Shown here: in pieces, positions 1 to 64,000 of the stretch
How the letters are laid out: the number at the start of each line of letters is the position of its first letter
How positions within the stretch are numbered: position 1 is the first letter of the stretch
Assembly: GCF_044324785.1 (NCBI RefSeq)
Contig: NZ_CP172127.1
Source of the DNA: Escherichia coli
Lineage (GTDB): Bacteria; Pseudomonadota; Gammaproteobacteria; Enterobacterales; Enterobacteriaceae
DNA length: 64,000 nucleotides
Direction: 5' to 3' (one strand)
Made by a program: the position numbers and the translations under genes
The notes under the pieces: generated by a model
What the model saw: only the letters and a program-made list of their open reading frames with translations
What the model was told of the DNA's origin: nothing
Database searches by the model: none

Positions 1-168
1 CCAATTGATGAGCAAAAGACAATAACGAATTACTTGAGTGCAGCAACGATAAACATTGATTTACTGATTCAAGAGACTGATAAATCGATTGATCTTCTAA
101 AAGAACACCGCACATCGCTGATCAACGCGGCTGTCACAGGAAAAATAGACGTCAGGGAGGCGGTGTAA
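1..168 (+). CDS. hsdS: Type I R-M specificity subunit HsdS, C-terminal fragment (5' end outside window)
   Basis: Frame open from position 1 to TAA at 166-168; translation ends ...EHRTSLINAAVTGKIDVREAV, the conserved C-terminal helix of HsdS; stop overlaps the hsdR ATG (TAATG). Confidence 0.7.
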   Translation, partial: PIDEQKTITNYLSAATINIDLLIQETDKSIDLLKEHRTSLINAAVTGKIDVREAV

Positions 169-3100
169 TGGCTGCACATCATGAAGTGCATTTTGAACAA
201 TATATTACCGAGCAGTTGGTGAACAATGGCTGGAAAGAAGGCCATTCCTGCCACTATGACCAGCAACGCGCCCTTTACCCGCAAGATGTCATGGATTGGG
301 TAAAGGCCACCCAGCCAGATGCCTGGCACAAACTGAATAAACTGCATGGTGTGAATGCCGAGCAGGTGCTGTTGGAGCGTTTGGAAAAAGCCCTCTCTTC
401 CCACAAAGCTGGCAGTAAAACAGGTGGCACCATTAATGTGCTGCGTAAAGGCTTTACCATTGCAGGTTGCGGCACGATTGCCATGGGCCAACGCAAACCC
501 GAAGATGCGCGCAATGAAGAGCGTATAGCCCGTTATGAGCACAACATTTTGCGCGTGGTGCGCCAACTGAAATATTGCCCGACTCGCGAGTGGGAAATTG
601 ACTTGGTGTTCTTTATCAACGGTCTACCCGTTGCCACCGCCGAGCTAAAAACCGATTTTACCCAGTCGCTAGAATCGGCGATTGCGCAGTACAAAGAGGA
701 TCGTCTGCCCGTTGACCCAAAAACCAAGCGTAAAGAGCCGCTGTTAACCTTTAAACGCGGTGCAGTGGTACATTTTGCCATGTCTGATACAGAAATCGCC
801 ATGGCGACCAAACTGGCGGGAGAAAATACCTATTTTCTGCCCTTCAATAAAGGCCATGATGGTTCTACCTCTGATTTGCCCGTACACATCAACTTGCCGG
901 GTGAAGATGGAGAGTATCCGGTCAGCTATTTTTGGCAAGAAATTGCCCAAAAAGATAATTGGCTACGCATTTTCTACAGCTTTGTGTATGTCGAAACCAA
1001 AGAGGTTGCCGATAGCAATGGCAAGGTTGAGCGTAAGGAAACACAGATTTTTCCGCGTTATCATCAGTTAGCCGCAGTCAACAAGATGATTGATGATGCC
1101 CGCCAGAACGGCGCAGGCATGCAGTATCTTTGTGAGCACAGCGCCGGTTCGGGAAAAACCTCTACCATAGCCTGGACGGCCCATGATTTGATTCGTTTAC
1201 GCAGCACCGATGGTAAAGCGGTCTTTAAATCAGTGATCATTGTGACCGACCGCACCGTGCTGGATTCGCAGTTGCAAGATGCGGTGCAACAGCTGGATCA
1301 TCAATATGGGGTGATTAAGGTGATTGATCGCGAAAAGAGCAGCGAGTCGAAATCAAAACAGCTGACTGAAGCGCTATTGACTGGCACGCCGATCATTGTA
1401 GTGACGATTCAAACCTTCCCATATGCGTTAGAAGCGATTCTGACCAATCAATCTTTGGCACAAAGTAACTTTGCGGTGATCATCGATGAAGCACACACCT
1501 CGCAAACAGGCTCTACAGCCAAAGGGTTACGCGCAGCGCTTACTCTAAACCTTAGCCCTCAAGAGTTGGAGCAAATGAGCATTGAGGACATTCTTACTAA
1601 GGTGCAAGAAGCGCGCGCCATGCCCAAGAACGTTTCGCACTTTGCTTTTACGGCAACACCCAAGCACAGCACCAAGATGTTGTTTGGCCGCCCGAAAGAC
1701 CCTAACCAACCAGTGTCAGATGACAATCTTCCTGAATCGTTCCACCTCTACACCCAACGTCAGGCCATTGATGAGGGTTTTATTCTTGATGTGCTGGAGA
1801 ATTACACCCACTACGATACAGCCTACAAAATTGGTGAGAACAATCTGGATGAGAAGCGCGTAGACAGCAAACAAGCTCGCCGCGCGTTGGCGCGCTGGAT
1901 GTCACTGCACCCAACCACGGTCAGCCAAAAAGTCGAATTTATTATTAAGCACTTCAAGGCCAATATCGCTCACCTACTGGAAGGTGAAGCCAAAGCCATG
2001 GTGGTCACATCGGGCAGGCCACAGGCGGTGAAATACAAGCTTGCTTTTGATAAATACATTAAAAAGCATGGTATTGAAGGTATCCAAGCCTTGGTTGCCT
2101 TCTCGGGCAAAGTCCCCGGCAAAGATTTGGGTGATGAAGACAGCCAAGACCCGCTAGAAATTGATTTCGATAAAGAGTACACCGAGTACAACTTAAACCC
2201 AGACACGCACGGGGCTGACCTGCGCCATGAGTTTGAGAAAACCGAATATCGCGTCATGTTAGTCGCCAACAAGTTCCAAACGGGCTTTAATCAACCAAAA
2301 CTGGTTGCCATGTATTTGGATAAGAAAATATCCGATGTAGAAGCGGTGCAAACGCTGTCTCGCCTAAACCGCACCTATCCAGGCAAAGACACAACCTTCG
2401 TGATTGATTTTGTTAACGATCCACAAACCATTCTCAATGCGTTCAAAAAGTACGACAAAGGCGCGCAGCTTAATGAAGTGCAAGATGTGAACGTCATCTA
2501 TGACATCAAAGATATTTTGGATGAACAGAACATATACAACCATCAAGATTTAGAGTTGTTTAAGCAAGCGCGTGGTAAATCGATTCTCGGCCAATCACCT
2601 GACAAAAAGTCACACGCGCACAAGAAACTGCTAGCTGCCACACAACGCCCTACCGATGTGTTCAACGTTAAGCTCAAAGAGCTGGTTGATGCTGCAAACC
2701 ATTGGGATCAGCAATACAACAAAGCGCACCTTGCGGGTGATGAAAAAGCGGCGAACTACGCAGAATCTCAGCGCAGTGATTTCACCAAGCAGCGCGAAGC
2801 ACTAATGCGTTTTAAGTCAGATTTAGCTCGATTTGTGAAGCACTATAGCTATATGGCGCAATTGATTGAGTTTGGTGATCCTGAACTGGAAAACTTTGCC
2901 GCGTTTGCTCATTTGCTATCACGTCGATTGAAAGGGGTAACACCAGAAAACATCGATCTCAGTGCACTGGTACTAGAAAAATTCAAAATCAAATACGACA
3001 AAGAGCCGCTTCCAGAAGCGTTTAATCAGGTACTTGAACCTATCCGCCCCAACTATAACGACCCTGCGGATCGTGAACAGGCATTTCTTGCCGATATCAT

Positions 3101-3404
3101 TCGCCGCCTAAACGAACTGTTTGGCGATGTCGGCGACGAACCCGGTCGCCGAAACTTTGCCAACGGTACTATTACGCGTGTCACCCAAAATCCAATTGTG
3201 GTTGAGCAGATAGAAAAGCACGACAAGTCGATTGCCCTCAAAGGCGACTTGCCGCAAGCGGTGAAGCAAGCCGTTGTGCAGGCTCTGCTGAAAGAAGGTG
3301 ATATAGCCCGAACGCTACTCAAAGACCCACAAGTTATGGCAAGTTATGTTGAGTTGATTTTTGACATGATGAAGCAAGGTGCAGAACAGGCGGCGGTGAA
3401 ATAA
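168..3404 (+). CDS. hsdR: Type I restriction enzyme R subunit HsdR (1078 aa)
   Basis: Long ORF with SF2 helicase motifs (EHSAGSGKTSTIAW Walker A, IIDEAH DEAH box) and N-terminal nuclease region typical of HsdR; immediately follows hsdS. Confidence 0.9.
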   Translation: MAAHHEVHFEQYITEQLVNNGWKEGHSCHYDQQRALYPQDVMDWVKATQPDAWHKLNKLHGVNAEQVLLERLEKALSSHKAGSKTGGTINVLRKGFTIAGCGTIAMGQRKPEDARNEERIARYEHNILRVVRQLKYCPTREWEIDLVFFINGLPVATAELKTDFTQSLESAIAQYKEDRLPVDPKTKRKEPLLTFKRGAVVHFAMSDTEIAMATKLAGENTYFLPFNKGHDGSTSDLPVHINLPGEDGEYPVSYFWQEIAQKDNWLRIFYSFVYVETKEVADSNGKVERKETQIFPRYHQLAAVNKMIDDARQNGAGMQYLCEHSAGSGKTSTIAWTAHDLIRLRSTDGKAVFKSVIIVTDRTVLDSQLQDAVQQLDHQYGVIKVIDREKSSESKSKQLTEALLTGTPIIVVTIQTFPYALEAILTNQSLAQSNFAVIIDEAHTSQTGSTAKGLRAALTLNLSPQELEQMSIEDILTKVQEARAMPKNVSHFAFTATPKHSTKMLFGRPKDPNQPVSDDNLPESFHLYTQRQAIDEGFILDVLENYTHYDTAYKIGENNLDEKRVDSKQARRALARWMSLHPTTVSQKVEFIIKHFKANIAHLLEGEAKAMVVTSGRPQAVKYKLAFDKYIKKHGIEGIQALVAFSGKVPGKDLGDEDSQDPLEIDFDKEYTEYNLNPDTHGADLRHEFEKTEYRVMLVANKFQTGFNQPKLVAMYLDKKISDVEAVQTLSRLNRTYPGKDTTFVIDFVNDPQTILNAFKKYDKGAQLNEVQDVNVIYDIKDILDEQNIYNHQDLELFKQARGKSILGQSPDKKSHAHKKLLAATQRPTDVFNVKLKELVDAANHWDQQYNKAHLAGDEKAANYAESQRSDFTKQREALMRFKSDLARFVKHYSYMAQLIEFGDPELENFAAFAHLLSRRLKGVTPENIDLSALVLEKFKIKYDKEPLPEAFNQVLEPIRPNYNDPADREQAFLADIIRRLNELFGDVGDEPGRRNFANGTITRVTQNPIVVEQIEKHDKSIALKGDLPQAVKQAVVQALLKEGDIARTLLKDPQVMASYVELIFDMMKQGAEQAAVK

Positions 3405-3958
3405 TGAATACTGCGTTTCGGGTTTTACTTACGTTCAATGCAACATCACTACTAGTGATTATCTTTGCGGTACAAAAAGGGTACTCACTCGGATATTTCT
3501 TTGGTGGTTTCGCTTGCTTCGATTGGATAGCAGCACTTCCGAACGCAGTATCATATTTACTCTATTTTCTTATCCCTGTTTTATCGACTGGATTGAGTAT
3601 TTGGCTGAGTAAGTATTTGGGTAAAGACGATTTTAAGGCGGGTGAAGTAGCGAGTATTGAGCATGCCAATAACAGCTTCCTACCAAGTTATTTGGGTTAC
3701 TTTTTCGTGGCGTTGAGCATTGGTAACTGGGAGACATTGTGGTTTGTTTATGGCGTTTTGTTTGTTTTTACTCTCTTATCGCAAGCACTCTACTTTAACC
3801 CATTGTTTTTACTGTTTGGTTATGAGTTTTATAACATTACAACCAAAAACGGAACGGCCATTTTCCTTATTAGCCGAGAGCGCTACAAGAAGCCAGATGA
3901 CATCGAAATATCATTGGCTTATCGAATCAATAATTACACATTTATCGAGCGAGGATAA
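3404..3958 (+). CDS. Multi-pass membrane protein (184 aa), first gene of candidate two-gene defence module (KwaA-like architecture, unverified)
   Basis: ATG overlaps the hsdR stop; 4-5 hydrophobic helices (LLVIIFAVQ, FACFDWIAALPNAVSYLLYFLIPVLSTGLSIWL, YFFVALSIGNWETLWFVYGVLFVFTLL, LFLLFGYEF); visibly AT-richer than hsdR. Confidence 0.6.
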   Translation: MNTAFRVLLTFNATSLLVIIFAVQKGYSLGYFFGGFACFDWIAALPNAVSYLLYFLIPVLSTGLSIWLSKYLGKDDFKAGEVASIEHANNSFLPSYLGYFFVALSIGNWETLWFVYGVLFVFTLLSQALYFNPLFLLFGYEFYNITTKNGTAIFLISRERYKKPDDIEISLAYRINNYTFIERG

Positions 3959-4800
3959 TGATGGACCATGTACTGGCACATATAAAAACTAGAGCAAAAA
4001 AACGCATTTTCAAATTGGTTTCTGATCAATCTCTTTTTGATACCGTCACAATCGACTTAAATGCCTGTATTCCATACAATCCAGACCATAACCTTGACGA
4101 AGACTCATGGTTTAAAATTGAAGACTTTAGTCAAAAAGAGTTTTGTATTGAACTGCTAAAAAAAGACTATGATTCAAAAGACTACGATGACTTAACCAAA
4201 GATAACTTCGCCAAGATCGCCTACTTATTTGCAATTCAAGGTAATGATTTTTACTTTCAAAAAATCACTCCAAGCCTATTCGTAAAACGCAAAACGCTTG
4301 TTTTTGGTGAAGCCGCAGAAATTGAGAAGAGCCAAACACGTTTAGTAATAAACGCCTTACCTGATGCAGTGTACTTCAAAGTGGCCGATACCTTGATATT
4401 CAAAAATCTGGCAACGATCTCGAGCATTTTTAAAGGTATCGATGAGTTGTACAAGGAAGCAACAAAAGAAGAAGTTGAGCAGTTTTTAGATGCACAGTTT
4501 ATAGAGTTGGGTAATGACTACAACGTAGATAGCGTCTCAAAACCTAATAGAAAACGTATTGGCCTTGCTATGGCAACACTTGATGCGATGTCTGCTGACG
4601 ATAAAGCTAACATGCTTGATTATATCGACGGTTACTGCGGTGAACAGAAGCTGAAATTCGATAAAGAAAATCAGAAGTTTGAAATATCTAATGACGATGA
4701 GTTGAAGTTACTGCTTTATGGCATTGAACAACGCTTCTATACGACCCCGTTTGGCAAAGAAAAAAGGCTCGCTAACTCTGTAACCGCTATGGATAAATAA
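3958..4800 (+). CDS. Soluble protein of unknown function (280 aa), second gene of candidate defence module (KwaB/DUF4868-like by architecture only)
   Basis: Start overlaps the upstream stop (TAATGATG); acidic, K/D/E-rich, no hydrophobic segments, no motif I recognise; AT-rich. Confidence 0.55.
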   Translation: MMDHVLAHIKTRAKKRIFKLVSDQSLFDTVTIDLNACIPYNPDHNLDEDSWFKIEDFSQKEFCIELLKKDYDSKDYDDLTKDNFAKIAYLFAIQGNDFYFQKITPSLFVKRKTLVFGEAAEIEKSQTRLVINALPDAVYFKVADTLIFKNLATISSIFKGIDELYKEATKEEVEQFLDAQFIELGNDYNVDSVSKPNRKRIGLAMATLDAMSADDKANMLDYIDGYCGEQKLKFDKENQKFEISNDDELKLLLYGIEQRFYTTPFGKEKRLANSVTAMDK

Positions 4801-4820
4801 TAGCCCATTATCAGTAACAT

Positions 4821-5870
4821 ATGAAGGTTGATTCAATGGCCGATAACATCCCACAAGCTCCTCAAGGTGAGTTTGTTCTTTTCACCAGTGCTGATGGTCA
4901 AACCCGCGTTGAGTGTCGTTTTGAGTCTGACACCTTGTGGCTTTCTCAGGCTGCAATGGCAGAGCTTTATCAAGTTAGCTCTCAAGCAATCACCCAACAC
5001 GTAAAAGCTGTCTATTCTGAAGAAGAGCTTGAGCAAATTTCAACTTGTAAGGATTACTTACAAGTTCAACTGGAAGGTGGCAGAGAAGTAAAGCGAAGCA
5101 TTCGTCACTACAGTCTTCCGGTTATTCTTGCAGTAGGATACCGAGTTCGCTCAACACGTGGCACCCAGTTCCGCCAATGGGCAACCAGAATGTTGCAAGA
5201 ATACCTAATCAAAGGATTCGTCATGGATGACGAGCGCCTGAAAAATCCGCCCATTGGCCATTCTGCTGTGCCAGATTACTTTGATGAAATGCTGGAACGC
5301 ATTCGTGATATCCGAGCTAGTGAGCGTCGCGTTTATCTGCGAGTCAAAGAAATCTTTACCATGGCTGCTGATTACGAGCCATCTAACCAAGAGACCAACC
5401 GCTTCTTCCAAACCATTCAGAATAAGCTGCATTATGCTTGTACGCATATGACGGCTGCTGAGCTTATCGCCAGCCGTGTGGATGCCAGTAAGCCGGATAT
5501 GGGCTTAACCAGCTATAAAGGCGATGAAGTGCGCAAGACAGACGTTACTGTTGCCAAGAACTATTTGCGTGAAGACGAAATCAAAGAGCTTAATCGCATC
5601 GTCAATATGTGGCTCGACTTTGCTGAAGACCAAGCACTGCGTCGCAAGCAGGTATTTTTACAGGACTGGGCCGATAAGCTTGACCAGTTCTTGAGTTTTA
5701 ACGATAGAGATGTATTAAACGGTGCAGGAAAAATCTCCAAGAAAGACGCTGATGACAAAGCGAAATTGGAGTTTGACCGCTTTGCCCAGCAGCGCCGTCG
5801 TTTAAAAGAAGCCGAAGGCGCACGGGCCAATATCGCAGCCCTCAAGGCCATACTAAAAAAAGATAAATAG
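4821..5870 (+). CDS. RhuM-family protein (alternative start at ATG 4836)
   Basis: N-terminal segment LFTSADGQTRVECRFESDTLWLSQAAMAELYQVSSQAITQHVKAVY matches the RhuM family N-terminal region as I recall it; 20 bp downstream of the preceding gene, same strand. Confidence 0.55.
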   Translation: MKVDSMADNIPQAPQGEFVLFTSADGQTRVECRFESDTLWLSQAAMAELYQVSSQAITQHVKAVYSEEELEQISTCKDYLQVQLEGGREVKRSIRHYSLPVILAVGYRVRSTRGTQFRQWATRMLQEYLIKGFVMDDERLKNPPIGHSAVPDYFDEMLERIRDIRASERRVYLRVKEIFTMAADYEPSNQETNRFFQTIQNKLHYACTHMTAAELIASRVDASKPDMGLTSYKGDEVRKTDVTVAKNYLREDEIKELNRIVNMWLDFAEDQALRRKQVFLQDWADKLDQFLSFNDRDVLNGAGKISKKDADDKAKLEFDRFAQQRRRLKEAEGARANIAALKAILKKDK

Positions 5871-5927
5871 CCGATATAGTACAGCCCTGATCTCTAATGA
5901 GTTGAGGGCTGTGTTGTAAGATCATAA

Positions 5928-6604
5928 CTATAAAGGATTATCCATCTTAAAATCGTCGATATCGCCTGTCATTTTGAATAGATTGGTGTCATTCCAACGG
6001 CACAGTTGTCTAACCCGCATTAGATTTGAGTTGGCTCTGCGGATTATTGAGAAAGCATCTTCAACAGCAGTAATCACCGATTTTTCCCAATCTTGTGCTC
6101 GGGTAAAGGTGCTTTGTGAATAGCGATAATTGCCCTCACGGGGGAGGTAATGGCTGATCACCTGGTATTTGTCAGAATTCTTTTTAGGTTTAAACTCGTT
6201 GTAAACCCAGAAAATTTCGAGTTTTTTGTTTCTTTGCCTTACACGACAACCAAAATGACCTGGGTAGCCTTCAGAGTTTTTACCTCTATGTGCAACGTTG
6301 TTCAGCCAGAACAAGTCTGCAATTTTTTGTGCTATGTAGAAGTAGCGGAGCTGTTCTATTTCGGTTGATTTATGGGTGTAGTGTAGATATTGCTCTGATA
6401 TGGTTAAGGAAAAAGCATTGCGTCGTCTTGATTAACATTTGTGCTATTGACAATAAAGGTTTCCCAAATATTAATTTGTGTTTCTAGTCCTTTAAATGAT
6501 TTTGAGAAGGCTTCTATGTACTCAGATTGCGGTTGATTTCCCCCATTTAGTGCTGCACCAAATGTAGCTATCTGTTGTTCTAAAAATGAATGATTTTTGG
6601 TCAT
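5928..6604 (-). pseudogene. Hypothetical AT-rich gene, apparently frameshifted (66-aa frame 6404-6604 continuing in +1 frame to 5928)
   Basis: Good SD (AGAGGA) before ATG at 6604; second frame opens just before the first frame's stop and runs ~155 codons with no ATG (ORF track used TTG at 6314); abutted by the IS3-family TIR. Confidence 0.35.
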
Positions 6605-6630
6605 TACATAATCCTCTGTGTGGTTGATAC

Positions 6631-6664
6631 TGCGTATTTTCATGAAAGGAGATCACTCAATAAC
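6631..6664. repeat. IS3-family left terminal inverted repeat (34 bp)
   Basis: Exact reverse-complement match to 8296-8329; begins TG. Confidence 0.8.
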
Positions 6665-6712
6665 CCCCCTGTGTCAGCATAGTTGTCGCCTCAATTTTTT
6701 AAGGAGATAACA

Positions 6713-7225
6713 ATGCCAGGACAACCAATACCAAATGAGCTCAAAGAAAAAGGACTGATATGGCTTTTGCCACCATACTGTTGGTCACACCGTCAGATAG
6801 CCCGGAAGCTGAAGATCAGTGCCTCAGTTGTATCAAAATGGAGATGTGAGTTAGTGGAGCAAGGACTTTTACCTGAAAATGAAAAGATTACCTCCGTTGA
6901 TGTTGAAGACTGGACACCGGAGCGTCGATTCTCAGTTGTTCTTGAGACGGCTACGCTGTCAGAAATGGAACTTGCTGATTATTGCCGACGCATGGGATTG
7001 TTTGTTGAACAGGTTAAAGAATGGCGGGCTATCTCAATTCAGGCGCATGAAAAGAAATTGACGGAAAATATCCGAACAGACAGGGCATTGCGTGACGCAA
7101 AAAATAAGTTACGAGAACTGGAGAAAGAGCTTAAGCGCAAAGATAAAGCTCTGGCGGAAGCAGCTGCCCTGCTTATATTAAGGGAAAAGTTCAATGCCCT
7201 CTGGGACAACAGCGAGGAAGACTGA
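6713..7225 (+). CDS. IS3-family transposase OrfA (HTH plus leucine-zipper region)
   Basis: SD AAGGAG 6 nt before ATG 6713; C-terminal heptad-like LRELEKELKRKDKALAEAAALLILREKF. Confidence 0.6.
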   Translation: MPGQPIPNELKEKGLIWLLPPYCWSHRQIARKLKISASVVSKWRCELVEQGLLPENEKITSVDVEDWTPERRFSVVLETATLSEMELADYCRRMGLFVEQVKEWRAISIQAHEKKLTENIRTDRALRDAKNKLRELEKELKRKDKALAEAAALLILREKFNALWDNSEED

Positions 7226-8252
7226 CCCCTCTCCTGGAGCGGCATAAAATTATTTCTCTTGTCCGTGAGGCCGTCGCCAACGGCGCCCGGAAAGGTCAGG
7301 CTTGTAGGTGTATCGGTATTTCTATTCGGACACTTCAGCGCTGGACTAATGGCAACATCATCACCACGGACCGAAGATCCGATACTGTAAACAGCTCTCC
7401 CCGAAATAAGCTGTCAGAAGCGGAAAGATTGCGAATACTGGAGTTGTGCAACTCTCCAGAGTTTGCATCCTTGCCTCCAAATGTGATCGTACCAACTCTG
7501 GCAGACAGAGGTATTTATATTGCTTCTGAATCAAGTTTTTATCGTGTACTGAAATCAGCCAAGCAGTTGAAGAAACGATCCCGTGAATGCCAGTATAAAC
7601 TGGCCTGATGTACTCAGGGCCGTTGCACCGAATCAAGTCTGGAGTTGGGACATCAGCTATTTGCCGTCCTGGGTCAGAGGCCAGCATTTTTACCTCTATA
7701 TGATCGTCGATATTTACAGTCGCAAAATTATTGCTGCTGAGGTATTTGCCAGCGAATCTGGAAAACATGCAGCAGAACTACTCCAGCGTGCAGTATGGAA
7801 TGAAAAATGTTCATCCAACAATCTGGTACTCCATTCTGATAACGGTGGTCCCATGCGCAGTGACACGTTGTTGGCGAAAATGTATGCGCTTGGTGTGCTA
7901 AGTTCTTATTCCCGGCCAAGAGTCAGTAATGATAATCCTTACTCAGAATCTTTGTTCCGGACTCTCAAATATTGTCCCTGGTGGCCTGAGAACGGTTTTC
8001 GCACTATTGATGATGCCAGAGTATGGGTAAACCAGTTTTGTAAACTGGTACAACTTTGAACATAAGCACAGCGGGATCAAATACGTCACGCCAGCCGAGC
8101 GTCATCAAGGTAATGATATGAAAATACTGGCGGCCAGAAAAGCAGTATACCAGCTGGCACGCGAACAGCATCCTGAACGTTGGGGAAAGCATCTACGTAA
8201 CTGGGACTACATATCAGAAGTCTACCTGAATCCAGAAAAAGAGGCTGCATAA
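7222..8252 (+). pseudogene. IS3-family transposase OrfB (DDE integrase core), interrupted by extra frameshifts/stops
   Basis: Integrase-core sequence split over three frames (...CQYKLA stop; VWSWDISYLP...SDNGGPMRSDT...KYCPWWP; HSGIKYVTPAERH... ending 8252). Confidence 0.55.
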
Positions 8253-8295
8253 CGTAATTTTATTACAAAAGGCGACAACTACCTTGAAAAACGCC

Positions 8296-8329
8296 GTTAT
8301 TGAGTGATCTCCTTTCATGAAAATACGCA
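8296..8329. repeat. IS3-family right terminal inverted repeat (34 bp)
   Basis: Exact reverse complement of 6631-6664. Confidence 0.8.
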
Positions 8330-8866
8330 CCATGACCATACCCTCTGCAACCTGACCATCGTAGTCACGCAGCGTCAGTGAACCTCCGAACAACTGTTTT
8401 ACCCGGTACATCGCTGTTTCCGCTATCGAACGACGGTTATAATCTGTTGTCCATTTACACCGGGCATTACTTCCGGTCAGCCGCTGATTAGCCACTGCAC
8501 GGTTACGGTCTTCGTATTCACCGGGCTAGTAACCCGCACCTTTTCGGGAAGGGGTAAGCGCGCTGATTTTCTTACGCCTCAGTTCATCGTGACAGAGTCG
8601 GGGGTCGTAAGCCCCGTCTACCGCTGCAGCCATGATTTTTCTGTGAGTCTGTTGGAGAAGCCCCGGGAAGGCTTCTGAGTCCGTGACGTTGTTCAGCGAC
8701 AGGTCTGCACAGACAATTTCATGTGTGTTGCCATCAACAGACAGATGCGACGCCCCTCTTTGCCGTGCTTTTTGGCTTTCCTTTCGCCTTCCCCAAAGAC
8801 TTTTAGCCCGTTGGAATCAATCACGAGGTGTATGATTTCACCCCGGGTGGGGATTTATGTATAAGA
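8330..8866 (-). pseudogene. IS903-like (IS5-family) transposase remnant, C-terminal half only
   Basis: Minus-strand translation gives ...HLVIDSNGLKVFGEGE...THEIVCADLSLNNVTDSEAFPGLLQQTHRKI...RSIAETAMYRVKQLFGGSLTLRDYDGQVAEGM, recognisable as IS903-type transposase; in-frame stops present; cut by the IS3 TIR and lacking the N-terminal half and IS ends. Confidence 0.6.
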
Positions 8867-9032
8867 AACAGCGTATTCGTGAGGGGTGAGCCATGAATAA
8901 AATCCCTTTTGAAGTATTAATCCACTCTGAAAATGCATTAATCTGCGCAAAGGAAATGGACGCGTTATTAATTAAGTTAATTGATATTCCGGAAAGTGGC
9001 GATAAAACATATTCGATGACGGACAGGCGACA

Positions 9033-9305
9033 ATGTGGTTATCTGTGCTGGCGTTTGGCAGACAGGCCGAAGCACTGGCCAGACACCAGAAAGGCGAACT
9101 GGTAAGCGTGGCAGGTAACATGCAGGTCAGCCAGTGGACAGGGCAGAACGGGAAAACGCGGCAGGGACGGCAGGTTATCGCAGACAGCGTAATCAATACT
9201 CAAACGGTGCGGCCAGGAGGAAGCAGACGCGAAACCACAGGTACACAGGGTAATCAGCCACCAACGGGAGGCGACGCCACTTACGGAGATGATATACCCT
9301 TATGA
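9033..9305 (+). pseudogene. ssb: Single-stranded DNA-binding protein (plasmid/ICE-type SSB) remnant lacking its N-terminal part
   Basis: ...VLAFGRQAEALARHQKGELVSVAGNMQVSQWT...GDATYGDDIPL resembles the SSB OB-fold C-terminal half and acidic DDIPF-type tail; upstream frame is closed. Confidence 0.55.
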
Positions 9306-9322
9306 ATTAAGCGGGGCGCAAC

Positions 9323-9643
9323 ATGAACAACAGCACACTGAAGAGCCGGACAATAAGCGACGCGACAGCGGAAGAACTCGAGAGCAGGGGACTGTGGCGA
9401 CGTGCTGCCAGAAGGTGGCAGGATGTGATGATTACTCTTGAGAAAGACAGTCACAGACAGCTTGCAGTAATGAGAGCAAGGGAATGTATCAGGAAGGCAA
9501 AACGCCCGATACCTGAAAGCCGTATTGATATTCATACAGTCAGAAAGGCCGCAGACAGGACAATACAAAAAATGGGGCTACCGTCGCTTACTGATGAAAT
9601 ATGGCGCGATTACCCTGATAGCGTTAACGATGACGGTTATTAA
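9323..9643 (+). CDS. Hypothetical protein (106 aa)
   Basis: ORF directly after the SSB remnant; no recognisable motif. Confidence 0.25.
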   Translation: MNNSTLKSRTISDATAEELESRGLWRRAARRWQDVMITLEKDSHRQLAVMRARECIRKAKRPIPESRIDIHTVRKAADRTIQKMGLPSLTDEIWRDYPDSVNDDGY

Positions 9644-9926
9644 CTGGCGGGGGAAACACGATACCAGCGGGCGTGACTCGGGAGAATATATACCGCTGGT
9701 GGAACATTACCGGCCCTGATGGCTGGTGGCGTGCGTTACGACCTGAAAGACCATCCATGCGGGAAGGTGACACAGGAGCACCTGGCGAACGCGGGGAAGC
9801 GACTGGATGAGATTAAGAAAAAACAGCAGGAGCGCAGAAAAAGTAACCGTCTCATTAAAACGTCTTTCGCCTCCCTTTCCTGTTTCCTATGCTAATGTCC
9901 ATTTTCGCAGTAAAAGGACATTTACG

Positions 9927-10440
9927 ATGAATGCACGAAAGGCGGTACTGGCAGATAATCCGGAATTGATCCTGCGTTTGCTACAACTGAAATTTGACGA
10001 GACACTGTCGTACCCGCGCATTTCTGCACAGACCGGTGTCAGCAAAACCGCTATTTTTTCTCTGGTGAGGCGATTTCATCAGGTATTCACTGACGGGCAT
10101 CTTTCTGGTGAATATTCCTGCGTGCAACTGACCGGGCTCTTTTCCCGGGGCGATAATATTCAGCCCCGACAGTGACTCAGCCTGTAAAAACAGAGAAAAC
10201 CCGTCGGAACCGATTTTCACCAGAGTAAAAATGGAGACTTGTTCAGCAAACTCTTTTACCCGGAGCCTGTGTGGCCCAGATTGCACGAGAGTCTGGCATC
10301 AATGATAATGTTATTTTCAAATGGCTCAGACTCTGGCAAAACGAAGGGCGTGTTTCGCGGCGTCTTCCGGTAACAACCACTTCTGACGCAGGCGTTGAAT
10401 TATTACCTATGGAGATAACGCCGGATGAGCAGAAAGATCC
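9927..10440 (+). pseudogene. IS-type transposase N-terminal HTH remnant (two HTH segments in different frames; family uncertain, possibly IS630-like)
   Basis: MNARKAVLADNPELILRLLQLKFDETLSYPRISAQTGVSKTAIFSLVRRF (SD AAAGGA upstream) and, in another frame, MAQIARESGINDNVIFKWLRLWQNEGRVSRR; truncated where the ugpB remnant begins. Confidence 0.3.
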
Positions 10441-10980
10441 GATGATTCCCCTACCGCCAGCTTTTCGCCTGCGCCGGTATACGTTTCTTTATCTTTGCCC
10501 TGCATCACCCACAGGCTGGCTCCGCCGATAATGGCGTTTTGTGGTGCATCTTTCGCGTCAGCGTCGTAAGGCATCATGCCTACGCCGTAGTTGAATTTGG
10601 CGTACTCGCGAATGTTGGCAAGAGAACCGGAAGAGGCGGTGGTCATCGCGCAATCACCTCTATAGAACTTCTCGGTGGATTCATCCTTACGCCCGACGTA
10701 GATGAAGTCGCCCTTCTTGTTCATCTCCTCGAGCATGACGATGTGTTTCACCTGCTCCGGCTTGTTGAACTCCAGCACCGCGTCCGTGGCGTCAAAACCG
10801 TTGTTTTTGCTGGCAAACGGCAGACCGTTCCTGGCGCTAAAGTTTTCCAGTTGTATCCACCTCTTTGCCCATTTCCCCTTCCATAGAGTTCCAAAACGGA
10901 ATGGTCGTCACTGCCTGTGCATTGCCCATTAACGCCAGTCCGAGCACCAGTGATGAAGCTGTATAATGTAACGGTTTCAT
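10407..10980 (-). pseudogene. ugpB: sn-glycerol-3-phosphate-binding protein UgpB remnant (internal deletion, frameshift, truncated C-terminus)
   Basis: Minus-strand ATG at 10980 gives [42 protein letters not shown] (UgpB signal peptide/N-terminus), then after a frameshift jumps to ...[42 protein letters not shown]...[18 protein letters not shown] and terminates. Confidence 0.7.
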
Positions 10981-11735
10981 CGTTTATCTCTCTTGCTTGT
11001 TGTACCTGATGTGCAAATTCACTCGTTTTATGCTCGCGGGATTACATATCATGCCCGAATTGCAGAAAAATAACTTTTTATTACATGTGTAAGACAGTAA
11101 AACCTCAGAAAGATGACAGTGTGGTGCCGGCGCGGGTGAGGAAAAATGGAAGATGGGGAATGTATAAGCGGGAAAATAGGAGGGCCTGTGGATTGTAGAT
11201 AATGTGCTCATCGTTTTCATGCCGGATGAGACATAAACACTTTTATCTGAGCATTTCTATGTATTCGGACAGTTGTTCTTGGCATCCAATGGTGCAGGTT
11301 CTGTAGTGTGTGGTGGTAGCAATAGCCTCAGCTTCATTACAATATTTATTATCTCAAACATTCAAATGTCCTTGGCCCACTTTGATAGTCACTTTGTCGT
11401 GGTTATTATGTCTTTCCTTTTCCTAAAGCCCCATTATCTGTGCTGCAGCTTTCCCTCCATCAACGAACCAACAACCAGCAATGCCTGTCCCCCATAACAG
11501 CCCGGAAAATGGCACATTCTCAGATGATTTATCCCGCGAGCTATCCCGCCTACAGCTAATCGACCTGTTTAATACATCTTGACAGTCTGCTGGCAAGGTT
11601 ACCCTTCCCAATATTGTCCGTTTTTAACATATCTAATACGAGCCCCCATCAAATATGCTTCGTGTTCACTGTAAGTGACTAAAAGTGCTGTCTGCCCTGC
11701 CTCATGCAAAATATCACGAACTTCACGGCTCAGTC

Positions 11736-12237
11736 CTACCCTTGTTTTTTATCCAAGCTGGAAAATGGTTCATCTAGCAACAGGATATCTGGATTTGGAA
11801 CCAGTGACCTTGCAAGGGCAATACGTTGCTGCTGACCTCCTGAAAGTTCATGAGGATAGCTGTCTGAATAGTGGAATAAATCCACCATTTTCAACAGTTC
11901 TGTAACTCTGGTTCGCTGTACATCTCTCGGCAGTCTTCTCAGACCAAAGCCACGTTTTGTGAAACTGTAAGGTGGGGAAAGAGCGCATATTCCTGAAAGA
12001 CTATACCGACATGACATTTCTCCGGCGGAAAATGCATATCTGCGCTGGCCACACAATGCTGTGATACAAAAATTTCCCCTTGTTCAGGCGCTCAAAACCA
12101 GCTACAGCACGTAGTACTGTTGTTTTTCCACAACCTGATGTACCAAGCAGACATGCCAGTTCACCTTTACAGACTGACATACCCCCCGCCCCGCAATACA
12201 GGATATGGGCTATTGGGATAAACAACATGGACATCAT
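11736..12237 (-). pseudogene. ABC transporter ATP-binding protein remnant (frameshifted)
   Basis: Walker A LLGTSGCGKTT and signature/Walker [16 protein letters not shown]...[12 protein letters not shown] lie in two different frames. Confidence 0.55.
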
Positions 12238-12267
12238 TAATACATAAAGCTGTTTCTTCAGACATAA

Positions 12268-12868
12268 TCAATCCTCTGATTTCAGTCTTTCAGCTGGAAC
12301 AAACAAAATAACCGGAAATGTCCCTGCAAGAACAATCATTAAAGCAGAGATGGCCCCTTCTTCAAAAGTTCCACGGGCTGCTTCAGCATAAAGAAGTGTT
12401 ACTGGCAGTTCTTTCATCGCATCAGTGAAAACCAGCAGGGCACTGCTCACCAGAGCAACACAGGAAAGTGAACCCGAACAAAAGTTCCTGTACCATTTTC
12501 TCCCAGCAGACGTGAGGCTTGTTCCAGTGACTCTGGTATACGTCCCAGCCGGACATCAAGTGCGCCGATGGCTATTGCCTGAAATCGCATCGTACAGCAA
12601 ATCACCAACAGGACACCGACAGACATTAAAGGTAACCCCCTGTAATCCAGTAGTTCCGCCAGCCAGCGGTCATTTAGGGAGTCAGAAAACCAATCGCCAG
12701 AATCGTGCCTGGAAAGGCATAACCCAGCGACGCCACTCTCATCACACCGCGCCTGAACAGTGGCATAGCGTTGAGGAATTCCGGGCATTCCAGACTACGA
12801 GCAGACTGACAAAAATTACGACAAAGCGTTGAAGGAAGCCAGCGCGCGGACTGACAGGACTTTACCAT
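12268..12868 (-). pseudogene. ABC transporter permease remnant (split over three frames)
   Basis: Hydrophobic permease-like fragments incl. ...AMKELPVTLLY... and ...ALDVRLGRIPESLEQASRLLG... in successive frames. Confidence 0.45.
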
Positions 12869-12918
12869 AAAAACACAGGCTAACCGCGCCTGCGTTTTTA
12901 ATGACGGATGAAACAGAA

Positions 12919-14451
12919 TCAGGTGCCGATTATGCCGCCGTCGGCTTTTACGATAACGACAGTTGAGGAGCGCGGACGACCAGCCTTATCGCCGTCAGGC
13001 CAGCTTGATACTGCCGTCGGATGCTGCGGATCGCTAAGCCCTTCGCTTGGCTCGCCAGGGTGCTGGATGTTAATAAACAGCGTCCGGTTATCCGGAGTGA
13101 ACGCGATGCCGGTGATTTCGCAGCCGCGCGGGCCGGTCAGGAAGCGGCGGAACTCATTGGTACCGGGGATCGTCGCCACCATCTGGTTGTTGCCCATGCC
13201 TTTGTAATCTTTAATATTTATGGTTGATGACGACACGTCGGTCTGGATCCATAGCACGCCGCGGTGATCAAAGCTCAGGCCATCGGCGCTGCCGAATTCC
13301 GCACCCTTCATGCTGCCTTTGGTTTCCAGTTTGTCTGTATCGGTGCGACCGCCCATCACAAGAATATCCCAGGCAAACTGCAGCGCGGTCGGGTCACCGT
13401 TATGCTCCAACCAGTGAATGATGTGGCCGTAAACGTTTTTGGCGCGCGGGTTGGCCGCATCCACTGGCGCTTTTCCTTCCTTACCGCGATCGCTGTTGTT
13501 GGTGAGCGTGCAGTAAACGCTGCCGGCGTGATATGGATCGACCGCAATCCACTCCGGGCGGTCCATTTTAGTGGCCCCCACGGCGTCTGCCGCCAGACGG
13601 GTTTTAATCAACAGGTCGCCCTGGTTTTCAAACCCTTTACTGGCGTCGAGCCCATTTTGTCCGAACACCAGCGGTAGCCACTCGCCTTTGCCGTCGTCGT
13701 TAAATTTCGCCACGTACAGAGTGCCTTTTTCCAGCAGGTGCATGTTGGCTTTGCGATCCTGCGGGTTGAATTTTCCTTCCGAGACAAATTTATATATGTA
13801 TTCGAATTTCTGGTCATCGCCCATATAGACCACAACGCGGTTATCCGGGGCAATTGTCACCGCTGCGCCTTCGTGTTTGATGCGACCAAGCGCGGTGTGC
13901 TTGCGCGGCACTGAATGCGGATCGTATGGATCGATTTCCACCACCCAGCCGAAGCGGTTCGGCTCGTTCGGCGTGGCGTCGACGCTGAACCTTTTATCCA
14001 CTTCGTTCCAGCGGTAAGAGTCGTCGCTCCCGCTGATACCGTAACGTTTTTCCAGCGGGTTCATCTCTGCTTTTTTTACGAAAATATCGGACCAGTTCTC
14101 TTCACACGTCAGATAGGTGCCCCACGGCGTAAATCCGTTGGCACAGTTCTGCATGGTGCCGAGAATGATTTCGCCTTTCGGATCGTCAACTGTTTGCATC
14201 AGTGGGTTATGCAGCGCCGGACCGGTGATTTTCATCGGCGTGTTAACGGTGATGCGGCGTGCGAACGATGACGGGCGCACCACTTCCCAGCCCAGGGGCA
14301 CTTTTTTTACTTCAATGACCGACACGCCCATCGCGTTCTGGCCTTTAAGAGCTTTATCGGCGCTCCAGTTGGCATCGCCATCTTTAAACAGTAGACCGTT
14401 ATCGATGTATTCATGGTTTATGGCAAGCAGGCCGTGATCGGAGCTGTTCCC
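12919..14451 (-). pseudogene. phoX: PhoX-family (DUF839-like) secreted phosphatase gene, 3' part, separated from its 5' part by the prophage
   Basis: Reading frame continues exactly from the fragment at 52793-53245 across the target-site duplication (...SLPQGGN | SSDHGLLAINHEY...); the first 16 codons of ORF 12919-14499 are phage-end derived. Confidence 0.65.
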
Positions 14452-14500
14452 TGATGCGCCGCGCGATAAATGCACTCTATCTTGTGCGATAAATGGCATC
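14452..14500. repeat. Prophage left terminus with two putative transposase-binding motifs
   Basis: GATAAATG at 14465-14472 and 14488-14495; mirrored at identical offsets at the right end. Confidence 0.6.
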
Positions 14501-14529
14501 CACGCGGCGTTTCATTATTTGAAAAAGAA

Positions 14530-15102
14530 TTACATTTCAGGTTGCGTTATGACAGTCCCAACAGGGTGGTAGCGGTAGATCGTTGACAGTCCAATATCAT
14601 AGATAATTGCCAGCCGCTTTCTGTCATACCCTTTCTGGAGCAATCTTGCGATCTGCTCATGCTGCTCCTTCGTCAGTTTCGGGCGACGTCCTCCAACTCT
14701 TCCTTGTGCTCGCGCAGCAGCCAGTCCTGCCAGCGTGCGCTCAACTATCAGTTCACGCTCCATTTCTGCCAGTGCACCCATCATATGAAAAAAGAACCTT
14801 CCCATCGGAGTGCTGGTATCGATTGAATCCGTCAGACTGCGAAAATTGACACCTTTTGCGCGTAGCTCTTCTGTGAGAGCAATGAGGTGTTTCATTCTTC
14901 TACCCAACCGATCCAGCTTCCAGACCACCAATGTATCCCCTCTTTTAAGGCACTTTAAAGCGCGTTTCAGGCCTGGTCGTTCCGACTTGGTTCCGCTCAT
15001 TTTGTCCTCAAAAATCTGTTCACATCCTGCGCACATTAATGCATTGCGTTGCAAATCTGTGTTTTGGTCATTTGTTGACACACGTATGTAGCCAATCAGC
15101 AT
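14530..15102 (-). CDS. pin: Site-specific DNA invertase, Hin/Gin/Pin serine recombinase family
   Basis: MLIGYIRVSTNDQNTDLQRNAL...GDTLVVWKLDRLGR...MGALAEMERELIVERT is the invertase catalytic domain plus C-terminal HTH; adjacent to tail-fibre cassettes. Confidence 0.9.
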   Translation of the reverse strand: MLIGYIRVSTNDQNTDLQRNALMCAGCEQIFEDKMSGTKSERPGLKRALKCLKRGDTLVVWKLDRLGRRMKHLIALTEELRAKGVNFRSLTDSIDTSTPMGRFFFHMMGALAEMERELIVERTLAGLAAARAQGRVGGRRPKLTKEQHEQIARLLQKGYDRKRLAIIYDIGLSTIYRYHPVGTVITQPEM

Positions 15103-15147
15103 TAAAAATACTCCCTTTTGAGTGGTTAAAGTACTGAGATAATGTGG

Positions 15148-15173
15148 GGAGGATTTGAGAGATAAACGTTGGT
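15148..15173. other. Putative invertase crossover site A (gix/pix-like), core AAACG-TT-GGTTT
   Basis: Core AAACGTTGGTTT at 15155-15166 at the start of the conserved ~200-bp fibre box; identical inverted core at 16779-16790. Confidence 0.45.
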
Positions 15174-15686
15174 TTAGGAGAAGGCTCGGCGCTACCCGTT
15201 GGTGTGCCTGTTCCGTGGCCCACCGCCACACCGCCAGCAGGCTGGTTAAAGTGCGACGGGCGCGCCTTTACAAAAGAACAATATCCTGTTCTGGCCAGAG
15301 TCTACCCGACCCTCCGTCTTCCCGATTTACGCGGTGAGTTTATCCGTGGATGGGACGACGGGCGCAAAGTTGATACAGGACGTAAGTTGCTGTCCGCACA
15401 AGGGGCAACGCTGTTAAGAACAGCAATGCTGGATTATTATAACCAGGACACTACGGGAACCTCGGGGATAGTCGGCATGGGATTCAACAATGAAGATTCC
15501 ATTACAGACCTTCGTGAGGGCAGCTTTAAAATGCCGGACGGGACAACATTCAGCGATCCTGTCGTGGCAATGTCAGACAATGGTATGCAGGCTACTATTC
15601 TGACCTCTATCAGAAGCGGGTATGCGAAGGGTATCACTGTCAGACCCCGTAGCATTGCACTTAATTACATTGTGAGGGCAGTTTAA
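15150..15686 (+). CDS. Tail-fibre C-terminal cassette 3 (start-less alternative variable domain)
   Basis: Frame opens after TGA at 15147-15149 with no ATG; encodes the conserved box GEGSALPVGVPVPWPTATPPAGWL...RGEFIRGWDDGRK then a unique C-terminus ending NYIVRAV. Confidence 0.7.
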
Positions 15687-16300
15687 TGAGTAACACTGCA
15701 GTTCTGGATGAAAACGGTATCGCCACTGTAGCGGGCGAGATCACTGTATATCACTATGACGAGGAAACCCGGGAATACACCTCATCCTCTGTGGAGTATC
15801 TCGCCCTTGGGGTGGGTACTCCGGCACATTCGTGCGCCGATGCACCGCCGGAGGCAATTTCGGGTTACGTGGTTTGCCGGACTGCCACGCTGAACGGGTG
15901 GGAGCATGTGCCTGATCACCGCGGCGAGACGGTATACAGCACGGAGAACGGTAACCCCGTTCTGATTACCCAACCGGGTGATTACCCGGCGGACACCACC
16001 ACAAAACAGCCGGCCACGCCATGGGATACCTGGAACGGTGAGGCGTGGGTAACCGATACTGAACGGCAGCGAGCCGCAGAACTGGAGGTTGCCAGACAGC
16101 AACGCCAGCAACGGGTGAAACAGGCGATGGCGTCCGTCGATCTTATCAACCTCAAACTGCGTGCTGGTCGCAGTCTGACACCAGAAGAAACGGCAAAACT
16201 GAACGCCGTGCTGGATTATATCGACGAGCTGAACGCACTGGATATCAGCACGGCACCTGAAATCAGCTGGCCGGAAGCGCCACTGGCACTTGCCAGCTGA
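15686..16300 (+). CDS. Tail fibre assembly protein (Tfa/U-like)
   Basis: ATG overlaps cassette-3 stop (TAATG); 204 aa, in the position and orientation of a Tfa chaperone for cassette 3. Confidence 0.65.
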   Translation: MSNTAVLDENGIATVAGEITVYHYDEETREYTSSSVEYLALGVGTPAHSCADAPPEAISGYVVCRTATLNGWEHVPDHRGETVYSTENGNPVLITQPGDYPADTTTKQPATPWDTWNGEAWVTDTERQRAAELEVARQQRQQRVKQAMASVDLINLKLRAGRSLTPEETAKLNAVLDYIDELNALDISTAPEISWPEAPLALAS

Positions 16301-16306
16301 ACGGTA

Positions 16307-16780
16307 TCACGCCGCCCTCACGATATAGTTAAACGCGATATTGCGGGGGCGGGTTATGTTAAAGAATGCTCCGTTTAATTCGGCTTTTGCGCGACTGTTT
16401 GTTCCACCCAGAATTGCGTACCACAAATAATCGCTACGGTAATTCCCCGCAAACACCTTATCGCCGCCATAGTCAATATTATTTCCGTTACTCATGTACG
16501 AGATATCCAGCGAAGAATCGTTATCGTCATGACCGCCGACCAGTGTACCTTTCTGCCATGAAAGCAACTTACGCCCCTCGTCAATCTTGCGCCCGTCGTC
16601 CCATCCACGGATAAACTCACCGCGTAAATCGGGAAGACGGAGGGTCGGGTAGACTCTGGCCAGAACAGGATATTGTTCTTTGGTGAACGTAGCTCCGTTG
16701 CACTGTAACCAGCCTGCTGGCGGTGTGGCGGTGGGCCACGGAACAGGCACACCAACAGGCAATGCAGAGCCTTCCCCCAA
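16307..16780 (-). CDS. Tail-fibre C-terminal cassette 2 (unfused alternative variable domain, TTG-initiated frame)
   Basis: Begins with the same conserved box as cassettes 1 and 3 but has a different distal sequence; lies directly after the main fibre stop in +1 frame. Confidence 0.55.
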   Translation of the reverse strand: MGEGSALPVGVPVPWPTATPPAGWLQCNGATFTKEQYPVLARVYPTLRLPDLRGEFIRGWDDGRKIDEGRKLLSWQKGTLVGGHDDNDSSLDISYMSNGNNIDYGGDKVFAGNYRSDYLWYAILGGTNSRAKAELNGAFFNITRPRNIAFNYIVRAA

Positions 16781-16798
16781 ACCAACGTTTTTATGCGG
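16773..16798. other. Putative invertase crossover site B (inverted relative to site A)
   Basis: + strand AAACCAACGTTT at 16779-16790 is the reverse complement of the site A core. Confidence 0.45.
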
Positions 16799-18719
16799 CC
16801 CTTACGATGTAATTAAACGCAACATTGCGGGGGCGCATTGATATCCATGCCCCGGTAAAATTATCCTCCGCTGTCCTTTGAATACCCGTTATAGAGTTAT
16901 CTGCTGATGCAGGAACATAATCGCTATTATTTCCTGCTTTAGGATTAGCTGGGTTTCCAACGGTTATAACAGAATCAGCAGTAGCAAAAGCGATACCTAC
17001 TTTGACATTAGTATTCAGATCGTAACCGTAATAATCCTGCAAAGCTGTACGAATAAATGTTGCAGCCTGACCACTTAGCAATGAACGCCCCGTATCAACT
17101 TTGCGCCCGTCGTCCCATCCACGGATAAACTCACCGCGCAAATCGGGAAGACGGAGGGTCGGGTAGACTCTGGCCAGAACAGGATATTGTTCTTTTGTAA
17201 AGGCGCGCCCGTCACACTTTAACCAGCCTGCTGGCGGTGTGGCGGTGGGCCATGGAACAGGCACACCAACAGGCAGTGCAGAGCCTTCCCCCAAACCAAG
17301 GTAATTGAGGACATCTTTTATACTGCCCTTAGCGATAATAGCGCGACCAATAGCTGTAAGGGTTGCCAGCGCTGCGCGGTCTGCTCCGGTAAAATAAGGC
17401 AACCGATCTGCTGCAGTGGCAAGTCCTGCCAGAGCAGTGAGCGTGGCATCTGCCGGTTGTTTTCCGTTTGCCAGATCGTATGCAGCCTTGACCGCTTTCG
17501 GTGTGGCGGCCAGTATTTCAGACGTGCTGTTGATGGCACTGCTCAATTGTATGGTGCCTTTTGCCGTCAGCGAGGCAGCAGGCACTCCCGTTATCTGACT
17601 CCACGGGTGAGTGTGGCTGACGGGCGCCTTGCCGGCTGCAAGGTCGTATGCAGCCTTGACCGCCTTCGGCGTGGCAGCCTCAGTTTCTGATTGACTGTCC
17701 GTGGCGCTGCTCAGTTGTACGGTGCCTTTTGCCGTCAGCGAGGCAGCAGGCACTCCCGTTATCTGACTCCACGGGTGAGTGTGGCTGACGGGGGCCTTGC
17801 CGGCAGCCAGGTCATATGCAGCCTTGACGGCCTTTGGTGTGGCGGCCAGCGTTTCAGAGGTGCTGTTGGTGGCACTGCTCAGTTGTACGATCCCTTTACG
17901 GGTCGTTGTTGCATCCTGGGCTGTGTATTTTCCCCGGGCCAGATCATACGCGATTTTCACAGCCTTCGGCGTGGCAGCCTCAGTTTCTGATTGACTGTCC
18001 GTGGCGCTGCTCAGTTGTACGGTGCCTTTTGCCGTCAGCGAGGCAGCAGGCACTCCCGTTATCTGACTCCACGGGTGAGTGTGGCTGACGGGGGCCTTGC
18101 CGGCAGCTAGGTCATATGCAGCCTTGACGGCCTTTGGTGTGGCGGCCAGCGTTTCAGAGGTGCTGTTGGTGGCACTGCTCAGTTGTACGATCCCTTTACG
18201 GGTCGTTGTTGCATCCTGGGCTGTGTATTTTCCCCGGGCCAGATCATACGCGATTTTCACAGCCTTCGGCGTGGCAGCCTCAGTTTCTGATTGACTGTCC
18301 GTGGCACTGCTCAGCTGTACGGTGCCTTTTGCCGTCAGCGAGGCAGCAGGCACTCCCGTTATCTGACTCCACGGGTGAGTGTGACTGACGGGTGCCTTGC
18401 CGGCTGCAAGGTCGTATGCAGCCTTGACGGCTTTTGGTGTGGCGGCCAGCGTTTCAGAGGTGCTGTTGGTGGCACTGCTCAGTTGGGTGAACCCCTTAGC
18501 TGTCAGTGTCGCGTCCGGGTGGTTACGGGAACGTACGTGTTCAGCCAGTGACTGTGCGGCTTCCTCCGTTTTTTTCTTCAGCCATTTCGTCCTGTTTGCC
18601 AGTTGCCGGGGGGCTCGATTTGATATCCCGTCAGCACCACCCAGAACCGGATCTGATGTCTCCAGTTGATAGATTTTTTCTTCCCACTTTTCTGTTTCAT
18701 TCAGGTTTCCCATAATCAA
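16791..18719 (-). CDS. Tail fibre protein (642 aa) with internal repeats and C-terminal cassette 1
   Basis: Repeated QLSSAT..SET.AATPKAVK.AYDLA.GK fibre repeat motif; C-terminal region carries the conserved box and ends NYIVRAA. Confidence 0.85.
   Translation of the reverse strand: MIMGNLNETEKWEEKIYQLETSDPVLGGADGISNRAPRQLANRTKWLKKKTEEAAQSLAEHVRSRNHPDATLTAKGFTQLSSATNSTSETLAATPKAVKAAYDLAAGKAPVSHTHPWSQITGVPAASLTAKGTVQLSSATDSQSETEAATPKAVKIAYDLARGKYTAQDATTTRKGIVQLSSATNSTSETLAATPKAVKAAYDLAAGKAPVSHTHPWSQITGVPAASLTAKGTVQLSSATDSQSETEAATPKAVKIAYDLARGKYTAQDATTTRKGIVQLSSATNSTSETLAATPKAVKAAYDLAAGKAPVSHTHPWSQITGVPAASLTAKGTVQLSSATDSQSETEAATPKAVKAAYDLAAGKAPVSHTHPWSQITGVPAASLTAKGTIQLSSAINSTSEILAATPKAVKAAYDLANGKQPADATLTALAGLATAADRLPYFTGADRAALATLTAIGRAIIAKGSIKDVLNYLGLGEGSALPVGVPVPWPTATPPAGWLKCDGRAFTKEQYPVLARVYPTLRLPDLRGEFIRGWDDGRKVDTGRSLLSGQAATFIRTALQDYYGYDLNTNVKVGIAFATADSVITVGNPANPKAGNNSDYVPASADNSITGIQRTAEDNFTGAWISMRPRNVAFNYIVRAA
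17286..17311. other. Putative crossover site C inside the main fibre gene (one half-site degenerate)
   Basis: Reverse complement reads TCAATTACC-TT-GGTTTGGGGGAA; right half conserved, left half diverged. Confidence 0.3.
17290..18510. repeat. Tandem ~300-bp coding repeats within the tail-fibre gene
   Basis: Shadow ORFs 17779-17994 and 18079-18294 are identical (300-bp period); 17834-18088 and 18134-18388 near-identical; protein shows about seven copies of a 45-55-aa motif. Confidence 0.75.
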
Positions 18720-19306
18720 CTGCTCCCGTGGTTATAACTGCCATCATGGATGGCGGTATTGTTATAGCGAATGGCCACAGACTGATACTCCAGGCTGGCC
18801 AGATGGCAGCGGGCCGGTGCAAATGCAGCGAGCGTCTGACGCAGCATCGCGGCCTGATCGTTAGTAATGGGCTGTTTCAGAATAACGCGATAAACCGCCC
18901 AGGCGGCTGCATCTCCATGAACAAACAGTCCGTTATAGCTGCGATTGCCGTCGTAACTGAGACGACCTGTGCCTTCAATCAGATCCACTTCACCAAAGCC
19001 AAAACGGCGGATAACTTCCCGGATTGACCACGGCGTCCCTTTATACCGGTGTAGTTCGATGGCTGCTTTTATAAGCATGCGGCGAACATCGTCCGATTCC
19101 GCCAGCTCCCAGCCATCGCCAGACAGTGAGAACTGCTCGCCCAGCCATGGCAGCGCAGAACTGTCGACGATATCGACGAGAAAGACCATCAGTACGCTCA
19201 GGTCGATGTTATCCAGCCGCCCTGCCAGTCTTCCCAGCGTCCTGAGACTGATATCACCCTCAAGCGGTGGCGGGAGTTGTAATGGCTCAGTCATCAGACA
19301 CTCCAC
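18716..19306 (-). CDS. Baseplate/tail protein, P2 gpI-like
   Basis: Position between baseplate J and tail fibre; size and context. Confidence 0.65.
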   Translation of the reverse strand: MECLMTEPLQLPPPLEGDISLRTLGRLAGRLDNIDLSVLMVFLVDIVDSSALPWLGEQFSLSGDGWELAESDDVRRMLIKAAIELHRYKGTPWSIREVIRRFGFGEVDLIEGTGRLSYDGNRSYNGLFVHGDAAAWAVYRVILKQPITNDQAAMLRQTLAAFAPARCHLASLEYQSVAIRYNNTAIHDGSYNHGSS

Positions 19307-20390
19307 TCATGTTAAGTGTGATCGCCGTACAGTTTGCCCATTCGTTTTCTGCCACCACCCTCAGTGCCGGTGTCACCAGTTCAACCTGGTACACCCCGGA
19401 AACGGACAATGCACTGATAATCTGGCTGGGGACAATATCACGCCCCAGCGTGGCGGCACGTGATGCCACCCAGTTCTGTATGGCGCTGTTAGCGGCATCT
19501 TTTACAGACCTGGCATCCTGATCACGATAGATCGTAATCCTGGCTTCAATGGTGTAATCCACCTTCACTGGTGTTTTAGCCCGCACTGTATCAGTGAGTG
19601 GCCTGACTTTCTCATCAGAGCAGAAACTCTCTACCAGCGTGAGAACACCGCCGTCCGGCAGACCGGTACTGAGCAGCGGATACAGATCTACGGTCCCGGG
19701 AACCGGGGAAAGCACAGCAACATCGACAATGTTGGGATGGGCCTGCATGGCATGAAAGCGGTATGCGCCACGGCTTCCGGCATTGGTGAATGACTCCGGG
19801 GCCAGCCTGATACGCTCCCGGAGCCTGTCATCGTCTTCCTGTTCTGAACCGCCGGAACTGGCCGTCAGATTGCTCACCAGCAGGTCGACGTTATCAATCT
19901 CATCGAGTAACTGACTGACCTGCGCAGGTTGCCAGCCGTTACCAGCGGTACCGGGTTCGGTACAGGTGGACGTGACATTGACCAGCAGCAATCCGGCCTT
20001 CAGTACCACATCTGTATCGGTGGCAAAAATAACGCTGTCGGAAGCGCTGACGCGGGTGCCTGCCGGGATCAGCACATCAATGGTCAGTGCCTCATCCACA
20101 GAGAACTGAAGTGTGGTGGTGGCAGGCTGCGCGGCAAGGCGGTATACACCAACCAGTTCTCCGAGGTAATCAATCATCGGCTCTCGTGAAAAGGCGACCA
20201 GATTCTGCTTTGCTGCCTCCTGTACCGCAACCCTGACCAGCATTTCGCGATAGGCCCACAGATCAATCAGCAGACGTTCTGCCTGTGCCGGGTACAGCGT
20301 TTTGCCGGTATCCGCTTCATACTTCGCAATCATTTCTGCCGTGATTTTGTCGGCATCGCGTTCAATAAAATCGGGTTCTGTCAGCGCCAT
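19287..20390 (-). CDS. Baseplate protein J-like
   Basis: 367 aa, conserved order W-J-I-fibre. Confidence 0.8.
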   Translation of the reverse strand: MALTEPDFIERDADKITAEMIAKYEADTGKTLYPAQAERLLIDLWAYREMLVRVAVQEAAKQNLVAFSREPMIDYLGELVGVYRLAAQPATTTLQFSVDEALTIDVLIPAGTRVSASDSVIFATDTDVVLKAGLLLVNVTSTCTEPGTAGNGWQPAQVSQLLDEIDNVDLLVSNLTASSGGSEQEDDDRLRERIRLAPESFTNAGSRGAYRFHAMQAHPNIVDVAVLSPVPGTVDLYPLLSTGLPDGGVLTLVESFCSDEKVRPLTDTVRAKTPVKVDYTIEARITIYRDQDARSVKDAANSAIQNWVASRAATLGRDIVPSQIISALSVSGVYQVELVTPALRVVAENEWANCTAITLNMSGVSDD

Positions 20391-20728
20391 AGCAACTCCT
20401 GAGTCCGGGTCTGTCCGTCTGAGCCTTTCCAGCTCACCCGGAGCGTAAGATGTTCGCCGTCGACGGCGGGTTTAACTGACATAAGCTGGCAGCGGGGCTC
20501 CCAGCGTCGGATGGCATCGACGGATTCGCGCACCACATGCGGAATGGCCCGGTCTACAGGCCAGTCGATATAAAGATGCAGATTGCTGCCGAACTCCGGG
20601 CGATGCGGGTCGCTGCCGCGGGGAGTCCGCAGGATAATTTGAATCGCCTGCCGGATATCATCCAGCCCCCGGACAATTTCGCCGGGAGCCTGCAGGGTCG
20701 GTTGCCAGAATACTGAGGTTGTTTTCAT
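20381..20728 (-). CDS. Baseplate protein W-like (gp25/lysozyme-like fold family)
   Basis: 115 aa; context between spike V and J. Confidence 0.75.
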   Translation of the reverse strand: MKTTSVFWQPTLQAPGEIVRGLDDIRQAIQIILRTPRGSDPHRPEFGSNLHLYIDWPVDRAIPHVVRESVDAIRRWEPRCQLMSVKPAVDGEHLTLRVSWKGSDGQTRTQELLWR

Positions 20729-20782
20729 GGGGGCAGTATTGCCCCCGTGCGGGAACGCTGATATTAAAGGCGTTTAAAAAGC

Positions 20783-21379
20783 TCAGTGGGAGTGGTGGCT
20801 GGAGTTTTCGCCATCAGACAACATACTGCCCGTGGCATGGGCATTCCCTTTAATCTCGATATTGCCATGGATGGTCGCGGTAACACCTTCACCACCAGAA
20901 CCCGCCATGCCTCCTTCGTAAATCAGCTTACCCCTGACACGCAGATCTCCGGTAAGTTCGGTTTCCGGTGCGTCAATCGTGGCTTTCTGTGTTTTCAATA
21001 CCACATCAGCACCACACTCAATGACAATATGCTCAATGCCGCCCCGGATGATCAGAGTGTGCGTCTTCCGGTTGTAGCTGTACTCTGCACCATCAGCAAA
21101 CCGGGTTCCCCGGATATTTTTGTCACTGAACGGTGGTTTATCGACGTCTGAATACACCGCGCCCAGAATAACACCATCCTCGCCGTTGGCATCGAGCAGC
21201 ACCTCAACCTGCTCCCCCACGTCAGGGAGCCAGTAATCTTTGTTATCCTGGGTATTGCGCTGCAGCACGTTAAGCCAGTTTGTGCGCAGGTTATCGCATT
21301 CAGGCAGACGAACGCGGGCCTGAACCCTGTCGGCATCAACGGCACTGACCGTACCGACCTGACGAGTGACACCAGTCAT
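20783..21379 (-). CDS. Baseplate spike/assembly protein V-like
   Basis: 198 aa, glycine-rich C-terminus with HxH motifs (SSHHSH) typical of spike tips. Confidence 0.75.
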   Translation of the reverse strand: MTGVTRQVGTVSAVDADRVQARVRLPECDNLRTNWLNVLQRNTQDNKDYWLPDVGEQVEVLLDANGEDGVILGAVYSDVDKPPFSDKNIRGTRFADGAEYSYNRKTHTLIIRGGIEHIVIECGADVVLKTQKATIDAPETELTGDLRVRGKLIYEGGMAGSGGEGVTATIHGNIEIKGNAHATGSMLSDGENSSHHSH

Positions 21380-22548
21380 TTTTTCTTCTCTCTTATTACT
21401 GTGGACGTGCTGCCGTCCGGTTTATAGATGGTCAGCATCCGGGTTTTGCCGATTTTTTTACCTTTCTTCGCCTTGCCCTGTGTGATCGGCCCCCGTGCCA
21501 CTTCCAGCTCTGTGGTGTAGCCGCTGTTACGGTCAAACGCATGGCGGGCAGTGGTTATGAGCCATGGCCCGGATAACTGCCCAAAACCCACCAGTTCAAT
21601 TTTGTTGCCTGCTGTCAGTTGAGGTGTTCCCGTCAGCGTCAGGGAGCCGTTCTGCTGGTATTCGTTATGTCTGGCCAGTGCTGAATCCGCTTTAATCCGG
21701 GCACTGTCCGGGTCGCTGACGCGGCTGTTAACTTTAAGTGAGTCAGCGCTGGTAACCTTACCACCTTTGAGCTTTTTGTCGCTTTCACGGGTACCACCAT
21801 CAGCTTCGTAGACGATCAGTTTTTTACTGCTGCTTTTCTGGTGTTTTACCTTTGCAGATTTATAGACCCGGTTGATGGTGTCACGCAGGGAAAAGCGGGC
21901 CACATCCTGCGGTTTTAACTGCCTGACCGGCTCCTGACTGCGCAGTGTGGCCAGATGAGAAAAAATCAGCTGGTCACTGACCACTTTCACTGCATAACCA
22001 TACTCGCTGGCCAGCCGGCGCAGAAAACCCACGTCGGTTTCAGCATACTGGGTCACCCGGTCGATTCTGATGGACTCAATGCTGCCCACCAGTTTCAGCC
22101 GGTGCTTTCTGGCAATCCGCCCCGCAACAGCTGCCAGCGTGGTGTTCTCAAAACCACGACTGGTTTTAGTCCGCAGGGCACTGTTAACCGAGGTGGCCAC
22201 CCCACGGATAGAAACAACGGAAGCGGGCGAACTCACTTCGATCTCGTCTATAGAGAACGTACCGCAGGACAGCAGCTTCTCGTCCTGATAGCCCATTTTC
22301 AGCGTCAGCGTGTCACCCTTGCCCGGATACCACTTATCCAGCCAGCGGCCATCGGTGTCGTCCAGCTCCACCTCAATGGTATCGGACTCATTTTTGATGT
22401 TATCGCTCCAGGTCACACGGGTGACATAAGGCGCGATATCAGAGGTGATGTTTTTCTGCAGATACCACAGAGTGAACACCGGTGTCAGCACATCGCTGAC
22501 GCCGGTTAACGCTGATGTGACTTGCGCAGTGCTGTTTATCTCAGCCAT
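21376..22548 (-). CDS. Baseplate hub protein (P2 gpD / Mu gp44-like)
   Basis: 390 aa, position after tail protein X. Confidence 0.7.
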   Translation of the reverse strand: MAEINSTAQVTSALTGVSDVLTPVFTLWYLQKNITSDIAPYVTRVTWSDNIKNESDTIEVELDDTDGRWLDKWYPGKGDTLTLKMGYQDEKLLSCGTFSIDEIEVSSPASVVSIRGVATSVNSALRTKTSRGFENTTLAAVAGRIARKHRLKLVGSIESIRIDRVTQYAETDVGFLRRLASEYGYAVKVVSDQLIFSHLATLRSQEPVRQLKPQDVARFSLRDTINRVYKSAKVKHQKSSSKKLIVYEADGGTRESDKKLKGGKVTSADSLKVNSRVSDPDSARIKADSALARHNEYQQNGSLTLTGTPQLTAGNKIELVGFGQLSGPWLITTARHAFDRNSGYTTELEVARGPITQGKAKKGKKIGKTRMLTIYKPDGSTSTVIREKKK

Positions 22549-22751
22549 GGGGCAATATCCTCTTCTGTACGGGCTTCTTCAGCCTCAATCACCGGGATCA
22601 GTAACAACAGCCCGGAGGGCAGCACCGGCGTGATGGCCACGTGCGGATTGGCGGCAATAATCCGGGGATAGCCCAGCGGGTCACCGTAGTACTGCCATGC
22701 CAGCGAATCCCAGCGCTCTCCGTCACGGGTAACATGTTCAAGAAACATCAC
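22536..22751 (-). CDS. Tail protein X-like (small LysM-like)
   Basis: 71 aa with WDSLAWQYYGDP...IAANPHV...GLLLLIP pattern. Confidence 0.7.
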   Translation of the reverse strand: MMFLEHVTRDGERWDSLAWQYYGDPLGYPRIIAANPHVAITPVLPSGLLLLIPVIEAEEARTEEDIAPWLR

Positions 22752-23632
22752 ACACTCCTCGTCAGTATTCTGGCGGCCATTGCACTTAATCCCGGAGACA
22801 TGCGGTTGAATGCTGTTCCGACGGCGTTAAGCTGCCCGGAAACGGTATCCAGAGCACCTGCAATATTTCTTTTGTCCACACCACTCAGCGCAGACTGTGC
22901 CTGCTGTACATACGTGGCTGCTTCGCTGGCTGTTCTGGCCAGACTGATGGCATCGGGCATGGATTCAGAGAGTGCGTTAAACGCCGGAACACTTTTCCCC
23001 AGAGCCCCGGAGATATTACCCAGTCCGCTCATCAGCCCCGGCACACGGGTCAGTGCGACAACGGGGTTATCCTTCATTTTCTGTGTCACCCGAACGGCGC
23101 TGATAGTGGTCTGGAGTACAGACTGCGCCTGTTTCGCATAGTTGACGCCGTTGCGGATGAACTGCGCCACCCCGGAAGGTGAAGGAATGGCACCGGAGAC
23201 CGCCCCGACACCCGGGAGCTTCGTGCGTATTGCCGGTGGTTGCAGAGGATTTTTCGGGTCACCGGTGTATTCCCGGAGAGACACGGTGGCACTGACAGCC
23301 AGCACGTTGCCGGTACTGTCAGTCTGCTCGCTGGTTGCAGTCACATCGGTAATCACGAACCAGCCGCGATAGTCACCGTTGCCGAAGACCAGCGCCAGTG
23401 CCTGATGGGCTTTCATGGCTGTTCGCAGTCTCGCCAGCTCCACATCGGGTACACAATAATGCTGATGGAAAACCAGAGTTATCTGGATTTCGTCCAGCCT
23501 GTCGCCGACGAACTGCAGGCCAGGCTTACCCCCGATGCGGGCATGCTCCGCATAATCGACGCCGAACGTGGCCTCGAAGCCGTCCCAGTAGGTAATCAGC
23601 TCAAACTCAATATCACCCAGTACGGCAAACAT
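22748..23632 (-). CDS. Tail protein (P2 gpU / Mu DNA-circularisation protein N-like)
   Basis: 294 aa between tape measure and X; assignment by position. Confidence 0.5.
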   Translation of the reverse strand: MFAVLGDIEFELITYWDGFEATFGVDYAEHARIGGKPGLQFVGDRLDEIQITLVFHQHYCVPDVELARLRTAMKAHQALALVFGNGDYRGWFVITDVTATSEQTDSTGNVLAVSATVSLREYTGDPKNPLQPPAIRTKLPGVGAVSGAIPSPSGVAQFIRNGVNYAKQAQSVLQTTISAVRVTQKMKDNPVVALTRVPGLMSGLGNISGALGKSVPAFNALSESMPDAISLARTASEAATYVQQAQSALSGVDKRNIAGALDTVSGQLNAVGTAFNRMSPGLSAMAARILTRSV

Positions 23633-26600
23633 CAGCGGTACTCCTTACGTTGTTTCTGAGCCAGCAGACGCTCCAGCATTTTTTCCAGCTCATGCAGACT
23701 CATATTCAGGGCACCAGTCAGTCCTGCAGGCGCTGTGGTTTCCCTGCCATTGAGGAAAAACTGAGGATTAAAGCTGACCTGGATACCACCAGACGTTCCA
23801 CCGCCGGTTGCAGCTGCACCACGGCCTGAATATCCGGCAGCCAGGATTTCAGGCGAGGGGATACGGGGAACATCCGGTGTCATCTCATTTGCCAGACGTT
23901 GCCCTGGTAAAATCGATGCCCGGGTGGAGAGCGGAATAACGGGCATGGAAGACAAACTATTGATTACGGCTCCGATCGCATTTTTAGCAGACGACATAAA
24001 CCCATTGATATCGGGCAACGGCATACTGAAGCGAACACCTGAAGTGTTATCCCGTATTTCTGGCCCCTGAATGCTCACGGGCATTCTGGGGAGCAGTTCA
24101 CTGGCCATTCGCTGCCCGGCCAGAGCTGCAAGCGGAGTGGTCCGCTGCAGGCCAATGGCGGCCCCCTGCGCGATATTGTCACCAAAGCCCATAAACACGC
24201 GGCTCGGCGAATGAATGCCCAGCTTTTCGCTGAACCAGCCACTGATGCTGTCACCCATTCCGGTTACACTGGATTTGAGCGACTCCCATTTGTTTTTGAT
24301 ACCGTTAATCAGACCGTCGACAAGATGGCCACCGAAGTCGGTGAACTTTGCCGGCAGATCAACACCAAGATATTTCAGCGCAGCTGCAAAGGCTTTATAG
24401 AGCAGACCTGCCGGCGACCAGTTAATCAGCAGCTTACCAGTTCCCGCGATACCGCCGTTAAAGGCTTCCTGAATGTCAGCCCAGCACTGTTTAAACCAGC
24501 TACTGATGCTGTCACCCATTCCGGTTACACTGGATTTGAGCGACCCCCATTTGTTTTTGATACCGTTAATCAGACCGTCGATAAGATGGCCACCGAAGTC
24601 GGTGAACTTTGCCGGCAGAGCAACGCCGAAATATTTCAGCGCAGCCGCAAAGGCTTTATAGAGCAGGCCTGCCGGCGACCAGTTAATCAGCAACTTACCA
24701 ATTCCCACAATGCCGCCGTTAAAGGCTTCCTGAATGTCAGCCCAGCGCTGTTTAAACCAGCTACTGATGCTGTCACCCATTCCGGTTACACTGGATTTGA
24801 GCGACCCCCATTTGCTTTTGATACCGTTAATCAGACCGTCGATAAGATGGCCACCGAAGTCGGTGAACTTTGCCGGCAGAGCAACGCCGAAATATTTCAG
24901 CGCAGCCGCAAAGGCTTTATAGAGCAGGCCTGCCGGCGACCAGTTAATCAGCAACTTACCAATTCCCACAATGCCGCCGTTAAAGGCTTCCTGAATGTCA
25001 GCCCAGCGCTGTTTAAACCAACCACTGACAGCCCCCCAGTTGCGGTAGATAAGGTAAGCTGCTGTCGCGACAGCGGTGATAACGAGACCGATGGGATTCA
25101 TCATCAGCGCTCGCCCAATCCAGAGAACGGCACGTGCAGCGCTCATAAAACCGCGAACGAGGCTGCCCGCCAGAACTTTGCTGAGTTTCAGTCCTCCGCT
25201 GGTCAGTCGGCTGAATCCAGTGACAAGCCAGCGTAATTTGCCACCTTCTCCGAGTGCGGTAGTCAGTCGATGCCAGTTGGTCCGGAGTAAAACAGTAGTT
25301 TTCCAGACGTTCACAAAGGGGGAAATAAGGAGATTCAGCCCCAGTTTGAGACCAATAGTCGCTATCTTAATCGCAAGGAGCGCACTGATGAGCTTAAAAG
25401 CCCCACTGACAAATTGCGGGTGAGTCGCTACCCAGTGTTTTGTCCCCTGAATGAGTGGGAGCAGTTCCTGAGTCAGAGAAATAAAAGATGGAGCTAATTG
25501 ATCGCCCAGCGTAATTGCCAGATCGCGACTGCTGACCATAAGTGTTTTAGTGGCTTCAAGGGGAGATTTCAGCCGCTGATCATAAGCACTGGCAAGCAAA
25601 TCGTTATCCGCAGCCCTGAGAGCACCGGCACGGATCTCTCGATATCTGTCCATGTTGGCCAGCATCGGGCGGATAAATGCCATGACCTGCATATCCGCGA
25701 ACATATCGCCCAGACCAAAGTTTTTCGCCAGAGCCTGAAGTGCCTCATCTCTTGCCGTATCATTCTTTATTTTCATGGCTGATTTGAAGCCGGCCAGCGC
25801 TTCGGGGCTTTTGGCATTGAGGTAACGTTCTATAACACTCAACATCCCTTCAATCGGAGAGATCCCCGCAGCTTTATAACTCGCAATAGATCCCTGCAAA
25901 TCAATACCCAGATCAGCAAACTGTTTCTGAGTATCGCGGGCAAAAATTTTGGTAAGAAAGTTTTTAAAATTATTGGCTGCTTCGTCGGTGGAACCTGCAC
26001 CGATTTTTGCTATCTGGAGACTGGCCCCGATTTCAGCAACAGCCTCTTTTCCACTGGCAAGACCCGCCATCATTGGGGCCAGGGACTGCATCCACTTGAC
26101 CTGATCCGGGATTTCAAATGACCCCTGGTCACCGGCATAAGCCATAATATTCTGAACGGCACCAAAATCTCTGGCCGCACCTTTCAGGGAGTTTTGCCAG
26201 ACTGCGGCCACTTTTGCCCAGTCCTGAGCAGACGTGCGTGTTGCCGTTGCCGCGCGGGCAATATCCGGCATCAGAAAACCGATATCTGACACATTATCAA
26301 TATTGTCGCTGATGAGTGAACCCACCGCCTCCTGCAGCTCATCCTGATACTGATTGTATTTAAGCGCCCAGCCTTTTATCTGTCCGGCAAGTGCATCCCG
26401 CGTTTTATTGTCATATTTTGCGGTGATCGACATATCAATCATTTTGTCCTGAAAAGACATGGACTGCTGAACGGCAGGGGAAACCGTATGATAAACAGTC
26501 TGTGCCATGCCATACGCTTCAATCCCCTGACCATACAGCGCCATGCGGTTAGCTTTCAGCGCATCACTGGTAGCGGATGCCGCTGACAGACGGCGCTGCT

Positions 26601-26844
26601 GGCGCTCAATTTGCTCCATGGTGCGGCTTACCCGCAGCAGCTCGCTGTTGAGATGCTGCATCCGGGAAGAACCCAGTTGACCATAACGTTCTGTTGCACG
26701 GGTTAAAGCGTTCTGACGTTCCTGCAGGCGGCGTGAGGTATCGCTCAGGGAATCAAGCGCACGGCGGGTACCGCTCATTGCAGAACGGAATGTGCTGCCA
26801 ATCATCCCGCCGATAACAACGCCGACTGAAAACTGTCCCGACAT
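23632..26844 (-). CDS. Tail tape measure protein (1070 aa) with internal triplicated 87-aa repeat
   Basis: Long, Ala/Gly-rich, coiled-coil-like N-terminus; sits after the tail chaperones. Confidence 0.85.
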   Translation of the reverse strand: MSGQFSVGVVIGGMIGSTFRSAMSGTRRALDSLSDTSRRLQERQNALTRATERYGQLGSSRMQHLNSELLRVSRTMEQIERQQRRLSAASATSDALKANRMALYGQGIEAYGMAQTVYHTVSPAVQQSMSFQDKMIDMSITAKYDNKTRDALAGQIKGWALKYNQYQDELQEAVGSLISDNIDNVSDIGFLMPDIARAATATRTSAQDWAKVAAVWQNSLKGAARDFGAVQNIMAYAGDQGSFEIPDQVKWMQSLAPMMAGLASGKEAVAEIGASLQIAKIGAGSTDEAANNFKNFLTKIFARDTQKQFADLGIDLQGSIASYKAAGISPIEGMLSVIERYLNAKSPEALAGFKSAMKIKNDTARDEALQALAKNFGLGDMFADMQVMAFIRPMLANMDRYREIRAGALRAADNDLLASAYDQRLKSPLEATKTLMVSSRDLAITLGDQLAPSFISLTQELLPLIQGTKHWVATHPQFVSGAFKLISALLAIKIATIGLKLGLNLLISPFVNVWKTTVLLRTNWHRLTTALGEGGKLRWLVTGFSRLTSGGLKLSKVLAGSLVRGFMSAARAVLWIGRALMMNPIGLVITAVATAAYLIYRNWGAVSGWFKQRWADIQEAFNGGIVGIGKLLINWSPAGLLYKAFAAALKYFGVALPAKFTDFGGHLIDGLINGIKSKWGSLKSSVTGMGDSISSWFKQRWADIQEAFNGGIVGIGKLLINWSPAGLLYKAFAAALKYFGVALPAKFTDFGGHLIDGLINGIKNKWGSLKSSVTGMGDSISSWFKQCWADIQEAFNGGIAGTGKLLINWSPAGLLYKAFAAALKYLGVDLPAKFTDFGGHLVDGLINGIKNKWESLKSSVTGMGDSISGWFSEKLGIHSPSRVFMGFGDNIAQGAAIGLQRTTPLAALAGQRMASELLPRMPVSIQGPEIRDNTSGVRFSMPLPDINGFMSSAKNAIGAVINSLSSMPVIPLSTRASILPGQRLANEMTPDVPRIPSPEILAAGYSGRGAAATGGGTSGGIQVSFNPQFFLNGRETTAPAGLTGALNMSLHELEKMLERLLAQKQRKEYR
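24200..25020. repeat. Three tandem ~261-bp coding repeats inside the tape-measure gene
   Basis: Shadow ORFs at 24215, 24473 and 24734 are near-identical; protein repeats ISSWFKQRWADIQEAFNGGIVGIGKLLINWSPAGLLYKAFAAALKYFGVALPAKFTDFGGHLIDGLINGIK.KW.SLKSSVTGMGDS three times. Confidence 0.8.
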
Positions 26845-26919
26845 AGTGGTTAACCTCCGGGGAAGGTGAAAAGACGTGAGGGGATAACGCAGAACAGCCG
26901 CTACTGGCGGCTGTCTGTA

Positions 26920-27177
26920 CTATGATTTGTCGCCGTACTCGCTTTTGATTTGCTCTTCAGCCTGCTCCAGCCACATCTCCAGATCGTCAGTATCGAGGGC
27001 ATCAATCTCCCCCGGCTGAAACCGGAACCATCTCGCCAGCAGCCCCTGCGCCTGCGTCAGCGCCCTGGTTGCTCTCACCCATCCCCGTGATGAGCTGAAA
27101 TCGTTTCTGTAACTGCAGGTAATCAGCCAGATCCATATTGTCGAGATCTTCCGGGAGAAGACCAGTACTGCGGGCAA
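26920..27177 (-). other. Overlapping +1-frame extension of the tail chaperone (putative programmed-frameshift product)
   Basis: Second frame overlaps the last ~58 codons of the chaperone and continues 27 codons past its stop (...GEIDALDTDDLEMWLEQAEEQIKSEYGDKS). Confidence 0.4.
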
Positions 27178-27337
27178 TCAGCGGTTCGTCCCAGTCTGCC
27201 GGGTTTTTGCTGATTTTGCGCACCTGCTTCAGGTCTTTTACCGTCAGGCGTTTCAGTTCAACCAGCTCAATTCTGGTGCCTGCAGCAGTGGTGAAGGGAT
27301 AAGACAATTTAAAAGTATCGGATGGGGTCTGTGACAT
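27002..27337 (-). CDS. Tail assembly chaperone (upstream frame)
   Basis: 111 aa immediately upstream of tape measure. Confidence 0.6.
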   Translation of the reverse strand: MSQTPSDTFKLSYPFTTAAGTRIELVELKRLTVKDLKQVRKISKNPADWDEPLIARSTGLLPEDLDNMDLADYLQLQKRFQLITGMGESNQGADAGAGAAGEMVPVSAGGD

Positions 27338-27434
27338 GATTGTGCTCCTGTGTAAGTTCAGGGCAGTATGTCGGGAGAAGCGCGTGACGGATATTAAAGG
27401 AGATTAAGAAGAAGGGGCCGGAGCCCCTGTGATG

Positions 27435-27716
27435 TCAGCAAGTGCGAAACCCCTTGCAGTTACGCAGGAAAGCGATGAGAAGCGTCTTTCCCTCAGATTT
27501 GCCGATGCCGGAGAACCAGTGGTCGGGAGGCTCCCATGCTTCAATCAAATCCGCCAGTTTGCGGGCCTTTGAACGTGTGCAGTCAATCGGGTCATTGGTT
27601 TTACGGGTATTAAAAAGGGTTTCCACCCCCGGAATATCAAGGAGGGTAAACCACGTACCATTTGACATGCCCAGTGCCGCACATCGTCCTCCTTTATCCG
27701 TCAGTTCAACACTCAC
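27435..27716 (-). CDS. Hypothetical phage protein (93 aa)
   Basis: ORF between tail tube and chaperone. Confidence 0.4.
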   Translation of the reverse strand: MSVELTDKGGRCAALGMSNGTWFTLLDIPGVETLFNTRKTNDPIDCTRSKARKLADLIEAWEPPDHWFSGIGKSEGKTLLIAFLRNCKGFRTC

Positions 27717-27718
27717 CG

Positions 27719-28240
27719 TCAGCCCCCGATATTGATACGGTAGTCAGTCAGTTGATCAACACCGCCGACCCGGAAGATGTTGGCCAGATAGTCCAGTTGC
27801 AGCAGCTCTTCACCATCCAGTACCTGTCTGATATACGTGCAGGTGAAGCTACTGGAGAACTCGGCGTTCTCGTGCTGTTTGAACGTCCCCAGCGGGTTCT
27901 TCTTGAACATAATCGTCAGGAAGGTGACCAGCGGGATTTCGTCAATCAGCCCCTGCGAGCTGTAGCGCTGGACGCTGGAACGACACTGCAGTGCCAGCGA
28001 CCTGTACGGGTTCGCGGCAGACAGCATCGCATCGCGGTAAAAGCTGTTCCATTTGATTTCGCCTTCCAGCTTGTCAAAACCAGCCGGGAGTTCCACCTTA
28101 CCCACCATCCCCAGCGCCTTGTGTTCCTGCATAATCATGGAGACATCGGGGAGTTTGACTTCCTCAGCCCGTCCCAGCAGGTTAGTACCATCCAGATAGA
28201 TGTTGGCATTCGTGATGCGGTTTATCTCAATCTTTGACAT
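27719..28240 (-). CDS. Tail tube protein
   Basis: 173 aa directly downstream of sheath. Confidence 0.8.
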   Translation of the reverse strand: MSKIEINRITNANIYLDGTNLLGRAEEVKLPDVSMIMQEHKALGMVGKVELPAGFDKLEGEIKWNSFYRDAMLSAANPYRSLALQCRSSVQRYSSQGLIDEIPLVTFLTIMFKKNPLGTFKQHENAEFSSSFTCTYIRQVLDGEELLQLDYLANIFRVGGVDQLTDYRINIGG

Positions 28241-29667
28241 CAGTTGCCCCCTTTCAGGGTTAACAGGTATTCCGAGGTGATCTCAGTCTCAAACGTCAGT
28301 CGCTCCAGCGGCGGTGGTGGCGTATATTTGTAGCTCAGCAACAGGTGCCCGGCGGCCAGCTCCGTCTCCGGATTGCGGGCCGGATCAAACCAGCAACGGA
28401 AGCCCAGTACCGCACCATCACCAGTCATTTTGCGACCGTAGGCGTTGACCGACTCCGTCAGTGCATCAATCAGCGCCTGAGTAATCGGCATGTCGATGTA
28501 CTGCTGGCTGAAATAACGAATGGACTCGTTGATCACATCACCGGTGCGGCGAACGTTCTCAAAGTTACGCATATGGGTGACCGTTGGCCATGCTGCCGTC
28601 CGGTTACCCCACAGACGAAGGCCGCTGCCGTAACTGCTGAATACCGTGGTGATCCCCTGTTCGTTAAGCAGGTTCACCTCACTCTGCGGGTCATCAATCA
28701 TCGCGGACAGCTGGCGCTCCACGCCGGTGATCCCCAGAATCTCCTGATTGGAGGATGACCACCAGTAGCCCTTGTCCAGATCGACTCTGGCACGCAGACC
28801 TGCTGCACGCTGGCTGAGCGGCTCCAGACGCTCTGTGTTTGTCACCGGGTCATATACCTTCACATGCGGATAGCACAGACGGACGCGGTCGGAGCTGGTA
28901 TTGAAGTTGATGGTGCCTTCCGGGCCACGACCTGCCAGAGCCTGTGCAAAGGTGGTACCGACAGGCGCATCAATGTAGGTTACCGCGCCCAGCTTCTCTG
29001 CCATGGCGATAAGCTCAACTGCGACACTCTTCTGGGTGCAGAACACCGGCGCAATCAGAATTTTGGCGAAATAGCCGTACAGGTTGAAGCTGTCGTTAAG
29101 CAGCTTCATGCCGGTTCGGTTTCCGGCGCTGTTCACCCCGCCGATGATGTCCGCCGCAGTCACCTTCGACGGGTCCGCGTACTCATAGCTCACCTTCACG
29201 CTGCCACCGGCCTCAATAGCCTTGCCCAGGTTCGTGAGCACACCCGCCTGCGCATCAACACGGTAGTCCGTGTTCGCCGTGTGGGTGGTGCTGCCTTCAC
29301 TGTTTTTCACCACCACATTAGCGACAACCGGATGCGCCAGTCTGGCCTGCCCTGTCGATTTGTCAAAGGTAACCACCTCATCCTCGATCGCCGTTTTATG
29401 TTTCGCCGGGTCGAGGACGTTAATGACCAGAACGGTGCCTGCACCATGGTCATAAATCGCATCCAGCGCCTGCGGAATGGTAAAGCCGGTGAACTGGCTG
29501 CCAAATGCCGCTGCGTCTTTCTCAGACAGGCACTGTACCAGCGTATTGACATCCCCCATCGGGGCGGTACCAATCAGGCCAATAACGGCAGATTTCACCG
29601 TTTTAACCGGGCGGGCACCGTTTTCCACCTCAATGGTTTCGGGACCATGCAGATAGTTAGCTGCCAT
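28240..29667 (-). CDS. Contractile tail sheath protein
   Basis: 475 aa, first tail gene after head-completion genes. Confidence 0.85.
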   Translation of the reverse strand: MAANYLHGPETIEVENGARPVKTVKSAVIGLIGTAPMGDVNTLVQCLSEKDAAAFGSQFTGFTIPQALDAIYDHGAGTVLVINVLDPAKHKTAIEDEVVTFDKSTGQARLAHPVVANVVVKNSEGSTTHTANTDYRVDAQAGVLTNLGKAIEAGGSVKVSYEYADPSKVTAADIIGGVNSAGNRTGMKLLNDSFNLYGYFAKILIAPVFCTQKSVAVELIAMAEKLGAVTYIDAPVGTTFAQALAGRGPEGTINFNTSSDRVRLCYPHVKVYDPVTNTERLEPLSQRAAGLRARVDLDKGYWWSSSNQEILGITGVERQLSAMIDDPQSEVNLLNEQGITTVFSSYGSGLRLWGNRTAAWPTVTHMRNFENVRRTGDVINESIRYFSQQYIDMPITQALIDALTESVNAYGRKMTGDGAVLGFRCWFDPARNPETELAAGHLLLSYKYTPPPPLERLTFETEITSEYLLTLKGGN

Positions 29668-29911
29668 GGGTGTCCTCCGTTTTCACTTCGCTGTCACTGC
29701 TGCTTCTGCGCTTTGGTGACTGCACAGCCGGTGTGCCGGCGGGTTTAGTCTCTTCAGGTACCGGCGTCAGATGTTTCAGCGCCACCAGTACCTTCACGTA
29801 GTCATGCTCCTCCGGCAGGGAAACCGTCTTCCCCGGCCAGAGCAGGATTTCGGTTCCGTCCGACAGCGTGACGCCGCTGGCCGGGCCGGAATAGCGGTAT
29901 TCTTTCATCAC
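29657..29911 (-). CDS. Small phage structural/completion protein
   Basis: 84 aa, overlapping start/stop with neighbours. Confidence 0.45.
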   Translation of the reverse strand: MMKEYRYSGPASGVTLSDGTEILLWPGKTVSLPEEHDYVKVLVALKHLTPVPEETKPAGTPAVQSPKRRSSSDSEVKTEDTHGS

Positions 29912-30372
29912 TCGCTTTCCTCATAGTTCACTTCGGTTAACAGCGGGCCGGACGGTAAATCGCTGTCTTCGATAAAGACGCTTTCAGTCGCGAAGTCGAG
30001 GGCGTACTGCCACAGCCCCCTGACTTCACCGATAAACACCTCGCGGGTCAGCCAGATACGGCGGCGGCAGCCGGGCGGGGTGTGGCCACCGAGAATGCGG
30101 CGGACAGCATCCAGGACATTAATCGCCCCTTTTTTACCGTTGAGCTGGCGGAAGACCACCGTGACGCAGAGCTGGATAGTCTGAGACTGGATCACCGCAC
30201 CGGTATCATCCGGCCTGTCAAAGCGCGAACCGGCATAGCTCAACAGCAACGCGCCAACCGGATGGTTCAGGCGATATTCAGCCGGTTTCTCCGGGAAGTA
30301 CTCCACCTGCAGTTGCGGCAGCTTCTCGCGTAACCGGGCCAGTACCGCATCAAGGACGGGCAGAACGTTCAT
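29908..30372 (-). CDS. Phage head-tail joining protein (Mu gp37-like position)
   Basis: 154 aa; coupled stop/start with neighbours. Confidence 0.5.
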   Translation of the reverse strand: MNVLPVLDAVLARLREKLPQLQVEYFPEKPAEYRLNHPVGALLLSYAGSRFDRPDDTGAVIQSQTIQLCVTVVFRQLNGKKGAINVLDAVRRILGGHTPPGCRRRIWLTREVFIGEVRGLWQYALDFATESVFIEDSDLPSGPLLTEVNYEESE

Positions 30373-30815
30373 CAGTATTTCTCCAGTAAACCGTCACGAC
30401 CGCCGAAAGTAGCCGGGCGACTGCGTACACGAAACTCGCCAGGCTCAGGCACATCTTTCTGAGTGGACGGCAGCCCCAGCGTGAGCCTGTTATCACGTAA
30501 CTCCCTGAGTTGCCGCAGCGCTTCTTTGTGGTCATCCTTCACCGTATCCGGGAGGTCACCTTCCGGGCGGCGGGCGTAGAGCCGGTAACGGACCAGCGTG
30601 ATGGCAATGTCCCGCAGAACAGTCGGTATCTCTGCCAGTGGCAGGATATAGCGTCCGCGCAGATGGGCATCAATCAGCTCGTCGGCATAGCGGATACAGC
30701 TGTCCACCACACGGGTATTCACTGTTGCAGGTGAGTCGAAGTCCATCTCTTCACTGGTGAGCTCGATAAGCGTCCGCTCCGGCACCTGCGCAAGCAAATC
30801 CTCCAGGGTGCAGTA
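30372..30815 (-). CDS. Phage head completion protein (Mu gp36-like position)
   Basis: Probable start MYCTLEDLL at 30815. Confidence 0.5.
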   Translation of the reverse strand, partial: YCTLEDLLAQVPERTLIELTSEEMDFDSPATVNTRVVDSCIRYADELIDAHLRGRYILPLAEIPTVLRDIAITLVRYRLYARRPEGDLPDTVKDDHKEALRQLRELRDNRLTLGLPSTQKDVPEPGEFRVRSRPATFGGRDGLLEKY

Positions 30816-30819
30816 CATG

Positions 30820-31158
30820 TCACACCCCGCGCAGGATACGAATGACGTCGCCTTCACCCCCGGCTTCATCAAGTGCAATACCACAGGATTTACCGTCGCC
30901 GGACTGCGGCACGGCTCTGGCCTGAGCATCTGACTGAACAGCCACACCACGGCTGACAGCGGCCCCGGCCTCGACAGCAATAATGCCCAGAACGCTCACC
31001 GGCGTGCTGTCGCCGGTAACAGCATCCACTTCGGCAACCCCGAGCGCTGCGGCACCGGCTTTACAGGGGGTATTATTTGCCCCGACAAAACGCTGCTGTG
31101 CCAGTGCTGCCCCTGCCGTTACGGTTGTGATCAGAATGACCTGCTGAGTGGTTCCCAT
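30820..31158 (-). CDS. Small Gly/Ala/Val-rich capsid-associated protein
   Basis: 112 aa low-complexity protein directly after the major head gene. Confidence 0.45.
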   Translation of the reverse strand: MGTTQQVILITTVTAGAALAQQRFVGANNTPCKAGAAALGVAEVDAVTGDSTPVSVLGIIAVEAGAAVSRGVAVQSDAQARAVPQSGDGKSCGIALDEAGGEGDVIRILRGV

Positions 31159-31167
31159 AACGCCTCC

Positions 31168-32121
31168 TTATTTACTGATACCGGTAATGAGATACCCGGC
31201 ATCGCCACCAACCACGGCGACTTTGTAGATATCGGTATAACGGCAGTACTTCACCTTGCCACCGGCTCCGTCGTATTTGTCGGCAACAGGCATCCCCTTA
31301 CGACGCAGGGTGTAGCCGAAGGACGGCTCGTTCTCGTCCGCGCTGTCCGCCCCCGGCTGCGGTTTGCCGACATAGTGCAGCATCAGATTGTCTCCCCAGA
31401 TATCCGCCGGCACGCTGTTCTTATCCATTGCCGCTTTCATGGACGGCAGGGAGACTGGGGCACCGATGACGATCTCTTCGATCTGAAAGAGGTCCTGCAG
31501 GATTTCTGTGGTGATGCGCTTGCGTTCGTTGGCTCCGATGGCGGCCTGAATCGCCGGGTGGAACTTCAGCAGCGCCATCACGCCGGCCCCCATGGTCATC
31601 AGGTTAGGACGCAGCCCCGTGGCCGTACGGACCGCTTCCATACCGGCTTCAATCACCCCGATGGGGTCCCCCTTACCACCGGCCCAGCGATCACTGGCTG
31701 TCAGTTTTTTGACGTGCCCGGTACGGTAGACCTTTTCATCCTGAGCCAGACGGGCAGCGATAAGTTCACGGCGCAGGTTCACGCCATTCGTGGCGCGACG
31801 GATGGCCTTGCTCTCTTCGTTAAACATGGACTCCGCCTGCTCGCGATAGTCCACCGGCGCAGCCAGATCGTGTTCACCCAGCACCAGGTCCAGCGTGCCT
31901 GTTTTTTCACGGACCAGAACATTGCTGTCCGCCCCGACGGCACGCTCGGTGTCATATTCCACAAAGGCGGTTTTCCCGAAGGTCGGTACACGCACGCCTT
32001 CCTTGTCCGTCAGCACGACGGGGAAAATACGTTCGCCGATGAATGCGGCATTTTTATAGCCACGGGCGATACTGGTCAGTACCGGATCAACGACACGTTT
32101 ACCTTTTAAGTAATCAGACAT
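31168..32121 (-). CDS. Major head (capsid) subunit, Mu T-like
   Basis: 317 aa between protease/scaffold and head-completion genes. Confidence 0.8.
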   Translation of the reverse strand: MSDYLKGKRVVDPVLTSIARGYKNAAFIGERIFPVVLTDKEGVRVPTFGKTAFVEYDTERAVGADSNVLVREKTGTLDLVLGEHDLAAPVDYREQAESMFNEESKAIRRATNGVNLRRELIAARLAQDEKVYRTGHVKKLTASDRWAGGKGDPIGVIEAGMEAVRTATGLRPNLMTMGAGVMALLKFHPAIQAAIGANERKRITTEILQDLFQIEEIVIGAPVSLPSMKAAMDKNSVPADIWGDNLMLHYVGKPQPGADSADENEPSFGYTLRRKGMPVADKYDGAGGKVKYCRYTDIYKVAVVGGDAGYLITGISK

Positions 32122-32135
32122 GCTCTCTCCTTAAA

Positions 32136-33251
32136 TTACAGGCAGCGTGCGACAGCAGCCTCATAGCTGATGCCTTCTTTTTTGGACAGGGCCACTGCTT
32201 TCTGATGCAGGGCCAGACGCTCAGGATCGGCTTCCGCAAACTCTGCCACATCCACCTTCACCGTGTCGCCGACACGCTCTTTTGTGGCCTGTTCGGCGAA
32301 ATTCATCACCGGCTCCCCGTCGGAGAGCAATGAACGAAAGGCGGTGGCCAGCGGTGTGCGGCTTTCCCCCTCAGCAAACTCCACCGGCTTGTCGCCACCG
32401 GCGACGGCATCCAGCAGGGCAACCACCACGGAGGAGGCGCGGGGAGCCAGACGGCCCTCTGCGACCAGTTTTTCTGCAAAGGCCACATTGTCCTTATGCA
32501 GTTGCTCCTGTCTGACCTGTGCATCACGCGCATCGCGATCAGCAGCCTGCTGCTTCAGGCGGCGGTTCTCCTCCTGAAGGGCTTCAATCTCTTCTTTTGT
32601 CATCGATGATTCCTCGTTACTTGCGGAAGACGGCCCCGGGCCTGTCTCACTGAATTGTGCACCTGCTGCATCCTGCGACAGTGTGTCGCGGTACGCCTCT
32701 TCGCGCAGACTGTTGAGCTGCCATTCCGGCAGGACTTTTTCTGCCTCGTCCAGACTGAAGCGGGCGATCAGAAAATCGCGCAGCTTTCCCCACAGGGAGG
32801 CATTCGTGATGGCCTGCCAGTCGGCGAACTCCACCACACCTTCTTCCTGCTCACTGAAGGACACCTGTTTCAGCCCCTTGACGGAAGGTGGCTGTGCCCC
32901 GAGAAAGCCCACATGGCGAAGGTAGAGCACGCCGGGCTTCGGATTGGACGGTGAATCCGGGAGGTAGAAAGAGGCGGACACTTTTTTGAATCGTCCGTCG
33001 GTGACCATCTCAGCAAACTGCGGGTCCAGCTGGGCAGGCTCTGCCATCAGATCGACGCCGCTGAGCGACAGGGCTTTCACCCAGCCCCACGCCGGGTCTT
33101 CCGTTCTGGGATGACCAATCACGAGTGGTGCTTCATGGACGGACGGGTCATAGGCTTTCACGCAGGCGGCAAGATCGTCTGGCGTGAACGGCAGTTTTTT
33201 GCCGTGCATATCGGTATGAGTACCGGCTTTAAAAATGTGAATGGCTGACAT
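32136..33251 (-). CDS. Head maturation protease/scaffold, Mu I-like
   Basis: 371 aa, coiled-coil stretch LQEENRRLKQQAADRDARDAQVRQEQ; immediately upstream of major head. Confidence 0.75.
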   Translation of the reverse strand: MSAIHIFKAGTHTDMHGKKLPFTPDDLAACVKAYDPSVHEAPLVIGHPRTEDPAWGWVKALSLSGVDLMAEPAQLDPQFAEMVTDGRFKKVSASFYLPDSPSNPKPGVLYLRHVGFLGAQPPSVKGLKQVSFSEQEEGVVEFADWQAITNASLWGKLRDFLIARFSLDEAEKVLPEWQLNSLREEAYRDTLSQDAAGAQFSETGPGPSSASNEESSMTKEEIEALQEENRRLKQQAADRDARDAQVRQEQLHKDNVAFAEKLVAEGRLAPRASSVVVALLDAVAGGDKPVEFAEGESRTPLATAFRSLLSDGEPVMNFAEQATKERVGDTVKVDVAEFAEADPERLALHQKAVALSKKEGISYEAAVARCL

Positions 33252-33465
33252 TTTGCTGTCCCGCGTTATGTTGTCGGAGACAGTTTGTGAGAAATGCAGG
33301 CCCGGCGATTTTAATCTGCTTTAGAAAACATCAGGGGAGAAGGACAGGGAAAGCAATGCGGTGAACCGGAGGCGGTTATAAAACAGAGGCTGTAAAGCCT
33401 TTATAAAGGTAATACAGCCCCTCATTCGCTGGCAATGATAAATCACCCGCCTGAAGAGAGAAAAC

Positions 33466-33924
33466 TCAGCGACGGGCCGCTGATTCAAGATGGCGGACAA
33501 TGGTATCGAGGATGGGGATTACCACTTCAGGCTGTAGTTCTCCATCCCCCGTCACCGGCAGGAACGGGCGGGCCGGAAGTTCAACAGACTCATTACGCCC
33601 CGTTTTACCCCCGAACTGGTGAATGGCACCGTAAACAACGTTGGTCCCCACAACAGCCTGCCGGTCGTCATGGTCGGTTGATACTGACCCCATCAGACGC
33701 CCGGTATCCTGCAGTGTCTGCCCGTCACGTTCTTCCGCTGCCAGCGAGGGCATCCACCCCGGACGCCCCTCATCAAGAAAGTTAAACTGTGTTTCCGCCA
33801 GCAGGGTTCCGGCGATTTTGCGCATCGCGGGCTCCAGGTCTGTGGCAGCAAGATCCAGCGCACGGAGGCTCCGGCGCAGGGACTTATCGTTAATGGTGAT
33901 ACTGACCAGGTTATCGGAAGCCAT
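33466..33924 (-). CDS. Virion morphogenesis protein, Mu G-like
   Basis: 152 aa after F-like gene. Confidence 0.65.
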   Translation of the reverse strand: MASDNLVSITINDKSLRRSLRALDLAATDLEPAMRKIAGTLLAETQFNFLDEGRPGWMPSLAAEERDGQTLQDTGRLMGSVSTDHDDRQAVVGTNVVYGAIHQFGGKTGRNESVELPARPFLPVTGDGELQPEVVIPILDTIVRHLESAARR

Positions 33925-33926
33925 TG

Positions 33927-34775
33927 TTATCCTCTCAGTTCCTGTTGTGCCAGTGGCTGAAGCGTACCCTGATAGCGGGCCAGGTCGGGACGGTATGCTG
34001 CCCCCGGTGCATAAGACCAGCCGACGTCGGTGGTCACCTTCGTGGTGCCGGTATTAAAGGTGGCCACGTTCCGCATTTCGCCGGTTTTCTCTGAGACCAG
34101 TTTCAGTTCCTGGCCCATGGCAGAGCCGGAGCTGATAACCTTCAGGCCACGGGCACGGACATCCGCCGCACTCAGGGCAATCACACTACAGCGGCAGCGC
34201 CAGCCGTTCGGCGGGTAAAATGCCTGCCAGAACGGGTCATCCCAGCGCAGCACCAGACCATGCAGCGCCAGATGGCTCCTGCGGGTATGGCTGTCGTTGA
34301 TGCCGGTATACATCCAGTACGGCCTGTCGTCGACGTTTTCCATCTGCTCCGCCCAACGACCGGCGCTGTAGAGTACGGACATATTGGTGCGAAAGATGGT
34401 GTCGAGCCGCCACGGGCTGCCCTGCTGAATGGTGACCGGCTCACCCGTTACCGGGTCAGTCGTGTCACGTGGTCCCCACCATCCCTTACGCTTCAGCACC
34501 GGCTCCAGCTCCTGCCGGAACCAGCGATCGGTTTTTCCTTCATCGACAGCCTGCTGCAGTGCCCCGCGAATATCTTCCAGAATATCCAGGCGGGTCACTT
34601 TAGCGACGGTAAAGGCGCGGGCATGGGCTTCCTGCCACATTTCTTCCCAGTCCCAGGTAATCTGATACCCTTTGGACTTCAGGTAACTGACTGCCCGCTT
34701 CGGGGGAAGCGTCATGCAGTACGCCAGTTCAGCCGTTGTCACGCTCATGCAGACGCCCCCAGATATTTGCCACAA
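33927..34775 (-). CDS. Head morphogenesis protein, Mu F-like (start may be internal ATG near 34748)
   Basis: 282 aa following portal. Confidence 0.75.
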   Translation of the reverse strand: MWQISGGVCMSVTTAELAYCMTLPPKRAVSYLKSKGYQITWDWEEMWQEAHARAFTVAKVTRLDILEDIRGALQQAVDEGKTDRWFRQELEPVLKRKGWWGPRDTTDPVTGEPVTIQQGSPWRLDTIFRTNMSVLYSAGRWAEQMENVDDRPYWMYTGINDSHTRRSHLALHGLVLRWDDPFWQAFYPPNGWRCRCSVIALSAADVRARGLKVISSGSAMGQELKLVSEKTGEMRNVATFNTGTTKVTTDVGWSYAPGAAYRPDLARYQGTLQPLAQQELRG

Positions 34776-36225
34776 AGAGAATGCGGGCCAGCCGTTCCTG
34801 CAGATCGTCCGTGTTCATCTGAGGGTAGAGCTCCGCCAGTTCGCCCAGCAGCTCAGACGGGTTAACCCCGTTTTCGACCCGCTTAAACAGAGGTGCCAGG
34901 ACGGGTTCCAGCGTGCCATTTAACACACCTCCGTTCATCAGAATGTCCAGCGCGTCGTCAAGCTGCTGCTGAGCCTGAATATCGGCATCAATCGCCTCGG
35001 CAAATGACAGCGGCAGCATGTTATTCTGGCGTTCCGACGGTGGTGTCTCGTCAATATCGCCGTCCTGCAGCTGGTACTCACGCTTAAAGTATTGCGGGGT
35101 CAGACGCAGACCCGCCCGGGTGAGTTTTTCGTCGCGGGTGGCGCGGGTGTCATCAATGGTCTCCTGTTCCCACATGGCCCAGACCGGACACGGCACATCG
35201 CCGAAGTTCAGGGTGACCACCGTTCTGATAACCTGATTCACTGCTGCCTGAATGATGTCCGCATCCGCATCGCGGATATCAGCCGTTACCTCCAGCCCGG
35301 CCTGTGCAGAGGCCTTGTTACTGTTCGCTTCCGTGGTCTGATTCTGACCAAGTAATGCAATGGAGATCTCACTGCGTGACAGTGTGATCAGCTCGCGGAA
35401 TACCTCGCTGCTGTCCGCCTTACCATCCGCGGCTTTGAGTTCGATGCTGCTGTCATCGGGGATGGCGGCCACCGCGTCCTCCACCATCTGCTCCATGGAG
35501 TCCAGCAGTTTTTCAATCTCTGCATCATTTGCACCCCTCGGGTGCTTACCGATCACCCACGGGGAGCCAAACTTTTCGGCAAAGCGGAGCCAGAATTTCA
35601 TCCCGCCTTTCTTGAAGGCGACCGGCCAGAAGCACATGGACAGGTCCGGGAAACCGTAAGGATTGTCATACGAGGCATCCTGTGCCGGCACCACGAATTT
35701 TGACGGTGACAGCAGCTCACCCTCCACACCCGCATCACGCGCCCGGAAGCGCAGGCAGTTGTCCGTATCAAACTGAAACCACTCAGGCGGTTTGCCGACA
35801 ATATCCGTCACTGCCCACGCCCTGACCGAACGGCCCCACATGATTTCACAGGGCTGATACCCGTAGAGCACGGCATCACTCATCTCACCGATGATGCGGG
35901 ACAGATCCAGATCGTCGAGCATGTCGCGGATGAAACGGAAGACCCGGGCAGAAGCGTGACCGCGCTCCAGTCCACGCTCCAGTGATTTGAGCGCTGCTTT
36001 ACGTCTGCGGATACAGCCCCCGACCAGCGGGTCGGTGCGCAGTTCGCGGTAGATACGGATATCCCGTCCCTGAGCCTTGAGAATGGGATCAGGATTGGGC
36101 AGATACATGCCCAGTCCGTAAAAGTCGATCGCGCGGCTGCGGGAGGCAATCTGCGCGGTCAGTGATTTCTGAGGCTCAGAAAAAGCAACAAATTCATCGG
36201 GTGAAACCCAGATACCCCTCGCCAT
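34729..36225 (-). CDS. Portal protein (Mu gp29-like)
   Basis: 498 aa directly after large terminase. Confidence 0.8.
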   Translation of the reverse strand: MARGIWVSPDEFVAFSEPQKSLTAQIASRSRAIDFYGLGMYLPNPDPILKAQGRDIRIYRELRTDPLVGGCIRRRKAALKSLERGLERGHASARVFRFIRDMLDDLDLSRIIGEMSDAVLYGYQPCEIMWGRSVRAWAVTDIVGKPPEWFQFDTDNCLRFRARDAGVEGELLSPSKFVVPAQDASYDNPYGFPDLSMCFWPVAFKKGGMKFWLRFAEKFGSPWVIGKHPRGANDAEIEKLLDSMEQMVEDAVAAIPDDSSIELKAADGKADSSEVFRELITLSRSEISIALLGQNQTTEANSNKASAQAGLEVTADIRDADADIIQAAVNQVIRTVVTLNFGDVPCPVWAMWEQETIDDTRATRDEKLTRAGLRLTPQYFKREYQLQDGDIDETPPSERQNNMLPLSFAEAIDADIQAQQQLDDALDILMNGGVLNGTLEPVLAPLFKRVENGVNPSELLGELAELYPQMNTDDLQERLARILFVANIWGRLHERDNG

Positions 36226-37748
36226 CAGAATCCCTCCAGCATACGGGCCGCCTGACGACGACGGCGTGAGCTTGCCTTCACCGGCCCTTTGTTAATTTCA
36301 CGGCTGGCGAAATACGCCAGCGCCAGTGCGATGGCTGAATCCCCGTGACGTTTACCACCATCAGCCTTTGCTTTTGAGCGTTGCTCCGGCACGCGGGGGA
36401 CACCGTTCACCACCTGAACGGCCCGCAGGTCATCCAGTGTGTCTTCATCCTTTGGTAAGTCCACCAGGTTACCGTCTTCCAGTGCAGCTTTGACCGGAGG
36501 CATATGCTCCCGGTACCAGCCTTCGGTTGGCATCACCTGCTGAACCCGGCCGGAGCCGTAGCGCTGCATGGCGTATTCAGCCAGATAGGCACCATTACCA
36601 CGGGCATCAAACGCTGCACCCAGCAGACCGGGCAGGCCATCCATCAGATACCAGGTGATTTGCTCCTGCTGCCTGAACGGCACGTTACGCAACTCCAGTA
36701 CGAATGGCACGCGTCGTATCAGGTTCTTCTCCTGCAACAACGGGTAGTCCACCGACAAATCCCCGCTACGGCCAAAGTCACGCCCCAGAAAAGAGCGGGC
36801 ACCAGCGGGGAGCGCCTCCAGTAATGGTTTCAGATGCTCATCAAGCCAGTCCTGCGTCTCGCGGAAGCGAACCTCATCAGACAGCAGTTCATAACCTTCC
36901 TTGCAGGTCAGACGCAATACCGGCGTATCAGCGGACATGCGGGACTCTATCAGGGCTCGGGACAGCCAGGCACCGCCACCGTTGGCCGGAATACAGTCAA
37001 GCTCTTCGGATGCACCGGCACCGTAGAATTTGTACACCGACGCCATCCAGGCCTGCTCGGATGCCTCCGACCATTCCTTCCCGGTGCGCAGACAAACGCG
37101 CCGGAACAGCCCCTCAGATACGGCTTCCCGGAAAGTGATGCGATGTACGCTGCCTCCCTGACGTCCGGCACGGATATCCCCGATAAGCGTATTGAACGGA
37201 TTGTCGTCACCGTCATGGGTGGAGATAACGCGTACCTTTCCCCCCCAGATAAGCATCGCCAGCGCCGCTTTCAGCAGTTCGTCCAGTTGCTCATGGAACG
37301 CCGCTTCGTCGATAACAATAATACCCTGACGGCCACGCAGGTTAGACGGGCGGCTGGAGAGCGCAACAATACGAAAGCCGGAGTCAGGAAATTTGATGGT
37401 GTAAGTCCTGATGTGTTTGTCGTCGTCGTCCTCTTCCCAGAATCCTTCTTCAATTTCACTGGCCGCATAGTTGAATGCCCGTGCCCACATCGCACACGCC
37501 TGAATGTATTCGACGGTCATGTCCTGGTTATAAGCGATGTAATACACATTCATCCCGCCTGCTGGCGCAGAAGAGGCGGCGGTCAGTACGTTATCGGATG
37601 CCTCAGCCCATGTAATACCGGTACGACGGCTCTTTTCTATCACCTTAAGCGGAGAGGCATCTGCCACCCAGCGCTGCTGGTAGGGCAACAGAACGGGAGG
37701 GGCCTTATAACTCGCGGTGTCAGGAATGTGCGGCGGCAGCTCCGTCAT
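36225..37748 (-). CDS. Terminase large subunit
   Basis: 507 aa with ATPase-like motifs (GIIVIDEAAF) and C-terminal nuclease region. Confidence 0.8.
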   Translation of the reverse strand: MTELPPHIPDTASYKAPPVLLPYQQRWVADASPLKVIEKSRRTGITWAEASDNVLTAASSAPAGGMNVYYIAYNQDMTVEYIQACAMWARAFNYAASEIEEGFWEEDDDDKHIRTYTIKFPDSGFRIVALSSRPSNLRGRQGIIVIDEAAFHEQLDELLKAALAMLIWGGKVRVISTHDGDDNPFNTLIGDIRAGRQGGSVHRITFREAVSEGLFRRVCLRTGKEWSEASEQAWMASVYKFYGAGASEELDCIPANGGGAWLSRALIESRMSADTPVLRLTCKEGYELLSDEVRFRETQDWLDEHLKPLLEALPAGARSFLGRDFGRSGDLSVDYPLLQEKNLIRRVPFVLELRNVPFRQQEQITWYLMDGLPGLLGAAFDARGNGAYLAEYAMQRYGSGRVQQVMPTEGWYREHMPPVKAALEDGNLVDLPKDEDTLDDLRAVQVVNGVPRVPEQRSKAKADGGKRHGDSAIALALAYFASREINKGPVKASSRRRRQAARMLEGF

Positions 37749-38293
37749 GATACCACCCCCAGAATTTCCCGGCGCAGTGCCTGTACGGCTTCCGCAGAGA
37801 GCCCGCCCTTACGGGCAATTTTCTCGGCGGCAGCGGCAGCACGTTCAACCCTCTCTCTGACTTCTGCCTGATAGCGCTTGAGGTTGACCGAGGCGCGGGT
37901 CAGTGTGGCGATATTTTTTGAAGCCGTTGCCAGCAGTTTTGCCCGGGCGAAGGGATCGTCGTTTTCCCGCGACTCCTGCAGGCGCATCAGGATATCCGTC
38001 ATTTCGGTCTGGACGAGGGTTATCAGCCCGGCTGAACGGTCATCAGGATCGTCTCCGGCCTCCCGGGCAAGCAGACGCGCTGCCTCGGTTGCCGCCCGCA
38101 CCCGGGCCAGTTGCTGCTCCATTTTGTAGCCAAACCGCTGCAGGGAAGAGCGGGTGATGCTGTACCCCTTTTCCTTCAACAGACTTTCAAGCTCTGCATA
38201 GCCGGTGAAATTATTCTCCGTCAGTGCCCGCTCAAGCCAGCGACGGACCTCCTTCGGCAGAGAATCAATGCTGCTGCGACGTCCCATAATCAC
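37745..38293 (-). CDS. Putative terminase small subunit / DNA-binding packaging protein
   Basis: 182 aa, basic N-terminus, coupled to large terminase. Confidence 0.55.
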   Translation of the reverse strand: MIMGRRSSIDSLPKEVRRWLERALTENNFTGYAELESLLKEKGYSITRSSLQRFGYKMEQQLARVRAATEAARLLAREAGDDPDDRSAGLITLVQTEMTDILMRLQESRENDDPFARAKLLATASKNIATLTRASVNLKRYQAEVRERVERAAAAAEKIARKGGLSAEAVQALRREILGVVS

Positions 38294-38601
38294 TCACTCC
38301 AGTATTTTTCCGGGCGGGCAATACCGGGGCCGCATTCCACGGTGTATTCCACAATATCCACACCAAGGCGACTCAGATCGGCAAACCAGTCACCGGAAGG
38401 CCTCTTCTCCAGTTCCACCATCTTGCGATCTGCCAGGTAATCAAGCTCACGGCGCAGCTCCAGTTGCGTGGTGTCCGGGTAGATGGCGCGGGACACTTCC
38501 AGCAGCAGCGTCTCGCTGGCGGTATAAGGGCGGGTTTTGTTCAGGGCAACCAGCAGACTCCAGCGCAGGGATTCGCGGCGTACCCGGGTAATATCGACCA
38601 T
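38290..38601 (-). CDS. Hypothetical phage protein (103 aa)
   Basis: Coupled ORF between lysis and packaging genes. Confidence 0.45.
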   Translation of the reverse strand: MVDITRVRRESLRWSLLVALNKTRPYTASETLLLEVSRAIYPDTTQLELRRELDYLADRKMVELEKRPSGDWFADLSRLGVDIVEYTVECGPGIARPEKYWSE

Positions 38602-38927
38602 TATTGACCTCCGGTATTGCGGTACTGCTGTACCACTTCCAGTTTGTTGTAGAGCGCGTCCAGTTTGGCCTCGATGACTGTCTGGCCACGGATATAATCC
38701 TCGCGACGGACATAATTCAGCGGTAAATCCGCTTTAAATCGCATAAATTCTTTTTCCAGTTCGCCCCAGTTGGAGGCGGACTGTTGCAGGGCCTGCTCAA
38801 GGGAGGCGAATCGTGCCGCCTGGCGTTCTTCTGTTTTACTGAACAACCATTTGGCGAGCCCTCCCACAAACCCCATGAAGGTGAGCAAAAAACTCACCAC
38901 CGTCCAGAATTCAACCTGCAGTGTCAT
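38601..38927 (-). CDS. Small phage membrane protein (108 aa, one N-terminal TM helix)
   Basis: FWTVVSFLLTFMGFVGGLAKWLF hydrophobic segment. Confidence 0.45.
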   Translation of the reverse strand: MTLQVEFWTVVSFLLTFMGFVGGLAKWLFSKTEERQAARFASLEQALQQSASNWGELEKEFMRFKADLPLNYVRREDYIRGQTVIEAKLDALYNKLEVVQQYRNTGGQ

Positions 38928-39535
38928 TTCTGTAATCCTTCCCGTTCATCCAGTAGCGCGTTTATCTGGTTTCGCCAGCGACGACATTGCCCTGCGTTGT
39001 CGATGATGTTGGCAAGGACGTCAAGCTGGGAGACACCCGAATTGCGTAACCGGGCGTCAGCGGTTTCAGGTTGCCCGGTCGCTGCGCCAGTGCCGGTGCC
39101 AGCGGCGGCAACTGAGTCTGAATGACCGGTGTCGACGGATGCGTTGTCGTATCCGAGTGCGGCGTTGTACTGGCGCACGAAACCGCGAGTAAACACGCAC
39201 TCAATGGGATGGCTCTTACCTTTTTCATCAATCCAGCGCTGTGTGACATCGTTAATTTGCCCCTGTAGTTGTTTGTTCTGGTCCTCCAGTTGAGCAATCT
39301 GCTCAAGATAACCAGCTTCAGCCCGTTGCCCGGCGGCTACCTGCTCCTGATAACGCTCAGACCATGCGCGCAACGCCGCCACCTCACGCCGGGCCTGTTC
39401 TGCCCGGTATCCGTCAAAATCCGCCTGCAGGCGGCTGAGCGCCGCCTGACCGTCAGCGGAGGCCCGGTCGTGGCCTGTGCTGTATCCCAGCCACCAGATC
39501 GCCAGCAGGAAGGTGTTCAGGAGAATGGCCAGCAT
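38924..39535 (-). CDS. i-spanin (Rz-like)
   Basis: Start MLAILLNTFLLAIWWLGY (N-terminal TM) then coiled-coil-rich periplasmic domain; follows the endolysin. Confidence 0.6.
   Translation of the reverse strand: MLAILLNTFLLAIWWLGYSTGHDRASADGQAALSRLQADFDGYRAEQARREVAALRAWSERYQEQVAAGQRAEAGYLEQIAQLEDQNKQLQGQINDVTQRWIDEKGKSHPIECVFTRGFVRQYNAALGYDNASVDTGHSDSVAAAGTGTGAATGQPETADARLRNSGVSQLDVLANIIDNAGQCRRWRNQINALLDEREGLQK
38962..39228 (-). CDS. o-spanin (Rz1-like lipoprotein) embedded in +1 frame within the i-spanin gene
   Basis: MKKVRAIPLSACLLAVSCAS... signal peptide with lipobox-like LAVSC, Pro/Thr-rich body. Confidence 0.55.
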   Translation of the reverse strand: MKKVRAIPLSACLLAVSCASTTPHSDTTTHPSTPVIQTQLPPLAPALAQRPGNLKPLTPGYAIRVSPSLTSLPTSSTTQGNVVAGETR

Positions 39536-39563
39536 AATGACCCGCCACGGCAGCGACCGTAAC

Positions 39564-40301
39564 TTACGTACCCACACAGCTTGCCCCTCCCCATGAGAGA
39601 TAACGCGGGGCCAGCGTGAACAGGATGCGCTGGGGATAATGACGGTTCTCCCGCCAGCTGGCAGTGCTGCGTCCGGCATTCACCGTGGCGACATGACCAA
39701 ACCAGCGGGTGCTGTCCAGCCCTTTTTGTGATGCAAGCCGCCTGTCCCGCTGTACCCAGCCCAGACCACCGTTATAGCCCGACAGTGTCATGGCCATACG
39801 CTCGCAGTCACTGGCGGCGCTGACGCGCTGCCACAGCCAGCGGTCATAGCTGACCAGCGCCCGGATGGCCCATGCCGGATTAAATGGCTCACGGCTGTTA
39901 AGCCCCGGCATCAACTGACTTATCCAGTCGGCGGTGGCGGGCATGAACTGCGCCAGTCCCTGAGCGCCAACCGGCGAGATCGCATCAGGTCGCCAGCCGC
40001 TTTCCTGATGCAGTTGCGCAGCGAAATCAGCCACCGGCGCAGACAGTCCCCATTCAAGCCGGGCATTACGGATCACATCATCGCGATACTGCAGCGCTGC
40101 CTGCGGAGGCTGCGCTGCGCGGGCCTGACTGAAGAAGCCGCCACACCAGAGCAACATTGCGACAAAGAATACCCGTGCCATATGAACCAGAAAGGTCCCG
40201 GCGCGGACTGACAGGCGTTCGGTTCTGATGAAGACCCTAAAGGCTTCGAAAGCCAGTTTCAGGGACATGCATACAATCCAGGTGATCTGCGGCCAGTTCA
40301 T
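39564..40301 (-). CDS. Endolysin, lytic transglycosylase (SLT-domain) type, possibly signal-anchored
   Basis: SLT-like motif ...QLHQESGWRPDAISPVGAQGLAQFMPATADW...; hydrophobic N-terminal segment. Confidence 0.75.
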   Translation of the reverse strand: MNWPQITWIVCMSLKLAFEAFRVFIRTERLSVRAGTFLVHMARVFFVAMLLWCGGFFSQARAAQPPQAALQYRDDVIRNARLEWGLSAPVADFAAQLHQESGWRPDAISPVGAQGLAQFMPATADWISQLMPGLNSREPFNPAWAIRALVSYDRWLWQRVSAASDCERMAMTLSGYNGGLGWVQRDRRLASQKGLDSTRWFGHVATVNAGRSTASWRENRHYPQRILFTLAPRYLSWGGASCVGT

Positions 40302-40303
40302 GA

Positions 40304-40654
40304 TTAAAGCCCCATCGCAACAGCCAGACAGACCGCTGCAACAATCAGTGCACGGCGGATTAACGCAGCAGAAAACACCAGGTGAAGGCCGGTCTGTACC
40401 GGGAAACGCCCATCAGCCATCAGCCTGTCGTCATGTTTCAGGTACTGACCGGGACGGGCTTTGGGGAAGAGCGAACGGTCAAGCCAGTAACCCAGCACTG
40501 CTGCCAGCGTGATGAGTGCCAGCTTGTAGATCACAACAGGCAACTGCTGTGGCGAGACCAGAGCGATGGTGCCCAGCAACAGCACTGAGGTCAGCAGCCA
40601 GCCGCTGAGGCGAGGTTTTTTAACAGGGGGAATGAATTTTTTCAGGTTTTTCAT
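40304..40654 (-). CDS. Putative holin (small membrane protein, 2-3 TM helices)
   Basis: SD AGGAGA before ATG 40654; first gene of the late leftward operon, immediately upstream of the endolysin. Confidence 0.5.
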   Translation of the reverse strand: MKNLKKFIPPVKKPRLSGWLLTSVLLLGTIALVSPQQLPVVIYKLALITLAAVLGYWLDRSLFPKARPGQYLKHDDRLMADGRFPVQTGLHLVFSAALIRRALIVAAVCLAVAMGL

Positions 40655-40784
40655 GTGTGTCTCCTTGTCTGGTGGAGACAGCATCACAAATACAGGGCGC
40701 GAAGGATTTTAAAGCGCGTTAAGAGAGCCGGGGATACGGGATGTGCAGGATAAACGATGAATTATTCACAGAGGAGAATACGAT

Positions 40785-41528
40785 ATGACGCAGACACTGA
40801 ATCCGGTCATCACTGTCACCGTGTCCGGTCCTGTGGGCAGCGGTAAAAGTTACATATTGGCGCGGATAGAGGAAGTGGTGAAACAGGAATTCGGGGGCAG
40901 CGTCATTGTCGATGCTGCAGACGTAGATGATGAGCGGCGTATGAGTGGCGATGATCTGACGACCTGGCAGAAGCCACGGGGTGGCACAGTGATCAGGCTG
41001 GAGGAATACACGGGACAGGGCCTGTTGTCATACGGCGAGGAGCGTATCTGTCGGACGAATGAGCTGCTGGATGTTATATGCCCCACGGGCCGGCAACCCT
41101 GGATACTGCCCGATGCACTGCATGCCACCATTGCGGCACTGATGACAGTTTACGATCAGGAGCTGCTCATGAAGGAGCTACGTAAACTCACCGGTCAGCC
41201 AACAGAATGTTTTTCTGCCCCGAAGTACGGGAAACAGGAACACATCCCGGTGAACACGCTCCCCGTTAACCAGCCTCCCCGGTTCTTCGACGAATACATT
41301 CTGACACCGGAAAATAAAGCTGAGCACGAAGAGATCAAAGCGGCGTTGTTCCGGGAAATCAGGAAGATTGCTGAAATGCAACTGGGGGGCGGGCTGGACA
41401 GAGTGATGGCGAGAGGAGAATGGGAGTCGCTGTTTGAAAGAGTTTCCCCGGAATTACTTCCCCTCGCACTGGCTATCGGGATTATGCAGACAGCGGATAA
41501 ACCTCACTTACGTTCATTAAACACGTAA
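40785..41528 (+). CDS. P-loop NTPase-like protein of unknown function (247 aa)
   Basis: Walker A GPVGSGKS at residues 15-22, rest without recognisable motif; SD GAGGAG 8 nt upstream. Confidence 0.5.
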   Translation: MTQTLNPVITVTVSGPVGSGKSYILARIEEVVKQEFGGSVIVDAADVDDERRMSGDDLTTWQKPRGGTVIRLEEYTGQGLLSYGEERICRTNELLDVICPTGRQPWILPDALHATIAALMTVYDQELLMKELRKLTGQPTECFSAPKYGKQEHIPVNTLPVNQPPRFFDEYILTPENKAEHEEIKAALFREIRKIAEMQLGGGLDRVMARGEWESLFERVSPELLPLALAIGIMQTADKPHLRSLNT

Positions 41529-41908
41529 CGCATAATCCGGGATACGCATTCAGCGATGACTGCATTTTCACCGGTTTTTACTGCATCCAGAAGTGACTCT
41601 TTAAATGGTGCGGGCCGGGGCTGCAGAAGGGTCGGCGTGGCATTGAGCAGACGGAGCGTTTTTTCCGTGAGGACGACATCAGCCGCTCCCACAGCCAGCA
41701 ACTGAGAGTAACGAATATAGCTGTTATCCCGAAGCCATATCAGCGTATCAATAAAATACCGGCACTTTTTCTGGTCGTGATCAACCTGGTCCGGGATATC
41801 GAAAAAACCAGAATAAATCAAAACCTGAGGTGCCGGATGCGTGTTCAGTAATCGGCAGAATATTTTGCCGGTGAGTGCATAAAAATCATCATTTAAGGAG
41901 TGCATCAT
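41504..41908 (-). CDS. Hypothetical protein (134 aa)
   Basis: ORF whose ATG (41906-41908) overlaps the divergent ATG of the next gene (41907). Confidence 0.4.
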   Translation of the reverse strand: MMHSLNDDFYALTGKIFCRLLNTHPAPQVLIYSGFFDIPDQVDHDQKKCRYFIDTLIWLRDNSYIRYSQLLAVGAADVVLTEKTLRLLNATPTLLQPRPAPFKESLLDAVKTGENAVIAECVSRIMRYVFNERK

Positions 41909-42122
41909 GAATCCCCGATTAACGTTAACAGAACATCAGCGCCGTGCTGAAGCAGTGAACAATGTTCTGGAAGATATTATCCGGTTACATCGCGGAGAAC
42001 TGAGTGTCTGTCGTGCCGCTTTTCATTTTCAGGGAATACAAAAGCAGTTTGATACTTCTGTTTTTGCAGAAGGTATTACTTATGCCCTGGACCGGATAAG
42101 GTCAGAAAATCGCCCCGGATAA
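41907..42122 (+). CDS. Hypothetical small protein (71 aa)
   Basis: SD AAGGAG 6 nt upstream of ATG. Confidence 0.4.
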   Translation: MNPRLTLTEHQRRAEAVNNVLEDIIRLHRGELSVCRAAFHFQGIQKQFDTSVFAEGITYALDRIRSENRPG

Positions 42123-42313
42123 TCCCTAAACCACATTAACAGAAATCCCACTATCCCTGCCGCATCATGAAAGAACGACCAGCCCGGTGCTTCGGACCCA
42201 CCGGGCTGGCCATCGTCCCACAGAAGTGGCTGTGAGCCGACCGAGGTTCAGTCAGTCTCGCGAGACCAGACTAGCCTGCCATATTTTTAATAATTGTAAA
42301 AGGCTTACAGATT

Positions 42314-43078
42314 ATGAAAATGAAGACATTACCCATCGTTCCATGGATTGGTGGCAAACGTCGCCTGGCAAAACACATCCTGCCGCTGTTTCCGGCGCAT
42401 GAATGTTATGTGGAGCCGTTTTGTGGGGCAGCAGCGCTCTATTTTCTTAAGACACCCGGCAAGATCGAAGTCATCAATGATATCAACGGTGAACTGGTGA
42501 ATCTGTACCGGGTGGTAAAGCATCACCTGGAAGAATTTGTCCGCCAGTTCAAATGGGCGCTGGTCAGCCGTCAGATCTACAAATGGCTGCAGATCACCCC
42601 GGAAGAAACACTGACGGATATCCAGCGTGCGGCACGGTTCTACTACCTTCAGAAGCAGGCGTTTGGCGGCAAGGTGGCAGAGCACAGCTTCGGTACCTCC
42701 ACCACATCCCCGCCACGCTTCAACCTGCTGCGTATTGAAGAAGAACTGTCAGCAGCACACCTGCGGCTTTCCAGAACAGTCATAGAACACATGGACTGGC
42801 AACAGTGCATTGAGCGTTATGATCGTCCGCACACACTGTTCTACTGCGACCCACCGTACCTGGGTACGGAAGGCTATGGTGTGGATTTTCCTGAAGGGAA
42901 CTACTCGCGGCTGGCAGAGCTGGCCCGGTGCATCAGAGGAAAAATGATAATTTCGGTGAACGATATCCCACAGATGCGCGAGGTGTTCACTGGACTGAAC
43001 ATACAGACAGTGAACATCAACTACAGTCTGGCGGGGAAATCTACGCCGCGCCGTGAACTGGTAATCTGCAACTTCTGA
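42314..43078 (+). CDS. DNA N6-adenine methyltransferase (Dam-like)
   Basis: N-terminal WIGGKRRLAKHILPLFP and catalytic DPPY motif (YCDPPYLG). Confidence 0.85.
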   Translation: MKMKTLPIVPWIGGKRRLAKHILPLFPAHECYVEPFCGAAALYFLKTPGKIEVINDINGELVNLYRVVKHHLEEFVRQFKWALVSRQIYKWLQITPEETLTDIQRAARFYYLQKQAFGGKVAEHSFGTSTTSPPRFNLLRIEEELSAAHLRLSRTVIEHMDWQQCIERYDRPHTLFYCDPPYLGTEGYGVDFPEGNYSRLAELARCIRGKMIISVNDIPQMREVFTGLNIQTVNINYSLAGKSTPRRELVICNF

Positions 43079-43085
43079 AACAAAA

Positions 43086-43108
43086 CCGGAAAGCACAATG
43101 CTTTCCGG
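43086..43108. terminator. Bidirectional hairpin between dam-like gene and repressor gene
   Basis: Perfect 9-bp stem CCGGAAAGC/GCTTTCCGG with 5-nt loop; T-rich run on the minus-strand side. Confidence 0.45.
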
Positions 43109-43194
43109 TAAACCAAACAACTTCCACTATGTCACTGGCGATGTTTTCTGAAAGCATCCAGATCAACCACCTGTCCTTTGTGTCCAGGTCAAAA

Positions 43195-43533
43195 TCAGCC
43201 TGCGAGTTTGCTTGGTTTGGGTTGAATGAAGACTTTGCCGACCTCAAGAATTGCCCTCCGTTGTTCGGGGCTCATTTCGTCGAATGCATCCATTAACTCT
43301 TTCTTTTCTTGTGACACATAAGGTGCAACAACAGGCTGACTCCGCACCCCAGTAACTACATACAAAATATCTACACCGATTTCTGATAGTGCAGATAACT
43401 GCACTGCAGTAGGAGAAGTGCGATCTTTTTCCCAATCAATGAAAGTTCTCTTTGCCACACCTATAGCATCAGCCAACCCTTGCTGTGTAAGAGATAGACG
43501 CTCTCTTTCTTCTTTAATACGTAACCCGATCAT
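43195..43533 (-). CDS. Phage repressor, HTH XRE/cI-type
   Basis: MIGLRIKEERERLSLTQQGLADAIGVAKRTFIDWEKDRTSP is a canonical XRE HTH; divergent from the early operon. Confidence 0.7.
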   Translation of the reverse strand: MIGLRIKEERERLSLTQQGLADAIGVAKRTFIDWEKDRTSPTAVQLSALSEIGVDILYVVTGVRSQPVVAPYVSQEKKELMDAFDEMSPEQRRAILEVGKVFIQPKPSKLAG

Positions 43534-43557
43534 GTGAGTTTTTCTGCACTCTTTAAG

Positions 43558-43586
43558 TTGACTGGTGAGGTAATCTGCACCATAAT
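43558..43586 (+). promoter_or_regulatory. Putative sigma70 early promoter with overlapping repressor operators
   Basis: -35 TTGACT (43558-43563), 17-bp spacer, -10 CATAAT (43581-43586); direct repeat TCTGCAC at 43543-43549 and 43574-43580. Confidence 0.4.
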
Positions 43587-43633
43587 CTATCACACATAAG
43601 GCAAACATCATTGCATCAACAAAGGAGACAACG

Positions 43634-43822
43634 ATGACTGCAGAACAAGTCAAAGCTCTCTTCCGCCAGCGCGGGATCACTTTCACCCGCTGGGCAGAAG
43701 AAAACGGCTACAACCGCAATGAGGTATACCGCGTTCTCAATGGGCAGACCAAAGCCCGTTACGGTAAATCCCATGAAATCGCCGTGAAGTTGGGGCTGAA
43801 ATCAACAGCTCAGGCAGCCTGA
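43634..43822 (+). CDS. Small DNA-binding protein (Ner-like position)
   Basis: 62 aa basic protein, first gene of the rightward early operon, divergent from repressor. Confidence 0.4.
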   Translation: MTAEQVKALFRQRGITFTRWAEENGYNRNEVYRVLNGQTKARYGKSHEIAVKLGLKSTAQAA

Positions 43823-43868
43823 AGATTTTGAGTCTTTGTAAAAGGTTATCACATATCGCAAAAGAGGT

Positions 43869-44183
43869 ATGCAGATGAGTAAGACGAATGTTTCAAGCTC
43901 CGGCAGTCGCATCCTCCGGGTACTCAAAGCGCTGCGCGGTCATGCCCTGAACGGTATTTCCAACGGTGAACTGGCGGCAGCACTGCACGAGTCACCGGCA
44001 AACATCAACCGGGCACTCAACACCCTCATTGAAGAAGGGTTGGCCCTGAAACTGGAAAACGGGCGTTTCGCGCCGGGCATCCAGTTACTGCAGATCGCTA
44101 TGGCCCACAGTAACGAGATGGCACGTGCACAGGATCGCATTAACGAAATCAACCAACGTGTCATTTCAGGTAGTCGTTTGTAA
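43869..44183 (+). CDS. Putative winged-helix DNA-binding regulator (104 aa)
   Basis: ILRVLKALRGHALNGISNGELAAALHESPANINRALNTLIEEGL resembles a wHTH. Confidence 0.4.
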   Translation: MQMSKTNVSSSGSRILRVLKALRGHALNGISNGELAAALHESPANINRALNTLIEEGLALKLENGRFAPGIQLLQIAMAHSNEMARAQDRINEINQRVISGSRL

Positions 44184-44193
44184 GGAGTAATAA

Positions 44194-45105
44194 ATGGGAC
44201 GCACCAAATCACCGATTAACACTGAACTGAACGCCGAGGTACCGCTGTCGGATGATCTCAATGTCAGTCTGAACGCCATGACACAGCATCGTATGGAGAT
44301 CATGCAGCAGTTTGGCGATGGTCAGCCCTATGAGCGTGATCGCATAGTTCATGAGGCTCGGTTTTATATGGCACAGAGCGCTGAGGCCATGCTGGAAGCA
44401 GGTAAACGACTTATTATTCTCAAAGAAAATGAACCTCACGGGGACTTTGTTGGAATTGTAGAAGAACAACTTGGTCTGCATGTGCGCGCAGCACAACGAA
44501 TGATGAAAGCATCTTTGAAATACCTTTCACCAAAACTAGAGCCAAAAGCGACAACGTTGTCGCTTTTAGGTAAGGCAAAATTATTTGAACTTGTTGCTGA
44601 AGATGACGACGACCTTGCTGAACTGGCCGACGGTGGCACAGTTGCCGGACTGACGCTTGACGATGTTGATCGCATGTCAGTACGTGAATTGCGTCAGGCC
44701 CTGCGCGAAGCGCGCGAAACCAACGCAGCACAACAGCGCGTACTCGCCGACAAAAATGAAAAAATAGACTCACTCTCCACCAGACTGGAGAAGAAATCCC
44801 GTATTCAGCCACCTGAGCCTGATGAAGAGGTGAAGAAACTGCGGGCAGAAGTGACCGCGTTAGCGGTTGAGGCGGAATCTGCCATCGCCGTTCGACTGTC
44901 CAGCGCTTTTGAGACGCTGTGCGCATATTGTGCTGAAAACATGATTGATACCCCCAGAGACTTCATGGCAGGCCTGGTCTGTCAACTGGAAAGCACAGCG
45001 CGTAGCCTGCGCTCCACATTTGACCTGCCGGACGAGCCAACAGGCAATGCAGCGCCTTCATGGCTGACTGAGCCGACGCCACAGATTAACGGGCTGGAGG
45101 CATAA
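44194..45105 (+). CDS. Hypothetical early protein (303 aa), possibly DUF3102-like
   Basis: Acidic, coiled-coil-rich; located just upstream of transposase A. Confidence 0.4.
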   Translation: MGRTKSPINTELNAEVPLSDDLNVSLNAMTQHRMEIMQQFGDGQPYERDRIVHEARFYMAQSAEAMLEAGKRLIILKENEPHGDFVGIVEEQLGLHVRAAQRMMKASLKYLSPKLEPKATTLSLLGKAKLFELVAEDDDDLAELADGGTVAGLTLDDVDRMSVRELRQALREARETNAAQQRVLADKNEKIDSLSTRLEKKSRIQPPEPDEEVKKLRAEVTALAVEAESAIAVRLSSAFETLCAYCAENMIDTPRDFMAGLVCQLESTARSLRSTFDLPDEPTGNAAPSWLTEPTPQINGLEA

Positions 45106-45108
45106 CCA

Positions 45109-46878
45109 ATGAATGCTGCCCTGACTGAACGACTGGTTTATGTCGCCCGCGCGGCACGTGACGCGGGGCATGGTAAACGCGGCGCAGTATACGACGCTGC
45201 CTGTGCTGAACTTGGCATGTCCCGCGCCACTCTGCTGCGCAGGCTGAAGGAGGTATCTGTGACTGATAAACGCAAAAAACGCGCCGATGCCGGGCGCAGC
45301 GCCCTGACCCGCGACGAAGCCGCGCTGATATCTGCCACACTGCGTGAGGCCACCCGCAAGAACGGTAAGCGTCTCTATTCCATCGCGGATGCAGTGGAAA
45401 CCCTGCGGGCTAACGGCTTTATATCCGCAGGCAGAACAGATGAAACCACCGGTGAGTTTTTCCCGTTGTCCGAAGATGCCATCAGCCGAGCCCTGCGTAA
45501 CTATGGCCTGCACCCGGAACAACTGGATGCCCCTGCGCCGCATACCGAAGTGGCCAGTCTGCATCCCAATCATGTCTGGCAGATTGACGCCTCACTCTGC
45601 ACGCTTTACTACCTGAGCAATGGACATAAAGGGCTGCAGGTGATGGACAGCGCGAAGTTCTACAAGAACAAGCCCGCTAACCTTGCCCGTATCGCCAGTG
45701 ACCGCGTGTGGAGTTACGAGATTACCGACCATGCCAGCGGCTGGATTTACGTTGAGTATGTGACGGGCGCGGAATCAGGTGAGAACCTGTGTTCTGTGCT
45801 TATCAACGCCATGCAGGAGCGTGGCGGCGCAGACGTGCTGCACGGTGTGCCGAAAATACTCTATCTCGACCCCGGCTCGGCAAACACCGCGGGTATGACG
45901 AAAAACATGTGCCGCTCACTGGGCATCGACCTGATAGCGCACAAGCCGCATAACGCCCGCGCCACCGGACAGGTGGAAAAGGCGCGGGACATTATCGAAC
46001 GCAAGCTGGAGCCGGGTCTGAAGTTCCGGCCGGTTCACAGTCTGGAAGAACTCAACGCGCTGGCCGCGAAATGGCGCAGCCACTTTAACGCCACGGCTGT
46101 TCACAGCCGCCACGGTAAAACCCGCACGGATATCTGGCTGAAGATTACTGCTGAGCAGCTGAAAAAAGCGCCTTCCGTTGAGGTATGTCGTGAACTGGCT
46201 GTGGCGGCACCAGAACTCCGCAAAGTCACGCCAAAACTTCGTGTCTCGTTCCGGGGCACTGAATTTGACGTATCAACGGTACCGGGCGTACTGGTTGGTG
46301 AAAAACTGATGATTACCCGTAACCCGTGGCGCAGCGATGTGGCACAGGTGGTTCTGACCGGTGAGGACGGCCACGAGACGTTCTTCCTGGTCGAAGAGGT
46401 CAGAAAGAACGAGTTTGGCTTTGCTGAAGGCGCGGCGGTATTTGGCGAAAGTTACAAAGCCCTGCCGGAAACCCCGGCGCAGATGGCGGCAAAAGAAACC
46501 GAAGCGCTGGTCACCGGTACAGACAACGCCGCAGATGCAGCTGCCGCACGCAAGGCGAAGGCGCTGCCGTTCGGCGGGCGGCTTGACCCGTATAAACATA
46601 TCGACGACACCACACTTCCGGCCTATATGCCGAAGCGTGGTCAGGCCTCTGACGTACGCGGGCCGCGCACTGAACAACGTCCCATGACTTATGTGGAGGC
46701 CGCGAAAGCCCTGCGCGATAAGTTCAGCGCCAACGGCTTTACCTGGACGCTGGAACATTACCGCCAGTTAACGGCACAGTATCCGGACGGCGTACCGGAA
46801 GCCGCACTGGATGAAGTCATGGCCACGCTGACCACGCCGGCCCGCAGCAGCGTTATCAGTATTGTTAACGGCAACTGA
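45109..46878 (+). CDS. Mu-type DDE transposase (A protein)
   Basis: 589 aa with integrase-core region (HVWQIDASL...) followed by the B-like ATPase gene. Confidence 0.8.
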   Translation: MNAALTERLVYVARAARDAGHGKRGAVYDAACAELGMSRATLLRRLKEVSVTDKRKKRADAGRSALTRDEAALISATLREATRKNGKRLYSIADAVETLRANGFISAGRTDETTGEFFPLSEDAISRALRNYGLHPEQLDAPAPHTEVASLHPNHVWQIDASLCTLYYLSNGHKGLQVMDSAKFYKNKPANLARIASDRVWSYEITDHASGWIYVEYVTGAESGENLCSVLINAMQERGGADVLHGVPKILYLDPGSANTAGMTKNMCRSLGIDLIAHKPHNARATGQVEKARDIIERKLEPGLKFRPVHSLEELNALAAKWRSHFNATAVHSRHGKTRTDIWLKITAEQLKKAPSVEVCRELAVAAPELRKVTPKLRVSFRGTEFDVSTVPGVLVGEKLMITRNPWRSDVAQVVLTGEDGHETFFLVEEVRKNEFGFAEGAAVFGESYKALPETPAQMAAKETEALVTGTDNAADAAAARKAKALPFGGRLDPYKHIDDTTLPAYMPKRGQASDVRGPRTEQRPMTYVEAAKALRDKFSANGFTWTLEHYRQLTAQYPDGVPEAALDEVMATLTTPARSSVISIVNGN

Positions 46879-46888
46879 GGAGGGAAAC

Positions 46889-48055
46889 ATGCTGGTACTG
46901 AAGCAGCAACTGAAAGAAGCCCGTATTCCACAGGCGGTGGTGGCGAGAGCTGTCGATGTTTCTGAGGCCACGCTGGCCCAGATTGTGAATCATAACGCGT
47001 GGCCCCGCACCAGCCCCGGAGAAGTGCGCCGGCGTCTTGCGTCCTGGCTGGAAAGTCAGGGGATTGATACAACGAAGAGTTTTGATGCTGTACAGGGCGC
47101 GGCCACGCCCCGTACAGCGGGTACCACAGATAAAACGAGCCTCAGTGAGGAAGAGAATATGTTACTCAAAAAACAGGTGTTATTTCCAGCAACCAAAAAA
47201 GCGTTTGGTCTTTTCCGTGACCCGTTCGCCGACGAAGCCATGCAGGGTTCTGATGATGTGTTCACCACCCCGGATATTCGCTACGTGCGTGAGGCGTTGT
47301 ACCAGACAGCCCGTCATGGTGGGTTTATGGCCGTCATCGGTGAGTCCGGTGCGGGTAAATCCACGCTGCGCCGCGACCTGACTGAACGTATCAACCGCGA
47401 GAATGCGCCGGTAATTGTTATCGAGCCATACATCATCGCTATGGAAGACAACGATGTGAAAGGGAAAACCCTGAAGGCAGCAGCGATTGCCGAAGCCATT
47501 ATCAGTACCATCGCACCACTGGAAAGCATCAGACGCAGTCAGGACGCCCGCTTTCGCCAGTTGCATCGCGTCCTGAAAGACAGCAGCCAGGCGGGGTTCA
47601 GCCACGTTCTGGTGATTGAGGAGGCCCACAGTCTGCCCATTCCGACACTGAAACACCTCAAACGCTTTTTTGAGCTGGAGTCCGGTTTCAAAAAACTGCT
47701 GTCCATCGTGCTGATTGGCCAGCCGGAACTGGCGACAAAACTGTCTGAACGCAATATGGAAGTCCGTGAAGTCGTTCAGCGCTGTGAGGTGGTCGAACTT
47801 CTGCCTCTGGACAATAACCTTGAAGAGTTTCTGACGTTCAAACTGCAACGGGCCGGTAAACAACTGACGGACATTATGGACGCCAGCGCAGTGGATGCCA
47901 TACGTGCCCGCCTGAGCAATCCGGGAAGTCATCGTAAAAATATGGTCAGCCTGCTGTATCCGCTGGCCGTCAGTAACCTGGTAATAGCCGCCATGAATCT
48001 GGCCGCTGAAATCGGGGTTCCACAGGTCAACGCTGACGTTGTCAAAGGGGTTTAA
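46889..48055 (+). CDS. Transposition ATPase (MuB-like AAA+ target DNA activator)
   Basis: Walker A VIGESGAGKST, Walker B-like HVLVIEEAH; SD GGAGGG before ATG. Confidence 0.8.
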   Translation: MLVLKQQLKEARIPQAVVARAVDVSEATLAQIVNHNAWPRTSPGEVRRRLASWLESQGIDTTKSFDAVQGAATPRTAGTTDKTSLSEEENMLLKKQVLFPATKKAFGLFRDPFADEAMQGSDDVFTTPDIRYVREALYQTARHGGFMAVIGESGAGKSTLRRDLTERINRENAPVIVIEPYIIAMEDNDVKGKTLKAAAIAEAIISTIAPLESIRRSQDARFRQLHRVLKDSSQAGFSHVLVIEEAHSLPIPTLKHLKRFFELESGFKKLLSIVLIGQPELATKLSERNMEVREVVQRCEVVELLPLDNNLEEFLTFKLQRAGKQLTDIMDASAVDAIRARLSNPGSHRKNMVSLLYPLAVSNLVIAAMNLAAEIGVPQVNADVVKGV

Positions 48056-48057
48056 TA

Positions 48058-48327
48058 ATGAAATCCACCACAGGTATCAACCAGCAAATCAGCAAAGTGC
48101 AGTCAGCCATTATGGCGCTTAAGGCGACGAACACGGATGTACAAAGCATCACCATCAGGGGTAACAAACCTGTCATCCGCGTTTCCCGGAGTGCGCATTG
48201 CATGCGCATGCTTGAGCAGGGAAAGGCCTGTTATCTGTATACCGGTCATGACCACAGGGGACATTTCCGTCAGGGCGTTTTCGAACTGCACGGCTGTCGC
48301 GTCGTGTGGCCGGAATCTTTGTGGTAA
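48058..48327 (+). CDS. Hypothetical early protein (89 aa)
   Basis: Coupled to B stop. Confidence 0.4.
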   Translation: MKSTTGINQQISKVQSAIMALKATNTDVQSITIRGNKPVIRVSRSAHCMRMLEQGKACYLYTGHDHRGHFRQGVFELHGCRVVWPESLW

Positions 48328-48354
48328 TCAGCACAACAGGAGGAGTCATAAAAT

Positions 48355-48885
48355 ATGGCAAAAAGTACAAAAGGGGCAAAACGTATCAAAGCCGCAGCAG
48401 CACTCTGGGTGCCGGGGACACGCGAAGAGGTCATTGAGGGAATCAGACTGCTTGGTGACGCGCAACGTGAACTGGTCAGGGCTGAAACAGAAATGAATGA
48501 CACCATTGGCGACATCACCGCACGTTATGCCCCGCTCACCGAGAGCCTGAAAAAACGCATGGCCGAACTGCAGTCCGGTATTCAGACATGGTGTGAGGCA
48601 CACCGTGATGAACTGACCGGCAACGGGAAGGTGAAGTTCGCTAACCTCACCACCGGCGAGGTGCAGTGGCGAAACCGTCCGCCGTCAGTCAGTATCCGTG
48701 GGGCGGATAATGTTATTGAATTACTGAGACGTCTGGGGCTTGAGCGCTTTATCCGTGTAAAGGAGGAAATAAATAAAGACGCCATCCTGAATGAAAAGGA
48801 CGCCGTGAAAAATATTCCCGGTATTACCATAAAAAGTGATATTGAGGATTTTTCAATAATTCCTTTTGAGCAGAATGTGCAGTAA
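48355..48885 (+). CDS. gam: Host-nuclease inhibitor Gam
   Basis: 176 aa closely matching Mu Gam along its length (AKRIKAAAALWVP...IGDAQRE...ETEMND...WCEAHRDELT...IRVKEEINKDAIL...DFSIIPFEQ). Confidence 0.85.
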   Translation: MAKSTKGAKRIKAAAALWVPGTREEVIEGIRLLGDAQRELVRAETEMNDTIGDITARYAPLTESLKKRMAELQSGIQTWCEAHRDELTGNGKVKFANLTTGEVQWRNRPPSVSIRGADNVIELLRRLGLERFIRVKEEINKDAILNEKDAVKNIPGITIKSDIEDFSIIPFEQNVQ

Positions 48886-48981
48886 AAACAGCATATAAGC
48901 TATTTAAAACAGCCTTTTCTTTTTTATTCCGGCATCAGCGCCGTGGGCTTCTGCACGCCGGAAACAGAGGAGAATTAAATC

Positions 48982-49176
48982 ATGATATTTAAATGTATTC
49001 AGTGCGAGAGGGATATAACAGCCCTGCGTTTTCACAGCGCCATCGCCGTGATGTCCGGTAAGTACCACGTACCTGCAGTACGCGTCACCCTGGTCTGTCC
49101 GTACTGCAGTCAGCATTTTTCGGCAGACGTGCCCGTCATGGAATTCTCCCGCCCTGACAGGGAGGACTCGCAATGA
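48982..49176 (+). CDS. Small zinc-ribbon protein (64 aa)
   Basis: Two CxxC pairs (CIQC ... CPYC). Confidence 0.4.
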   Translation: MIFKCIQCERDITALRFHSAIAVMSGKYHVPAVRVTLVCPYCSQHFSADVPVMEFSRPDREDSQ

Positions 49177-49445
49177 TTACCCCACAGGAAGCACGACAGC
49201 GCACCCGAACCCTTGTTGAACACTATGTCAACGAGTGTGAATGCCGCGACCTCACCGATGTGAAGCACGTCCTGACGGCGCTAATCAGCATGACCGCTCA
49301 GGCCATTGTGGCGACCAACGGAAAGGCGGCTGCCCTGCAGGTACTGGTGAACACACTCACCCACACGGCAGAGCACGATGTGCCGTACCGGATGGAAACC
49401 ACTGCAGAAGGCGGCCTGAACATCACCGTCGACCGGAAACACTGA
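49173..49445 (+). CDS. Hypothetical early protein (90 aa)
   Basis: Coupled ORF. Confidence 0.4.
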   Translation: MITPQEARQRTRTLVEHYVNECECRDLTDVKHVLTALISMTAQAIVATNGKAAALQVLVNTLTHTAEHDVPYRMETTAEGGLNITVDRKH

Positions 49446-49454
49446 GGGCGCGGC

Positions 49455-49760
49455 ATGACACGGAACACCGAACTCACCCGCACCGCCCTCTACCGTCTGG
49501 CCCTGCAGCGTTTCGGGCCGGACGCACAGGCCCTGAAACTGACAGAAGAGGCCGCTGAACTGGCGGCCAGTGCCGCCCGCAACCTGAACGGACAGGGCAG
49601 CGAAAGTGACCTCGCGGCAGAGCTGGCAGACGTGGAAATCATGACAGAGCAGCTGCGCCTTCAGGGAATGGACCGGCTGATTGACTTCCACAAACAGAAA
49701 AAACTGGAACGCCTTGCCGCACGGCTGGGCGTCATGTACACCGGAGATACTGAACAATGA
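49455..49760 (+). CDS. Small MazG-like nucleotide pyrophosphohydrolase-type protein (tentative)
   Basis: 101 aa helical protein with EEAAELAA...AELADVEIM pattern reminiscent of MazG-type NTP-PPase. Confidence 0.4.
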   Translation: MTRNTELTRTALYRLALQRFGPDAQALKLTEEAAELAASAARNLNGQGSESDLAAELADVEIMTEQLRLQGMDRLIDFHKQKKLERLAARLGVMYTGDTEQ

Positions 49761-50440
49761 CAGACCAGGATAAACACATTGAGAAACTGAAAAAGTTGCT
49801 GGCGCTGGCCGCATCCGGCAACCCTCACGAGGCCGCTCTGGCACTGCGCCGTGCCCGTAAACTGATGGATGTTCACGGCATCACACATTCCGACATCGCC
49901 ATGAGTGATATTGATGAAACCATCAGTCACTACTGGCCGACAGGCAGCCTCCGTCCACCGCGCTACATGCTGGGCCTGATGAACATCATCCGCGAGGCAT
50001 TTGGTGTTAACTCCATCATTCACCCCGGCACATATCCGGGTGTGGGGTTCTACGGCAACCGGGAACGGGCTGCACTGGCTGCGTACACCTGGGAAGTGCT
50101 GGCCCGCCAGCTGAAAAAGGCGCGTCAGCAATATATCAGCGCACAGAACAAAAGAATAAAAACTGCCACCCGTACCAGCCGTGGTGACCAGTTTGCTGAA
50201 GGCTGGGTGCTGGCCGTTATCAGTGAAATACAGTCCTTCGCCCTGACCGATGACGAACGTGAACTGATGCAGCAGTGGCTGGAACATAAATACCCGCAGA
50301 CGCAAACCACCAGGGCGCGTAAACCGGGAAGAAGCCGCAATGGCGACGCCTCGCGCTATGCGGGGTTTCTTGAAGGGCAGAACGTCAGACTGCACCGCCC
50401 GGTCAGTGGGCAGGAACAACAGAAACTGGAGGCCAGATGA
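49757..50440 (+). CDS. Hypothetical early protein (227 aa), DUF2786-like N-terminus
   Basis: N-terminal IEKLKKLLALAASGNPHEAALALRRARKLM pattern. Confidence 0.45.
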   Translation: MTDQDKHIEKLKKLLALAASGNPHEAALALRRARKLMDVHGITHSDIAMSDIDETISHYWPTGSLRPPRYMLGLMNIIREAFGVNSIIHPGTYPGVGFYGNRERAALAAYTWEVLARQLKKARQQYISAQNKRIKTATRTSRGDQFAEGWVLAVISEIQSFALTDDERELMQQWLEHKYPQTQTTRARKPGRSRNGDASRYAGFLEGQNVRLHRPVSGQEQQKLEAR

Positions 50441-50667
50441 TTACGCTATCAGGTAAAAGCCGGAAATTAAAAGCCTGCCGAATATCTGCCAGATACCTTT
50501 TTGCCCGCGCCTTTTTTAAGAACGTCAGGCCGGGGATCACAATTGGTGTTATTGCCGGACGCGAACAGGTTGAAAAATACATGTCAGGTGCATGGTGGAA
50601 TAACGACCCTGTCATTGCTGCCCGTAATATTCATATCAGTTGGGGGGATATTCAGAATGACGGCTGA
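50437..50667 (+). CDS. Hypothetical small protein (76 aa)
   Basis: Coupled ORF. Confidence 0.3.
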   Translation: MITLSGKSRKLKACRISARYLFARAFFKNVRPGITIGVIAGREQVEKYMSGAWWNNDPVIAARNIHISWGDIQNDG

Positions 50668-50872
50668 ATCTGTTGTATGTGCCCTGTTCTGGTATTGTTT
50701 TGTCGGTTGGTGTACTGCTGAACTGCACCGCCGTTCAGGGTTTTATTCACGTTACAGTGGTGCTGGCTACTGGATTAGCTGGTCGGTGATGTTCCTGTGC
50801 TGGCCTGTGGCGCTTCCTTTATATGTCGATTATATCGGTGGCGCAGGTAAAAGGAGCAACGATGATGACTAA
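50664..50872 (+). CDS. Small membrane protein (2 TM)
   Basis: VVCALFWYCFVGWC and WSVMFLCWPVALPLYV hydrophobic segments. Confidence 0.35.
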
Positions 50873-51314
50873 ACAACGTCTTATCCAGCTCATTCATATT
50901 GCCCGTAATGAACTGGGTATGGATGAAGACACCTACCGCCAGATGTTACAGGGGCTGACCGGTAAAGCCTCAACCAAAGGAATGGATACCACACAACTAA
51001 ACTGCGTGCTGGAATCCATGAAAAGGAAAGGCTTTCGCGTTAAGCCTGCCGGAAAAGCCAGCTCCGGTTTACCGCTGGATAACCATCCGCAGTCCAGGAA
51101 AATCCGTGCGCTATGGCTTGAAATGGCTGCTGCCGGCATTGTTCGTGACCGTTCAGAAAATGCATTAGCGCGGTGGATCAAGCGGGAAACGGGCATCAGC
51201 GCCCTGCGCTGGCTCAGTACTGAACAGGCAAGCAGTGTTATTGAGAAACTGAAGAAGTGGCAGCGCAGAGCTGCGGGAGTCAAACATGAGCGACCTGAAT
51301 CAGTTTCGAAGTAA
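50862..51314 (+). CDS. gemA: GemA-like regulatory protein (Mu gp16 family)
   Basis: SD AGGAG before ATG; position immediately before Mor; size ~150 aa. Confidence 0.6.
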   Translation: MMTKQRLIQLIHIARNELGMDEDTYRQMLQGLTGKASTKGMDTTQLNCVLESMKRKGFRVKPAGKASSGLPLDNHPQSRKIRALWLEMAAAGIVRDRSENALARWIKRETGISALRWLSTEQASSVIEKLKKWQRRAAGVKHERPESVSK

Positions 51315-51684
51315 AGGGCCGGAACTCCTGGTGGAGCTGGCACAGCATACCTCTGAGACCGTTCGCGAGATTATTGATATTGAGCCCGCAATTGCCGACC
51401 AGATTGGTCAGGCCGTCGCGAACCGAATGATGCAGGTCTGGGGCGGGCAAAACGTTTATTTCCCGATGGGCATGGTATGGAAGGTCAGTCAGCGCGACCG
51501 GGAAATCTTCAGGGAGTTTAACGGACGCAACCACCACGAACTGGCCCGCAAGTTTGGTGTTTCGCTTCAGTGGGTCTACAGCGTGGTTAAGCGGGTCAGA
51601 AAAGAAGAACTGGATCGGATGCAGGGCAGGTTGTTTGATGAAGATCTGCCAGAGGAGACGAAAGACGTTAACAAATCCAGATAA
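51286..51684 (+). CDS. mor: Mor-like middle-operon transcriptional activator
   Basis: C-terminal ...VYFPMG...REIFREFNGRNHHELARKFGVSLQWVYSVVKR matches the Mor/C family HTH. Confidence 0.7.
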   Translation: MSDLNQFRSKGPELLVELAQHTSETVREIIDIEPAIADQIGQAVANRMMQVWGGQNVYFPMGMVWKVSQRDREIFREFNGRNHHELARKFGVSLQWVYSVVKRVRKEELDRMQGRLFDEDLPEETKDVNKSR

Positions 51685-51730
51685 TTCCTGCTTGTTAAAG
51701 TCCTTTCAAAAATCTCCTTATTGTATAAAA

Positions 51731-51760
51731 GCACGGTAGACCCCTTACCGTGCTTTTTTT
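51731..51760 (+). terminator. Rho-independent terminator after mor
   Basis: Perfect 8-bp stem GCACGGTA/TACCGTGC, 7-nt loop, followed by TTTTTTT (51754-51760). Confidence 0.65.
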
Positions 51761-51798
51761 ATGCTCTCTCTTTAGTATTCAGGATGCAGGGAGAAAAT

Positions 51799-52431
51799 AT
51801 GTTTGACGTTTCGTTGTTAAATCTGCCATGGGCAACACTGGTGACCCTGACCAGTGGCTATATTGGGTATTTTATTGCGAATGTGGGACTGAAGGATCAC
51901 CACAAGCCCATTGAGGTGACTTTTTCTTCGCTGATTTTTGGCCTGACAGCAATGATGGCTTACCAGGCTGTTATGTGGGCAGGTCTGAATGCCTGGCTGG
52001 CAACACCACCAGCACTTCTGTGTGCCGTTACATGCGGTGCGTGGTGGCGCAGGTACGGTCGCAAATGGATGTACAGATTACTGTGGAATAATGATATTTC
52101 ATGGTCTGACGATACCAGCTCAGCATGGCAGGCAATGTTTGATCAAACAGGCTTCAGCGTTACCGAGGTCAGAGTGATTCTTCGCGATGGTTCCGGTATG
52201 ATGTCACGGCTGCCAGGGAACTTTGAAGAGTGGCCTAACGGTCCGTTTACCCTGGGGAATAAAGGCGATATGGTTCTTTACGTCACGCACAGCAGCCCTT
52301 CAGGCAGTAACGAATGGGAAGAGTATAAAGGCGTGGTTGATAAGTACTGGGGAGCTCTGGCAACCTATATTCCAGCAGATCAGATTGCCAGAGTGGAGAT
52401 CAGGCGCGTTCGTGCAACGAACGATGAATGA
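51799..52431 (+). CDS. Membrane-anchored protein (211 aa), candidate moron / superinfection-exclusion factor
   Basis: Own SD (GGGAGA) after the mor terminator; N-terminal TM helices (WATLVTLTSGYIGYFIANVGL, FSSLIFGLTAMMAYQAVMWAGL) plus soluble C-terminal domain; last gene before the prophage right end. Confidence 0.55.
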   Translation: MFDVSLLNLPWATLVTLTSGYIGYFIANVGLKDHHKPIEVTFSSLIFGLTAMMAYQAVMWAGLNAWLATPPALLCAVTCGAWWRRYGRKWMYRLLWNNDISWSDDTSSAWQAMFDQTGFSVTEVRVILRDGSGMMSRLPGNFEEWPNGPFTLGNKGDMVLYVTHSSPSGSNEWEEYKGVVDKYWGALATYIPADQIARVEIRRVRATNDE

Positions 52432-52744
52432 TGTTTATTTTTTCCCTGGGGCAGGGGCTGCCGGCATAGTGGTTTTATTGGCAGAGGAAGACGATTCTCC
52501 TTTTCTACCGGAATCGCGCTCGAACGTCACGATGTGCTTGCTTTTGGGCTTTTCTGAGTAATCCAGGCTATCATGCTTATTGTTTTGAGTAGTCATTGGA
52601 ATCATCCTTTTTGTTGCGGGTCATGTTTCAGCAAACTCGATTCTAAGTTGCCAGGAAGGATGATTTCAATGCCCGACTTATCTATCGTATAGCGGAAAAG
52701 AATTTCAGTTCTGTTCACCAGAACCCATGTTAACCCACTCCAAT

Positions 52745-52792
52745 TCGTTATTTATCTCACGGATCCCCCTTCATTTATCTCATGTCTGATCA
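52745..52792. repeat. Prophage right terminus with two putative transposase-binding motifs (inverted relative to left end)
   Basis: Reverse complement reads TGATCAGACATGAGATAAATGAAGGGGGATCCGTGAGATAAATAACG; motifs at + 52772-52779 and 52749-52756. Confidence 0.6.
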
Positions 52793-53245
52793 GTTCCCGC
52801 CCTGCGGCAGGCTAAACCACGCCATGCCGTCGTGGTGCATCCCGGCCTGCGCCGCCTGTTCTTCCGTGGTGTTGCTACCGTCGGTTTTAAAAACCGGCAG
52901 ATTTCCGGCAATCCCGGTGGCGTCGCCCCATTTGTAGAAGGGCTTCGCGATGTATCCTTCCGGCACGATAACGGTATCTTCCGTGGAAACCGGCAGGCTG
53001 GTGAAACCGAGCGTCGTCGCTTTGCCGAGGTTACCGCTTGCTTTGGAGACCACTTTCGCCAGCGCGTTTTCCTGTTTCAGCAGAAATGGGAACGCTGCCG
53101 CGGCACCGGCGACCGTGCCTGCCTGTAACAGACGGCGGCGTGACAAATAGACTTCCGCCACCTGCGAAAACGCGCGGTTATCGCTCGGGTTACTGATTTC
53201 TTCACTATGCTCACGTTTGAATAAAGTTTTTAACGGTCTGCCCAT
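52793..53245 (-). pseudogene. phoX: PhoX-family secreted phosphatase gene, 5' part (Tat signal), separated from its 3' part by the prophage
   Basis: Twin-arginine motif SRRRLLQAGTVAGAAAAFPF; frame terminated by TGA supplied by the prophage terminal TGATCA. Confidence 0.65.
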
Positions 53246-53667
53246 TGCGGTTTCCTTTCAAAAAATCGATTTCAAGGGGAATCATTTTTATGCACGTGAG
53301 TCTACGGAAAGATTGTTACGGAAATATAACAATTGTCATAAAAAACCGGCGATAAAATCATCTATGGTCGGGACGCGGTTTCAGGTATGATGTGAGGCTA
53401 GAATTCTGAACGCTCTCTTTTGTTGAGCATATATGGACGTCCCAGATGAGGCAAGTACTGGTTCGATGCGGTTTGCGACCATATATCCGGCGTCGTTAGT
53501 AGGTTCAATGACCTGCGCCATGATGTTATCCGGGCCCTATTTCCTAATCACTACACCGGTATTTGATTACCCAGGTCAACTTCAGACTGTTACAGGGGCG
53601 GTAGCCGTTATCTCATCAGTGAATGTAAACTCAGTTAAAAATATTTTCTATAACTTACTGTTTTTCT

Positions 53668-53877
53668 TTAATTCATCACAACGGCCTTCTGCATATTAAA
53701 ATCAATACTATCGCTCAAAACACGCCAGATGATTCTTGTCAGCTTATTCGCCAGCGCACCAGTGGTTTTCAGGAACCCTCGACGGGCTTCCATCCTTTGC
53801 AGACAAATACTCAGACTGTCAGTGAGCTTTTTCACACAGCGCATTACAGACTGAAATGGCACACTGAATTTGGTCAC
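53668..53877 (-). pseudogene. IS110-family transposase C-terminal remnant
   Basis: ...RRGFLKTTGALANKLTRIIWRVLSD resembles the IS110-family C-terminal helix. Confidence 0.4.
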
Positions 53878-53887
53878 CTGAACAGAG

Positions 53888-54624
<737 letters not shown>

Positions 54625-54630
54625 CTAGCT

Positions 54631-54667
<37 letters not shown>

Positions 54668-55006
54668 TAATTACACTGTGGGTTGACGCCGGAAGAATCA
54701 GAGAACAGATACCGTTCTTACTGTAAAACGTGGCTAATATTAATTGAGCACTGCAGTGTTCAGAGCACAAAGAAGAAAAAAGATGTGTGCGAATGCCTGT
54801 AATGTGTTAAAAGAATGTTCCGCGTTTCCGGTACGCTTTTCGTAACTAACAATGCAGGGTGACGTAACGCTGGTTGTGCCGGAAACGCGTCCCTCCCCCT
54901 ATCTTTCCTGTTTGGATTTGCCCCTATATTTCTGGATTATCCGACAAAACCGGCGTGAAGTATTACTCTCGTCGCCCAGCACCATAAGGATAACGCCCAT
55001 AAAATC

Positions 55007-55372
55007 ATGAAACTTTTCTTCCAGATTGGATACAATCAGGCCGTATCCCGTATTACAGGCTTATCACGTGTGACAGTCAGTCTCTGGGTGTGTTCAGGAA
55101 CATTCCCTGAAATGTCAACCCGGCCTCCAGAGCGAGGACTTCTGGCCCCATGGAGGGAGTGGTTAAAAGAGCAACGAGAAAGTGGTAACTTCGGCGCGTG
55201 GCTGCAAGGATGGCAGCTGATGCTGCGGCTATATGTGAGGCAATCGGCAGTCGCTGGAATAATGGGGGTTGTCGAAAGTCATGTAAATAGACTAAAAATG
55301 CTGAAAGGCCAGATGTATGGTCGAGCCGGATTTGAACTACTCAGACAGAGGGTCATGAGTCCACTGGCATGA
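55007..55372 (+). CDS. AlpA-like HTH regulator (tentative)
   Basis: ...AVSRITGLSRVTVSLWVCSGTFP... resembles the AlpA/Xis-type HTH. Confidence 0.35.
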   Translation: MKLFFQIGYNQAVSRITGLSRVTVSLWVCSGTFPEMSTRPPERGLLAPWREWLKEQRESGNFGAWLQGWQLMLRLYVRQSAVAGIMGVVESHVNRLKMLKGQMYGRAGFELLRQRVMSPLA

Positions 55373-55426
55373 AAATCTCCATCCAGGTTGCGTAAGAGCC
55401 ACTTTTCATCCGTCGTCGATATCTGG

Positions 55427-56621
<1,195 letters not shown>

Positions 56622-56981
56622 TTAACGTTATCCGCTGACGTCGATATTCCCGTGGTGAGAGATAACCTAACGCACTATGCGGATGGTTTTCATTGTAATG
56701 CTCGAACGCCTCTGCAAGGTTATGCAATGCCGTTATTACATTCAGTTTCGGCATGAACGCGATGTAGTCTTCATTCACGTTTTCACGAACCTTTCTGCCA
56801 TTCTATTGCTCTGAGGGCTACTGACTGCCGTCGTGCAGGGCTCCAGATTCAACTCTCTGGCGAATTGCCGTGTTTCATGAGCCGTATAAGCCGAACCGTT
56901 ATCCGTCCGCCACTGGATTGCTCGTTCCGGTCCTTTATCGCCAAAGCGTTTTTCTATCGCTCCTAACATCACATCCTGCAC
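56622..56981 (-). pseudogene. IS2-like (IS3-family) transposase OrfB C-terminal remnant, frameshifted and cut by IS5
   Basis: ...[45 protein letters not shown] and ...[43 protein letters not shown] in two frames; reading continues into the IS5 end. Confidence 0.55.
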
Positions 56982-57403
56982 TGTCGGCTTTATCGTAACC
57001 TCCCGTACTGGTCACGGGCAGACTGTTCATCATGTTAAACCCAGCCGCTGTCAGATCATGCACCGGCCGGATGGCGGGCTGACCTGCCCCGCCGCGCTGC
57101 TGCCCGCCAATCCATTTCTTACCTTCCTTCCCGGTGGCCTGACGTCCGGCCTCGTCCCCTTTCACCGCATCACCGTCACCGCTGTTCACCACCTTCTTGT
57201 ACTCTTCCAGCATCGCTGGCCTGCGTCCATTTGCTGCGATCAGAAAAGTCCATCATCCGTTTTGCCATGTTCTGGCAGTTCAGTTACGCCTTGTCGAAAG
57301 CCACATTCGCCTGCAGCACACCGTTGGTGATCATGTCGTACAGGCCGGGGTTGGCACGCTGTATCACCATCGCCGGCAGACTGGCAGCGGCGCCGGTCGC
57401 CCC

Positions 57404-57745
57404 CTAAATCACATCCCCCATCAGATTTTTAAAGCCGTCGGTCAATCCGTTAAGATGATTACCCACCGTGGTCTTCAGGTCAAAGTTGCCGCACATCAGA
57501 TCGCTGCTCCAGCCCAGGTCCATACCCAGCTTCTGCATGTTGCTGCGCGTGGCCAACTGTGAGATCACCGAGCCGCCACCCAGCGTATAGAACAGTTTGT
57601 CGGATACGGCGCCATCCACGGATTTCCCGTAACCGAACGTGCTGTCATTCAGTTTCGGCAGGGAAAGAAGATCAGCCATCGCCGGAATACTGCAGTACAG
57701 CATCACACTCAGTGCCACCATACCTGTTTTCATCTTCATCATCAT
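57404..57745 (-). pseudogene. Conjugative-transfer TraH-like protein, N-terminal remnant
   Basis: Signal peptide plus ...DLKTTVGNHLNGLTDGFKNLMGDVI; ORF ends prematurely relative to TraH-size proteins. Confidence 0.35.
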
Positions 57746-57751
57746 GGTTCC

Positions 57752-58726
57752 TTAAAAATTCGTACTGCCAAGGAATCGCTGCCCGCGCTTTTCGAAGCAG
57801 CTGTAAGGCTGCCACAGTGCAAAGGCTGCATTACCGTTCTCCGCCGCCTGGTGTTCACCATCCGGGAAAACGGCACAGGAACGCGACACTGACGGCGTCA
57901 GTCGCTGCCATTTGTGATTGCGGGTGCCGGTGTTTTCCTCCACCGCCTCCGGGGGCCAGTAGCCGTCACGTTTCACGCCCTTAACCTCCCTGTAGACATG
58001 CGACTCCCCCATCCGCGTGATAATGTCGGCCACCCGCTGAGCCCCCACCGCCGCGGCCCGGTCATCATCGCTCTGCATCACAAAACCACTCCGGTGATAA
58101 ACGCTCCCCCACATGTTTTTATCGGCCTAGCTGCCAATCTCGCGTTTGCCGGGAACCTGTGCCTCTGGATACAGGGATTCAGGTAATCCCGTTCGCTAGA
58201 CGATGCTGTCCAGGGTACTGAGGAAATAGGCCATGGCCGGTGTCACCGGTGAATCACAGCTGAATCCGGGTACCATCCCGCCGATAAGCTGTGTGGCCGG
58301 ATGACCCAGCGCATCTGCATATTTGAAACGAATTGCTGAACGGCGCTTCCCCTGTATTTTCATATCCGCCGGATTTCCCCCGCCGGCACTCAGCCCGGAC
58401 AGGCCGTCAGTGATGGCATTCTCCGGGCCACCTGCGGTCCGGCTGACCAGCGACATCTCTTTCCAGGGATTACCACCCGGTGCCGTATAGGTGGAAATAA
58501 CCACTTCCGGGATGAAATGTGTCACCTTCACGGAAATTCTGACCGTACAGCCAGACGCGCTGCAGTAAAGCCAGTAACAAATCCCGCTGACACGCCAGCT
58601 GATATAGTCCGGTGCCGCAGTACTGGCGATAATGCTGGCGGTGTTCAGTGATACAGACGCCAGGGGCAGTGATGCCACACTCAGTAACAGCACGCCGGTA
58701 CGCAGACGACATTTCAGGGACATCAT
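57752..58726 (-). pseudogene. Conjugative-transfer TraU-like protein, split by frameshift
   Basis: Two consecutive ORFs (58196-58726, 57752-58114) with Cys-rich segment GICYWLYCSASGC and TraU-like C-terminal pattern. Confidence 0.35.
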
Positions 58727-58839
58727 GGCTGCACTCCTCCCTCAGCACGGATTTTCCCGGCCATCACCACATCCATGGTGCCGTAAACCACCTCACTGTC
58801 ATCAAACACCACGGCAGGGTATTTCTTCACGCCCAGCGA

Positions 58840-59118
58840 CTAGGCATGTGCCACATCGCGGTAATGACCGGCCAGTTCCGCCTGCATCGTCTGCCATTCG
58901 GGAGACTTCATACGTACCCTGACCACCGATTCAGCCTCACCCGCATCAGCAGGCAACAGGCCCCAAAAGCGGCTCTGAAGCTGCTCAGGCGCATCCAGCA
59001 GAACCACCCTGACACCATCAGGAGGATTAACGGGAAGATGCTGAGAATCGGTATAAATTGTTGTGCCGGCAGACGCTGCCAGCGGCAGGAAAAACAGGGA
59101 ACAGAAAATCCGGTACAT
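58840..59118 (-). CDS. Small exported protein (92 aa), possible transfer-region protein
   Basis: N-terminal signal peptide MYRIFCSLFFLPLAASAG. Confidence 0.3.
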   Translation of the reverse strand: MYRIFCSLFFLPLAASAGTTIYTDSQHLPVNPPDGVRVVLLDAPEQLQSRFWGLLPADAGEAESVVRVRMKSPEWQTMQAELAGHYRDVAHA

Positions 59119-59313
59119 CGTACACCTCAGTCAGATATTATCTGACTGACAGCGTGCGAAGAAAGCGCTCATTTATCAGCAATAAATTAAAAACGGGATT
59201 AAAAAATTACGGTGGGATCCGGGGAAGTGTATCTGCCAAGCATAACAGACAGTCTGTGATTATACCCGGCCTTTCACAAAGCCGGGGAACTGATTCATAC
59301 CAAGTGGTGATTT

Positions 59314-59565
59314 TCAACAATAAGTATAATGAGGTTGTCCCGGCACCGGTGGCAGTGGTTCGAGATAGACGTCATCAACAAAAACACAGGGGAATTTTTC
59401 AACTGCACATCCAGCACGCTCAGACATTACCTTCAGACTGATACCATGTTTCTCAGCATCAATAAAGAGGACATCTGCCCCTGTTTCATCCCGGAGATTT
59501 GTCGCATGATGCATGATCCGGTGTACTGAAGGACATGTTTTGTAACCAAAAACACATATACGCAT
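59314..59565 (-). CDS. Glutaredoxin-like small protein (CPxV variant)
   Basis: MRICVFGYKTCPSVHRIM ... KFPCVFVDD fits the glutaredoxin/NrdH fold pattern with the second active-site Cys replaced. Confidence 0.4.
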   Translation of the reverse strand: MRICVFGYKTCPSVHRIMHHATNLRDETGADVLFIDAEKHGISLKVMSERAGCAVEKFPCVFVDDVYLEPLPPVPGQPHYTYC

Positions 59566-60051
59566 GTTGCACCTCCTGATCACTGGTTGACGCCGATAAT
59601 AAAACAATAATGTGAGCGTAAAAAATGCACCTCATACCACATTTCTGTAAAAGGCTCTGGCTATCACTGCAAAAAGCAAAATCTTAATTCCAGCATCACT
59701 TGTTACTCTCATTCCGTCACTTATATTTACCCACATGGCGATGTATTTAATTACTGCCCATAAGAATAAAAGCCGCTGGCGGATTATTTCTTTATTACCC
59801 GGATGCGGTCACAAGCCCACACATCGTCAACTACCTGCCGGTAATATTAACTGTCAGAAGAACGCATACATCCGGATGTTTACAGAGTCGCGCGCCTGGT
59901 CACAGGTGACAACAGAAGTATGCCATACTAAAGGAGTAAACGGCGGGTCACTGGTGATCAAACACCTGCATCGTGTGTTGCTGCCACTGCCCTCAGGTGA
60001 CAGAGGCAGCATCTTTACGTATTATAATGCGTTATATCGGGTTTGTTGTTA

Positions 60052-62139
60052 TCAGAACTGATAGTTCAGCGACATCCAGTAATTTCTCTCAGGTATCACA
60101 TAACCCGTTGTCGATGCCCCCGTCTGGAAGTAATCACCCGCATAAAGCGTACCACTGCCGGCACGATACAGACTTACGTCACTGTAATCCTTGTTAAGCA
60201 CATTATTCACCGCTGCATTCAGCATCAGTGCATCCGTCACTTTCCACGACATGCCCGCATCCAGTACCGTCCAGGCTTTCAGATATTCACCTTTCTCATC
60301 ATACACTTTCTTCTGTACAGCTGAGAGTGACGAATAATTCTGGGTGAAACGTGGCGTTTTCCCGCGGTAACGGGCACCCAGCCATGATGTCACCTCTTCA
60401 GTAATCTGCCAGTTCAGTTTCGCATTCACCATATGCTCAGGGGTGTAACTCAGTGGTGCACCTTTATTATCCCCATCCCGTTGTTCACTCTGCGTCCAGG
60501 TATAATTCAGAGACAGAGTCACATCCTCTGACAACAGAGGCAGTGTGCCGGCAAATTCCACGCCCTGAGTCCTAGCCTTTCCGCTGTTTGTGTAGCTGCG
60601 GGTATTATCATCAATGGAATAAGATACGATCTTGTTGGAGAATTCTGTCATAAAGCCCGTGATATTGGCGTTCAGACCGGCATGATTATCGTAATACACG
60701 CCCGCTTCATAACTGACACTCTCCTCCGGCTTCAGGTCCGGGTTACCGAGAAGATTCGTACGCCCCTGACCGGACACACCGCTGATCCCCTTATGTAACT
60801 GCCCCATGCTGGGCGCCTTATATCCCGTGGTCACCCCACCTTTCAGCGTCCACGCATCAGTCACATCCCAGACCATATATGCCCGGGGACTGAAGTGTCC
60901 TCCGAACACCTCATAGCGTTCATAGCGGCTACCCGCAGTCAGTGCAAATGCATCCGTGATATACCACTCATCCTCAACAAATGCCGACCAGCTTTTCTGA
61001 CGGAAGGTTTCACCAGTACTGGCGAGAACAACCCCGTCTTTCATGGAGGAGTTCTGATACTCACCACCGACGGTAACCTTGTGTGATTCCCCCAGAGGTG
61101 CAAACAGTAATGAGCTCAGGATAAGATTCGACTCCTTAAGCTCCCTCGGCTGGCCGGCAAGCCCCCATTTATCACGCTGCAGTACGCTACGTACAAGCTG
61201 ACGGCCTTTATTTTCCGTCTCATTCCAGTTCAGAGATGACTTCCAGGCTCCGAAGGTGAATGTATGATCATAGCCTGCTGAAATTTTATTACGCTCATAG
61301 CGCAGGGTGCGATCATAACCGCCCGTCAGACTGCCCAGCTGGCCATCTCGGTTATCATAACGCTGCCGGGCGATATCCATATCAATCCAGAGTACATCCT
61401 TGTCCGTCGCTTTCCAGTCAAGACGACCACCTGCATTATAATTCTGTGATTCCGTGGGATAAGGGATACGCGTAGCTGAGGTGTCGCTCAGTGATGTGAC
61501 CGATGAGCCCTGACGCTGCTGTGTGCTGCCACGTACCTGAAGGCTGAGTGAATCATCCACAAGGGGACCGCTGCTCCAGAAATTAAACTGGCTGCTGTTC
61601 CCCCATTTGTTACTTTCCTGCAGGTTCAGCCCGGCATTAACCGAAGAGCGCCATTTGTCTGCATTCTTTTTGGTGATGATATTCACCACGCCCCCCATGG
61701 CATCAGAGCCGTACAGAGTGGACATGGGGCCCCTGATAATCTCAATACGTTCGATGGCGGCCAGAGGTGGCATAAAACCCGTATTCATGGCAGCATAACC
61801 GTTTGGGGTTACGTCACTGCTCCCGCCCTGACGGACACCATCGATCAGTATCAGCGTATAACTGGCAGGCATTCCGCGGATGCTGATTTCCAGCCCACCT
61901 GTTTTACCCGTACCGCTTTCAACATCCACCCCCTCTACGGATCTCAGTGCCTCCCCCAGATCATGATACTGGCTGGATCGCAAATCCTCCTGGCTGATCA
62001 CTGAAACACTCGCAGCTGCACTGGTTAATTTTTTTTCATAGCCAGACGCCGTGACTACCATCACATCTTCCGCAGCCATACTGCTGACTGAAAACCCGAG
62101 ACAAGGGATGGCTACTGAAGCCAGAGTGGTTACTCGCAT
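60052..62139 (-). CDS. TonB-dependent outer-membrane siderophore receptor, IrgA/Iha-like (695 aa)
   Basis: Signal peptide, plug-domain motifs ([26 protein letters not shown]), C-terminal aromatic residue (..NYQF); Fur box upstream. Confidence 0.8.
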   Translation of the reverse strand: [695 protein letters not shown]

Positions 62140-62188
62140 ATCTTCTCTCCGATTATATTAATCAGAGAGAAGATAAACAAACGCAAGA

Positions 62189-62207
62189 GATAATGAGAAT
62201 GATTTGC
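62189..62207. promoter_or_regulatory. Putative Fur box upstream of the TonB-dependent receptor gene
   Basis: GATAATGAGAATGATTTGC matches the 19-bp Fur consensus GATAATGATAATCATTATC at 15/19 positions, ~50 bp upstream of the start codon. Confidence 0.5.
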
Positions 62208-62451
62208 TTTTGGTTTTTACATAAAAAAGCAAAAAATTACAAAATATTACATAAGGTTCTACTATACCCCGAATTTCAGTTGAGGACGTTCTTTTCTCTA
62301 GGGGAAAGTAACGGATAGCAATCGTTGACGATCCATATCGGATTTTTGCACTATGGGTATTTATCCAATCTTTATCAGTTTCTTGTCCTTGGATATGTTA
62401 ATCATACACTATCGGATATTTCGTACATCAGACAGGTGAATATAATTAATA

Positions 62452-62736
62452 ATGAGGAGTTTTATGGACAATAGAACAATTACTCTGCAGGAATTACTCG
62501 AGTACATGTCAATGCTTCGAGACGACATGAATGCTCTCACGGTTGCATTTTCATATCTGGCTTCATCGCTTCCTAAGGAACAGATGATACAAATACTGGC
62601 ATTCATTCATTTTGAATCAAATAATTCCAGATGGTCTTCAGAACAGCAGAAATCTTTCAAATGGCTAGCATCACTACTGGAGGGCTGTTATACAGTTCAC
62701 ACAAACATTTTTGATATACCATCAAAGAACCACTAG
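62452..62736 (+). CDS. Hypothetical AT-rich orphan ORF (94 aa)
   Basis: ORF in strongly AT-rich DNA with plausible SD (AGGAG) upstream. Confidence 0.3.
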   Translation: MRSFMDNRTITLQELLEYMSMLRDDMNALTVAFSYLASSLPKEQMIQILAFIHFESNNSRWSSEQQKSFKWLASLLEGCYTVHTNIFDIPSKNH

Positions 62737-63059
62737 TACATTATGATACATTCCCTCTGAAATATATTTCTACTTTGAGCGCCTCTGACTTTATGAGGCG
62801 CTTTGTCCAGCAAACCAAACATACTCGCTGGAAACAGAGTAAAGTATTATTATCCCCGATACATCTATATTTTACAACAGCGCATCCATATATTAATTAA
62901 CGATGCAGTTAAGTTCCCCATTCTACCCAATTTACTGTTTTTGTTGTTTGAAAGAAGACTCTCATTAAGTGAGAGCCATCTGTAAGTATCCCGCATAATC
63001 GCTCCATTCATATTTAGAGATCATCCGGAATAATCAATCTGATAACGAAGAAAATCGCT

Positions 63060-63183
63060 ATGCGTAAAGCCCGTATTACTGAGTATTAGATCATCGCTGT
63101 AATTAAATCGGTTGAAACCGGACGAACAATTAAAGATGTTTGTCGGGAAGCCGGTATTTCTGAAGCCACTTACTACATCTATT
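63060..63183 (+). pseudogene. IS3-family OrfA N-terminal remnant with in-frame stop
   Basis: MRKARITEY-stop-IIAVIKSVETGRTIKDVCREAGISEATYYI is the IS3-family OrfA HTH with a premature TAG. Confidence 0.5.
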
Positions 63184-63400
63184 GACTACCTCAGTTTTGC
63201 AAGCACTGATTCTGGTTTTGGATTGTTGCTTACATCTATCCGGCATCAGGAAAACCTGTGCCCAAATAGGGAATCCACACACAATCGCCTCTACAACTGG
63301 ACGACCTCTGAGGCCAGTACAAAAATCAGGTTCCGATTGTGCAGGTGCAACCCGTCACCATTTCTCAGTACGCTGCAACTTTTGCTGAAAGAGATTAACT

Positions 63401-63628
63401 TCACACTGCCTGATATTCTGTATCATTTATCAGCATCGACCAGATTATTCTCGCGTATTTGTTAGCAATCTCCACAGTAGTTTTATTAAATTCGCGACTC
63501 TCCTTTAACTGCTTAACCCACTGATTTAGGTATACATCATTATTATTCGTAGCAACTCTAACGACAGCACGGACGCCATGAATAAAAAGTGTTTGCAGAT
63601 GCTTGTCGCCTTTTTTCGTTATATTCAT
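63401..63628 (-). pseudogene. IS110-family transposase C-terminal remnant
   Basis: KGDKHLQTLFIHGVRAVV...NKTTVEIANKYARIIWSML matches the IS110-family C-terminal domain pattern; in-frame stop 2 codons upstream of the ATG. Confidence 0.45.
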
Positions 63629-64000
63629 GAGAACTTACCTGCAGCAACTCTAGTGCAGGCATGGAAGCAGACCAAGCCATGCAGCACAGTGACGATCATT
63701 CTTAAATTCAGTGCCTTTGCCAATAATAACAGCAACAACGCTCGTGACAATTTCAGGACCAATGCCTTTAGCTTTTGCAATACGCTGACAGCATTCAGAT
63801 TGCCTGGACAGGTCTCTATTTATTTATCAAAAAAGTTTATACTACGACCGAGATCGTTAAAGAGATCATCTAAATAGCTGCGCCTAATACCACTACACTT
63901 TTGCCAGCCCATGTTTGCCTCCGGGGAACGGGCTGATGGTTTCCATAAAATGGCGAATTTTTTTCAACAGTTGCCACATTGAGCGGCACTGATGATTACG

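Follow-up and report, generated by a model that had tools for sequence, protein, structure and literature searches.

Helper-phage-dependent satellites of the PICI and capsid-forming PICI (cf-PICI) families are mobile elements whose architecture has been described (bioRxiv 10.1101/2022.09.08.507074), and a core gene set is available for the cf-PICIs (PMC10085698). The replication families listed for Gram-negative PICIs include SSB (PMC10111431), and in Escherichia coli cf-PICIs an SSB gene followed by a PerC-family gene is a standard pair (PMC3378721), which was also encountered in the loci inspected here. In O157, the element OI-51/CP-933C carries a P4-type integrase, AlpA, an alpha-like replication gene, SSB, the PerC homologue PchE and structural genes (Flockhart et al., PMC3378721). 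The prototype of the cf-PICIs is an element of EDL933 that possesses int, alpA and rep together with capsid genes of its own (bioRxiv 10.1101/2022.09.08.507074). Its size, and the fact that both descriptions compare it with the CFT073 and ED1a elements, lead us to infer that OI-51/CP-933C/Sp7 of O157:H7 is the same element as this prototype, EcCIEDL933.

The window analysed here is a stretch of 64,000 nucleotides (64 kb) of E. coli DNA. A first-pass annotation had interpreted part of it as what IS activity had left of a conjugative plasmid or ICE leading region. The present analysis agrees that a mobile element has left a relic here, worn down by IS elements and deletions, but does not retain a conjugative plasmid or ICE leading region as its source. 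Judged from sequence, positions 8852–9840 are most probably (probability of about 0.9) what is left of the middle of a PICI or cf-PICI satellite dependent on a helper phage. Reassigning the fragment in this way, to a phage satellite instead of a conjugative plasmid, is of little importance alone. As a decayed mobile element within an IS-rich island, the remnant is ordinary, and all gene families in it are already known and already named by automatic annotation; it adds one more case of satellite decay within such an island in which a small regulator is left behind.

Layout, borders and distribution of the locus

The remnant (8852–9840, ~1 kb) is made of four satellite pieces, namely the start of a gene for a 75-aa protein, the C-terminus of an SSB gene, a PerC-family gene and the C-terminal third of a ProQ/FinO gene. 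It is bordered by an IS903-like fragment on the left and by an IS66-family end on the right (~9843). Of 5426 complete E. coli genomes, 49 carry the segment 8250–9950 at an identity of at least 99.8%, and in 19 complete genomes the chromosomal copy is 100% identical; the hosts of the 49 carriers are chickens, humans, swine and a kite. At the identical loci, the RefSeq/PGAP gene order is an IS3-family element, an IS5-family transposase pseudogene (minus strand), a 98-aa SSB, a 106-aa PerC, a 58-aa ProQ/FINO protein and an IS66-like TnpA pseudogene. The remnant sits inside an IS-rich genomic island, away from known satellite attachment sites. The same island also holds debris of conjugative elements, with MobI(A/C) at 5928–6314, ~2.5 kb to the left of the remnant, and TIGR03756/03757 ICE pseudogenes in related strains. 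An Rfam scan of 5000–12000 gave zero matches; a terminator-like hairpin at 8836–8852, located at the IS903/satellite junction, is within chance expectation.

The left neighbour of the IS903-like fragment is an IS3-family insertion sequence of 1699 bp (6631–8329, plus strand; IS3 family transposase according to PGAP), delimited by perfect 34-nt inverted repeats (6631–6664 and 8296–8329, TG...CA); position 8330 is the first base past the right repeat. The element has no target-site duplication and its left flank is unrelated to IS903, which rules out a simple insertion of IS3 into IS903. For these two reasons, the IS3/IS903 junction is considered a rearrangement.

The truncated IS903-like transposase reported earlier at 8330 was confirmed. 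It is a pseudogene fragment of an IS903B-like (IS5 family) transposase (8330–8851, minus strand), with 88% DNA identity to IS903B over ~526 bp; the match spans 8326/8330–8851, and at least 5000 plasmid records match it too. The fragment corresponds to about codons 125–305 of the 322-codon IS903B transposase and aligns to positions 701–1242 of a full IS903B copy (L014), within the transposase gene (646–1614). Truncation on either side has removed the two inverted repeats as well as the two ends of the gene, and PGAP describes the fragment as frameshifted, with an internal stop and without its N-terminus. A complete IS903 spans ~1057 bp and has an intact transposase as well as terminal inverted repeats; only this fragment of it is present. 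Its right edge (8851/8852) is an internal break, and both junctions of the piece are rearrangement scars rather than simple insertions.

On the right side, the left end of an IS66-family element with its TnpA pseudogene, frameshifted according to PGAP, occupies 9843–10352 (plus strand); IS66-like ends match from 9838–9843 onward in many genomes. The window is collinear with a metagenome contig (L010) up to 9840 and departs from it at 9840/9841, the start of the IS66-family left end.

Broken genes of the remnant

All satellite pieces lie on the plus strand. The leftmost segment (8852–8892) comprises the end of the satellite gene located upstream of the 75-aa gene, together with a ribosome-binding region. 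It aligns to positions 6970–7017 of the satellite L003, weakly to ~8885 and solidly beyond, and a megablast match covers 8874–8999. The first 38 codons of the 75-aa satellite protein follow (8893–9008), with 75% amino-acid identity to L003:7018–7242, 75.6% identity over 45 aa to positions 7172–7306 of the satellite L015 and a match to phrog_2196 (E = 7e-4). In intact satellites, this gene sits between an Icd-like gene and DUF4222, while in the window the truncated ORF continues out of frame into the SSB sequence and stops at 9105. The homology to the 75-aa gene stops at ~9008 and that to SSB starts at 9015, and the intervening positions 9009–9014 mark a deletion junction at which ~2.9 kb were lost. 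In L003, 2883 bp separate the corresponding points, and in L015 ~2.8 kb. Given the 2883-bp gap in L003, a single deletion therefore took everything from the rest of the 75-aa gene through SSB codons 1–40, including DUF4222, the primase and an 85-aa gene.

The SSB piece (9015–9305) is a C-terminal stump, extending from codon 41 to the end of a satellite SSB of 136–140 aa. That it resembles SSB while lacking the N-terminus had been noticed at first pass, and both points are supported: Pfam SSB (PF00436) matches 9033–9302 with E = 5e-9 and 36.6 bits (cut-off 26), which refutes a chance match, but over profile positions 49–101 of 104 only, and alignments to the 136–140-aa relatives place the beginning of homology at codon 41 (position 9015), codons 1–40 being absent. 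With the TIGR00621 model, the stump scores 43.8 bits, below the cut-off of 53.95, the score of the full-length relative L002 being 59.7. Lacking Pfam SSB profile positions 1–48, the stump cannot form an OB fold. A functional SSB would have a complete OB fold and scores above the curated cut-offs; by its sequence, the stump is to be classed as a gene fragment derived from the SSB family. Its closest full-length relative is the 136-aa SSB P0010 of cf-PICIs (85% identity); identity to the SSBs of L002 and L003 is 68–69%. The acidic DDIPL tail is indeed present (...YGDDIPL), the relatives compared (L002, L003 and L019) ending in ...DDIPF, with Phe for Leu.

After the PerC-family gene, the PerC–ProQ intergenic spacer is retained (9644–9706) and aligns with positions 486–548 of the contig L019, up to ...CCGCTGGTGGAACA. 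In L019, a complete ProQ start comes after the spacer, and its sequence, MTKLTINRKPKGIYG, is the same as the N-terminus of ProQ in the satellite L004. In the window, the spacer is followed by the C-terminal remnant of a ProQ/FinO gene (9707–9840, approximately codons 122–165), as indicated by Pfam ProQ (PF04352; E = 1.7e-6, 28.4 bits for a cut-off of 27, only profile positions 70–108 of 109) and by comparison with L004. The DNA alignment to the L004 ProQ gene starts at window position 9706 and gene nucleotide 367, with a 1-bp gap, and in tblastx the remnant matches L004 8964–9128. The start site and the first ~121 codons (~0.38 kb) are deleted, and a 1-bp deletion in addition leads to a frameshift; the complete FinO-like RNA-binding domain that characterizes the family is not present.

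The SSB and ProQ stumps are presumably inert, although PGAP names both as proteins. Automatic annotation presents them as intact, the former as a 98-aa SSB that begins with ATA at 9009 and the latter as a 58-aa ProQ/FINO family protein, which can mislead surveys of SSB or ProQ paralogues.

Satellite relatives and decay of the element

The context of intact SSB relatives was inspected at 13 loci, nine found by DNA or protein search and four encoding P0010. All 13 sit in PICI or cf-PICI phage satellites. Their common backbone consists of a tyrosine integrase, AlpA or another HTH protein, an Icd-like gene, one or more small genes, DUF4222, a primase/helicase (of the D5_N/DUF5906, DUF927 or RepA type), a small gene and SSB. 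PerC and/or ProQ/FinO come after SSB, with PerC directly following it in L007, L008 and L015–L018, and ProQ/FinO in L004 and L005. Further downstream, the relatives have a block of capsid, protease, portal, connector, HNH, TerS and TerL genes, or a block of capsid, decoration protein and TerS genes, or else cargo genes. The loci encoding P0010 are cf-PICIs at the roxA-phoQ and cspD-clpS sites, each with Phage_integrase, Phage_AlpA, DUF4222, D5_N/DUF5906 primase, SSB, PerC, capsid, protease, portal, HNH and TerS/TerL. At the DNA level, positions 9015–9220 match annotated SSB genes at 80–90% identity (171 genomes in this band), and every one of the 246 matching places in complete E. coli genomes is chromosomal.

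A PerC protein search for a close intact ancestor yielded only two short metagenome contigs, L010 and L019. The gene order of L019 is SSB, PerC and an intact ProQ start. L010 has the same ProQ deletion as the window, without the IS66 element, and its next gene, only ~290 bp after ProQ, encodes a lambda Nu1-like small terminase (phrog_57, E = 5.5e-63). An intact element with >90% DNA identity is absent from the complete E. coli genomes searched, and a near-identical one (>95%) was not found in the collections searched.

The window shares homology and gene order with the non-core middle of PICIs and cf-PICIs (from the 75-aa gene to SSB and PerC/ProQ), and the satellite assignment rests on this homology and synteny of non-core genes, no core gene being left in the window. 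Neither the PICI core of SatelliteFinder in one locus (integrase, AlpA, primase-replicase, TerS and a capsid-morphogenesis gene) nor the 11 core components of cf-PICIs (including capsid, protease, portal, adaptor, connector, HNH, TerS and TerL) are found. Comparison of the satellites L004 and L015 with the 64-kb window by tblastx disclosed no further satellite genes, and tblastn with the L010 TerS disclosed no terminase homologue in it. The locus derives from a PICI/cf-PICI satellite yet is no member of either family, the core genes being absent. As to the type of the ancestor, the closest SSB (P0010), which comes from cf-PICIs, points towards a cf-PICI, and the order in L010, where ProQ is directly followed by TerS, points towards a classical PICI.

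Four events, listed from left to right without implying an order in time, would account for the reduction of the element to ~1 kb. The left part, from the integrase to the Icd-like region, would have been lost at the junction with the internally broken IS903-like copy (8851/8852). The ~2.9-kb deletion would have fused the 75-aa gene, after its codon 38, with SSB at codon 41 in a different frame, removing DUF4222, the primase and the N-terminal strands of the OB fold. The ~0.38-kb deletion, together with the 1-bp deletion, would have taken the start and first ~121 codons of ProQ/FinO. Insertion of the IS66-family element at ~9841–9843 would have cut off all downstream satellite DNA. Since the core functions are gone, as deduced from gene content, the element should no longer be able to excise, replicate or be packaged.

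The PerC-family gene and its possible function

The 106-aa ORF at 9323–9643 (plus strand), left unassigned at first pass, encodes an intact PerC-family regulator. Pfam PerC (PF06069) matches residues 11–99 over profile positions 2–89 of 90, with E = 5.9e-28 and 97.4 bits (cut-off 22.6), in other words a full-length match above the gathering score, and phrog_994 matches at 3.6e-28. The gene starts 17 bp past the SSB stop, as in L007, L008 and L015–L018, and its position is that of PchE in the O157 satellite OI-51/CP-933C. The protein is 97% identical to PerC of L010, 85% identical to the variant P0002 of L019, also of 106 aa, and 47–49% identical to the PerC proteins encoded after SSB in L007 and L008. 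The comparison with P0002 gives a dN/dS of 0.43 (10 synonymous and 17 non-synonymous differences), a value that mostly reflects evolution inside intact satellites. The possibility that the C-terminal VNDDGY is a fusion created by the ProQ deletion was rejected, L019 having the same ending followed by the intact spacer and the ProQ start; both this ending and the length of 106 aa are native and common to L019. A search by sequence for solved structures related to PerC gave none. A scan of 8200–10000 for sigma-70-like promoters found none, and any expression of PerC would therefore proceed by read-through or from a promoter missed by the scan.

PerC is the sole gene in the remnant that, from its sequence features, could still act. 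PchE represses curli and affects flagella in O157 (PMC7369912, PMC6265319) and, if transcribed, PerC might likewise regulate transcription as a small protein. Such residual activity is possible, though less likely than not; an active PerC would then be a candidate regulator in avian/extra-intestinal E. coli.

A different account of the present state of the locus holds that the other genes decayed but selection preserved PerC, which would have become a domesticated host regulator in a lineage of avian/extra-intestinal E. coli. Such an account agrees with a satellite origin and bears on present function only; it is possible but rather unlikely. Among its five broken neighbours, PerC alone is intact, but a 321-bp gene can escape disruption by chance. 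The 49 carrier genomes, from chicken, human, swine and kite hosts, conserve it at ≥99.8%, but their copies are almost identical, so that conservation may reflect recent common ancestry alone. The length of 106 aa is kept in the 85%-identical P0002 with a dN/dS of 0.43, but this ratio was mostly shaped within intact satellites. Lastly, the regulation of curli and flagella by the satellite homologue PchE lends the idea some appeal, which is tempered by the negative promoter scan. A more elaborate version, in which PerC would be a domesticated satellite regulator kept intact and expressed in avian/extra-intestinal pathogenic E. coli after decay of the satellite, and rewiring host genes, for instance for motility, curli or adhesins, in analogy with PchE in O157, is improbable.

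Alternative origins of the remnant

The satellite origin proposed above concerns the PICI/cf-PICI families, and a source in an ordinary temperate prophage or a P4-like satellite instead is very unlikely. An older paper does call the related OI-51 ‘P4 phage remnants’ (PMC3378721), the relatives have P4-alpha-like primase, AlpA and Icd-like genes, and the SSB, PerC and ProQ pieces match PHROG families. However, a tblastn search with the SSB in 50,697 phage records returned nothing and PerC matched only four phage records, at 33–40% identity, while the annotated relatives are devoid of tail and lysis genes and of the P4 markers psu, delta and sid, and fit the cf-PICI core set of PMC10085698.

The origin initially put forward, a conjugative plasmid or ICE leading region later eroded by IS elements, drew on the acidic C-terminal tip of a ‘plasmid-type’ SSB; such an SSB, of the F or IncI kind, would protect incoming single-stranded DNA, and a ProQ/FinO-family fragment nearby would also suit this origin. 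The conjugative origin of neighbouring DNA is real, given MobI(A/C) 2.5 kb to the left and the ICE pseudogenes elsewhere in the island, and PerC-family genes occur on 238 plasmids, though with ≤44% identity. The plasmid PerC matches weigh neither way alone, the family being found on plasmids, phages and satellites.

The search of the SSB remnant against plasmids, advocated at first pass, gave a different picture. In tblastn, the stump matched just 21 of 72,556 plasmid records at E ≤ 1e-5, although thousands of F- and I-type plasmids are present in the collection. Two of the 21, from E. coli and among the top three matches, were inspected and proved to be mis-filed chromosome pieces around a complete satellite, carrying pntB and mdtJI in one case, or potA, pepT, phoPQ and purB in the other. 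With the NCBIfam model PRK09010, the stump reaches 24.5 bits for a cut-off of 260. Neither close similarity to a plasmid SSB nor a context of psiB, ardA or transfer genes, as expected for a leading-region SSB, was found. With 0 of 246 E. coli DNA matches on a plasmid, 13 of 13 inspected intact relatives in satellites and the adjoining piece 8893–9008 being a satellite gene, a plasmid or ICE origin of the remnant is hardly credible.

Comparison with known systems

The SSBs of plasmid leading regions (F/IncI, with PsiB and ArdA) share with the stump the Pfam SSB family and an acidic C-terminal tip. The relationship is, however, a remote one at the family level, the canonical plasmid SSBs missing E ≤ 1e-5 against the stump; psiB, ardA and transfer genes are not found nearby, and the E. 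coli DNA relatives are all chromosomal. PerC of the EPEC plasmid pEAF and PchA–E of EHEC resemble the PerC of the window in belonging to PF06069 with nearly full-length coverage. PerC and Pch proteins activate target promoters, namely LEE1/ler, but the carrier genomes examined show no LEE context and the plasmid copies are at most 44% identical.

Closer parallels are found among the phage satellites. Classical Gram-negative PICIs (EcCICFT073-type; L003, L008 and L013) have the backbone of int, AlpA, Icd-like gene, DUF4222, replication gene and SSB, and PerC is present in L008. L010, the nearest relative of the block preserved in the window, has TerS soon after ProQ, which resembles PICI packaging more than that of cf-PICIs. 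Unlike classical PICIs, the window has no core genes left, and the SSB of L003 is 69% identical.

With respect to the E. coli cf-PICIs, whose prototype is EcCIEDL933, the window differs by being without integrase, AlpA, primase, capsid, portal and terminase genes, by a PerC that is only 47–49% identical and 16 aa longer, by having also had a ProQ/FinO gene after PerC, and by the location of the remnant inside an IS-rich island at no known satellite attachment site. In common with the cf-PICIs are the closest full-length SSB, encoded there with 85% identity, the PerC-family gene immediately after SSB (PchE in OI-51, PMC3378721) and the same 75-aa gene, which lies there between the Icd-like gene and DUF4222.

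The mosaic island and its IS3-family element

In the island that carries the satellite remnant, two minus-strand genes lie immediately to the left of the IS3-family element: one for a conjugative transfer protein of the MobI(A/C) type (5928-6314), whose ORF has no NCBIfam match, and a small hypothetical gene (6404-6604). The same island in related strains contains iha, RhuM, a type I restriction-modification system and pseudogenes of ICE origin (TIGR03756/03757). Debris of conjugative elements thus forms part of a mosaic island. The IS3-family element itself (6631-8329) is bounded by perfect inverted repeats of 34 nt, with no target-site duplication and with two flanks unrelated to each other, which suggests that its junctions arose by IS-mediated deletion or by recombination between two copies. 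A second copy, inverted and 97% identical, is found nearby in E. coli strain XDL.

Annotation of the SSB and ProQ stumps and the ProQ deletion junction

Both gene stumps are labelled as ordinary proteins (in other words, not as pseudogenes) by RefSeq/PGAP, namely the SSB stump as a 98-aa protein with an ATA start (9009-9305; WP_050554504.1) and the ProQ stump as a 58-aa protein (9719-9895; WP_000907124.1). Such annotation could inflate the counts of SSB and ProQ paralogues. A Chi sequence (GCTGGTGG) lies on either side of the ProQ deletion junction (9706/9707), at 9695-9702 and 9722-9729; the two copies have the same orientation, the first belonging to the PerC–ProQ spacer and the second to the interior of the ProQ gene.

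The Mu-like prophage

A Mu-like transposable prophage of ~38.3 kb (14452-52792), encoding a DUF935 portal-like protein, tail sheath, tape measure and tail fibre, interrupts a PhoX-family gene in the window. Its termini are TG...CA, a 5-6 bp duplication, GTTCC(C), is present on both flanks, and the corresponding empty site is found in strain XDL. Near-identical prophages occupy other sites in other strains, including one ST131 strain, and none of the complete E. coli genomes in the collection reaches 80% coverage of window positions 1-25000, a segment spanning the left prophage junction.

Comparison with intact satellites

Among the loci with intact satellites, two PLSDB records filed as E. coli plasmids, CP088587.1 (L007) and NZ_CP031350.1 (L008), have core chromosomal genes (pntB and mdtJI; potA, pepT, roxA, phoPQ and purB) surrounding a cf-PICI or PICI, and probably represent pieces of chromosome that were mis-assembled or mis-assigned. 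The satellite of E. coli STEC388 (L004) displays the usual backbone, from int to SSB, ProQ and PerC. Instead of capsid genes, its segment at 10198-17545 encodes three very large hypothetical proteins (~840, ~690 and ~920 aa), which may constitute a defence system carried as cargo.

What the first reader, a model, noticed from the sequence alone, without database searches (positions are those of the whole stretch)
11736..12868. Decayed ABC importer (permease and ATPase both frameshifted)
Walker A and signature/Walker B motifs of the ATPase lie in different frames, and the permease is split over three frames. Together with ugpB and phoX this shows clustered loss of nutrient-acquisition functions, typical of a genome region under relaxed selection.
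Basis: seen in the sequence. Interest (0 to 1): 0.25.

Follow-up and report, generated by a model that had tools for sequence, protein, structure and literature searches.

The report
Dead iron-importer genes in E. coli island
This stretch is the broken remnant of a ferric-iron ABC uptake system (half a permease gene and a frameshifted ATPase gene), carried as inert baggage in an IS-rich Escherichia coli genomic island and already annotated as pseudogenes in more than 50 public genomes, so it is real but ordinary.

Summary
On the minus strand there is a permease fragment (about 12830 to 12268; residues 359-554 of a 562-aa fused permease). An ATPase pseudogene follows it (12265 to 11599).

Against three intact homologues:
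- The ATPase carries four 1-nt frameshifts, so Walker A lies in a different frame from the signature and Walker B motifs. It also has an H-loop His-to-Tyr change.
- The permease fragment carries three 7-nt deletions, which put it in three frames, and a 39-nt in-frame deletion. It lacks its first 358 codons. The binding-protein gene is absent.

The lesions are not sequencing errors. The same sequence occurs at 99.7-100% identity in about 54 complete E. coli genomes, where NCBI's annotation pipeline (PGAP) already marks both genes as pseudogenes.

The ancestor was an FbpABC-type ferric-iron importer. The closest intact relatives (Buttiauxella, Citrobacter, Klebsiella-type) are only 72-84% identical in protein.

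The "regional relaxed selection" reading is only partly right. The window is a mosaic genomic island full of IS debris. All lesions predate the island's spread in E. coli. phoX is intact and under purifying selection in other strains, and is broken here only by a 38.3-kb BcepMu-like transposable prophage. The ugpB fragment comes from an unrelated, Escherichia-like source. Interest is low.

The parts
11599..12265 (-). ATPase pseudogene (fbpC-like, short 227-231-aa type). Four frameshifts, H-loop His to Tyr, stop after ...GQYWEG.
   Evidence: aligned to residues 1-218 of three intact ATPases, 73% identity over aligned codons, with shifts at 12181 (+1), 12080 (-1), 11949 (-1) and 11746 (-1). PGAP annotates the same span as 'ABC transporter ATP-binding protein, frameshifted' (L001 12600-13266 corresponds to window 11599-12265). 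Pfam ABC_tran E=1.5e-30 on the frame-restored protein.
12268..12830 (-). 3' fragment of the fused two-domain permease gene (fbpB-like). It covers residues 359-554 of 562 and is spread over three frames.
   Evidence: 82-84% identity over aligned codons; 7-nt gaps near 12775, 12672 and 12454; a 39-nt in-frame gap near 12403. PGAP: 'iron ABC transporter permease, frameshifted, missing N-terminus'.
12121..12144 (-). Walker A motif GTSGCGKT
   Evidence: Translation of 12180-12082.
11769..11846 (-). ABC signature LSGGQ (11846-11832) and Walker B ILLLDE (11786-11769), in a different frame from Walker A.
   Evidence: Translation of 11948-11748. Two -1 shifts lie between this stretch and Walker A.
11671..11673 (-). 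H-loop codon TAC (Tyr) where His is expected.
   Evidence: His in 115 of 115 intact homologues. Overall the window differs at 8 of 95 near-invariant columns, against a mean of 0.75 for intact homologues.
12876..12892 (.). GC-rich hairpin flanked by an A-run and a T-run, about 25 nt after the phoX stop. It is probably the phoX terminator and marks the junction between the phoX block and the truncated permease.
   Evidence: (terminator-like site) and the sequence. The role as phoX terminator is inferred.
12919..14451 (-). 3' part of phoX (codons ~150-659), 100% identical to the intact phoX of other strains.
   Evidence: (Pfam PhoX E=3.5e-150).
14452..52792 (.). 38,341-bp BcepMu/phiE255-like transposable prophage inserted in phoX.
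   Evidence: the L001 sequence resumes at 52793; termini TGAT...ATCA; target GTTCCC duplicated; Mu-type transposase and MuB-like protein present.
52793..53245 (-). 5' part of phoX (codons 1-~150).
10407..11238 (-). ugpB fragment (UgpB residues 4-45 and 225-335 of 439) with about 258 bp of its upstream region. It is unrelated to the ABC remnant.
   Evidence: NF008211 UgpB, E=7.6e-63 and 1.1e-11; 87-91% nt identity to chromosomal ugpB in two pieces spanning 1230 bp against 775 bp here.

Best explanation
Window 11599-12830 (minus strand) is a non-functional relic of a three-gene ferric-iron ABC importer of the FbpABC type: a periplasmic Fe3+-binding protein, a fused two-domain permease and a short ATPase.

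Shown:
- The binding-protein gene and the first 358 codons of the permease are gone. The break lies directly after the phoX terminator-like hairpin.
- The remaining permease segment has three 7-nt deletions and a 39-nt deletion.
- The ATPase has four single-base indels, has lost the catalytic H-loop histidine and has changed other near-invariant residues.
- The DNA has a lower G+C than its intact relatives and carries excess amino-acid change.
- The same lesions occur in every E. coli copy.

Inferred:
- The single-base indels arose by slippage at short homopolymers.
- The lower G+C is drift towards A+T after inactivation.
- The operon died before the island radiated in E. coli, either in an unsampled enterobacterial donor or early in the island's history. 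It has since been carried passively inside a tRNA-associated, IS-riddled genomic island, and later IS or deletion events trimmed it further in some strains.
- It does nothing now. No promoter-like site lies within the remnant itself, and a terminator-like hairpin lies just upstream of it.
For: - Homology and lesions: (three references, three alignment methods, same indels).
- Family: in intact relatives the operon is SBP 345 aa, permease 562 aa, ATPase 227-231 aa. The SBP matches the Bordetella iron-binding protein PDB 1Y9U at E=1.6e-150, and FbpA 1Q35 at 3e-84.
- Real, not artefact: 100% identity over 1501-2001 nt in many genomes, 54 complete genomes with the full remnant, and PGAP pseudogene calls.
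- Old lesions: the second island variant (BEN2908, about 1% diverged, further truncated at ~12388) shares all three 7-nt deletions.
- No closer intact copy: the best ATPase is 74% aa in 5.8 billion proteins, the best permease 83-84%, and the best plasmid match 68% nt.
- Decay signatures: dN to intact relatives is 0.17-0.21 (ATPase) and 0.11-0.13 (permease), against 0.06 and 0.03 between intact relatives at similarly saturated dS. GC3 is 34% and 46%, against 55-69%. Identity to outgroup ATPases is 57-60%, against 64-69% for the sister clade. Eight of 95 near-invariant ATPase columns are changed, including the H-loop His.
- No Rfam family or tRNA lies in the region. The two promoter-like hits (11192-11220 and 11382-11409) lie outside the remnant and do not exceed the number expected from shuffled sequence.
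Against: - Nothing contradicts pseudogene status.
- The place and time of decay (donor or early island) are inferred, not shown.
- Synonymous sites are saturated, so dN/dS cannot date the inactivation.
- An intact E. coli homologue lineage (P0028) also has a long branch, so part of the divergence may be deep ancestry rather than decay after inactivation.
- Expression was not tested.
Confidence: 0.93

Rival explanations
1. The frameshifts are sequencing or assembly errors in an intact operon.
For: The four ATPase indels lie at short homopolymers (G-run at 12181, A-run at 11746, C-run at 11949), a context prone to platform errors.
Against: The sequence is identical in dozens of complete genomes from unrelated laboratories, hosts and countries. 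The 7-nt and 39-nt deletions, the missing 358 codons and the missing SBP gene cannot be homopolymer errors. The H-loop His is lost.
Confidence: 0.01
2. One reading: a resident E. coli nutrient-uptake region is decaying gradually in place, under relaxed selection that affects ugpB, the ABC importer and phoX together.
For: Three uptake or scavenging genes in 4 kb are broken in this window. Between island variants the pseudogene diverges about twice as fast as phoX: 0.8-1.2% against 0.6%.
Against: - phoX is intact in the other carriers, with mostly synonymous variation. Here it is broken by one prophage insertion.
- The ABC lesions are fixed and identical in all carriers, and no intact E. coli ancestor exists above 68% nt identity.
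- The three relics come from different sources: the ugpB fragment is 87-91% identical to chromosomal E. coli ugpB in DNA, the ABC remnant is at best 68% identical to any intact homologue in DNA, and PhoX is at best about 80% identical in protein to Franconibacter or Enterobacter.
- They are separated by IS debris and abrupt junctions.
- phoX is not next to this transporter in 80 phoX loci of other genera, nor in the intact operons.
Confidence: 0.05
3. The remnant still has a function, for example a stand-alone ATPase made by programmed frameshifting, a small membrane peptide from the 113-aa ORF 12447-12788, or a regulatory element for phoX.
For: The sequence is kept at 99.7-100% identity in the carriers. 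Gene callers predict the 113-aa ORF in many assemblies (P0149, 47 member sequences).
Against: - The high identity is explained by recent spread of the island, since the flanking DNA is equally identical.
- Some strains carry a further truncation or a 52-bp duplication within it.
- A stand-alone ATPase would need four frameshifts in both directions and would lack the invariant H-loop His.
- No Rfam hit, and a terminator-like hairpin lies upstream.
Confidence: 0.01

Closest known systems
FbpABC / SfuABC / HitABC-type ferric-iron ABC importers (periplasmic Fe3+-binding protein, fused two-domain permease, ATPase)
   Same: In the intact relatives of the remnant, the operon order is SBP, then a 562-aa fused permease, then the ATPase. 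Their SBP is a close sequence relative of the solved Bordetella iron-binding protein 1Y9U and of Mannheimia FbpA 1Q35. PGAP names the permease 'iron ABC transporter permease'.
   Different: The ATPase of this subfamily is short (227-231 aa) and lacks the C-terminal regulatory domain of the ~350-aa FbpC/AfuC. It scores far below the NCBIfam cut-offs for the ferric (168 against 496 bits), PhnT and ThiQ equivalogs. In the window only a dead half-permease and a dead ATPase remain. The substrate of the subfamily has not been tested here.
RefSeq/PGAP pseudogene annotation of the same locus in E. coli (e.g. EOV66_RS04980 and EOV66_RS27825 in strain XDL)
   Same: Same sequence (100% identity) and same call: 'ABC transporter ATP-binding protein, frameshifted' and 'iron ABC transporter permease, frameshifted, missing N-terminus'.
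   Different: PGAP gives no indel count, ancestry or family assignment. Those were worked out here.
afuB'/afuC remnant in the CP4-6 cryptic prophage of E. coli K-12 (recalled from my own knowledge, not tested here)
   Same: It is another truncated ferric-type ABC permease with its ATPase, carried in horizontally acquired DNA of E. coli.
   Different: It is a different lineage. The window's remnant has no nucleotide match in most E. coli genomes (113 of 5426), and the ATPase fails the PRK11432 ferric ATPase cut-off.
Intact homologous operon in E. coli CX21 and on Klebsiella pneumoniae plasmids
   Same: 68% nucleotide identity over permease plus ATPase. Protein identity is 84% (permease fragment) and 73% (ATPase). 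Gene order is the same.
   Different: It is intact, sits in a different genomic context (between IS elements in the dha region), and has no phoX neighbour.

Membership tests
ABC importer ATPase (nucleotide-binding domain) | Walker A, Q-loop, LSGGQ signature, Walker B with catalytic Glu, and D-loop, all in one reading frame | tested here: not met
   All the motifs are recognisable ([32 protein letters not shown]), but they are spread over frames separated by four 1-nt indels.
ABC importer ATPase (nucleotide-binding domain) | H-loop (switch) histidine | tested here: not met
   Tyr (TAC, 11673-11671) where 115 of 115 homologues have His.
FbpABC-type ferric-iron importer | Cognate periplasmic FbpA-family binding-protein gene in the operon | tested here: not met
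   The intact relatives have it. tblastn of that SBP finds nothing in the 64-kb window. The nearby SBP fragment is UgpB.
FbpABC-type ferric-iron importer | Complete fused two-domain permease of about 520-560 aa | tested here: not met
   Only residues 359-554 of 562 are present, with three 7-nt deletions and a 13-codon deletion.
FbpABC-type ferric-iron importer | Orthology of the remnant to permease and ATPase genes of operons that encode an FbpA-like SBP | tested here: met
   The best hits of both parts are the permease and ATPase of such operons. SBP against 1Y9U gives E=1.6e-150.
FbpABC-type ferric-iron importer | Transport of Fe3+ | not testable with these tools
   Inferred from sequence similarity of the partner SBP to solved iron-binding proteins only.
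2-aminoethylphosphonate (PhnSTUV) / thiamine (ThiBPQ) / AfuABC equivalogs | Score above the NCBIfam equivalog cut-off | tested here: not met
   Intact relatives score 257 against 458 bits (PhnT2), 102 against 593 (PhnU2), 163 against 245 (ThiQ) and 191 against 496 (ferric PRK11432).
Pseudogene (non-functional relic) | Multiple disabling lesions relative to intact homologues, reproducible across independent genomes | tested here: met
   Seven frameshifting indels, a 5' truncation and a lost catalytic residue, identical in about 54 complete genomes.

The most novel reading that the evidence does not exclude
All three frameshifts in the permease remnant are contiguous 7-nt deletions, while all four ATPase frameshifts are 1-nt homopolymer indels. 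If the 7-nt events are not coincidence, they would be the footprint of a specific mutational process (for example a particular nuclease or repair pathway, or templated replacement) acting on this DNA in its former host. A second weak possibility is that phoX (an iron-dependent phosphatase, from my own knowledge) and a ferric importer once formed a functional module. No synteny supports that.
Probability: 0.04. Interest if true: 0.3.

Novelty: already known. Interest (0 to 1): 0.08.

Why it matters
It matters little by itself. It is a clean, quantified example of a dead transporter operon hitch-hiking in an E. coli tRNA-associated island, and it is already flagged as pseudogenes in RefSeq.

The practical points are these:
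- The locus should not be counted as an iron-uptake or virulence determinant when these islands, which also carry iha, are scored.
- The lesions are shared markers that can be used to trace the island's lineage and its later erosion (truncation at ~12388, the 52-bp duplication, IS insertions).
- In this particular strain the neighbouring intact phosphatase gene phoX was knocked out by a transposable prophage, not by slow decay.

Tried and rejected
- Looked for a less decayed or intact copy, and found none closer than 68% nt or 74-84% aa:
  - 5,426 complete E. coli genomes, distant blastn.
  - 72,556 plasmids.
  - The 5.8-billion-protein collection, with the frame-restored ATPase and permease fragment.
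- Tested whether phoX and this transporter are ancestrally linked. In 80 phoX loci from other genera there are only weak paralogous ATPase hits of 45% identity or less. The intact operons have no phoX neighbour. Rejected.
- Tested whether the nearby SBP fragment belongs to the same transporter. It is UgpB, and the true SBP has no match. Rejected.
- dN/dS dating failed because synonymous sites are saturated.
- Looked for homology of the 360 bp between the ATPase stop and the ugpB upstream block (11239-11598) to the downstream regions of the intact operons. None found.
- Rfam and tRNA scans of the region and of the whole window found nothing.
- Two literature searches for a description of this phoX / iha / pheV island found nothing relevant.
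- No repeat or motif explaining the three 7-nt deletions could be seen in the alignments.

Full report
**What is there.** The window is Escherichia coli DNA. Window 9000-14451 is 100% identical to many complete E. coli chromosomes. In those genomes NCBI's pipeline annotates, on the minus strand:
- an 'ABC transporter ATP-binding protein (frameshifted)', corresponding to window 11599-12265;
- an 'iron ABC transporter permease (frameshifted; missing N-terminus)', corresponding to window 12268-12822;
- directly upstream of these, on the same strand, an intact 659-aa PhoX family gene.

The Walker A motif GTSGCGKT is in one frame. LSGGQ and ILLLDEP are in another. The permease-like text is spread over three frames.

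**Counting the lesions.** E. coli CX21 carries an intact homologous operon at 68% nucleotide identity: SBP 345 aa, permease 562 aa, ATPase 227 aa. The protein search found the closest intact ATPases at 72-74% identity in Buttiauxella, Rahnella, Citrobacter and related bacteria. Their contigs show the same three-gene operon.

tblastn of the CX21 proteins hits the window in frames -1, -3 and -2 for the permease and in three frames for the ATPase. I then ran a frameshift-aware protein-to-DNA alignment with three references, and all three gave the same result.

| Gene | Aligned span | Lesions |
|---|---|---|
| ATPase | residues 1-218, window 12265-11611, 73% identity | +1 nt near 12181; -1 nt near 12080, 11949 and 11746; in-frame +3 nt near 12254 |
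| Permease | residues 359-554 of 562, window 12825-12298, 82-84% identity | contiguous 7-nt gaps near 12775, 12672 and 12454; 39-nt in-frame gap near 12403 |

A pairwise DNA alignment and a MAFFT alignment of four sequences reproduce these gaps. The single-base indels sit at short homopolymers.

The H-loop histidine, present in 115 of 115 intact homologues, is tyrosine here (TAC at 11673-11671). In total 8 of 95 near-invariant columns are changed, against a mean of 0.75 in intact homologues.

The first 358 permease codons and the binding-protein gene are absent. The SBP of the intact operon has no tblastn match anywhere in the window. Permease homology starts about 50 nt after a terminator-like hairpin (12876-12892) that follows the phoX stop codon.

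**Not an artefact.**
- The full remnant occurs in 54 of 5,426 complete E. coli genomes at 99.7-100% identity. One further copy has an extra 52-bp tandem duplication.
- About 34 more genomes keep only window 12382-12900 at about 99% identity.
- In BEN2908, one such variant, the fragment has the same length as in the window, so it shares all three 7-nt deletions. It differs at 6 of 519 positions.

The lesions are therefore real and older than the diversification of the island in E. coli.

**What it was.** The SBP encoded by the intact operons matches the solved Bordetella iron-binding protein 1Y9U at E=1.6e-150, and also FbpA 1Q35 and other ferric-binding proteins. The permease is the fused two-domain type. 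The ATPase is a short form that fails every NCBIfam equivalog cut-off, including PhnT2, ThiQ and ferric PRK11432.

The best-supported ancestry is therefore an FbpABC-type ferric-iron importer of a subfamily that has not been characterised. Iron as the substrate is inferred from sequence only.

**Signs of long neutral drift.**
- Non-synonymous distance from the window to intact relatives is 0.17-0.21 for the ATPase and 0.11-0.13 for the permease. Between intact relatives it is 0.06 and 0.03, at similarly saturated synonymous distance.
- GC3 is 34% (ATPase) and 46% (permease), against 55-69% in intact relatives.
- Identity to outgroup ATPases is 57-60%, against 64-69% for the sister clade.
- Caveat: an intact E. 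coli lineage (P0028) also has a long branch, so part of the distance may be deep ancestry rather than decay.
- No closer intact copy exists in E. coli, in plasmids or in the large protein collection.

The region is a mosaic island. In strain 1517k it lies next to tRNA-Phe beside yqgA and speC. It carries an integrase, sugar-utilisation genes, a type I restriction system, many IS66, IS3, IS5 and IS21 remnants, remnants of an integrating conjugative element, and iha. In BEN2908 a variant lies at a tRNA-Leu.

The ugpB fragment (10407-10980, with upstream sequence to 11238) corresponds to UgpB residues 4-45 and 225-335. It is 87-91% identical to chromosomal E. coli ugpB, has a ~455-bp internal deletion and abuts IS66 debris. 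It does not belong to the ferric-type transporter.

phoX is intact in the other carriers. It differs between the two island variants by 9 synonymous and 3 non-synonymous changes (0.6%), which is a purifying-selection pattern. PhoX's closest relatives outside E. coli are about 80% identical (Franconibacter, Siccibacter, Enterobacter). None of the 80 phoX loci examined has this transporter nearby.

In this window phoX is split at about codon 150 by a 38,341-bp insertion (14452-52792):
- The phoX sequence resumes at 52793, and the target GTTCCC is duplicated.
- The insert encodes a Mu-type transposase, a MuB-like protein, a DNA invertase, a portal protein, a terminase and a tape-measure protein.
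- Its transposase is 98% identical to that of Escherichia phage PhiKM and 68-69% identical to those of BcepMu and phiE255.

The three broken genes therefore have three separate causes: an old imported relic, IS or deletion damage, and a recent prophage insertion. This is island patchwork, not uniform relaxed selection acting on one region.

**Verdict.** The pseudogene interpretation is right. The regional-decay interpretation is only partly right. The feature is already annotated in public genomes and is ordinary.

The one oddity is that all three permease frameshifts are 7-nt gaps. With references only about 70% identical in DNA, this cannot be resolved and may be chance.

Noticed in passing
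window 14452-52792: A 38.3-kb BcepMu/phiE255-like transposable (Mu-type) prophage is inserted in phoX at about codon 150. Its termini are TGAT...ATCA and the target GTTCCC is duplicated. Its G+C is 55-60%, higher than the flanking island. The transposase is 98% identical to Escherichia phage PhiKM. None of the 5,426 complete E. coli genomes has this junction.
   Followed up: partly
window ~12775, ~12672, ~12454: All three frameshifting lesions in the permease remnant are contiguous 7-nt gaps, and together they restore the original frame. The ATPase lesions are all 1-nt indels. No repeat or motif was seen at the 7-nt sites.
   Followed up: partly
window 10407-11238: A ugpB fragment with its upstream region is 87-91% identical to the chromosomal E. 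coli ugpB, has a ~455-bp internal deletion and is cut by IS66 debris. It looks like a captured piece of an Escherichia-like chromosome inside the island.
   Followed up: partly
window 11239-11598: 360 bp between the ATPase stop and the ugpB upstream block show no detectable homology to the regions downstream of the intact operons. No ORF in this stretch was recognised as a gene remnant.
   Followed up: partly
L003 5321-5372 (corresponds to window 12720-12771): Strain 23CRST013 carries an extra 52-bp tandem duplication inside the permease remnant, a further strain-specific decay event.
   Followed up: yes
L004 ~6007 (corresponds to window ~12388): In about 34 E. coli genomes (e.g. APEC BEN2908, island at tRNA-Leu) the ATPase and the 3' end of the permease remnant are deleted. 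Only the stretch from 12382 to phoX remains, next to an outer-membrane protein gene and a phosphoethanolamine transferase gene.
   Followed up: partly
window 56622-63699 (corresponds to L001 18924-26001): The same island carries the adhesin/siderophore-receptor gene iha and two integrating-conjugative-element genes (TIGR03756 and TIGR03757) with internal stops.
   Followed up: no
window 1-9000: A type I restriction enzyme R subunit gene, a RhuM family gene, mobI, and IS3 and IS5 debris are 100% identical to the pheV-side island of chicken E. coli 1517k.
   Followed up: no

Follow-up and report, generated by a model that had tools for sequence, protein, structure and literature searches.

A transposable prophage lies between two gene fragments that each encode part of a PhoX-type phosphatase in the 64,000-nucleotide stretch of Escherichia coli DNA analyzed here (the window). 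This arrangement raises the question of whether the fragments are two parts of one gene broken by the phage and, if so, how the phage entered and what became of the enzyme. PhoX proteins form an already known family of Tat-exported phosphomonoesterases, which require export and an Fe/Ca cofactor.

The two fragments restore an intact phoX gene

The coordinates that the first-pass annotation had given for the two phoX fragments are exact (Table 1), and, as it had claimed, the fragments rejoin in one frame. In silico excision of positions 14452-52798, that is, the insert plus 6 bp, yielded a single 659-aa ORF reading AWFSLPQGGNSSDHGLLAINHEY at the junction. Not one of the 1980 nt of the restored gene differs from the intact gene for WP_000533456.1, annotated as "PhoX family protein" in E. 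coli VTB97420v (locus L006, NZ_CP178690.1), and the start of the 5′ fragment agrees with that of this RefSeq gene.

The prediction that the restored protein would be colinear with PhoX family members on both sides of the junction holds. Its residues 80-615 match positions 2-515 of the 515-position Pfam PhoX model (PF05787, E 1.2e-165), and the PDB entries 3ZWU (residues 70-658, E 2e-167) and 4AMF (residues 78-658) each align with it in one stretch that crosses residues 151/152. Full-length homologs (650-660 aa) align over 100% of the query at 65-96% identity; an NCBIfam search with the restored protein returned no matching model. Blocks around the active-site region are identical to 3ZWU in the alignment, with NCANGxTPWGTYLTCEEN, MDRPEWI, and IQHPGE all kept. 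The N-terminus carries the twin-arginine motif SRRRLL followed by a hydrophobic stretch, and the Pfam TAT_signal model matches weakly at residues 34-53 (E 0.016). The likeness to the PhoX of P. fluorescens (PDB 3ZWU, 4A9V) consists of a single colinear stretch together with the twin-arginine signal of the E. coli protein; the two proteins differ by a 3-residue indel exactly where the prophage inserted and in several small loops.

The phosphate-scavenging role that had been assigned to the enzyme is extrapolated: a function of PhoX in phosphate starvation in E. coli would follow by analogy with other species, and the 300 nt upstream of phoX hold no canonical Pho box, as no 18-mer there comes within six mismatches of CTGTCATAAAACTGTCAT. 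A degenerate TTGTTAT-ATTT-CCGTAAC upstream of the gene was also considered as a Pho box and was unconvincing by eye. The gene sits in an island, and the adjoining iron-transport genes are already pseudogenes.

Table 1. Coordinates of the phoX fragments, the target-site duplication, and the prophage features in the window.
Feature	Position	Strand	Evidence or remark
phoX 5′ fragment, codons 1-151	52793-53245	minus	long n-region, SRRRLL, start of mature domain
phoX 3′ fragment, codons 150-659 and stop	12919-14451	minus	3ZWU alignment reaches residue 658
Target-site duplication, copy 1 (GTTCCC)	14446-14451		junction sequence; empty site in VTB97420v with single copy
Target-site duplication, copy 2 (GTTCCC)	52793-52798		junction sequence; compared with empty site in VTB97420v
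Complete BcepMu-like transposable prophage, TG...CA termini	14452-52792		38,341 bp
Two GCGATAAAT copies	14463-14471, 14486-14494	plus	nt 12-20 and 35-43 from gin-side terminus
Two GAGATAAAT copies	52773-52781, 52750-52758	minus	nt 12-20 and 35-43 from Mor-side terminus
Gin-like serine DNA invertase	14530-15102	minus	PHROG 125 'DNA invertase', E 1e-95
Invertible tail-fiber segment	15164-17302		inverted repeats; PHROG tail fiber and fiber assembly matches
HTH repressor-like regulator	43195-43653	minus	PHROG repressor and CII-like families
DDE (rve-type) transposase, 589 aa	45109-46878	plus	PHROG 310 'transposase', E 9e-147
ExeA-family ATPase	46889-48055	plus	PHROG 296 'DNA transposition protein', E 1.5e-93
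Gam-like protein (DNA-end protection / host nuclease inhibitor)	48355-48885	plus	PHROG 491, E 3.6e-73
Mor-family late/middle transcription activator	51286-51684	plus	PHROG 532; 'Mor transcription activator family protein' in L003

A 6-bp duplication flanks the prophage

The insert begins TGATGCGCC at 14452, finishes GTCTGATCA at 52792, and stands between two copies of GTTCCC. The flanking repeat had been read as GTTCC(C); a direct repeat does flank the insert, but the 5-bp reading fails, as excision of the insert with only 5 bp shifts the frame and brings in 30 stops, so that the repeat must be 6 bp, in agreement with the empty site described below. Because the duplication amounts to two codons, the split of phoX is "in frame," and, since the phage inserts almost anywhere, this property has no biological meaning beyond the two-codon target duplication. 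The fit of the fragments, the duplication, and the empty site is far beyond chance.

Consequences of the insertion for PhoX

With its stop codon, the 5′ fragment forms a 151-aa ORF on the minus strand (52790-53245) that ends in LPQGGN followed by TGA. Read on the opposite strand, the final three bases of the phage (52790-52792) give this TGA; the phage terminus thus supplies the stop, as the first-pass annotation had stated. Between residues 1-151, which include the Tat signal, and residues 152-659 there now lie 38 kb and a stop codon, and codons 150-151 of the 3′ fragment are the duplicated GN. From this split, inactivation of phoX by the prophage is a sound reading of the sequence.

We consider it very probable that a transposable phage of the BcepMu/B3 lineage inserted into an intact phoX and left it in two pieces, with PhoX no longer made. 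In the course of events that we propose, strand transfer by the DDE transposase would have inserted a temperate phage into codons 150-151 of the island-borne gene, and the filling-in of a staggered 6-bp cut would have placed GTTCCC at both sides of the prophage. The N-terminal stub, comprising the Tat signal and the beginning of the mature protein, would be closed by the TGA of the phage terminus, and the fragment encoding residues 152-659 would be left with neither the phoX promoter nor the signal peptide. As promoter and signal peptide would be lost and a stop codon gained, PhoX would no longer be made, and its enzyme activity is presumably gone. The insertion is probably stable; Mu-type prophages are not known to excise on induction.

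Two further outcomes were weighed against a simple null allele. There is only a slim chance that the insertion was anything but a neutral accident, either because loss of the Fe/Ca-dependent periplasmic phosphatase was selected in this lineage, with its already decayed iron-transport genes next to phoX, or because read-through from gin makes a partly active, cytoplasmic fusion of phage and PhoX sequence. The more specific proposal, in which outward transcription from gin drives a 526-aa fusion ORF (12919-14499) and yields a truncated cytoplasmic PhoX with residual or new activity, has a very slim chance. It draws on a chance in-frame ATG at 14499 in the phage end, which extends the 3′ fragment, on the common strand of gin and this fragment, and on a sequence scan that found no terminator-like site from gin to the phage end. 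Against it, neither the Tat signal nor residues 1-149 would be part of the product, and, as the 3ZWU alignment starts at residue 70, about 80 residues of the folded domain would be missing; the stretch ahead of the ATG shows nothing resembling a Shine-Dalgarno sequence, and the family's need for export and metal cofactor speaks against activity in the cytoplasm.

Empty and occupied sites in other genomes

The empty site that had been predicted for related strains was found by genome comparison. The flanks of the window (14.4 and 11.2 kb) map to NZ_CP178690.1 at 99.97-100% identity and overlap there by exactly 6 bp; they are contiguous with the same 6-bp overlap in NZ_CP054388.1 and NZ_AP045764.1, and the empty site in VTB97420v holds one GTTCCC. 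Among 5,426 complete E. coli genomes, a 346-bp query across the restored junction had matches in 98, and in 94 of these the identity was at least 99%. Another locus (L001, NZ_CP027118) was set aside as a comparator, having only a 3.3-kb phoX module in common with the window.

In all 98 complete genomes that carry phoX, this site is free of the phage, and the occupied phoX-phage junction occurs in none of the complete genomes searched. Logan contigs of the public run ERR13187251 contain the allele of the window, including both junctions. A gene product equal to the 151-aa stub also occurs in four Logan contigs (L018-L021), which were rejected as evidence of insertion: two continue with 'A' or 'AG' and represent the intact allele, and two merely stop at GGGAAC. 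They had matched because the look-up was by exact length, a selection effect.

Absence of the junction from all complete genomes in the collection, along with the multiple copies of the phage in some genomes, could point to an assembly artefact in which the phoX contig was chimerically joined to a prophage from elsewhere in the genome. Such a misjoin is exceedingly improbable, as both junctions coincide exactly with the phage termini found in 14 other genomes, a misjoin would not leave a perfect 6-bp target duplication, and the independent ERR13187251 contigs span both junctions. The perfect junction structure and these contigs indicate that the assembly is very probably correct at this point.

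Insertion sites are scattered across E. coli

The phage end is present in 596 of the 5,426 complete E. coli genomes (~11%), with up to three places per genome in this search and up to five in others. Fourteen independent junctions, including that of the window, showed 14 different flanking hexamers in unrelated genes; among the 10 unbiased junctions, which came from a phage-only query at spread rows, 7 truncate annotated host genes. All four full copies, again with that of the window, carry a 6-bp duplication outside the TG...CA ends. The scattered sites and varied hexamers support transposition over site-specific integration.

A site-specific integrase acting on an att core of GTTCC or GTTCCC, with phoX holding a dedicated attachment site, would explain the short direct repeat, which alone could resemble such a core. 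The diversity of the flanks refutes this explanation and leaves it practically no chance: the prophage has only a DDE transposase and the Gin invertase, with neither a tyrosine nor a large-serine integrase, and the phoX site is free of phage in every complete genome that has it.

A 'TCC' target motif was entertained on the strength of GTTCCC-like hexamers at the first three comparison prophages and was rejected, as the ten junctions from the phage-only query were unrelated. The GTTCCC-like hexamers had topped the list through a ranking artefact: at those rows the match to the query happened to continue into the flank. In the flanking hexamers (n = 14), all that is left is a weak C(-3)/G(-2) trend.

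The prophage is intact and BcepMu-like

Late genes of the prophage lie on the minus strand and run towards 14452; early genes (43634-52431) lie on the plus strand and run towards the end at 52792. A 38,342-bp prophage at a second locus (L003) matches the element at ~99.6% identity, and all 51 annotated CDSs that this prophage has outside its invertible segment are intact in the window. Pfam rve covers residues 152-282 of the transposase. The ATPase, whose identical protein in L003 is labeled 'ExeA family protein', is its transposition partner, in the position that MuB has in Mu. The repressor-like regulator ('helix-turn-helix domain-containing protein' in L003) is divergent from the early operon. 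The pairs of terminal repeats have equal spacing at both prophage ends and are mutually inverted; these GNGATAAAT repeats are putative transposase-binding sites.

The Gin-like invertase is 100% identical to WP_000904922.1, and its transcription leads out of the prophage in the direction of the phoX 3′ fragment. The fiber segment contains three repeats of ~230-274 bp, at 15164-15439 and, as inverted copies, at 16560-16790 and 17029-17302, with alternative fiber C-terminal cassettes and a fiber-assembly gene (15686-16300); its orientation is opposite in L003, at 99.9% identity. PADLOC, run on the unannotated prophage ORFs, reported nothing except a Dam-type methyltransferase.

Over 90% of positions 28000-52792, the prophage has 96.6% nucleotide identity to Escherichia phage PhiKM, a member of Bcepmuvirus according to GenBank; megablast with 24.8 kb of the prophage matched no Burkholderia phage. 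By tblastn, the transposase is 68% identical to that of BcepMu over 98% of its length and 57% identical to that of B3, and neither Mu nor D108 is among its 69 matches in 50,697 phage records (E<=1e-5). As in BcepMu and its relatives phiE255, PhiKM, and Klebsiella phage KP12, an ExeA-like ATPase stands beside the transposase. The early operon points towards the nearby end, as in BcepMu (whose transposase occupies 4.7-6.5 kb of NC_005882, minus strand), and Mu-like head genes are likewise combined with P2-like contractile tail genes. Unlike Burkholderia phage BcepMu, the prophage has E. coli as its host, and it differs from BcepMu and its relatives in carrying the Gin invertase and a multi-cassette invertible fiber segment. 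The BcepMu-like phage family is already known.

Pseudomonas phage B3 has a transposase of the same lineage but is a siphovirus: its tail is flexible and its late region differs. Its relationship to the window prophage is confined to the transposition module. A 6-bp duplication is the footprint of the B3/Tn552-family phage transposases, compared with 5 bp for Mu (PMC8705779). KS10, from another lineage, has no flanking repeat, and we found no statement on the duplication length of BcepMu itself in the open-access literature.

Coliphage Mu resembles the prophage in its near-random transposition into host genes, its TG...CA ends, its short duplication, and the stable null alleles it leaves, and Gam, Mor, GemA, and a Gin/G-segment-type switch are common to both; Mu differs in its 5-bp duplication, in MuA/MuB, and in an early operon directed away from the left end, the early region being inverted in the window prophage. 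A classical Mu-type insertion by a MuA transposase with a 5-bp duplication of GTTCC, which these shared features and the annotation of the PhiKM head genes as Mu-like would favor, is refuted and has next to no probability, because removal of 5 bp breaks the frame, the empty site and all full copies give exactly 6 bp, and both the transposase and the direction of the early operon side with BcepMu rather than Mu. Membership in the Mu family is thereby refuted; the mechanistic analogy with Mu stands.

Implications for annotation and use of the locus

In annotation, the two PhoX fragments belong together as a single interrupted pseudogene, and the 38.3 kb between them should be recorded as one intact transposable prophage flanked by 6-bp target duplications. 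That transposable phages mutagenize their hosts has been textbook material since Mu, and the insertion mechanism is already known; the split of phoX is a real but ordinary case of transposable-phage insertion and raises no new biological question. It illustrates that BcepMu-type phages, common as they are in complete E. coli genomes, routinely break host genes. The empty site in VTB97420v and its relatives and the occupied site in the window and in ERR13187251 form a natural isogenic pair, useful for testing an accessory PhoX in extraintestinal or avian E. coli.

A 6-bp duplication flanks the prophage that interrupts phoX

At both ends of the 38,341-bp insert (14452–52792), the coordinates that the first-pass annotation had assigned to the two fragments of a phoX-like gene were borne out by junction reading and ORF lists. 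The 5′ ORF carries the twin-arginine motif SRRRLL and, as had been proposed, owes its stop codon to the phage: TGA is the reverse complement of the final three bases of the insert (...TGATCA, 52787–52792). The fragments were also correctly expected to join into one frame once the prophage and one repeat copy are removed, as in silico excision of 14452–52798 (insert plus six bases) gave a single 659-aa ORF. Because removing only five bases with the insert shifted the frame and produced 30 stops, the target sequence that was duplicated is GTTCCC, six bases long; of the two lengths allowed by the earlier GTTCC(C), the five-base one fails.

Coordinates of the main features in and around the prophage
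Feature	Position	Strand	Details and source
Iron ABC transporter remnants	11599–12822	minus	ATP-binding, permease; frameshifted/truncated; annotation from strain VTB97420v
phoX 3′ reading frame	14451 (insert boundary) down to stop 12919–12921	minus	starts ...GNSSDHGLLAINHEY
GTTCCC repeat copies	14446–14451 and 52793–52798		junction reading
gin	14530–15102		
Tail-fibre gene	16791–18719		
Dam-type adenine methyltransferase	42314–43078		PADLOC MTase_II, E 6e-113
rve-type DDE transposase	45109–46878		PHROG and Pfam scans
Transposition ATPase	46889–48055		adjoins transposase; PHROG/Pfam; ExeA family in RefSeq annotation
phoX 5′ fragment ORF, 151 aa	52790–53245	minus	starts MGRPLK, ends AWFSLPQGGN; ORF list and junction reading
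IS3-type transposase pseudogenes	53888–54591, 55043–55372		
IS5	55495–56475		intact
ICE genes	57752–59118		internal stops
iha, siderophore receptor/adhesin gene	60052–62139	minus	intact
IS630	window edge		

The restored protein matched the whole Pfam PhoX model (PF05787; residues 80–615, E 1.2e-165), with a weak TAT_signal match at residues 34–53. The solved PhoX of P. fluorescens (3ZWU) aligned with it in one stretch (residues 70–658, E 2e-167). Since 3ZWU is a distant comparator whose alignment has a 3-residue indel at the junction, closer relatives were required, and a search of 5.8 billion proteins returned full-length homologues of 650–660 aa with 65–96% identity and 100% coverage. Colinear alignment with PhoX proteins across the junction, on which the initial reading depended, was thus found in both comparisons.

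The empty site is present in close relatives

The decisive test of the interruption is the empty site. Using a 346-bp query across the restored junction, we found an uninterrupted gene for a "PhoX family protein" in 98 of 5,426 complete E. coli genomes (94 at a minimum of 99% identity); at 1.8% of complete genomes, phoX is an accessory gene. The empty site that had been expected in related strains is present in sequence: in NZ_CP178690.1 (strain VTB97420v), NZ_CP054388.1 and NZ_AP045764.1 the flanks of the window map side by side and overlap by exactly six bases. In VTB97420v the flanks are 99.97–100% identical to ours, and none of the 1980 nucleotides of the restored gene differs from the gene for WP_000533456.1; phoX was therefore intact until the insertion, which is its sole lesion. 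Apart from ISEc23, a 2.5-kb IS66-family element that VTB97420v carries at window position 11547–11562 and the window lacks, only three substitutions were found over 25.6 kb of host DNA, so the two strains are very closely related and mobile-element insertions set them apart.

Neither phoX–phage junction was found among the 5,426 complete genomes. The exact interrupted allele occurs in a single public run, ERR13187251, in which each junction is spanned by its own contig at 99.8–100% identity; the run may come from the source strain itself or from a near relative. Logan contigs from four unrelated runs (L018–L021) end 0–2 nt from phoX codon 151, and two of them at least read on into the intact allele. 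These ends most likely arise because the look-up selected proteins of exactly this length; a branch of the assembly graph at this position in those samples may be an alternative.

Predicted consequences for the host

The 5′ stub keeps the Tat signal and, of the part that can be aligned with the solved structure, about the first 80 residues; the other 508 residues are cut off from the promoter and the export signal of the gene. From this separation we strongly infer that PhoX activity has been lost, in agreement with the inactivation proposed at first. gin shares its strand with the phoX 3′ fragment and is read out of the phage toward it, no terminator-like site was found between gin and the phage end, and a 526-aa fusion ORF starts at an ATG at 14499; its product, even if expressed, would be cytoplasmic and N-terminally truncated. 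No canonical Pho box was found upstream of phoX. E. coli also has PhoA. Polarity is irrelevant, as the genes immediately downstream, the iron ABC transporter remnants, were already pseudogenes.

A complete BcepMu-type transposable phage makes up the insert

Among sequenced phages the closest is PhiKM of Escherichia, filed under Bcepmuvirus in GenBank, with 96.6% identity over 90% of 28000–52792. The transposase shares 68% identity with that of BcepMu and 57% with its counterpart in Pseudomonas phage B3, and neither Mu nor D108 was among its 69 tblastn matches in 50,697 phage records. PHROG and Pfam scans also identified Gam, a Mor-type activator, a Dam-type methyltransferase, a repressor-like HTH protein, terminase, portal, contractile tail sheath and a Gin-like serine invertase. 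The late genes lie on the minus strand, toward 14452, and the early operon on the plus strand, toward its own genome end at 52792; this is the arrangement of BcepMu (whose transposase is on the minus strand at 4.7–6.5 kb) and the opposite of that of Mu. Each terminus has two G(C/A)GATAAAT repeats, 12 and 35 nucleotides from the end and inverted between ends, which are presumably transposase-binding sites. A GATC site lies inside the Mor-side terminus TGATCA, and there is none in the other terminus, TGATGC.

Strain AREA_487 has, at another locus, a copy of 38,342 bp to which the prophage is about 99.6% identical. All 51 CDSs annotated in that copy outside the invertible segment are intact in the window and the only indel, at 48908, falls between genes, so by its sequence the prophage looks functional. 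The invertible tail-fibre segment (15164–17302) is inverted relative to AREA_487 at 99.9% identity, and these opposite orientations are direct evidence of a Gin switch at work in nature. A repeat of about 230–274 bp occurs there in three copies, together with three alternative fibre tips of about 80 aa (ending at 16791, at 16307 and, on the other strand, at 15686), which makes this a multi-cassette system, unlike the simple two-state G segment of Mu. BLAST against the AREA_487 copy also showed self-similar blocks at 17656–18485 and 24233–25028, with repeats of about 300 bp within the tail-fibre gene and about 261 bp within the tape-measure gene. The latter encodes 1070 aa in the window and in AREA_487 versus 2,952-nt genes in two other full copies (L004, L005).

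Integration is by transposition

The prophage entered phoX by transposition and not by site-specific recombination. Its gin-side end (at 14452) was found in 596 of the 5,426 complete genomes, in 654 places. Three full copies from other genomes (L003–L005) have TG...CA ends and the flanks CATCCC, TTCCGC and ATTCCA, each duplicated as six bases. As these came from the top of a ranking that favours likeness to the window's own flank, we took ten more junctions (L007–L016) as an unbiased "spread" sample with a phage-only query; their hexamers were ACCCGC, ATTTGT, GCAGAC, CGAAGA, GCACGA, AACTGG, TCTCGA, CCCCAC, GCACGG and GAAGAA. Seven of these ten insertions cut annotated host genes (a MaoC-domain gene, rstB, an EAL-domain gene, zraS, alanine racemase, ssuB and the tail tip gene of another prophage); disruption of host genes is routine for this phage. 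A 6-bp duplication is described as the footprint of B3/Tn552-family phage transposases, as opposed to 5 bp for Mu (PMC8705779).

Counted from the gin-side end, the 14 hexamers (including 14446–14451; four sites were picked with bias) tend to C at position −3 (9/14) and G at −2 (8/14) and are otherwise diverse, so there may be, at this small n, a weak central-CG preference reminiscent of Mu. The gin-side end occurs in 596–679 of the 5,426 genomes versus only about 200 for the Mor-side end at 52792 (at least 95% identity; 310 once 80–90% matches are counted, with 109 of the places on plasmids). This difference in distribution between the two ends points to mosaic relatives or to end modules that are shared.

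As six bases are two codons, the halves of any coding region that this phage enters stay in frame; the frame is kept, as the first-pass annotation had it, and this carries no further meaning. That annotation is thus confirmed as an observation and supported in its interpretation, with the size of the duplication, the kind of phage and the significance of the in-frame split corrected. The families and mechanisms involved are all well described already, and the value of the case lies in annotation and in a natural knockout/wild-type pair.

phoX lies in a mosaic island

In the window, phoX sits in a mosaic, IS-ridden island, with a type I restriction system, rhuM, mobI and ICE remnants on one side and IS remnants, IS5, ICE pseudogenes and iha on the other. 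The stretch 53888–64000, whose feature coordinates were mapped from VTB97420v, is heavily decayed. In strain 26561 (NZ_CP027118) the same 3.3-kb phoX module lies in a different, tRNA-Phe island, beside pap fimbrial genes. The iron transporter module moves with phoX into that island, and it is curious that remnants of an iron transporter adjoin the gene for an iron-dependent phosphatase.

Follow-up and report, generated by a model that had tools for sequence, protein, structure and literature searches.

Within the window, the 64,000-nt stretch of E. coli DNA analyzed here, we identified a transposable (Mu-like) prophage of the BcepMu type, and we estimate with a probability of roughly 0.93 that positions 14446–14500 mark the point at which the phoX gene of the host meets the late-side end of this 38.3-kb element. 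The whole prophage spans 14452–52792 (38,341 bp). It starts with TGATGCG at 14452, finishes with TGATCA at 52792, and is bordered by two copies of the hexamer GTTCCC, the left one at 14446–14451 within host phoX sequence and the right one at 52793–52798. The original prediction had reported the host repeat as GTTCC(C) and placed the phage start, TGATGCG, at 14452; both can be read directly in the sequence. Its broader claim, that these are the ends of a Mu-like transposable phage rather than an integrase attachment site, agrees with the varied host loci and flanking hexamers, the rve transposase and the lack of any annotated integrase described below.

Insertion into phoX and target-site duplication

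In the list of open reading frames, each junction is entered by a minus-strand ORF, and these two ORFs are the 3′ part (12919–14451) and the 5′ part (52793–53245) of a disrupted PhoX-family gene. When 12919–14451 and 52799–53245 are joined, an uninterrupted ORF of 659 amino acids with a twin-arginine leader is obtained. A 469-nt composite of the host flanks carrying a single GTTCCC is found at 100% identity from end to end in 98 complete E. coli genomes, in which the matching intact gene is annotated as “PhoX family protein”. The comparison shows that the prophage insertion inactivates phoX. The phoX junction of the present insertion occurs in none of 5,426 complete E. coli genomes, and the insertion is therefore private to the source strain among the genomes searched.

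The prophage is an ordinary, widespread member of a published transposable-phage family and is common in E. coli. Near-identical prophages are present in more than 100 complete E. coli genomes; the terminal 400 nt of the right end are found at full length in 117 such genomes, at many loci, with at least 98% identity in about 110. We compared both junctions for eight further E. coli insertions, which together with the copy in the window makes nine. An exact 6-bp repeat flanks the element in all nine, and each repeat is different (GTTCCC, ACCGGC, CGGGTA, GCGAGC, TTAAGC, ACAGGA, CGCAAC, CCGCGC and TCGTGG). Only a length of 6 satisfies the identity of left-flank suffix and right-flank prefix across these insertions. 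The identical right end is joined to nine different host loci, the others being gpJ of a lambdoid prophage, codA/codB, rfaH, kefF, yfaU/yfaV, clbG/clbH, fadM/ybaV and a DUF905/DUF932 island, and no core is shared among them. The base preceding the TG is C, A or G in the nine insertions, so the element begins at the TG.

The same duplication length is found in related prophages outside this set. Paired ends from IMG/VR, distant relatives included, carry a 6-bp repeat in nine of nine cases, bringing the fully paired insertions with 6 bp to 18 of 18. Three metagenomic IMG/VR viral contigs that contain both ends have no duplication; one of them has inverted-complement flanks, suggesting misassembly. 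Such a lack would be expected of packaged DNA with heterogeneous host flanks, or of misassembly. About 14 further same-genome pairs in GTDB genomes of other Proteobacteria fit 6 bp as well, including pairs from Pantoea, Trabulsiella, Entomohabitans, Ramlibacter (three in one assembly), Burkholderiales, Comamonadaceae and others; of the 17 pairs listed, about two are expected by chance. Phage Mu makes 5-bp duplications, and it has three sites per end and an enhancer. The duplication here is 6 bp, unlike the 5 bp of Mu, which settles the 5- versus 6-bp check proposed in the original prediction. No duplication length for BcepMu was found in the literature searched, and the saltovirus paper (PMC5977238) gives none for B3-like phages.

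Terminal repeats and their distribution

Each end of the prophage is built from two 23-bp imperfect direct repeats. The left (late, tail-side) terminus occupies 14452–14497 on the plus strand and starts with 5′-TG. It consists of L1 (14452–14474), with the 12-bp core GCGCGATAAATG at 14461–14472, and L2 (14475–14497), with the core GTGCGATAAATG at 14484–14495. The right (early-side) terminus, at 52747–52792 on the minus strand, ends in CA-3′ and comprises R1 (52770–52792; core ATGAGATAAATG at 52772–52783) and R2 (52747–52769; core GTGAGATAAATA at 52749–52760). The two repeats of an end are identical to each other at 12 of 23 positions on the left and 14 of 23 on the right. The conserved cores, with the consensus G-Y-G-M-GATAAAT-G, lie at fixed offsets, 10–21 and 33–44, from the 5′-TG.

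The motifs highlighted in the original prediction, GATAAATG at 14465–14472 and 14488–14495 (offsets 14–21 and 37–44), are part of the conserved cores of these repeats. They had been described as exactly mirrored at the right end, which in reverse complement reads TGATCAGACATGA-GATAAATG-AAGGGGGATCCGTGA-GATAAATA. The offsets are indeed exact, with the outer copy at 14–21, but the inner copy (37–44) is GATAAATA, with a final A where the other copies have G, so that 1 of 16 bases departs from the mirror image.

The terminal motif arrangement is beyond chance. By simple arithmetic, an identical 8-mer at the same offset in two termini that are fixed independently by the duplication has a chance probability of about 1.5e-5. 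The 64-kb window holds four copies of the extended 10-mer YGMGATAWWT, each of them a terminal site. A search with GYGMGATAAATG, allowing up to two mismatches, found nothing else within the element at one mismatch or fewer. At that level (at most one mismatch to GYGMGATAAATG) neither end has a third site, a level at which a strongly degenerate site could escape.

The layout is shared with BcepMu (NC_005882), whose termini likewise have TGA followed by YGMGATAWWT at 11–20 and 34–43. The BcepMu record starts TGAAGAGAGGTGA GATATTTC, followed after 15 nt by GATATTTC, and its other end reads, in reverse complement, TGAAGCGCGGCGC GATATTTC, followed after 15 nt by GATAAATT. The core differs, GATAAAT in the present phage corresponding to GATATTT in three of the four BcepMu sites. 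The ends of phiE255 and BcepMu have been described as 23-bp imperfect direct repeats and proposed as the recognition sites of an rve transposase (PMC2920897). TG...CA termini have also been reported as characteristic of BcepMu-related prophages, whose rve transposase is related to that of Tn552 (KS10 paper, PMC2628397).

To describe the family as a whole, we searched IMG/VR and GTDB genomes with the composite pattern TGA-N7-YGMGATAWWT-N13-YGMGATAWWT. It is present in at least 120 stretches of each collection, compared with chance expectations from base-frequency arithmetic of about 0.4 for IMG/VR and about 2 for GTDB. The IMG/VR matches listed represent about 91–101 distinct termini, many of which face inward from places 20–300 nt short of the ends of 36–43-kb viral contigs. 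The extra sequence outside these termini is no more than an indirect hint of replicative transposition with packaging of variable host DNA. Conservation extends to positions left free by the pattern, namely G at 10 and 33, G at 21 and, in one class, GCG at 5–7. The GTDB matches listed are mostly from Beta- and Gammaproteobacteria, with Comamonadaceae, Rhodocyclales, Neisseriales, Pseudomonas, Aggregatibacter and Enterobacterales (Pantoea, Dickeya, Pectobacterium, Trabulsiella and Citrobacter) represented, and a few are from Desulfobulbus, Desulfarculales and Mariprofundaceae. The same list includes a Paceibacterota MAG and a Heimdallarchaeota MAG, in a set where about two chance matches are expected.

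Homologs of the present prophage's proteins were found at 87 of the 120 listed IMG/VR loci. When ends were sorted into early and late types, crudely, by one base, a homolog of the transposase TnpA was detected beside 9 of the 17 long IMG/VR ends classed as early and 4 of the 16 classed as late. Many distant relatives have other gene orders, for example with head genes adjoining the “early-type” end. The link between end layout and TnpA is accordingly well supported in close relatives and partial in distant ones. A divergent E. coli relative, NZ_CM133351, has a right end of the same layout; its left end does not fall in the 4-kb segment examined. We also considered Dam regulation of the right terminus and rejected it: TGATC opens only about 5 of 91 distinct termini and is absent in the divergent E. 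coli relative.

Gene content, relatives and alternative explanations

The genes of the element are arranged in two divergent blocks. The minus strand carries the late genes for lysis, head and tail, between about 40.7 and 14.5 kb, and the plus strand carries the early genes, between 43.6 and 52.4 kb. The divergent regulatory region (43195–44183) contains an HTH repressor gene on the minus strand (43195–43533) and two genes for small DNA-binding, Ner-like regulators on the plus strand (43634–43822 and 43875–44183). The segment 18256–52792 is 99.4% identical to an annotated prophage in NZ_CP024228, for which PGAP lists Gam, Mor, gp16, a Mu-F-like head morphogenesis protein, a DUF935 protein (portal) and tail genes for sheath, tube, tape measure and baseplate. 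The annotation of this near-identical copy also identifies a Mor-family late transcription activator (51286–51684, plus strand), which adjoins the early-side terminus. A DNA adenine methylase is encoded in the element according to PHROGs and Pfam.

The early block encodes a DDE transposase, TnpA, with an rve core (589 aa; 45109–46878, plus strand; phrog_310, 9e-147; Pfam rve, 3.3e-8). In tblastn searches it is 98% identical to the protein of PhiKM, 69% to phiE255 gp40, 68.3% to that of BcepMu over 98% of the protein and 56% to transposase A of B3; phage Mu is absent among these matches. Its best NCBIfam match is to the IS481 family, at 67 bits against a cut-off of 224. Downstream lies the gene for an AAA+ transposition ATPase, a MuB analog (46889–48055, plus strand, also given as 46862–48055), which matches phrog_296, “DNA transposition protein”, at 1.5e-93, and whose copy is labeled “ExeA family protein” by PGAP. 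MuA and MuB belong to the same remote-homology PHROGs, phrog_310 and phrog_296, as TnpA and this ATPase.

The only other recombinase besides TnpA is a Gin/Pin-type serine DNA invertase of 190 aa (14530–15102, minus strand; phrog_125, 1e-95, with NCBIfam invertase/resolvase matches), whose gene lies 78 nt inside the left end. The neighboring tail-fiber region contains 231-nt inverted repeats (15164–15394 and 16560–16790) and a third copy at 17029–17200, and the segment 15163–16351 is in the opposite orientation relative to the NZ_CP024228 copy. The invertase serves this invertible tail-fiber segment, not integration.

These features support the assignment of the prophage to the BcepMu type and not to the Mu type, although it is Mu-like in the broad sense. 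The element has a homologous rve DDE transposase, TG...CA termini and 23-bp end repeats, as well as divergent operons with Mor at the early end and multi-site insertion with a short duplication. BcepMu and phiE255 (genus Bcepmuvirus) have transposases 68–69% identical to TnpA over 98% of its length. In BcepMu, as here, Mor adjoins the early-side end (gene 1, Mor-like, at 365–736, adjoining its left end), and divergent early and late operons place myovirus tail genes toward the other end. The two Bcepmuviruses differ from the present phage in their Burkholderia hosts and show no nucleotide-level match to this E. coli phage; at the late end, BcepMu has an acyltransferase where the present phage has the Gin-type invertase and a multi-inversion tail-fiber region. 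Escherichia phage PhiKM (PQ738613) is a GenBank isolate with a transposase 98% and a tail module 98.3% identical to those here, for which the literature search found no paper.

Pseudomonas phage B3 (Beetrevirus) is a more distant relative, with a transposase 56% identical and a Mor-like ORF1 at its end, as in the present phage. Its termini also begin with TG and contain related, degenerate cores (GAGAAATA, GCGATAAAG, GCGAAATTT and GCAATAAATG), but they depart from the present ones in core sequence and in the offset of one site, and the virion module, which is of the myovirus kind here, is different too. The tail of B3 is of the siphovirus type. Mu, likewise transposable, shares Gam, Mor, a Gin inversion system, TG...CA termini and adjacent end-binding sites with the present phage, and differs from it in genome organization. 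The original prediction had proposed a comparison with both BcepMu-type and Mu-type ends; BcepMu has the same layout, and the Mu right end matches the present left end at 16 of the first 21 nt, a score reached by 15 of 100,000 shuffles. The Mu right end carries CGATAAATG, one base nearer the terminus, while the Mu left end is without the repeat-core pattern. Tn552, the staphylococcal beta-lactamase transposon, is a small transposon and not a phage. The Tn552 transposase binds two directly repeated 23-bp motifs per end and generates 6–7-bp duplications, which would parallel the present ends.

We weighed three explanations that would compete with a BcepMu-type transposable prophage whose terminal repeats are bound by its own transposase. 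A prophage of Mu proper (Muvirus) should possess MuA and MuB, 22-bp MuA sites L1–L3 and R1–R3, and 5-bp duplications. The Mu-like lifestyle, the Gam, Mor and Gin-like invertase genes, the Mu F- and portal-like head genes, the shared PHROGs of TnpA and the ATPase and the resemblance to the Mu right end all speak for this reading. Against it stand the duplication length, 6 bp wherever it was examined, and the finding of only two sites per end. BLASTP comparisons were not significant for TnpA against MuA (E 0.47) or for the ATPase against MuB (E 2.4). The Pfam search of TnpA returned rve alone at E ≤ 0.001, without the Mu transposase C-terminal domain, and both sequences gave only noise against the PDB, with no match to MuA, MuB, TnsB or TnsC. 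The early operon, moreover, shares with BcepMu and B3 an orientation inverted with respect to Mu (PMC5977238). The duplication length and the missing pairwise similarity refute membership in Mu proper, which we consider very improbable. Still less credible is that the junctions are attL and attR of a site-specific prophage with GTTCCC as the att core. A short direct repeat does flank the element, and a gene annotated as “recombinase family protein” lies just inside the left end; that gene, however, is the Gin/Pin-type invertase, with its own inverted repeats and a segment found in both orientations. The annotation of the 99.4%-identical NZ_CP024228 copy lists neither a tyrosine nor a large serine integrase, and the same element resides at no fewer than nine unrelated loci with nine different 6-bp repeats. 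The differing insertion sites and flanking hexamers refute this explanation, and of the integrase and att core that the original prediction had named as contrary evidence, the former is missing from the annotation of the near-identical copy and the latter from the flanks of the nine insertions compared.

The third explanation accepts a BcepMu-type prophage and assigns the GATAAATG cores chiefly to a binder other than the transposase, for which the packaging (pac) machinery, a nucleoid protein of the host and the phage repressor or Ner-like protein are candidates. The cores are A/T-rich, and in Mu the pac site overlaps the transposase sites of attL. For BcepMu-type genomes, pac has been placed at one end (PMC2920897). 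Packaging requires a pac signal at a single end, whereas these sites occur at both ends, inverted, at identical offsets from the cleaved TG/CA, and are the sole such sites in the element. About 200 distinct termini among the matches listed, drawn from many genera, keep this geometry. Such an arrangement suits a protein that has to place an active site at each terminus, and we regard a predominant role of another binder as improbable.

Proposed mechanism and implications

The transposase would then be the protein that binds the terminal repeats. By analogy with Mu and other DDE transposases, we infer that TnpA binds the four sites L1, L2, R1 and R2, pairs both ends and nicks the DNA at the terminal CA-3′. 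The AAA+ ATPase would choose the target, and the 3′ ends would be joined to target phosphates that lie 6 bp apart on opposite strands, a cleavage and joining chemistry modeled on the same systems. Gap repair of the 6-bp stagger during lysogenic insertion, or replication across it during lytic transposition, would produce the GTTCCC duplication.

The analysis sets the exact prophage boundaries at 14452–52792, which for this genome has little import beyond correct annotation. Standard annotation leaves the genes of this prophage as “hypothetical” and “integrase catalytic domain”. The composite terminal pattern together with the 6-bp duplication provides a signature with which BcepMu/B3-like prophages can be delimited to the base in Beta- and Gammaproteobacteria. 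The consistent 6 bp, as opposed to the 5 bp of Mu, is a small but clean mechanistic distinction among transposable phages.

A further, more tentative idea concerns the architecture of the transpososome. With two sites per end and no third, and with joining staggered by 6 bp at targets that weakly favor the symmetric sequence N-C-N-N-G-N, the transpososome geometry of the present phage could possibly be unlike that of Mu, even as the late-side terminus is still related to Mu attR (16/21 nt); we hold this to be rather doubtful. If it were true, the end sequence would have been kept while the transposases diverged beyond pairwise alignment, and, should the system be biochemically uncharacterized, the phage would lend itself to comparison with Mu in their shared host.

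The prophage termini and their target sites

The left end of the prophage, its late, tail-side terminus (14452-14497), resembles the attR end of phage Mu: Mu attR (L142, the Mu right end), in its opening 21 nt (TGAAGCGGCGCACGAAAAACG), is identical to it at 16 of 21 positions, a match reached in 15 of 100,000 shuffles, and shows the same 16/21 identity to the commonest terminus of the phage family. The motif CGATAAATG is also present in Mu R2, where it lies one base nearer the terminus than in the prophage. MuA and the prophage transposase TnpA have phrog_310 in common, although pairwise alignment between the two proteins fails.

Reconstruction of 18 target sites, drawn from the window and the comparison sequences L001-L015 and L037-L137, revealed that the 6-bp duplication follows a weak symmetric target preference, N-C-N-N-G-N. 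With C at position 2 and G at position 5 taken together, 19 of the 36 counts fit this pattern, where 9 would be expected (binomial p = 3.6e-4, a post hoc value uncorrected for the number of positions inspected).

At the right, early-side end, a GATC within the terminal TGATCA overlaps the cleaved CA (52788-52791), and a second GATC, inside GGATCC, lies between the 23-bp repeats R1 and R2 (52763-52768). The phage also encodes a DNA adenine methylase (42314-43078). We considered a right end under Dam control and set this candidate aside, as the terminal GATC is rare in the family: it occurs in approximately 5 of 91 distinct family termini and is absent in NZ_CM133351. Because this site is not conserved, control of the prophage end by Dam is unlikely.

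Distribution of the two ends and related termini

The two ends are unequally spread among complete E. coli genomes. The left-end 100 nt (14452-14551), which include the tail of the invertase gene, have matches in roughly 580 genomes, an estimate obtained by subtracting about 98 phoX-only matches from 684 records, whereas the right-end 400 nt (52393-52792) are found at full length in 117. The wider occurrence of the left end suggests mosaicism, or an invertase-side end that is common to other prophages.

A solo relic of the right end, approximately 145 nt long and 90% identical to 52639-52783, was also observed, for example at about position 2500-2645 of plasmid p1 (NZ_CP059908, L140). It retains both the R2 and R1 cores and lacks the final 9 nt of the terminus. 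Unannotated, the relic occurs at more than 100 places on plasmids of E. coli isolated from birds and humans, as well as on some chromosomes; in the single plasmid examined, it adjoins a LysR gene and remnants of IS1 and IS3.

In Ramlibacter sp. H39-3-26 (a GTDB genome; L187-L193), seven contigs of one assembly end 22-24 nt outside a BcepMu-type phage terminus, and three insertions could be rebuilt by matching their 6-bp flanks (CCCTGC, GGATGC, and GTAGGC). Together, these contig stops and rebuilt insertions suggest that the phage is present more than once, in several copies, or that it was actively transposing in the culture used for sequencing. The element in IMGVR_UViG_2654587728_000014 (L091), which is probably rearranged or defective, carries a late-type and an early-type terminus that point the same way and are separated by only 5.8 kb (2344-2386 and 8163-8205), the late-type terminus being identical to the left end in the window.

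Variation in the tail-fibre and tape-measure genes

A Gin/Pin-type invertase and an adjoining multi-inversion tail-fibre region occupy 14530-18719. Inverted repeats of 231 nt lie at 15164-15394 and 16560-16790, with a third copy at 17029-17200. The prophage of NZ_CP024228, 99.4% identical over 18256-52792, carries segment 15163-16351 flipped relative to the window, and in other prophage copies alternative tail-fibre C-termini are labelled as partial genes by PGAP.

Long in-frame tandem repeats were also observed in virion genes, at 17469-18485 and 24233-25028. Those in the tail-fibre ORF have units of 168 nt and of 300 nt, present in 2.6-2.7 copies with 85-98% matches, while the tape-measure ORF contains 3.0 copies of a 261-nt unit (96% matches). 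Repeat copy number is unequal between the window prophage and the NZ_CP024228 copy.

Follow-up and report, generated by a model that had tools for sequence, protein, structure and literature searches.

The window analyzed here is a stretch of 64,000 nt from Escherichia coli (assembly GCF_044324785.1, contig NZ_CP172127.1) in which the host gene phoX is split by a prophage of 38,341 bp with 5′-TG...CA-3′ ends, occupying positions 14452-52792 and flanked on both sides by the 6-bp direct repeat GTTCCC (Table 1). The junctions read host GCTGTTCCC / TGATGCGCC ... prophage ... TCTGATCA / GTTCCCGCC host. In megablast, similarity to other E. coli genomes begins at 14452 on the left and ends at 52792-52795 on the right. 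Furthermore, the empty site, i.e. the two flanks fused with a single GTTCCC, matches the inside of an intact phoX at 100% identity and was retrieved from 98 E. coli genomes, with an identity of at least 99% in 94 of them. Taken together, the megablast limits, the repeat and the empty site show that the ends given in the original prediction are exact to the base.

The prophage carries 55 ORFs. All those located between the invertase and the holin lie on the minus strand, save the inverted fibre cassettes. The proposed divergent layout was thus found: the late genes (lysis, packaging, head, tail, fibre and invertase) run leftward from 40654, close to the predicted ~40.7 kb, and the early genes rightward from the predicted ~43.6 kb (plus-strand ORFs 43634-52431). 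The interval between them (40.7-43.6 kb), which the original prediction had passed over, holds four accessory genes and the repressor. The search of PADLOC, NCBIfam and Pfam with the accessory ORFs 40785-42122 and 51799-52596 gave no defence or other functional assignment, the Dam methylase being the only assigned product of the accessory regions. As predicted, integrases are absent: no tyrosine or large serine integrase was found among the prophage ORFs, the sole recombinases being the rve transposase and the 190-aa Gin-type invertase.

Table 1. Features of the prophage and of its junctions (positions in the window)
Feature	Position	Strand	Remarks
Left target-site duplication	14446-14451		GTTCCC, host phoX
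Late-side terminus	14452-14500	+	5′-TGA; two GCGATAAAT boxes at 12 and 35 from the tip; putative transposase binding sites
Serine DNA invertase (Gin/Pin type)	14530-15102	-	190 aa; 76% identity to Mu Gin; phrog_125 (DNA invertase)
Invertible tail-fibre region	15154-17314		Three crossover sites
Crossover site 1	~15154-15179	+	
Fibre C-terminal cassette SvA	15204-15686	+	
Fibre assembly gene	15686-16300	+	Single copy
Fibre C-terminal cassette SvB	16307-16780	-	
Crossover site 2	~16775-16800	-	
Tail fibre gene	16791-18719	-	P2 gpH-like N-terminus; 300-nt tandem repeats in shaft; present C-terminus SvC
Fibre C-terminal cassette SvC	~17290-16791	-	At present fused to fibre gene
Crossover site 3	~17289-17314	-	
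P2-type contractile tail module	18716-29667	-	gpI, J, W, V, D, X, U, tape measure, chaperone, tube, sheath; 31-76% identity to BcepMu gp39-gp51
Tape measure gene	23632-26844	-	In tail module
Head/packaging module	29657-38287	-	Connectors, major capsid, protease/scaffold, Mu G-like, Mu F-like, portal (DUF935), TerL, TerS (DUF3486)
Lysis cassette	38290-40654	-	Includes two small genes
Rz with embedded Rz1 lipoprotein	38924-39535	-	Lysis cassette
SLT transglycosylase	39564-40301	-	Lysis cassette
Holin	40304-40654	-	Lysis cassette
Accessory block	40785-43078	+	247 aa (weak P-loop), 134 aa (minus strand), 71 aa, Dam; none in BcepMu
Dam-type N6-adenine methyltransferase	42314-43078	+	Accessory block
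Terminator after repressor gene	43109-43085		
Putative repressor	43195-43653	-	Cro/C1-type HTH_3, 152 aa; no S24 peptidase domain
Candidate early promoter	43558-43586	+	TTGACT-17-CATAAT; 48 nt upstream of first early gene; consensus match only
First early genes	43634-45105	+	BcepMu gp16-family HTH (62 aa), gp12-like HTH regulator (102 aa), gp10-like (303 aa)
DDE transposase	45109-46878	+	rve core, 589 aa; 68% identity to BcepMu gp09; no MuA similarity
Transposition ATPase	46889-48055	+	ExeA/AAA_22, 388 aa; 59% identity to BcepMu gp08; no MuB similarity
Remaining early operon	48058-51684	+	Gam, small unknowns, DUF2786, GemA, Mor
Gam	48355-48885	+	Mu-like, 62% identity to Mu Gam
GemA	50865-51314	+	
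Late activator (Mor family)	51286-51684	+	
Two end-proximal cargo ORFs	51799-52596		210 aa (+) and 53 aa (-); PHROGs of unknown function only
Early-side terminus	52744-52792	-	...TCA-3′; two GAGATAAAT boxes, reverse strand, at 12 and 35 from the tip
Right target-site duplication	52793-52798		GTTCCC, host phoX

Near-identical copies of this element are known at six different target sites. Both junctions could be read at five of them, i.e. phoX (GTTCCC), sfaA (GGAAGT), yecR (GTTATG), a site near fecE (ATTAGC) and yeiB (CTTTAT), each showing its own perfect 6-bp duplication, and only the left junction at the sixth, downstream of aroA. At the sequence level, these data show that the element integrates by DDE transposition and not by site-specific recombination: the transposase joined the TG...CA ends to cuts in phoX staggered by 6 bp, generating the GTTCCC duplication and inactivating the gene. 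It probably binds the two conserved 9-bp boxes found at each tip. None of the 5,426 complete E. coli genomes contains the phoX junction, this insertion being unique to the window; together with the 98 genomes carrying an empty site, this points to a recent insertion.

The left end of the prophage has the attributes of the Gin/Hin/Cin/Pin (Din) systems: a small serine invertase, inverted sites within the fibre gene and alternative C-terminal cassettes. The 34-bp gix sequence of Mu, searched with up to 30% mismatch, gave no match in the fibre region, and the crossover sites were located by a looser search of the AAACCNNGGTTT core. These sites (AAACG-TT-GGTTTaGGaGAA) lie one each at the start of three repeats of ~220 bp. 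Three fibre arrangements were observed across other genomes, all of them with an intact fibre ORF, and two strains sharing the sfaA insertion differ in their arrangement. Most of the differences among otherwise identical copies are fibre-cassette inversions and changes in repeat number. The Gin-like invertase would shuffle three alternative fibre C-termini among three sites and modify the host range, a switch that is partly demonstrated by these arrangements. Only one of the cassettes has a chaperone gene. In the present state (Sc-SvC), no assembly chaperone gene follows the fibre gene in the same orientation; the fibre produced in this state may work less well.

By analogy with BcepMu and Mu, the central Cro/C1-type repressor would shut off the rightward early operon that starts at ~43634, possibly from the candidate promoter. 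Derepression would lead to expression of the transposition pair, Gam, GemA and lastly, at the far right, the Mor-family activator, which would in turn switch on the leftward late operon (lysis, packaging, head, P2-like tail and fibre) from Mor-dependent promoters. The ATPase may act as MuB and TniB do. Replication would occur by replicative transposition, followed by headful packaging with host DNA at the ends. Since the putative repressor lacks an S24 autocleavage domain, induction by mitomycin C or the SOS response is not predicted from sequence. Pfam domains were recognized in the transposase (rve) and in the ATPase (AAA_22). In a sequence search of solved structures, the transposase gave a marginal match to a retroviral-type integrase core (E = 0.006) and the ATPase marginal matches to ABC ATPases.

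Overall, we estimate at about 90% the probability that this element represents the complete prophage form of a BcepMu-lineage myovirus, both temperate and transposable, from the E. coli/Klebsiella branch typified by phages PhiKM and KP12. Several of its proteins match those of Mu (NC_000929), with identities of 76% for Gin, 62% for Gam, 49% for TerL, 48% for F, 36% for GemA and 31% for Mor. Like Mu, it is a transposable temperate myovirus devoid of integrase, in which an invertible fibre segment adjoining the invertase would switch host range, and it could be viewed as a classical Mu-type (Muvirus) prophage akin to Mu, D108 and SfMu and encoding MuA and MuB. However, MuA, MuB and Ner were not matched in BLASTP by the transposase, the ATPase or the small HTH protein, and the tblastn comparison of proteins, with BcepMu and Mu as separate subjects, detected no similarity to MuA, MuB, Ner or the c repressor. 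Therefore, among the early gene names initially proposed, Gam, GemA and Mor are rightly Mu-like whereas A, B and Ner-like are not: judging from their sequences, these three genes are functional analogues encoding a Tn552-like rve transposase, an ExeA/AAA_22 ATPase and an HTH protein of the BcepMu gp16 family (97 bits for the curated family, cut-off 34). The only trace of homologues of MuA, MuB, Ner or c is a sub-threshold HTH_35 match (E = 0.005). The truly Mu-like parts are limited to Gin, Gam, TerL, F, portal, G, GemA and Mor; about a dozen proteins are shared, in opposite relative order, and the close colinearity with Mu over the whole length that would have contradicted the original prediction was not seen. 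Whereas Mu transcribes early and then late genes in one direction, the Mu-matching early genes lie here on the plus strand and the Mu-matching head genes on the minus strand. Mu also has its own tail module instead of a P2-type one, two fibre alternatives instead of three, and com/mom; the nucleotide similarity is only 2.5%. Finally, the target duplication is 5 bp for Mu but 6 bp at all five fully read sites here. The lack of MuA, MuB and Ner matches, the gene orientation and the duplication length rule out a classical Mu.

The P2-like tail genes, together with a GenBank entry named Entero_P88 (P2 family) whose sequence matches the left 928 bp, might instead suggest two neighbours, a P2-like prophage (tail, fibre and invertase) and a separate transposon-like early module. 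This is hardly credible, since at each of the five sites read on both sides the entire 38,341 bp has moved as a unit with the same pair of termini, and BcepMu is fused in the same way. As for Entero_P88, the limits of this predicted prophage were wrongly set: the record contains host ycaO-serC-aroA and then the left end of this element, and its content rules out a separate P88/P2-like prophage at this end. Another explanation, which we consider improbable, is a domesticated remnant that looks complete but is immobile and only inherited vertically. The lack of an SOS-cleavable domain in the repressor and of a chaperone downstream of the present fibre would fit with it, and, according to one preprint (10.1101/2023.08.17.553642), many predicted gut prophages fail to induce. 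However, all 55 ORFs are intact, none of the multiple inactivating mutations in essential genes that would argue against completeness being found. Furthermore, copies at least 99.9% identical occupy six sites, five of them with their own fresh duplications; the phoX insertion occurs in none of the 5,426 complete genomes, and 98 genomes carry the empty site; the close relatives PhiKM and KP12 have been deposited as phages; and the gut phage taxa induced experimentally include Bcepmuvirus (PMC12629997). Because of its 55 intact ORFs, the BcepMu-lineage prophage is probably active, and its inducibility is plausible.

Near-identical prophages are present in hundreds of E. coli genomes, such as FDAARGOS_1299, KS21 and ST131 strains, the genomic copies being 99.95-100% identical (99.95% outside the fibre region). 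At least 80% of the early half is found in ~476 of the 5,426 complete E. coli genomes, and a Bcepmuvirus prophage has been reported in ST131 (10.1101/2022.05.07.487787). The element is therefore already known: its type has been described since 2004, its E. coli version has been deposited as a phage, and it is common in pathogenic E. coli. Its presence in roughly one in ten complete E. coli genomes further limits the scientific weight of this work. Prediction tools frequently give this prophage wrong limits or a wrong label, as in Entero_P88; the practical interest of the present description lies in exact ends, a duplication length of 6 bp and a clean annotation. Documented knock-outs of host genes (phoX here and, in other strains, the S-fimbrial pilin gene sfaA) can matter for the phenotypes of clinical isolates. 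A more speculative proposal, which we regard as rather doubtful, is that the E. coli BcepMu-like branch actively mutagenizes extraintestinal pathogenic lineages by insertion, with host range reprogrammed by three-cassette, three-site inversion. If true, it would be a natural, Mu-independent agent of transposon mutagenesis in clinical E. coli. Virulence and fitness genes would be struck more or less randomly (phoX here; sfaA, yecR and yeiB elsewhere). In the literature searched, no formal description of a mutator role or of a three-cassette inversion was found for this branch. Likewise, a dedicated description of this E. coli phage was not retrieved, either under PhiKM or under the PHASTER label Burkho_BcepMu in combination with E. 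coli.

The closest deposited phage is Escherichia phage PhiKM (PQ738613.1; genus Bcepmuvirus at NCBI), which has the same gene order, with an identity of 98.7% in the late half and of 94.6% in the early one. Its record differs in being incomplete (34.7 kb, the tape measure gene being interrupted by a gap), in lacking the invertase, the invertible cassettes and both right-end ORFs, and in carrying divergent alleles of the repressor (33% identity) and of TerS (59%). The transposase also belongs to the same family as that of the Pseudomonas phage B3 group, with 56% identity over the full length in a comparison of this gene alone.

BcepMu and its family were described by Summer et al. 2004 (as cited in PMC3417384 and PMC2628397). 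The family includes SalMu, PhotoMu and ChromoMu (PMC3417384), and BcepMu relatives are typified by TG...CA ends and a Tn552-related rve transposase (PMC2628397). The BcepMu/SalMu-type affiliation suggested at first is corroborated by the filing of PhiKM under Bcepmuvirus, by the terminal boxes, which have the register of both BcepMu ends, and by the colinearity of 38 of the 55 proteins with BcepMu (NC_005882), at 30-76% identity (68% for the transposase, 59% for the ATPase) and unbroken from the holin to gpI. The two elements share TG...CA ends, divergent early and late arms flanking a central repressor (gp1-16 and gp17-52 in BcepMu), a Tn552-like rve transposase paired with an ExeA-type ATPase, a gp16-family HTH protein, one Mor-family activator closing the early operon, a holin/SLT/Rz-Rz1 lysis cassette, and Mu-like head genes combined with a P2-like tail. 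As in BcepMu-like phages, insertion occurs at many sites with a short duplication. The strict ICTV genus threshold is about 70% nucleotide identity over the genome. Only ~18% of bases are identical to BcepMu over the genome length, which falls short of Bcepmuvirus in the strict sense, although NCBI still files PhiKM there, and BcepMu-type is a statement at the level of proteins and architecture. No invertible G-like region exists in BcepMu (PMC2628397), whose corresponding end carries an acyltransferase instead of the Gin-like invertase and three fibre cassettes of this prophage; the E. coli element further has a Mu-like Gam, the Dam methylase block and the two right-end ORFs.

The prophage is inserted in phoX, and both of its ends could be placed exactly. 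In a megablast comparison of window positions 40000-53500 with 5,426 complete E. coli genomes, all matches end at 52792-52795 whatever the genome; on the left side, matches to the element start at 14452 and host-only matches (phoX and its neighbours) stop at 14451. The junctions, marked here by slashes, read ...GCTGTTCCC/TGATGCGCCGCGCGATAAATG...(38,341 bp)...CATTTATCTCATGTCTGATCA/GTTCCCGCCCTG..., giving an element of 38,341 bp. The limits 14452-52792 proposed by the original prediction were therefore exact. Joining the flanks with a single copy of GTTCCC reconstructs an empty site that matches 98 genomes (94 at at least 99% identity, and at 100% for the matches listed), within an intact gene annotated "PhoX family protein". 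Therefore, phoX was split by the element and 6 bp of the target were duplicated.

Five further genomic copies were retrieved. They are integrated in sfaA (two strains), yecR, yeiB and an intergenic region near fecE, each site having its own perfect 6-bp duplication (GGAAGT, GTTATG, CTTTAT and ATTAGC, respectively). The "Entero_P88" record adds a sixth site, in ST131 downstream of aroA, of which the left junction alone is readable. This record (Escherichia phage Entero_P88_NC_026014(23), PV468777.1 34593-40277), although filed as "complete genome", is a prophage prediction with wrong limits: host ycaO, serC and aroA are followed in it by the left end of this BcepMu-like element, with its tip, invertase and fibre cassettes. 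As read from these junctions, the element is shown to move as a whole unit between fixed termini and to integrate by transposition with a 6-bp stagger.

To check the ORFs, the RefSeq annotation of strain FDAARGOS_1299, whose copy is 99.95% identical, was transferred to the window. All 55 are intact, which agrees with the predicted completeness of the element. The phoX junction was sought in the complete E. coli genomes and found in none, which makes the insertion private to this genome and, presumably, of recent date. Since the insertion appears private and recent and the ORFs are intact, an active phage is the best reading of the sequence. The element itself is not new: it has been deposited as a phage and is widespread as a prophage. 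Many E. coli genomes contain identical or near-identical copies, and by megablast 476 of the complete genomes have 80% or more of the early half. The new points are modest: the precise termini, the length of the target duplication (6 bp), the fibre inversion system with its three cassettes, and the insertions that disrupt genes.

The fibre region carries three alternative C-terminal cassettes (SvA, SvB and SvC) located downstream of repeats of ~220 bp, each repeat beginning with a Gin/Hin-type site (...AAACG-TT-GGTTTaGGaGAA...). All three cassettes match tail-fibre PHROGs; the only tail-fibre assembly (chaperone) gene lies behind SvA. In the window, the constant part of the fibre gene (Sc) is joined to SvC, with no chaperone gene in the same orientation downstream. 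The state is Sc-SvB in FDAARGOS_1299, two inversions away, and Sc-SvA-Tfa in EC21GDE043. The fibre CDS is intact in each of the three states, all of which were seen in other genomes, and this comparison between genomes shows inversion of the fibre cassettes. Furthermore, the two strains sharing the sfaA insertion have different fibre states, which indicates that inversion is ongoing. The tandem repeats of the fibre shaft and of the tape measure gene also differ in copy number among otherwise identical copies (tape measure gene of 3213 versus 2952 nt; elements of 38,041-38,341 bp).

Features of the prophage and of its flanks (window coordinates)
Feature	Position	Description
Invertase	14530-15102	190 aa; adjoins three ~220-bp repeats
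Invertible fibre region	15154-17314	three crossover sites
Gin/Hin-type sites	~15164 (+), ~16790 (-), ~17304 (-)	
Fibre shaft repeats	17662-18485	near-perfect tandem repeats, 300 nt
Tape measure gene repeats	24233-25028	near-perfect tandem repeats, 261 nt
Accessory block	40785-43078	Dam-type adenine methyltransferase and three ORFs without assigned function, one with a weak P-loop
Putative repressor		152 aa; HTH_3 domain
Predicted strong hairpin terminator	3' of repressor gene	consensus match only
Candidate σ70-like promoter	43558-43586	TTGACT-17-CATAAT; 48 nt upstream of first early gene; consensus match only
Two right-end ORFs	51799-52596	210 aa (+) and 53 aa (-); between Mor and right tip
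IS5-family element	55428-56621	338-aa transposase at 55459-56475
iha adhesin/siderophore receptor gene	~60052-62139	coordinates transferred from strain F11

Most of the accessory block is transcribed against the direction of the adjacent late genes and convergently with the repressor gene; it gave no match to a defence system. The two right-end ORFs, for which searches of Pfam, NCBIfam and PADLOC gave no match and PHROGs only families of unassigned function, could be cargo genes. The host region (window 1-14451 and 52793-64000) is a degraded genomic island of extraintestinal-pathogenic-type E. coli, including an integrase gene adjoining ynjA, pseudogenised transport genes, ICE remnants and iha. 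On the left, where GC content is low, window 1-8400 encodes the R subunit of a type I restriction system, RhuM and MobI(A/C). Frameshifted ABC transporter genes are found next to phoX. The locus of strain F11, otherwise 99.9% identical, is devoid of the IS5-family element.

By analogy with BcepMu and Mu, the repressor would keep the rightward early operon silent. Derepression would lead to expression of the transposase, ATPase, Gam, GemA and, last, the single Mor-family activator (phrog_532) encoded at the far right end, which would in turn switch on the leftward late operon. This operon opens with holin, SLT transglycosylase and Rz, in which is embedded Rz1, a proline-rich lipoprotein with the lipobox LAVSC. 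Replication would proceed by replicative transposition and packaging would be headful. Since no S24 peptidase domain was found in the putative repressor, the sequence does not predict induction by the SOS response.

On the ORF map, minus-strand ORFs form a nearly unbroken block (~14.5-40.7 kb) and plus-strand ORFs a second one (43.6-52.4 kb), i.e., the divergent arms that had been proposed. The 55 proteins were searched by tblastn against BcepMu and Mu as separate subjects. Matches to Mu are confined to Gin (76%), Gam (62%), TerL (49%), F (48%), GemA (36%), Mor (31%), G (29%) and portal (27%), apart from traces. In the window, the early genes that match Mu are on one strand and the head genes that match it on the other; therefore, the layout is unlike that of Mu, as had been suggested, and colinearity over the whole length was not found. 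None of the Muvirus traits tested was observed. The gene names borrowed from Mu by the original prediction did not hold for the transposition genes. The supposed A and B, a 589-aa transposase with a Pfam rve (DDE) core and a 388-aa AAA_22 P-loop ATPase (ExeA family in RefSeq), showed no BLASTP resemblance to MuA or MuB. The 62-aa product of the supposedly Ner-like first early gene has no BLASTP match to Ner and only a sub-threshold match to the Ner-type Pfam HTH_35, but passes the curated NCBIfam model "BcepMu gp16 family" (97 bits, cut-off 34).

By contrast, 38 of the 55 proteins have BcepMu homologues (30-76% identity) in unbroken colinearity, the window being inverted relative to the BcepMu record, which bears out the proposed resemblance to phages of the BcepMu/SalMu type. 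From the early side, the run comprises Mor, GemA, the ATPase (59%), the transposase (68%), gp10, gp12, gp16 and repressor, then holin/SLT/Rz, TerS/TerL/portal/F/G, protease, capsid, connectors and a P2-type tail (sheath, 76%; tube, 67%; also gpU/X/D/V/W/J/I). The transposase family, present in 69 phage records, shows 93-98% identity in E. coli/Klebsiella, ~69% in Burkholderia and Ralstonia and ~56% in the Pseudomonas B3 types. Each terminus begins with TGA (TG...CA overall); counted from the tip, two boxes of the form G(A/C)GATA(A/T)(A/T)T follow at positions 12 and 35, in the same register as at both BcepMu ends. According to the KS10 paper, TG...CA termini and an rve transposase related to that of Tn552 are typical of BcepMu relatives (PMC2628397); the family defined by BcepMu includes SalMu, PhotoMu and ChromoMu (PMC3417384). 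There are reports of related prophages from ST131 E. coli (Bcepmuvirus; 10.1101/2022.05.07.487787) and S. Typhimurium (BcepMu-type; PMC7302871), and the taxa represented by induced phages of the human gut include Bcepmuvirus (PMC12629997).

Overall, the element displays all architectural and protein-level features of the BcepMu group. The lysis set is arranged as in BcepMu gp21-24. However, the element has an invertible fibre region that BcepMu lacks (PMC2628397), a Mu-like Gam in place of part of the BcepMu early region, a Dam-type accessory block between lysis genes and repressor that is absent from BcepMu, and the two right-end ORFs, absent from both BcepMu and the PhiKM record. Among phage records, Escherichia phage PhiKM (PQ738613.1; source, uropathogenic E. 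coli) comes closest, with 98.7% identity in the late half and 94.6% in the early half, followed by Klebsiella phage KP12 (~85%). Over the whole element, identical bases shared amount to ~86% with PhiKM, 18% with BcepMu and 2.5% with Mu. NCBI taxonomy places PhiKM in Bcepmuvirus despite this low similarity of the element to BcepMu. In the strict sense, a genus is delimited at ~70% nucleotide identity. Since the element, at ~18%, does not reach this threshold with BcepMu itself, it is best described as BcepMu-like and assigned to the PhiKM/KP12 branch, and this E. coli/Klebsiella branch, being well under the usual threshold, may deserve its own genus.
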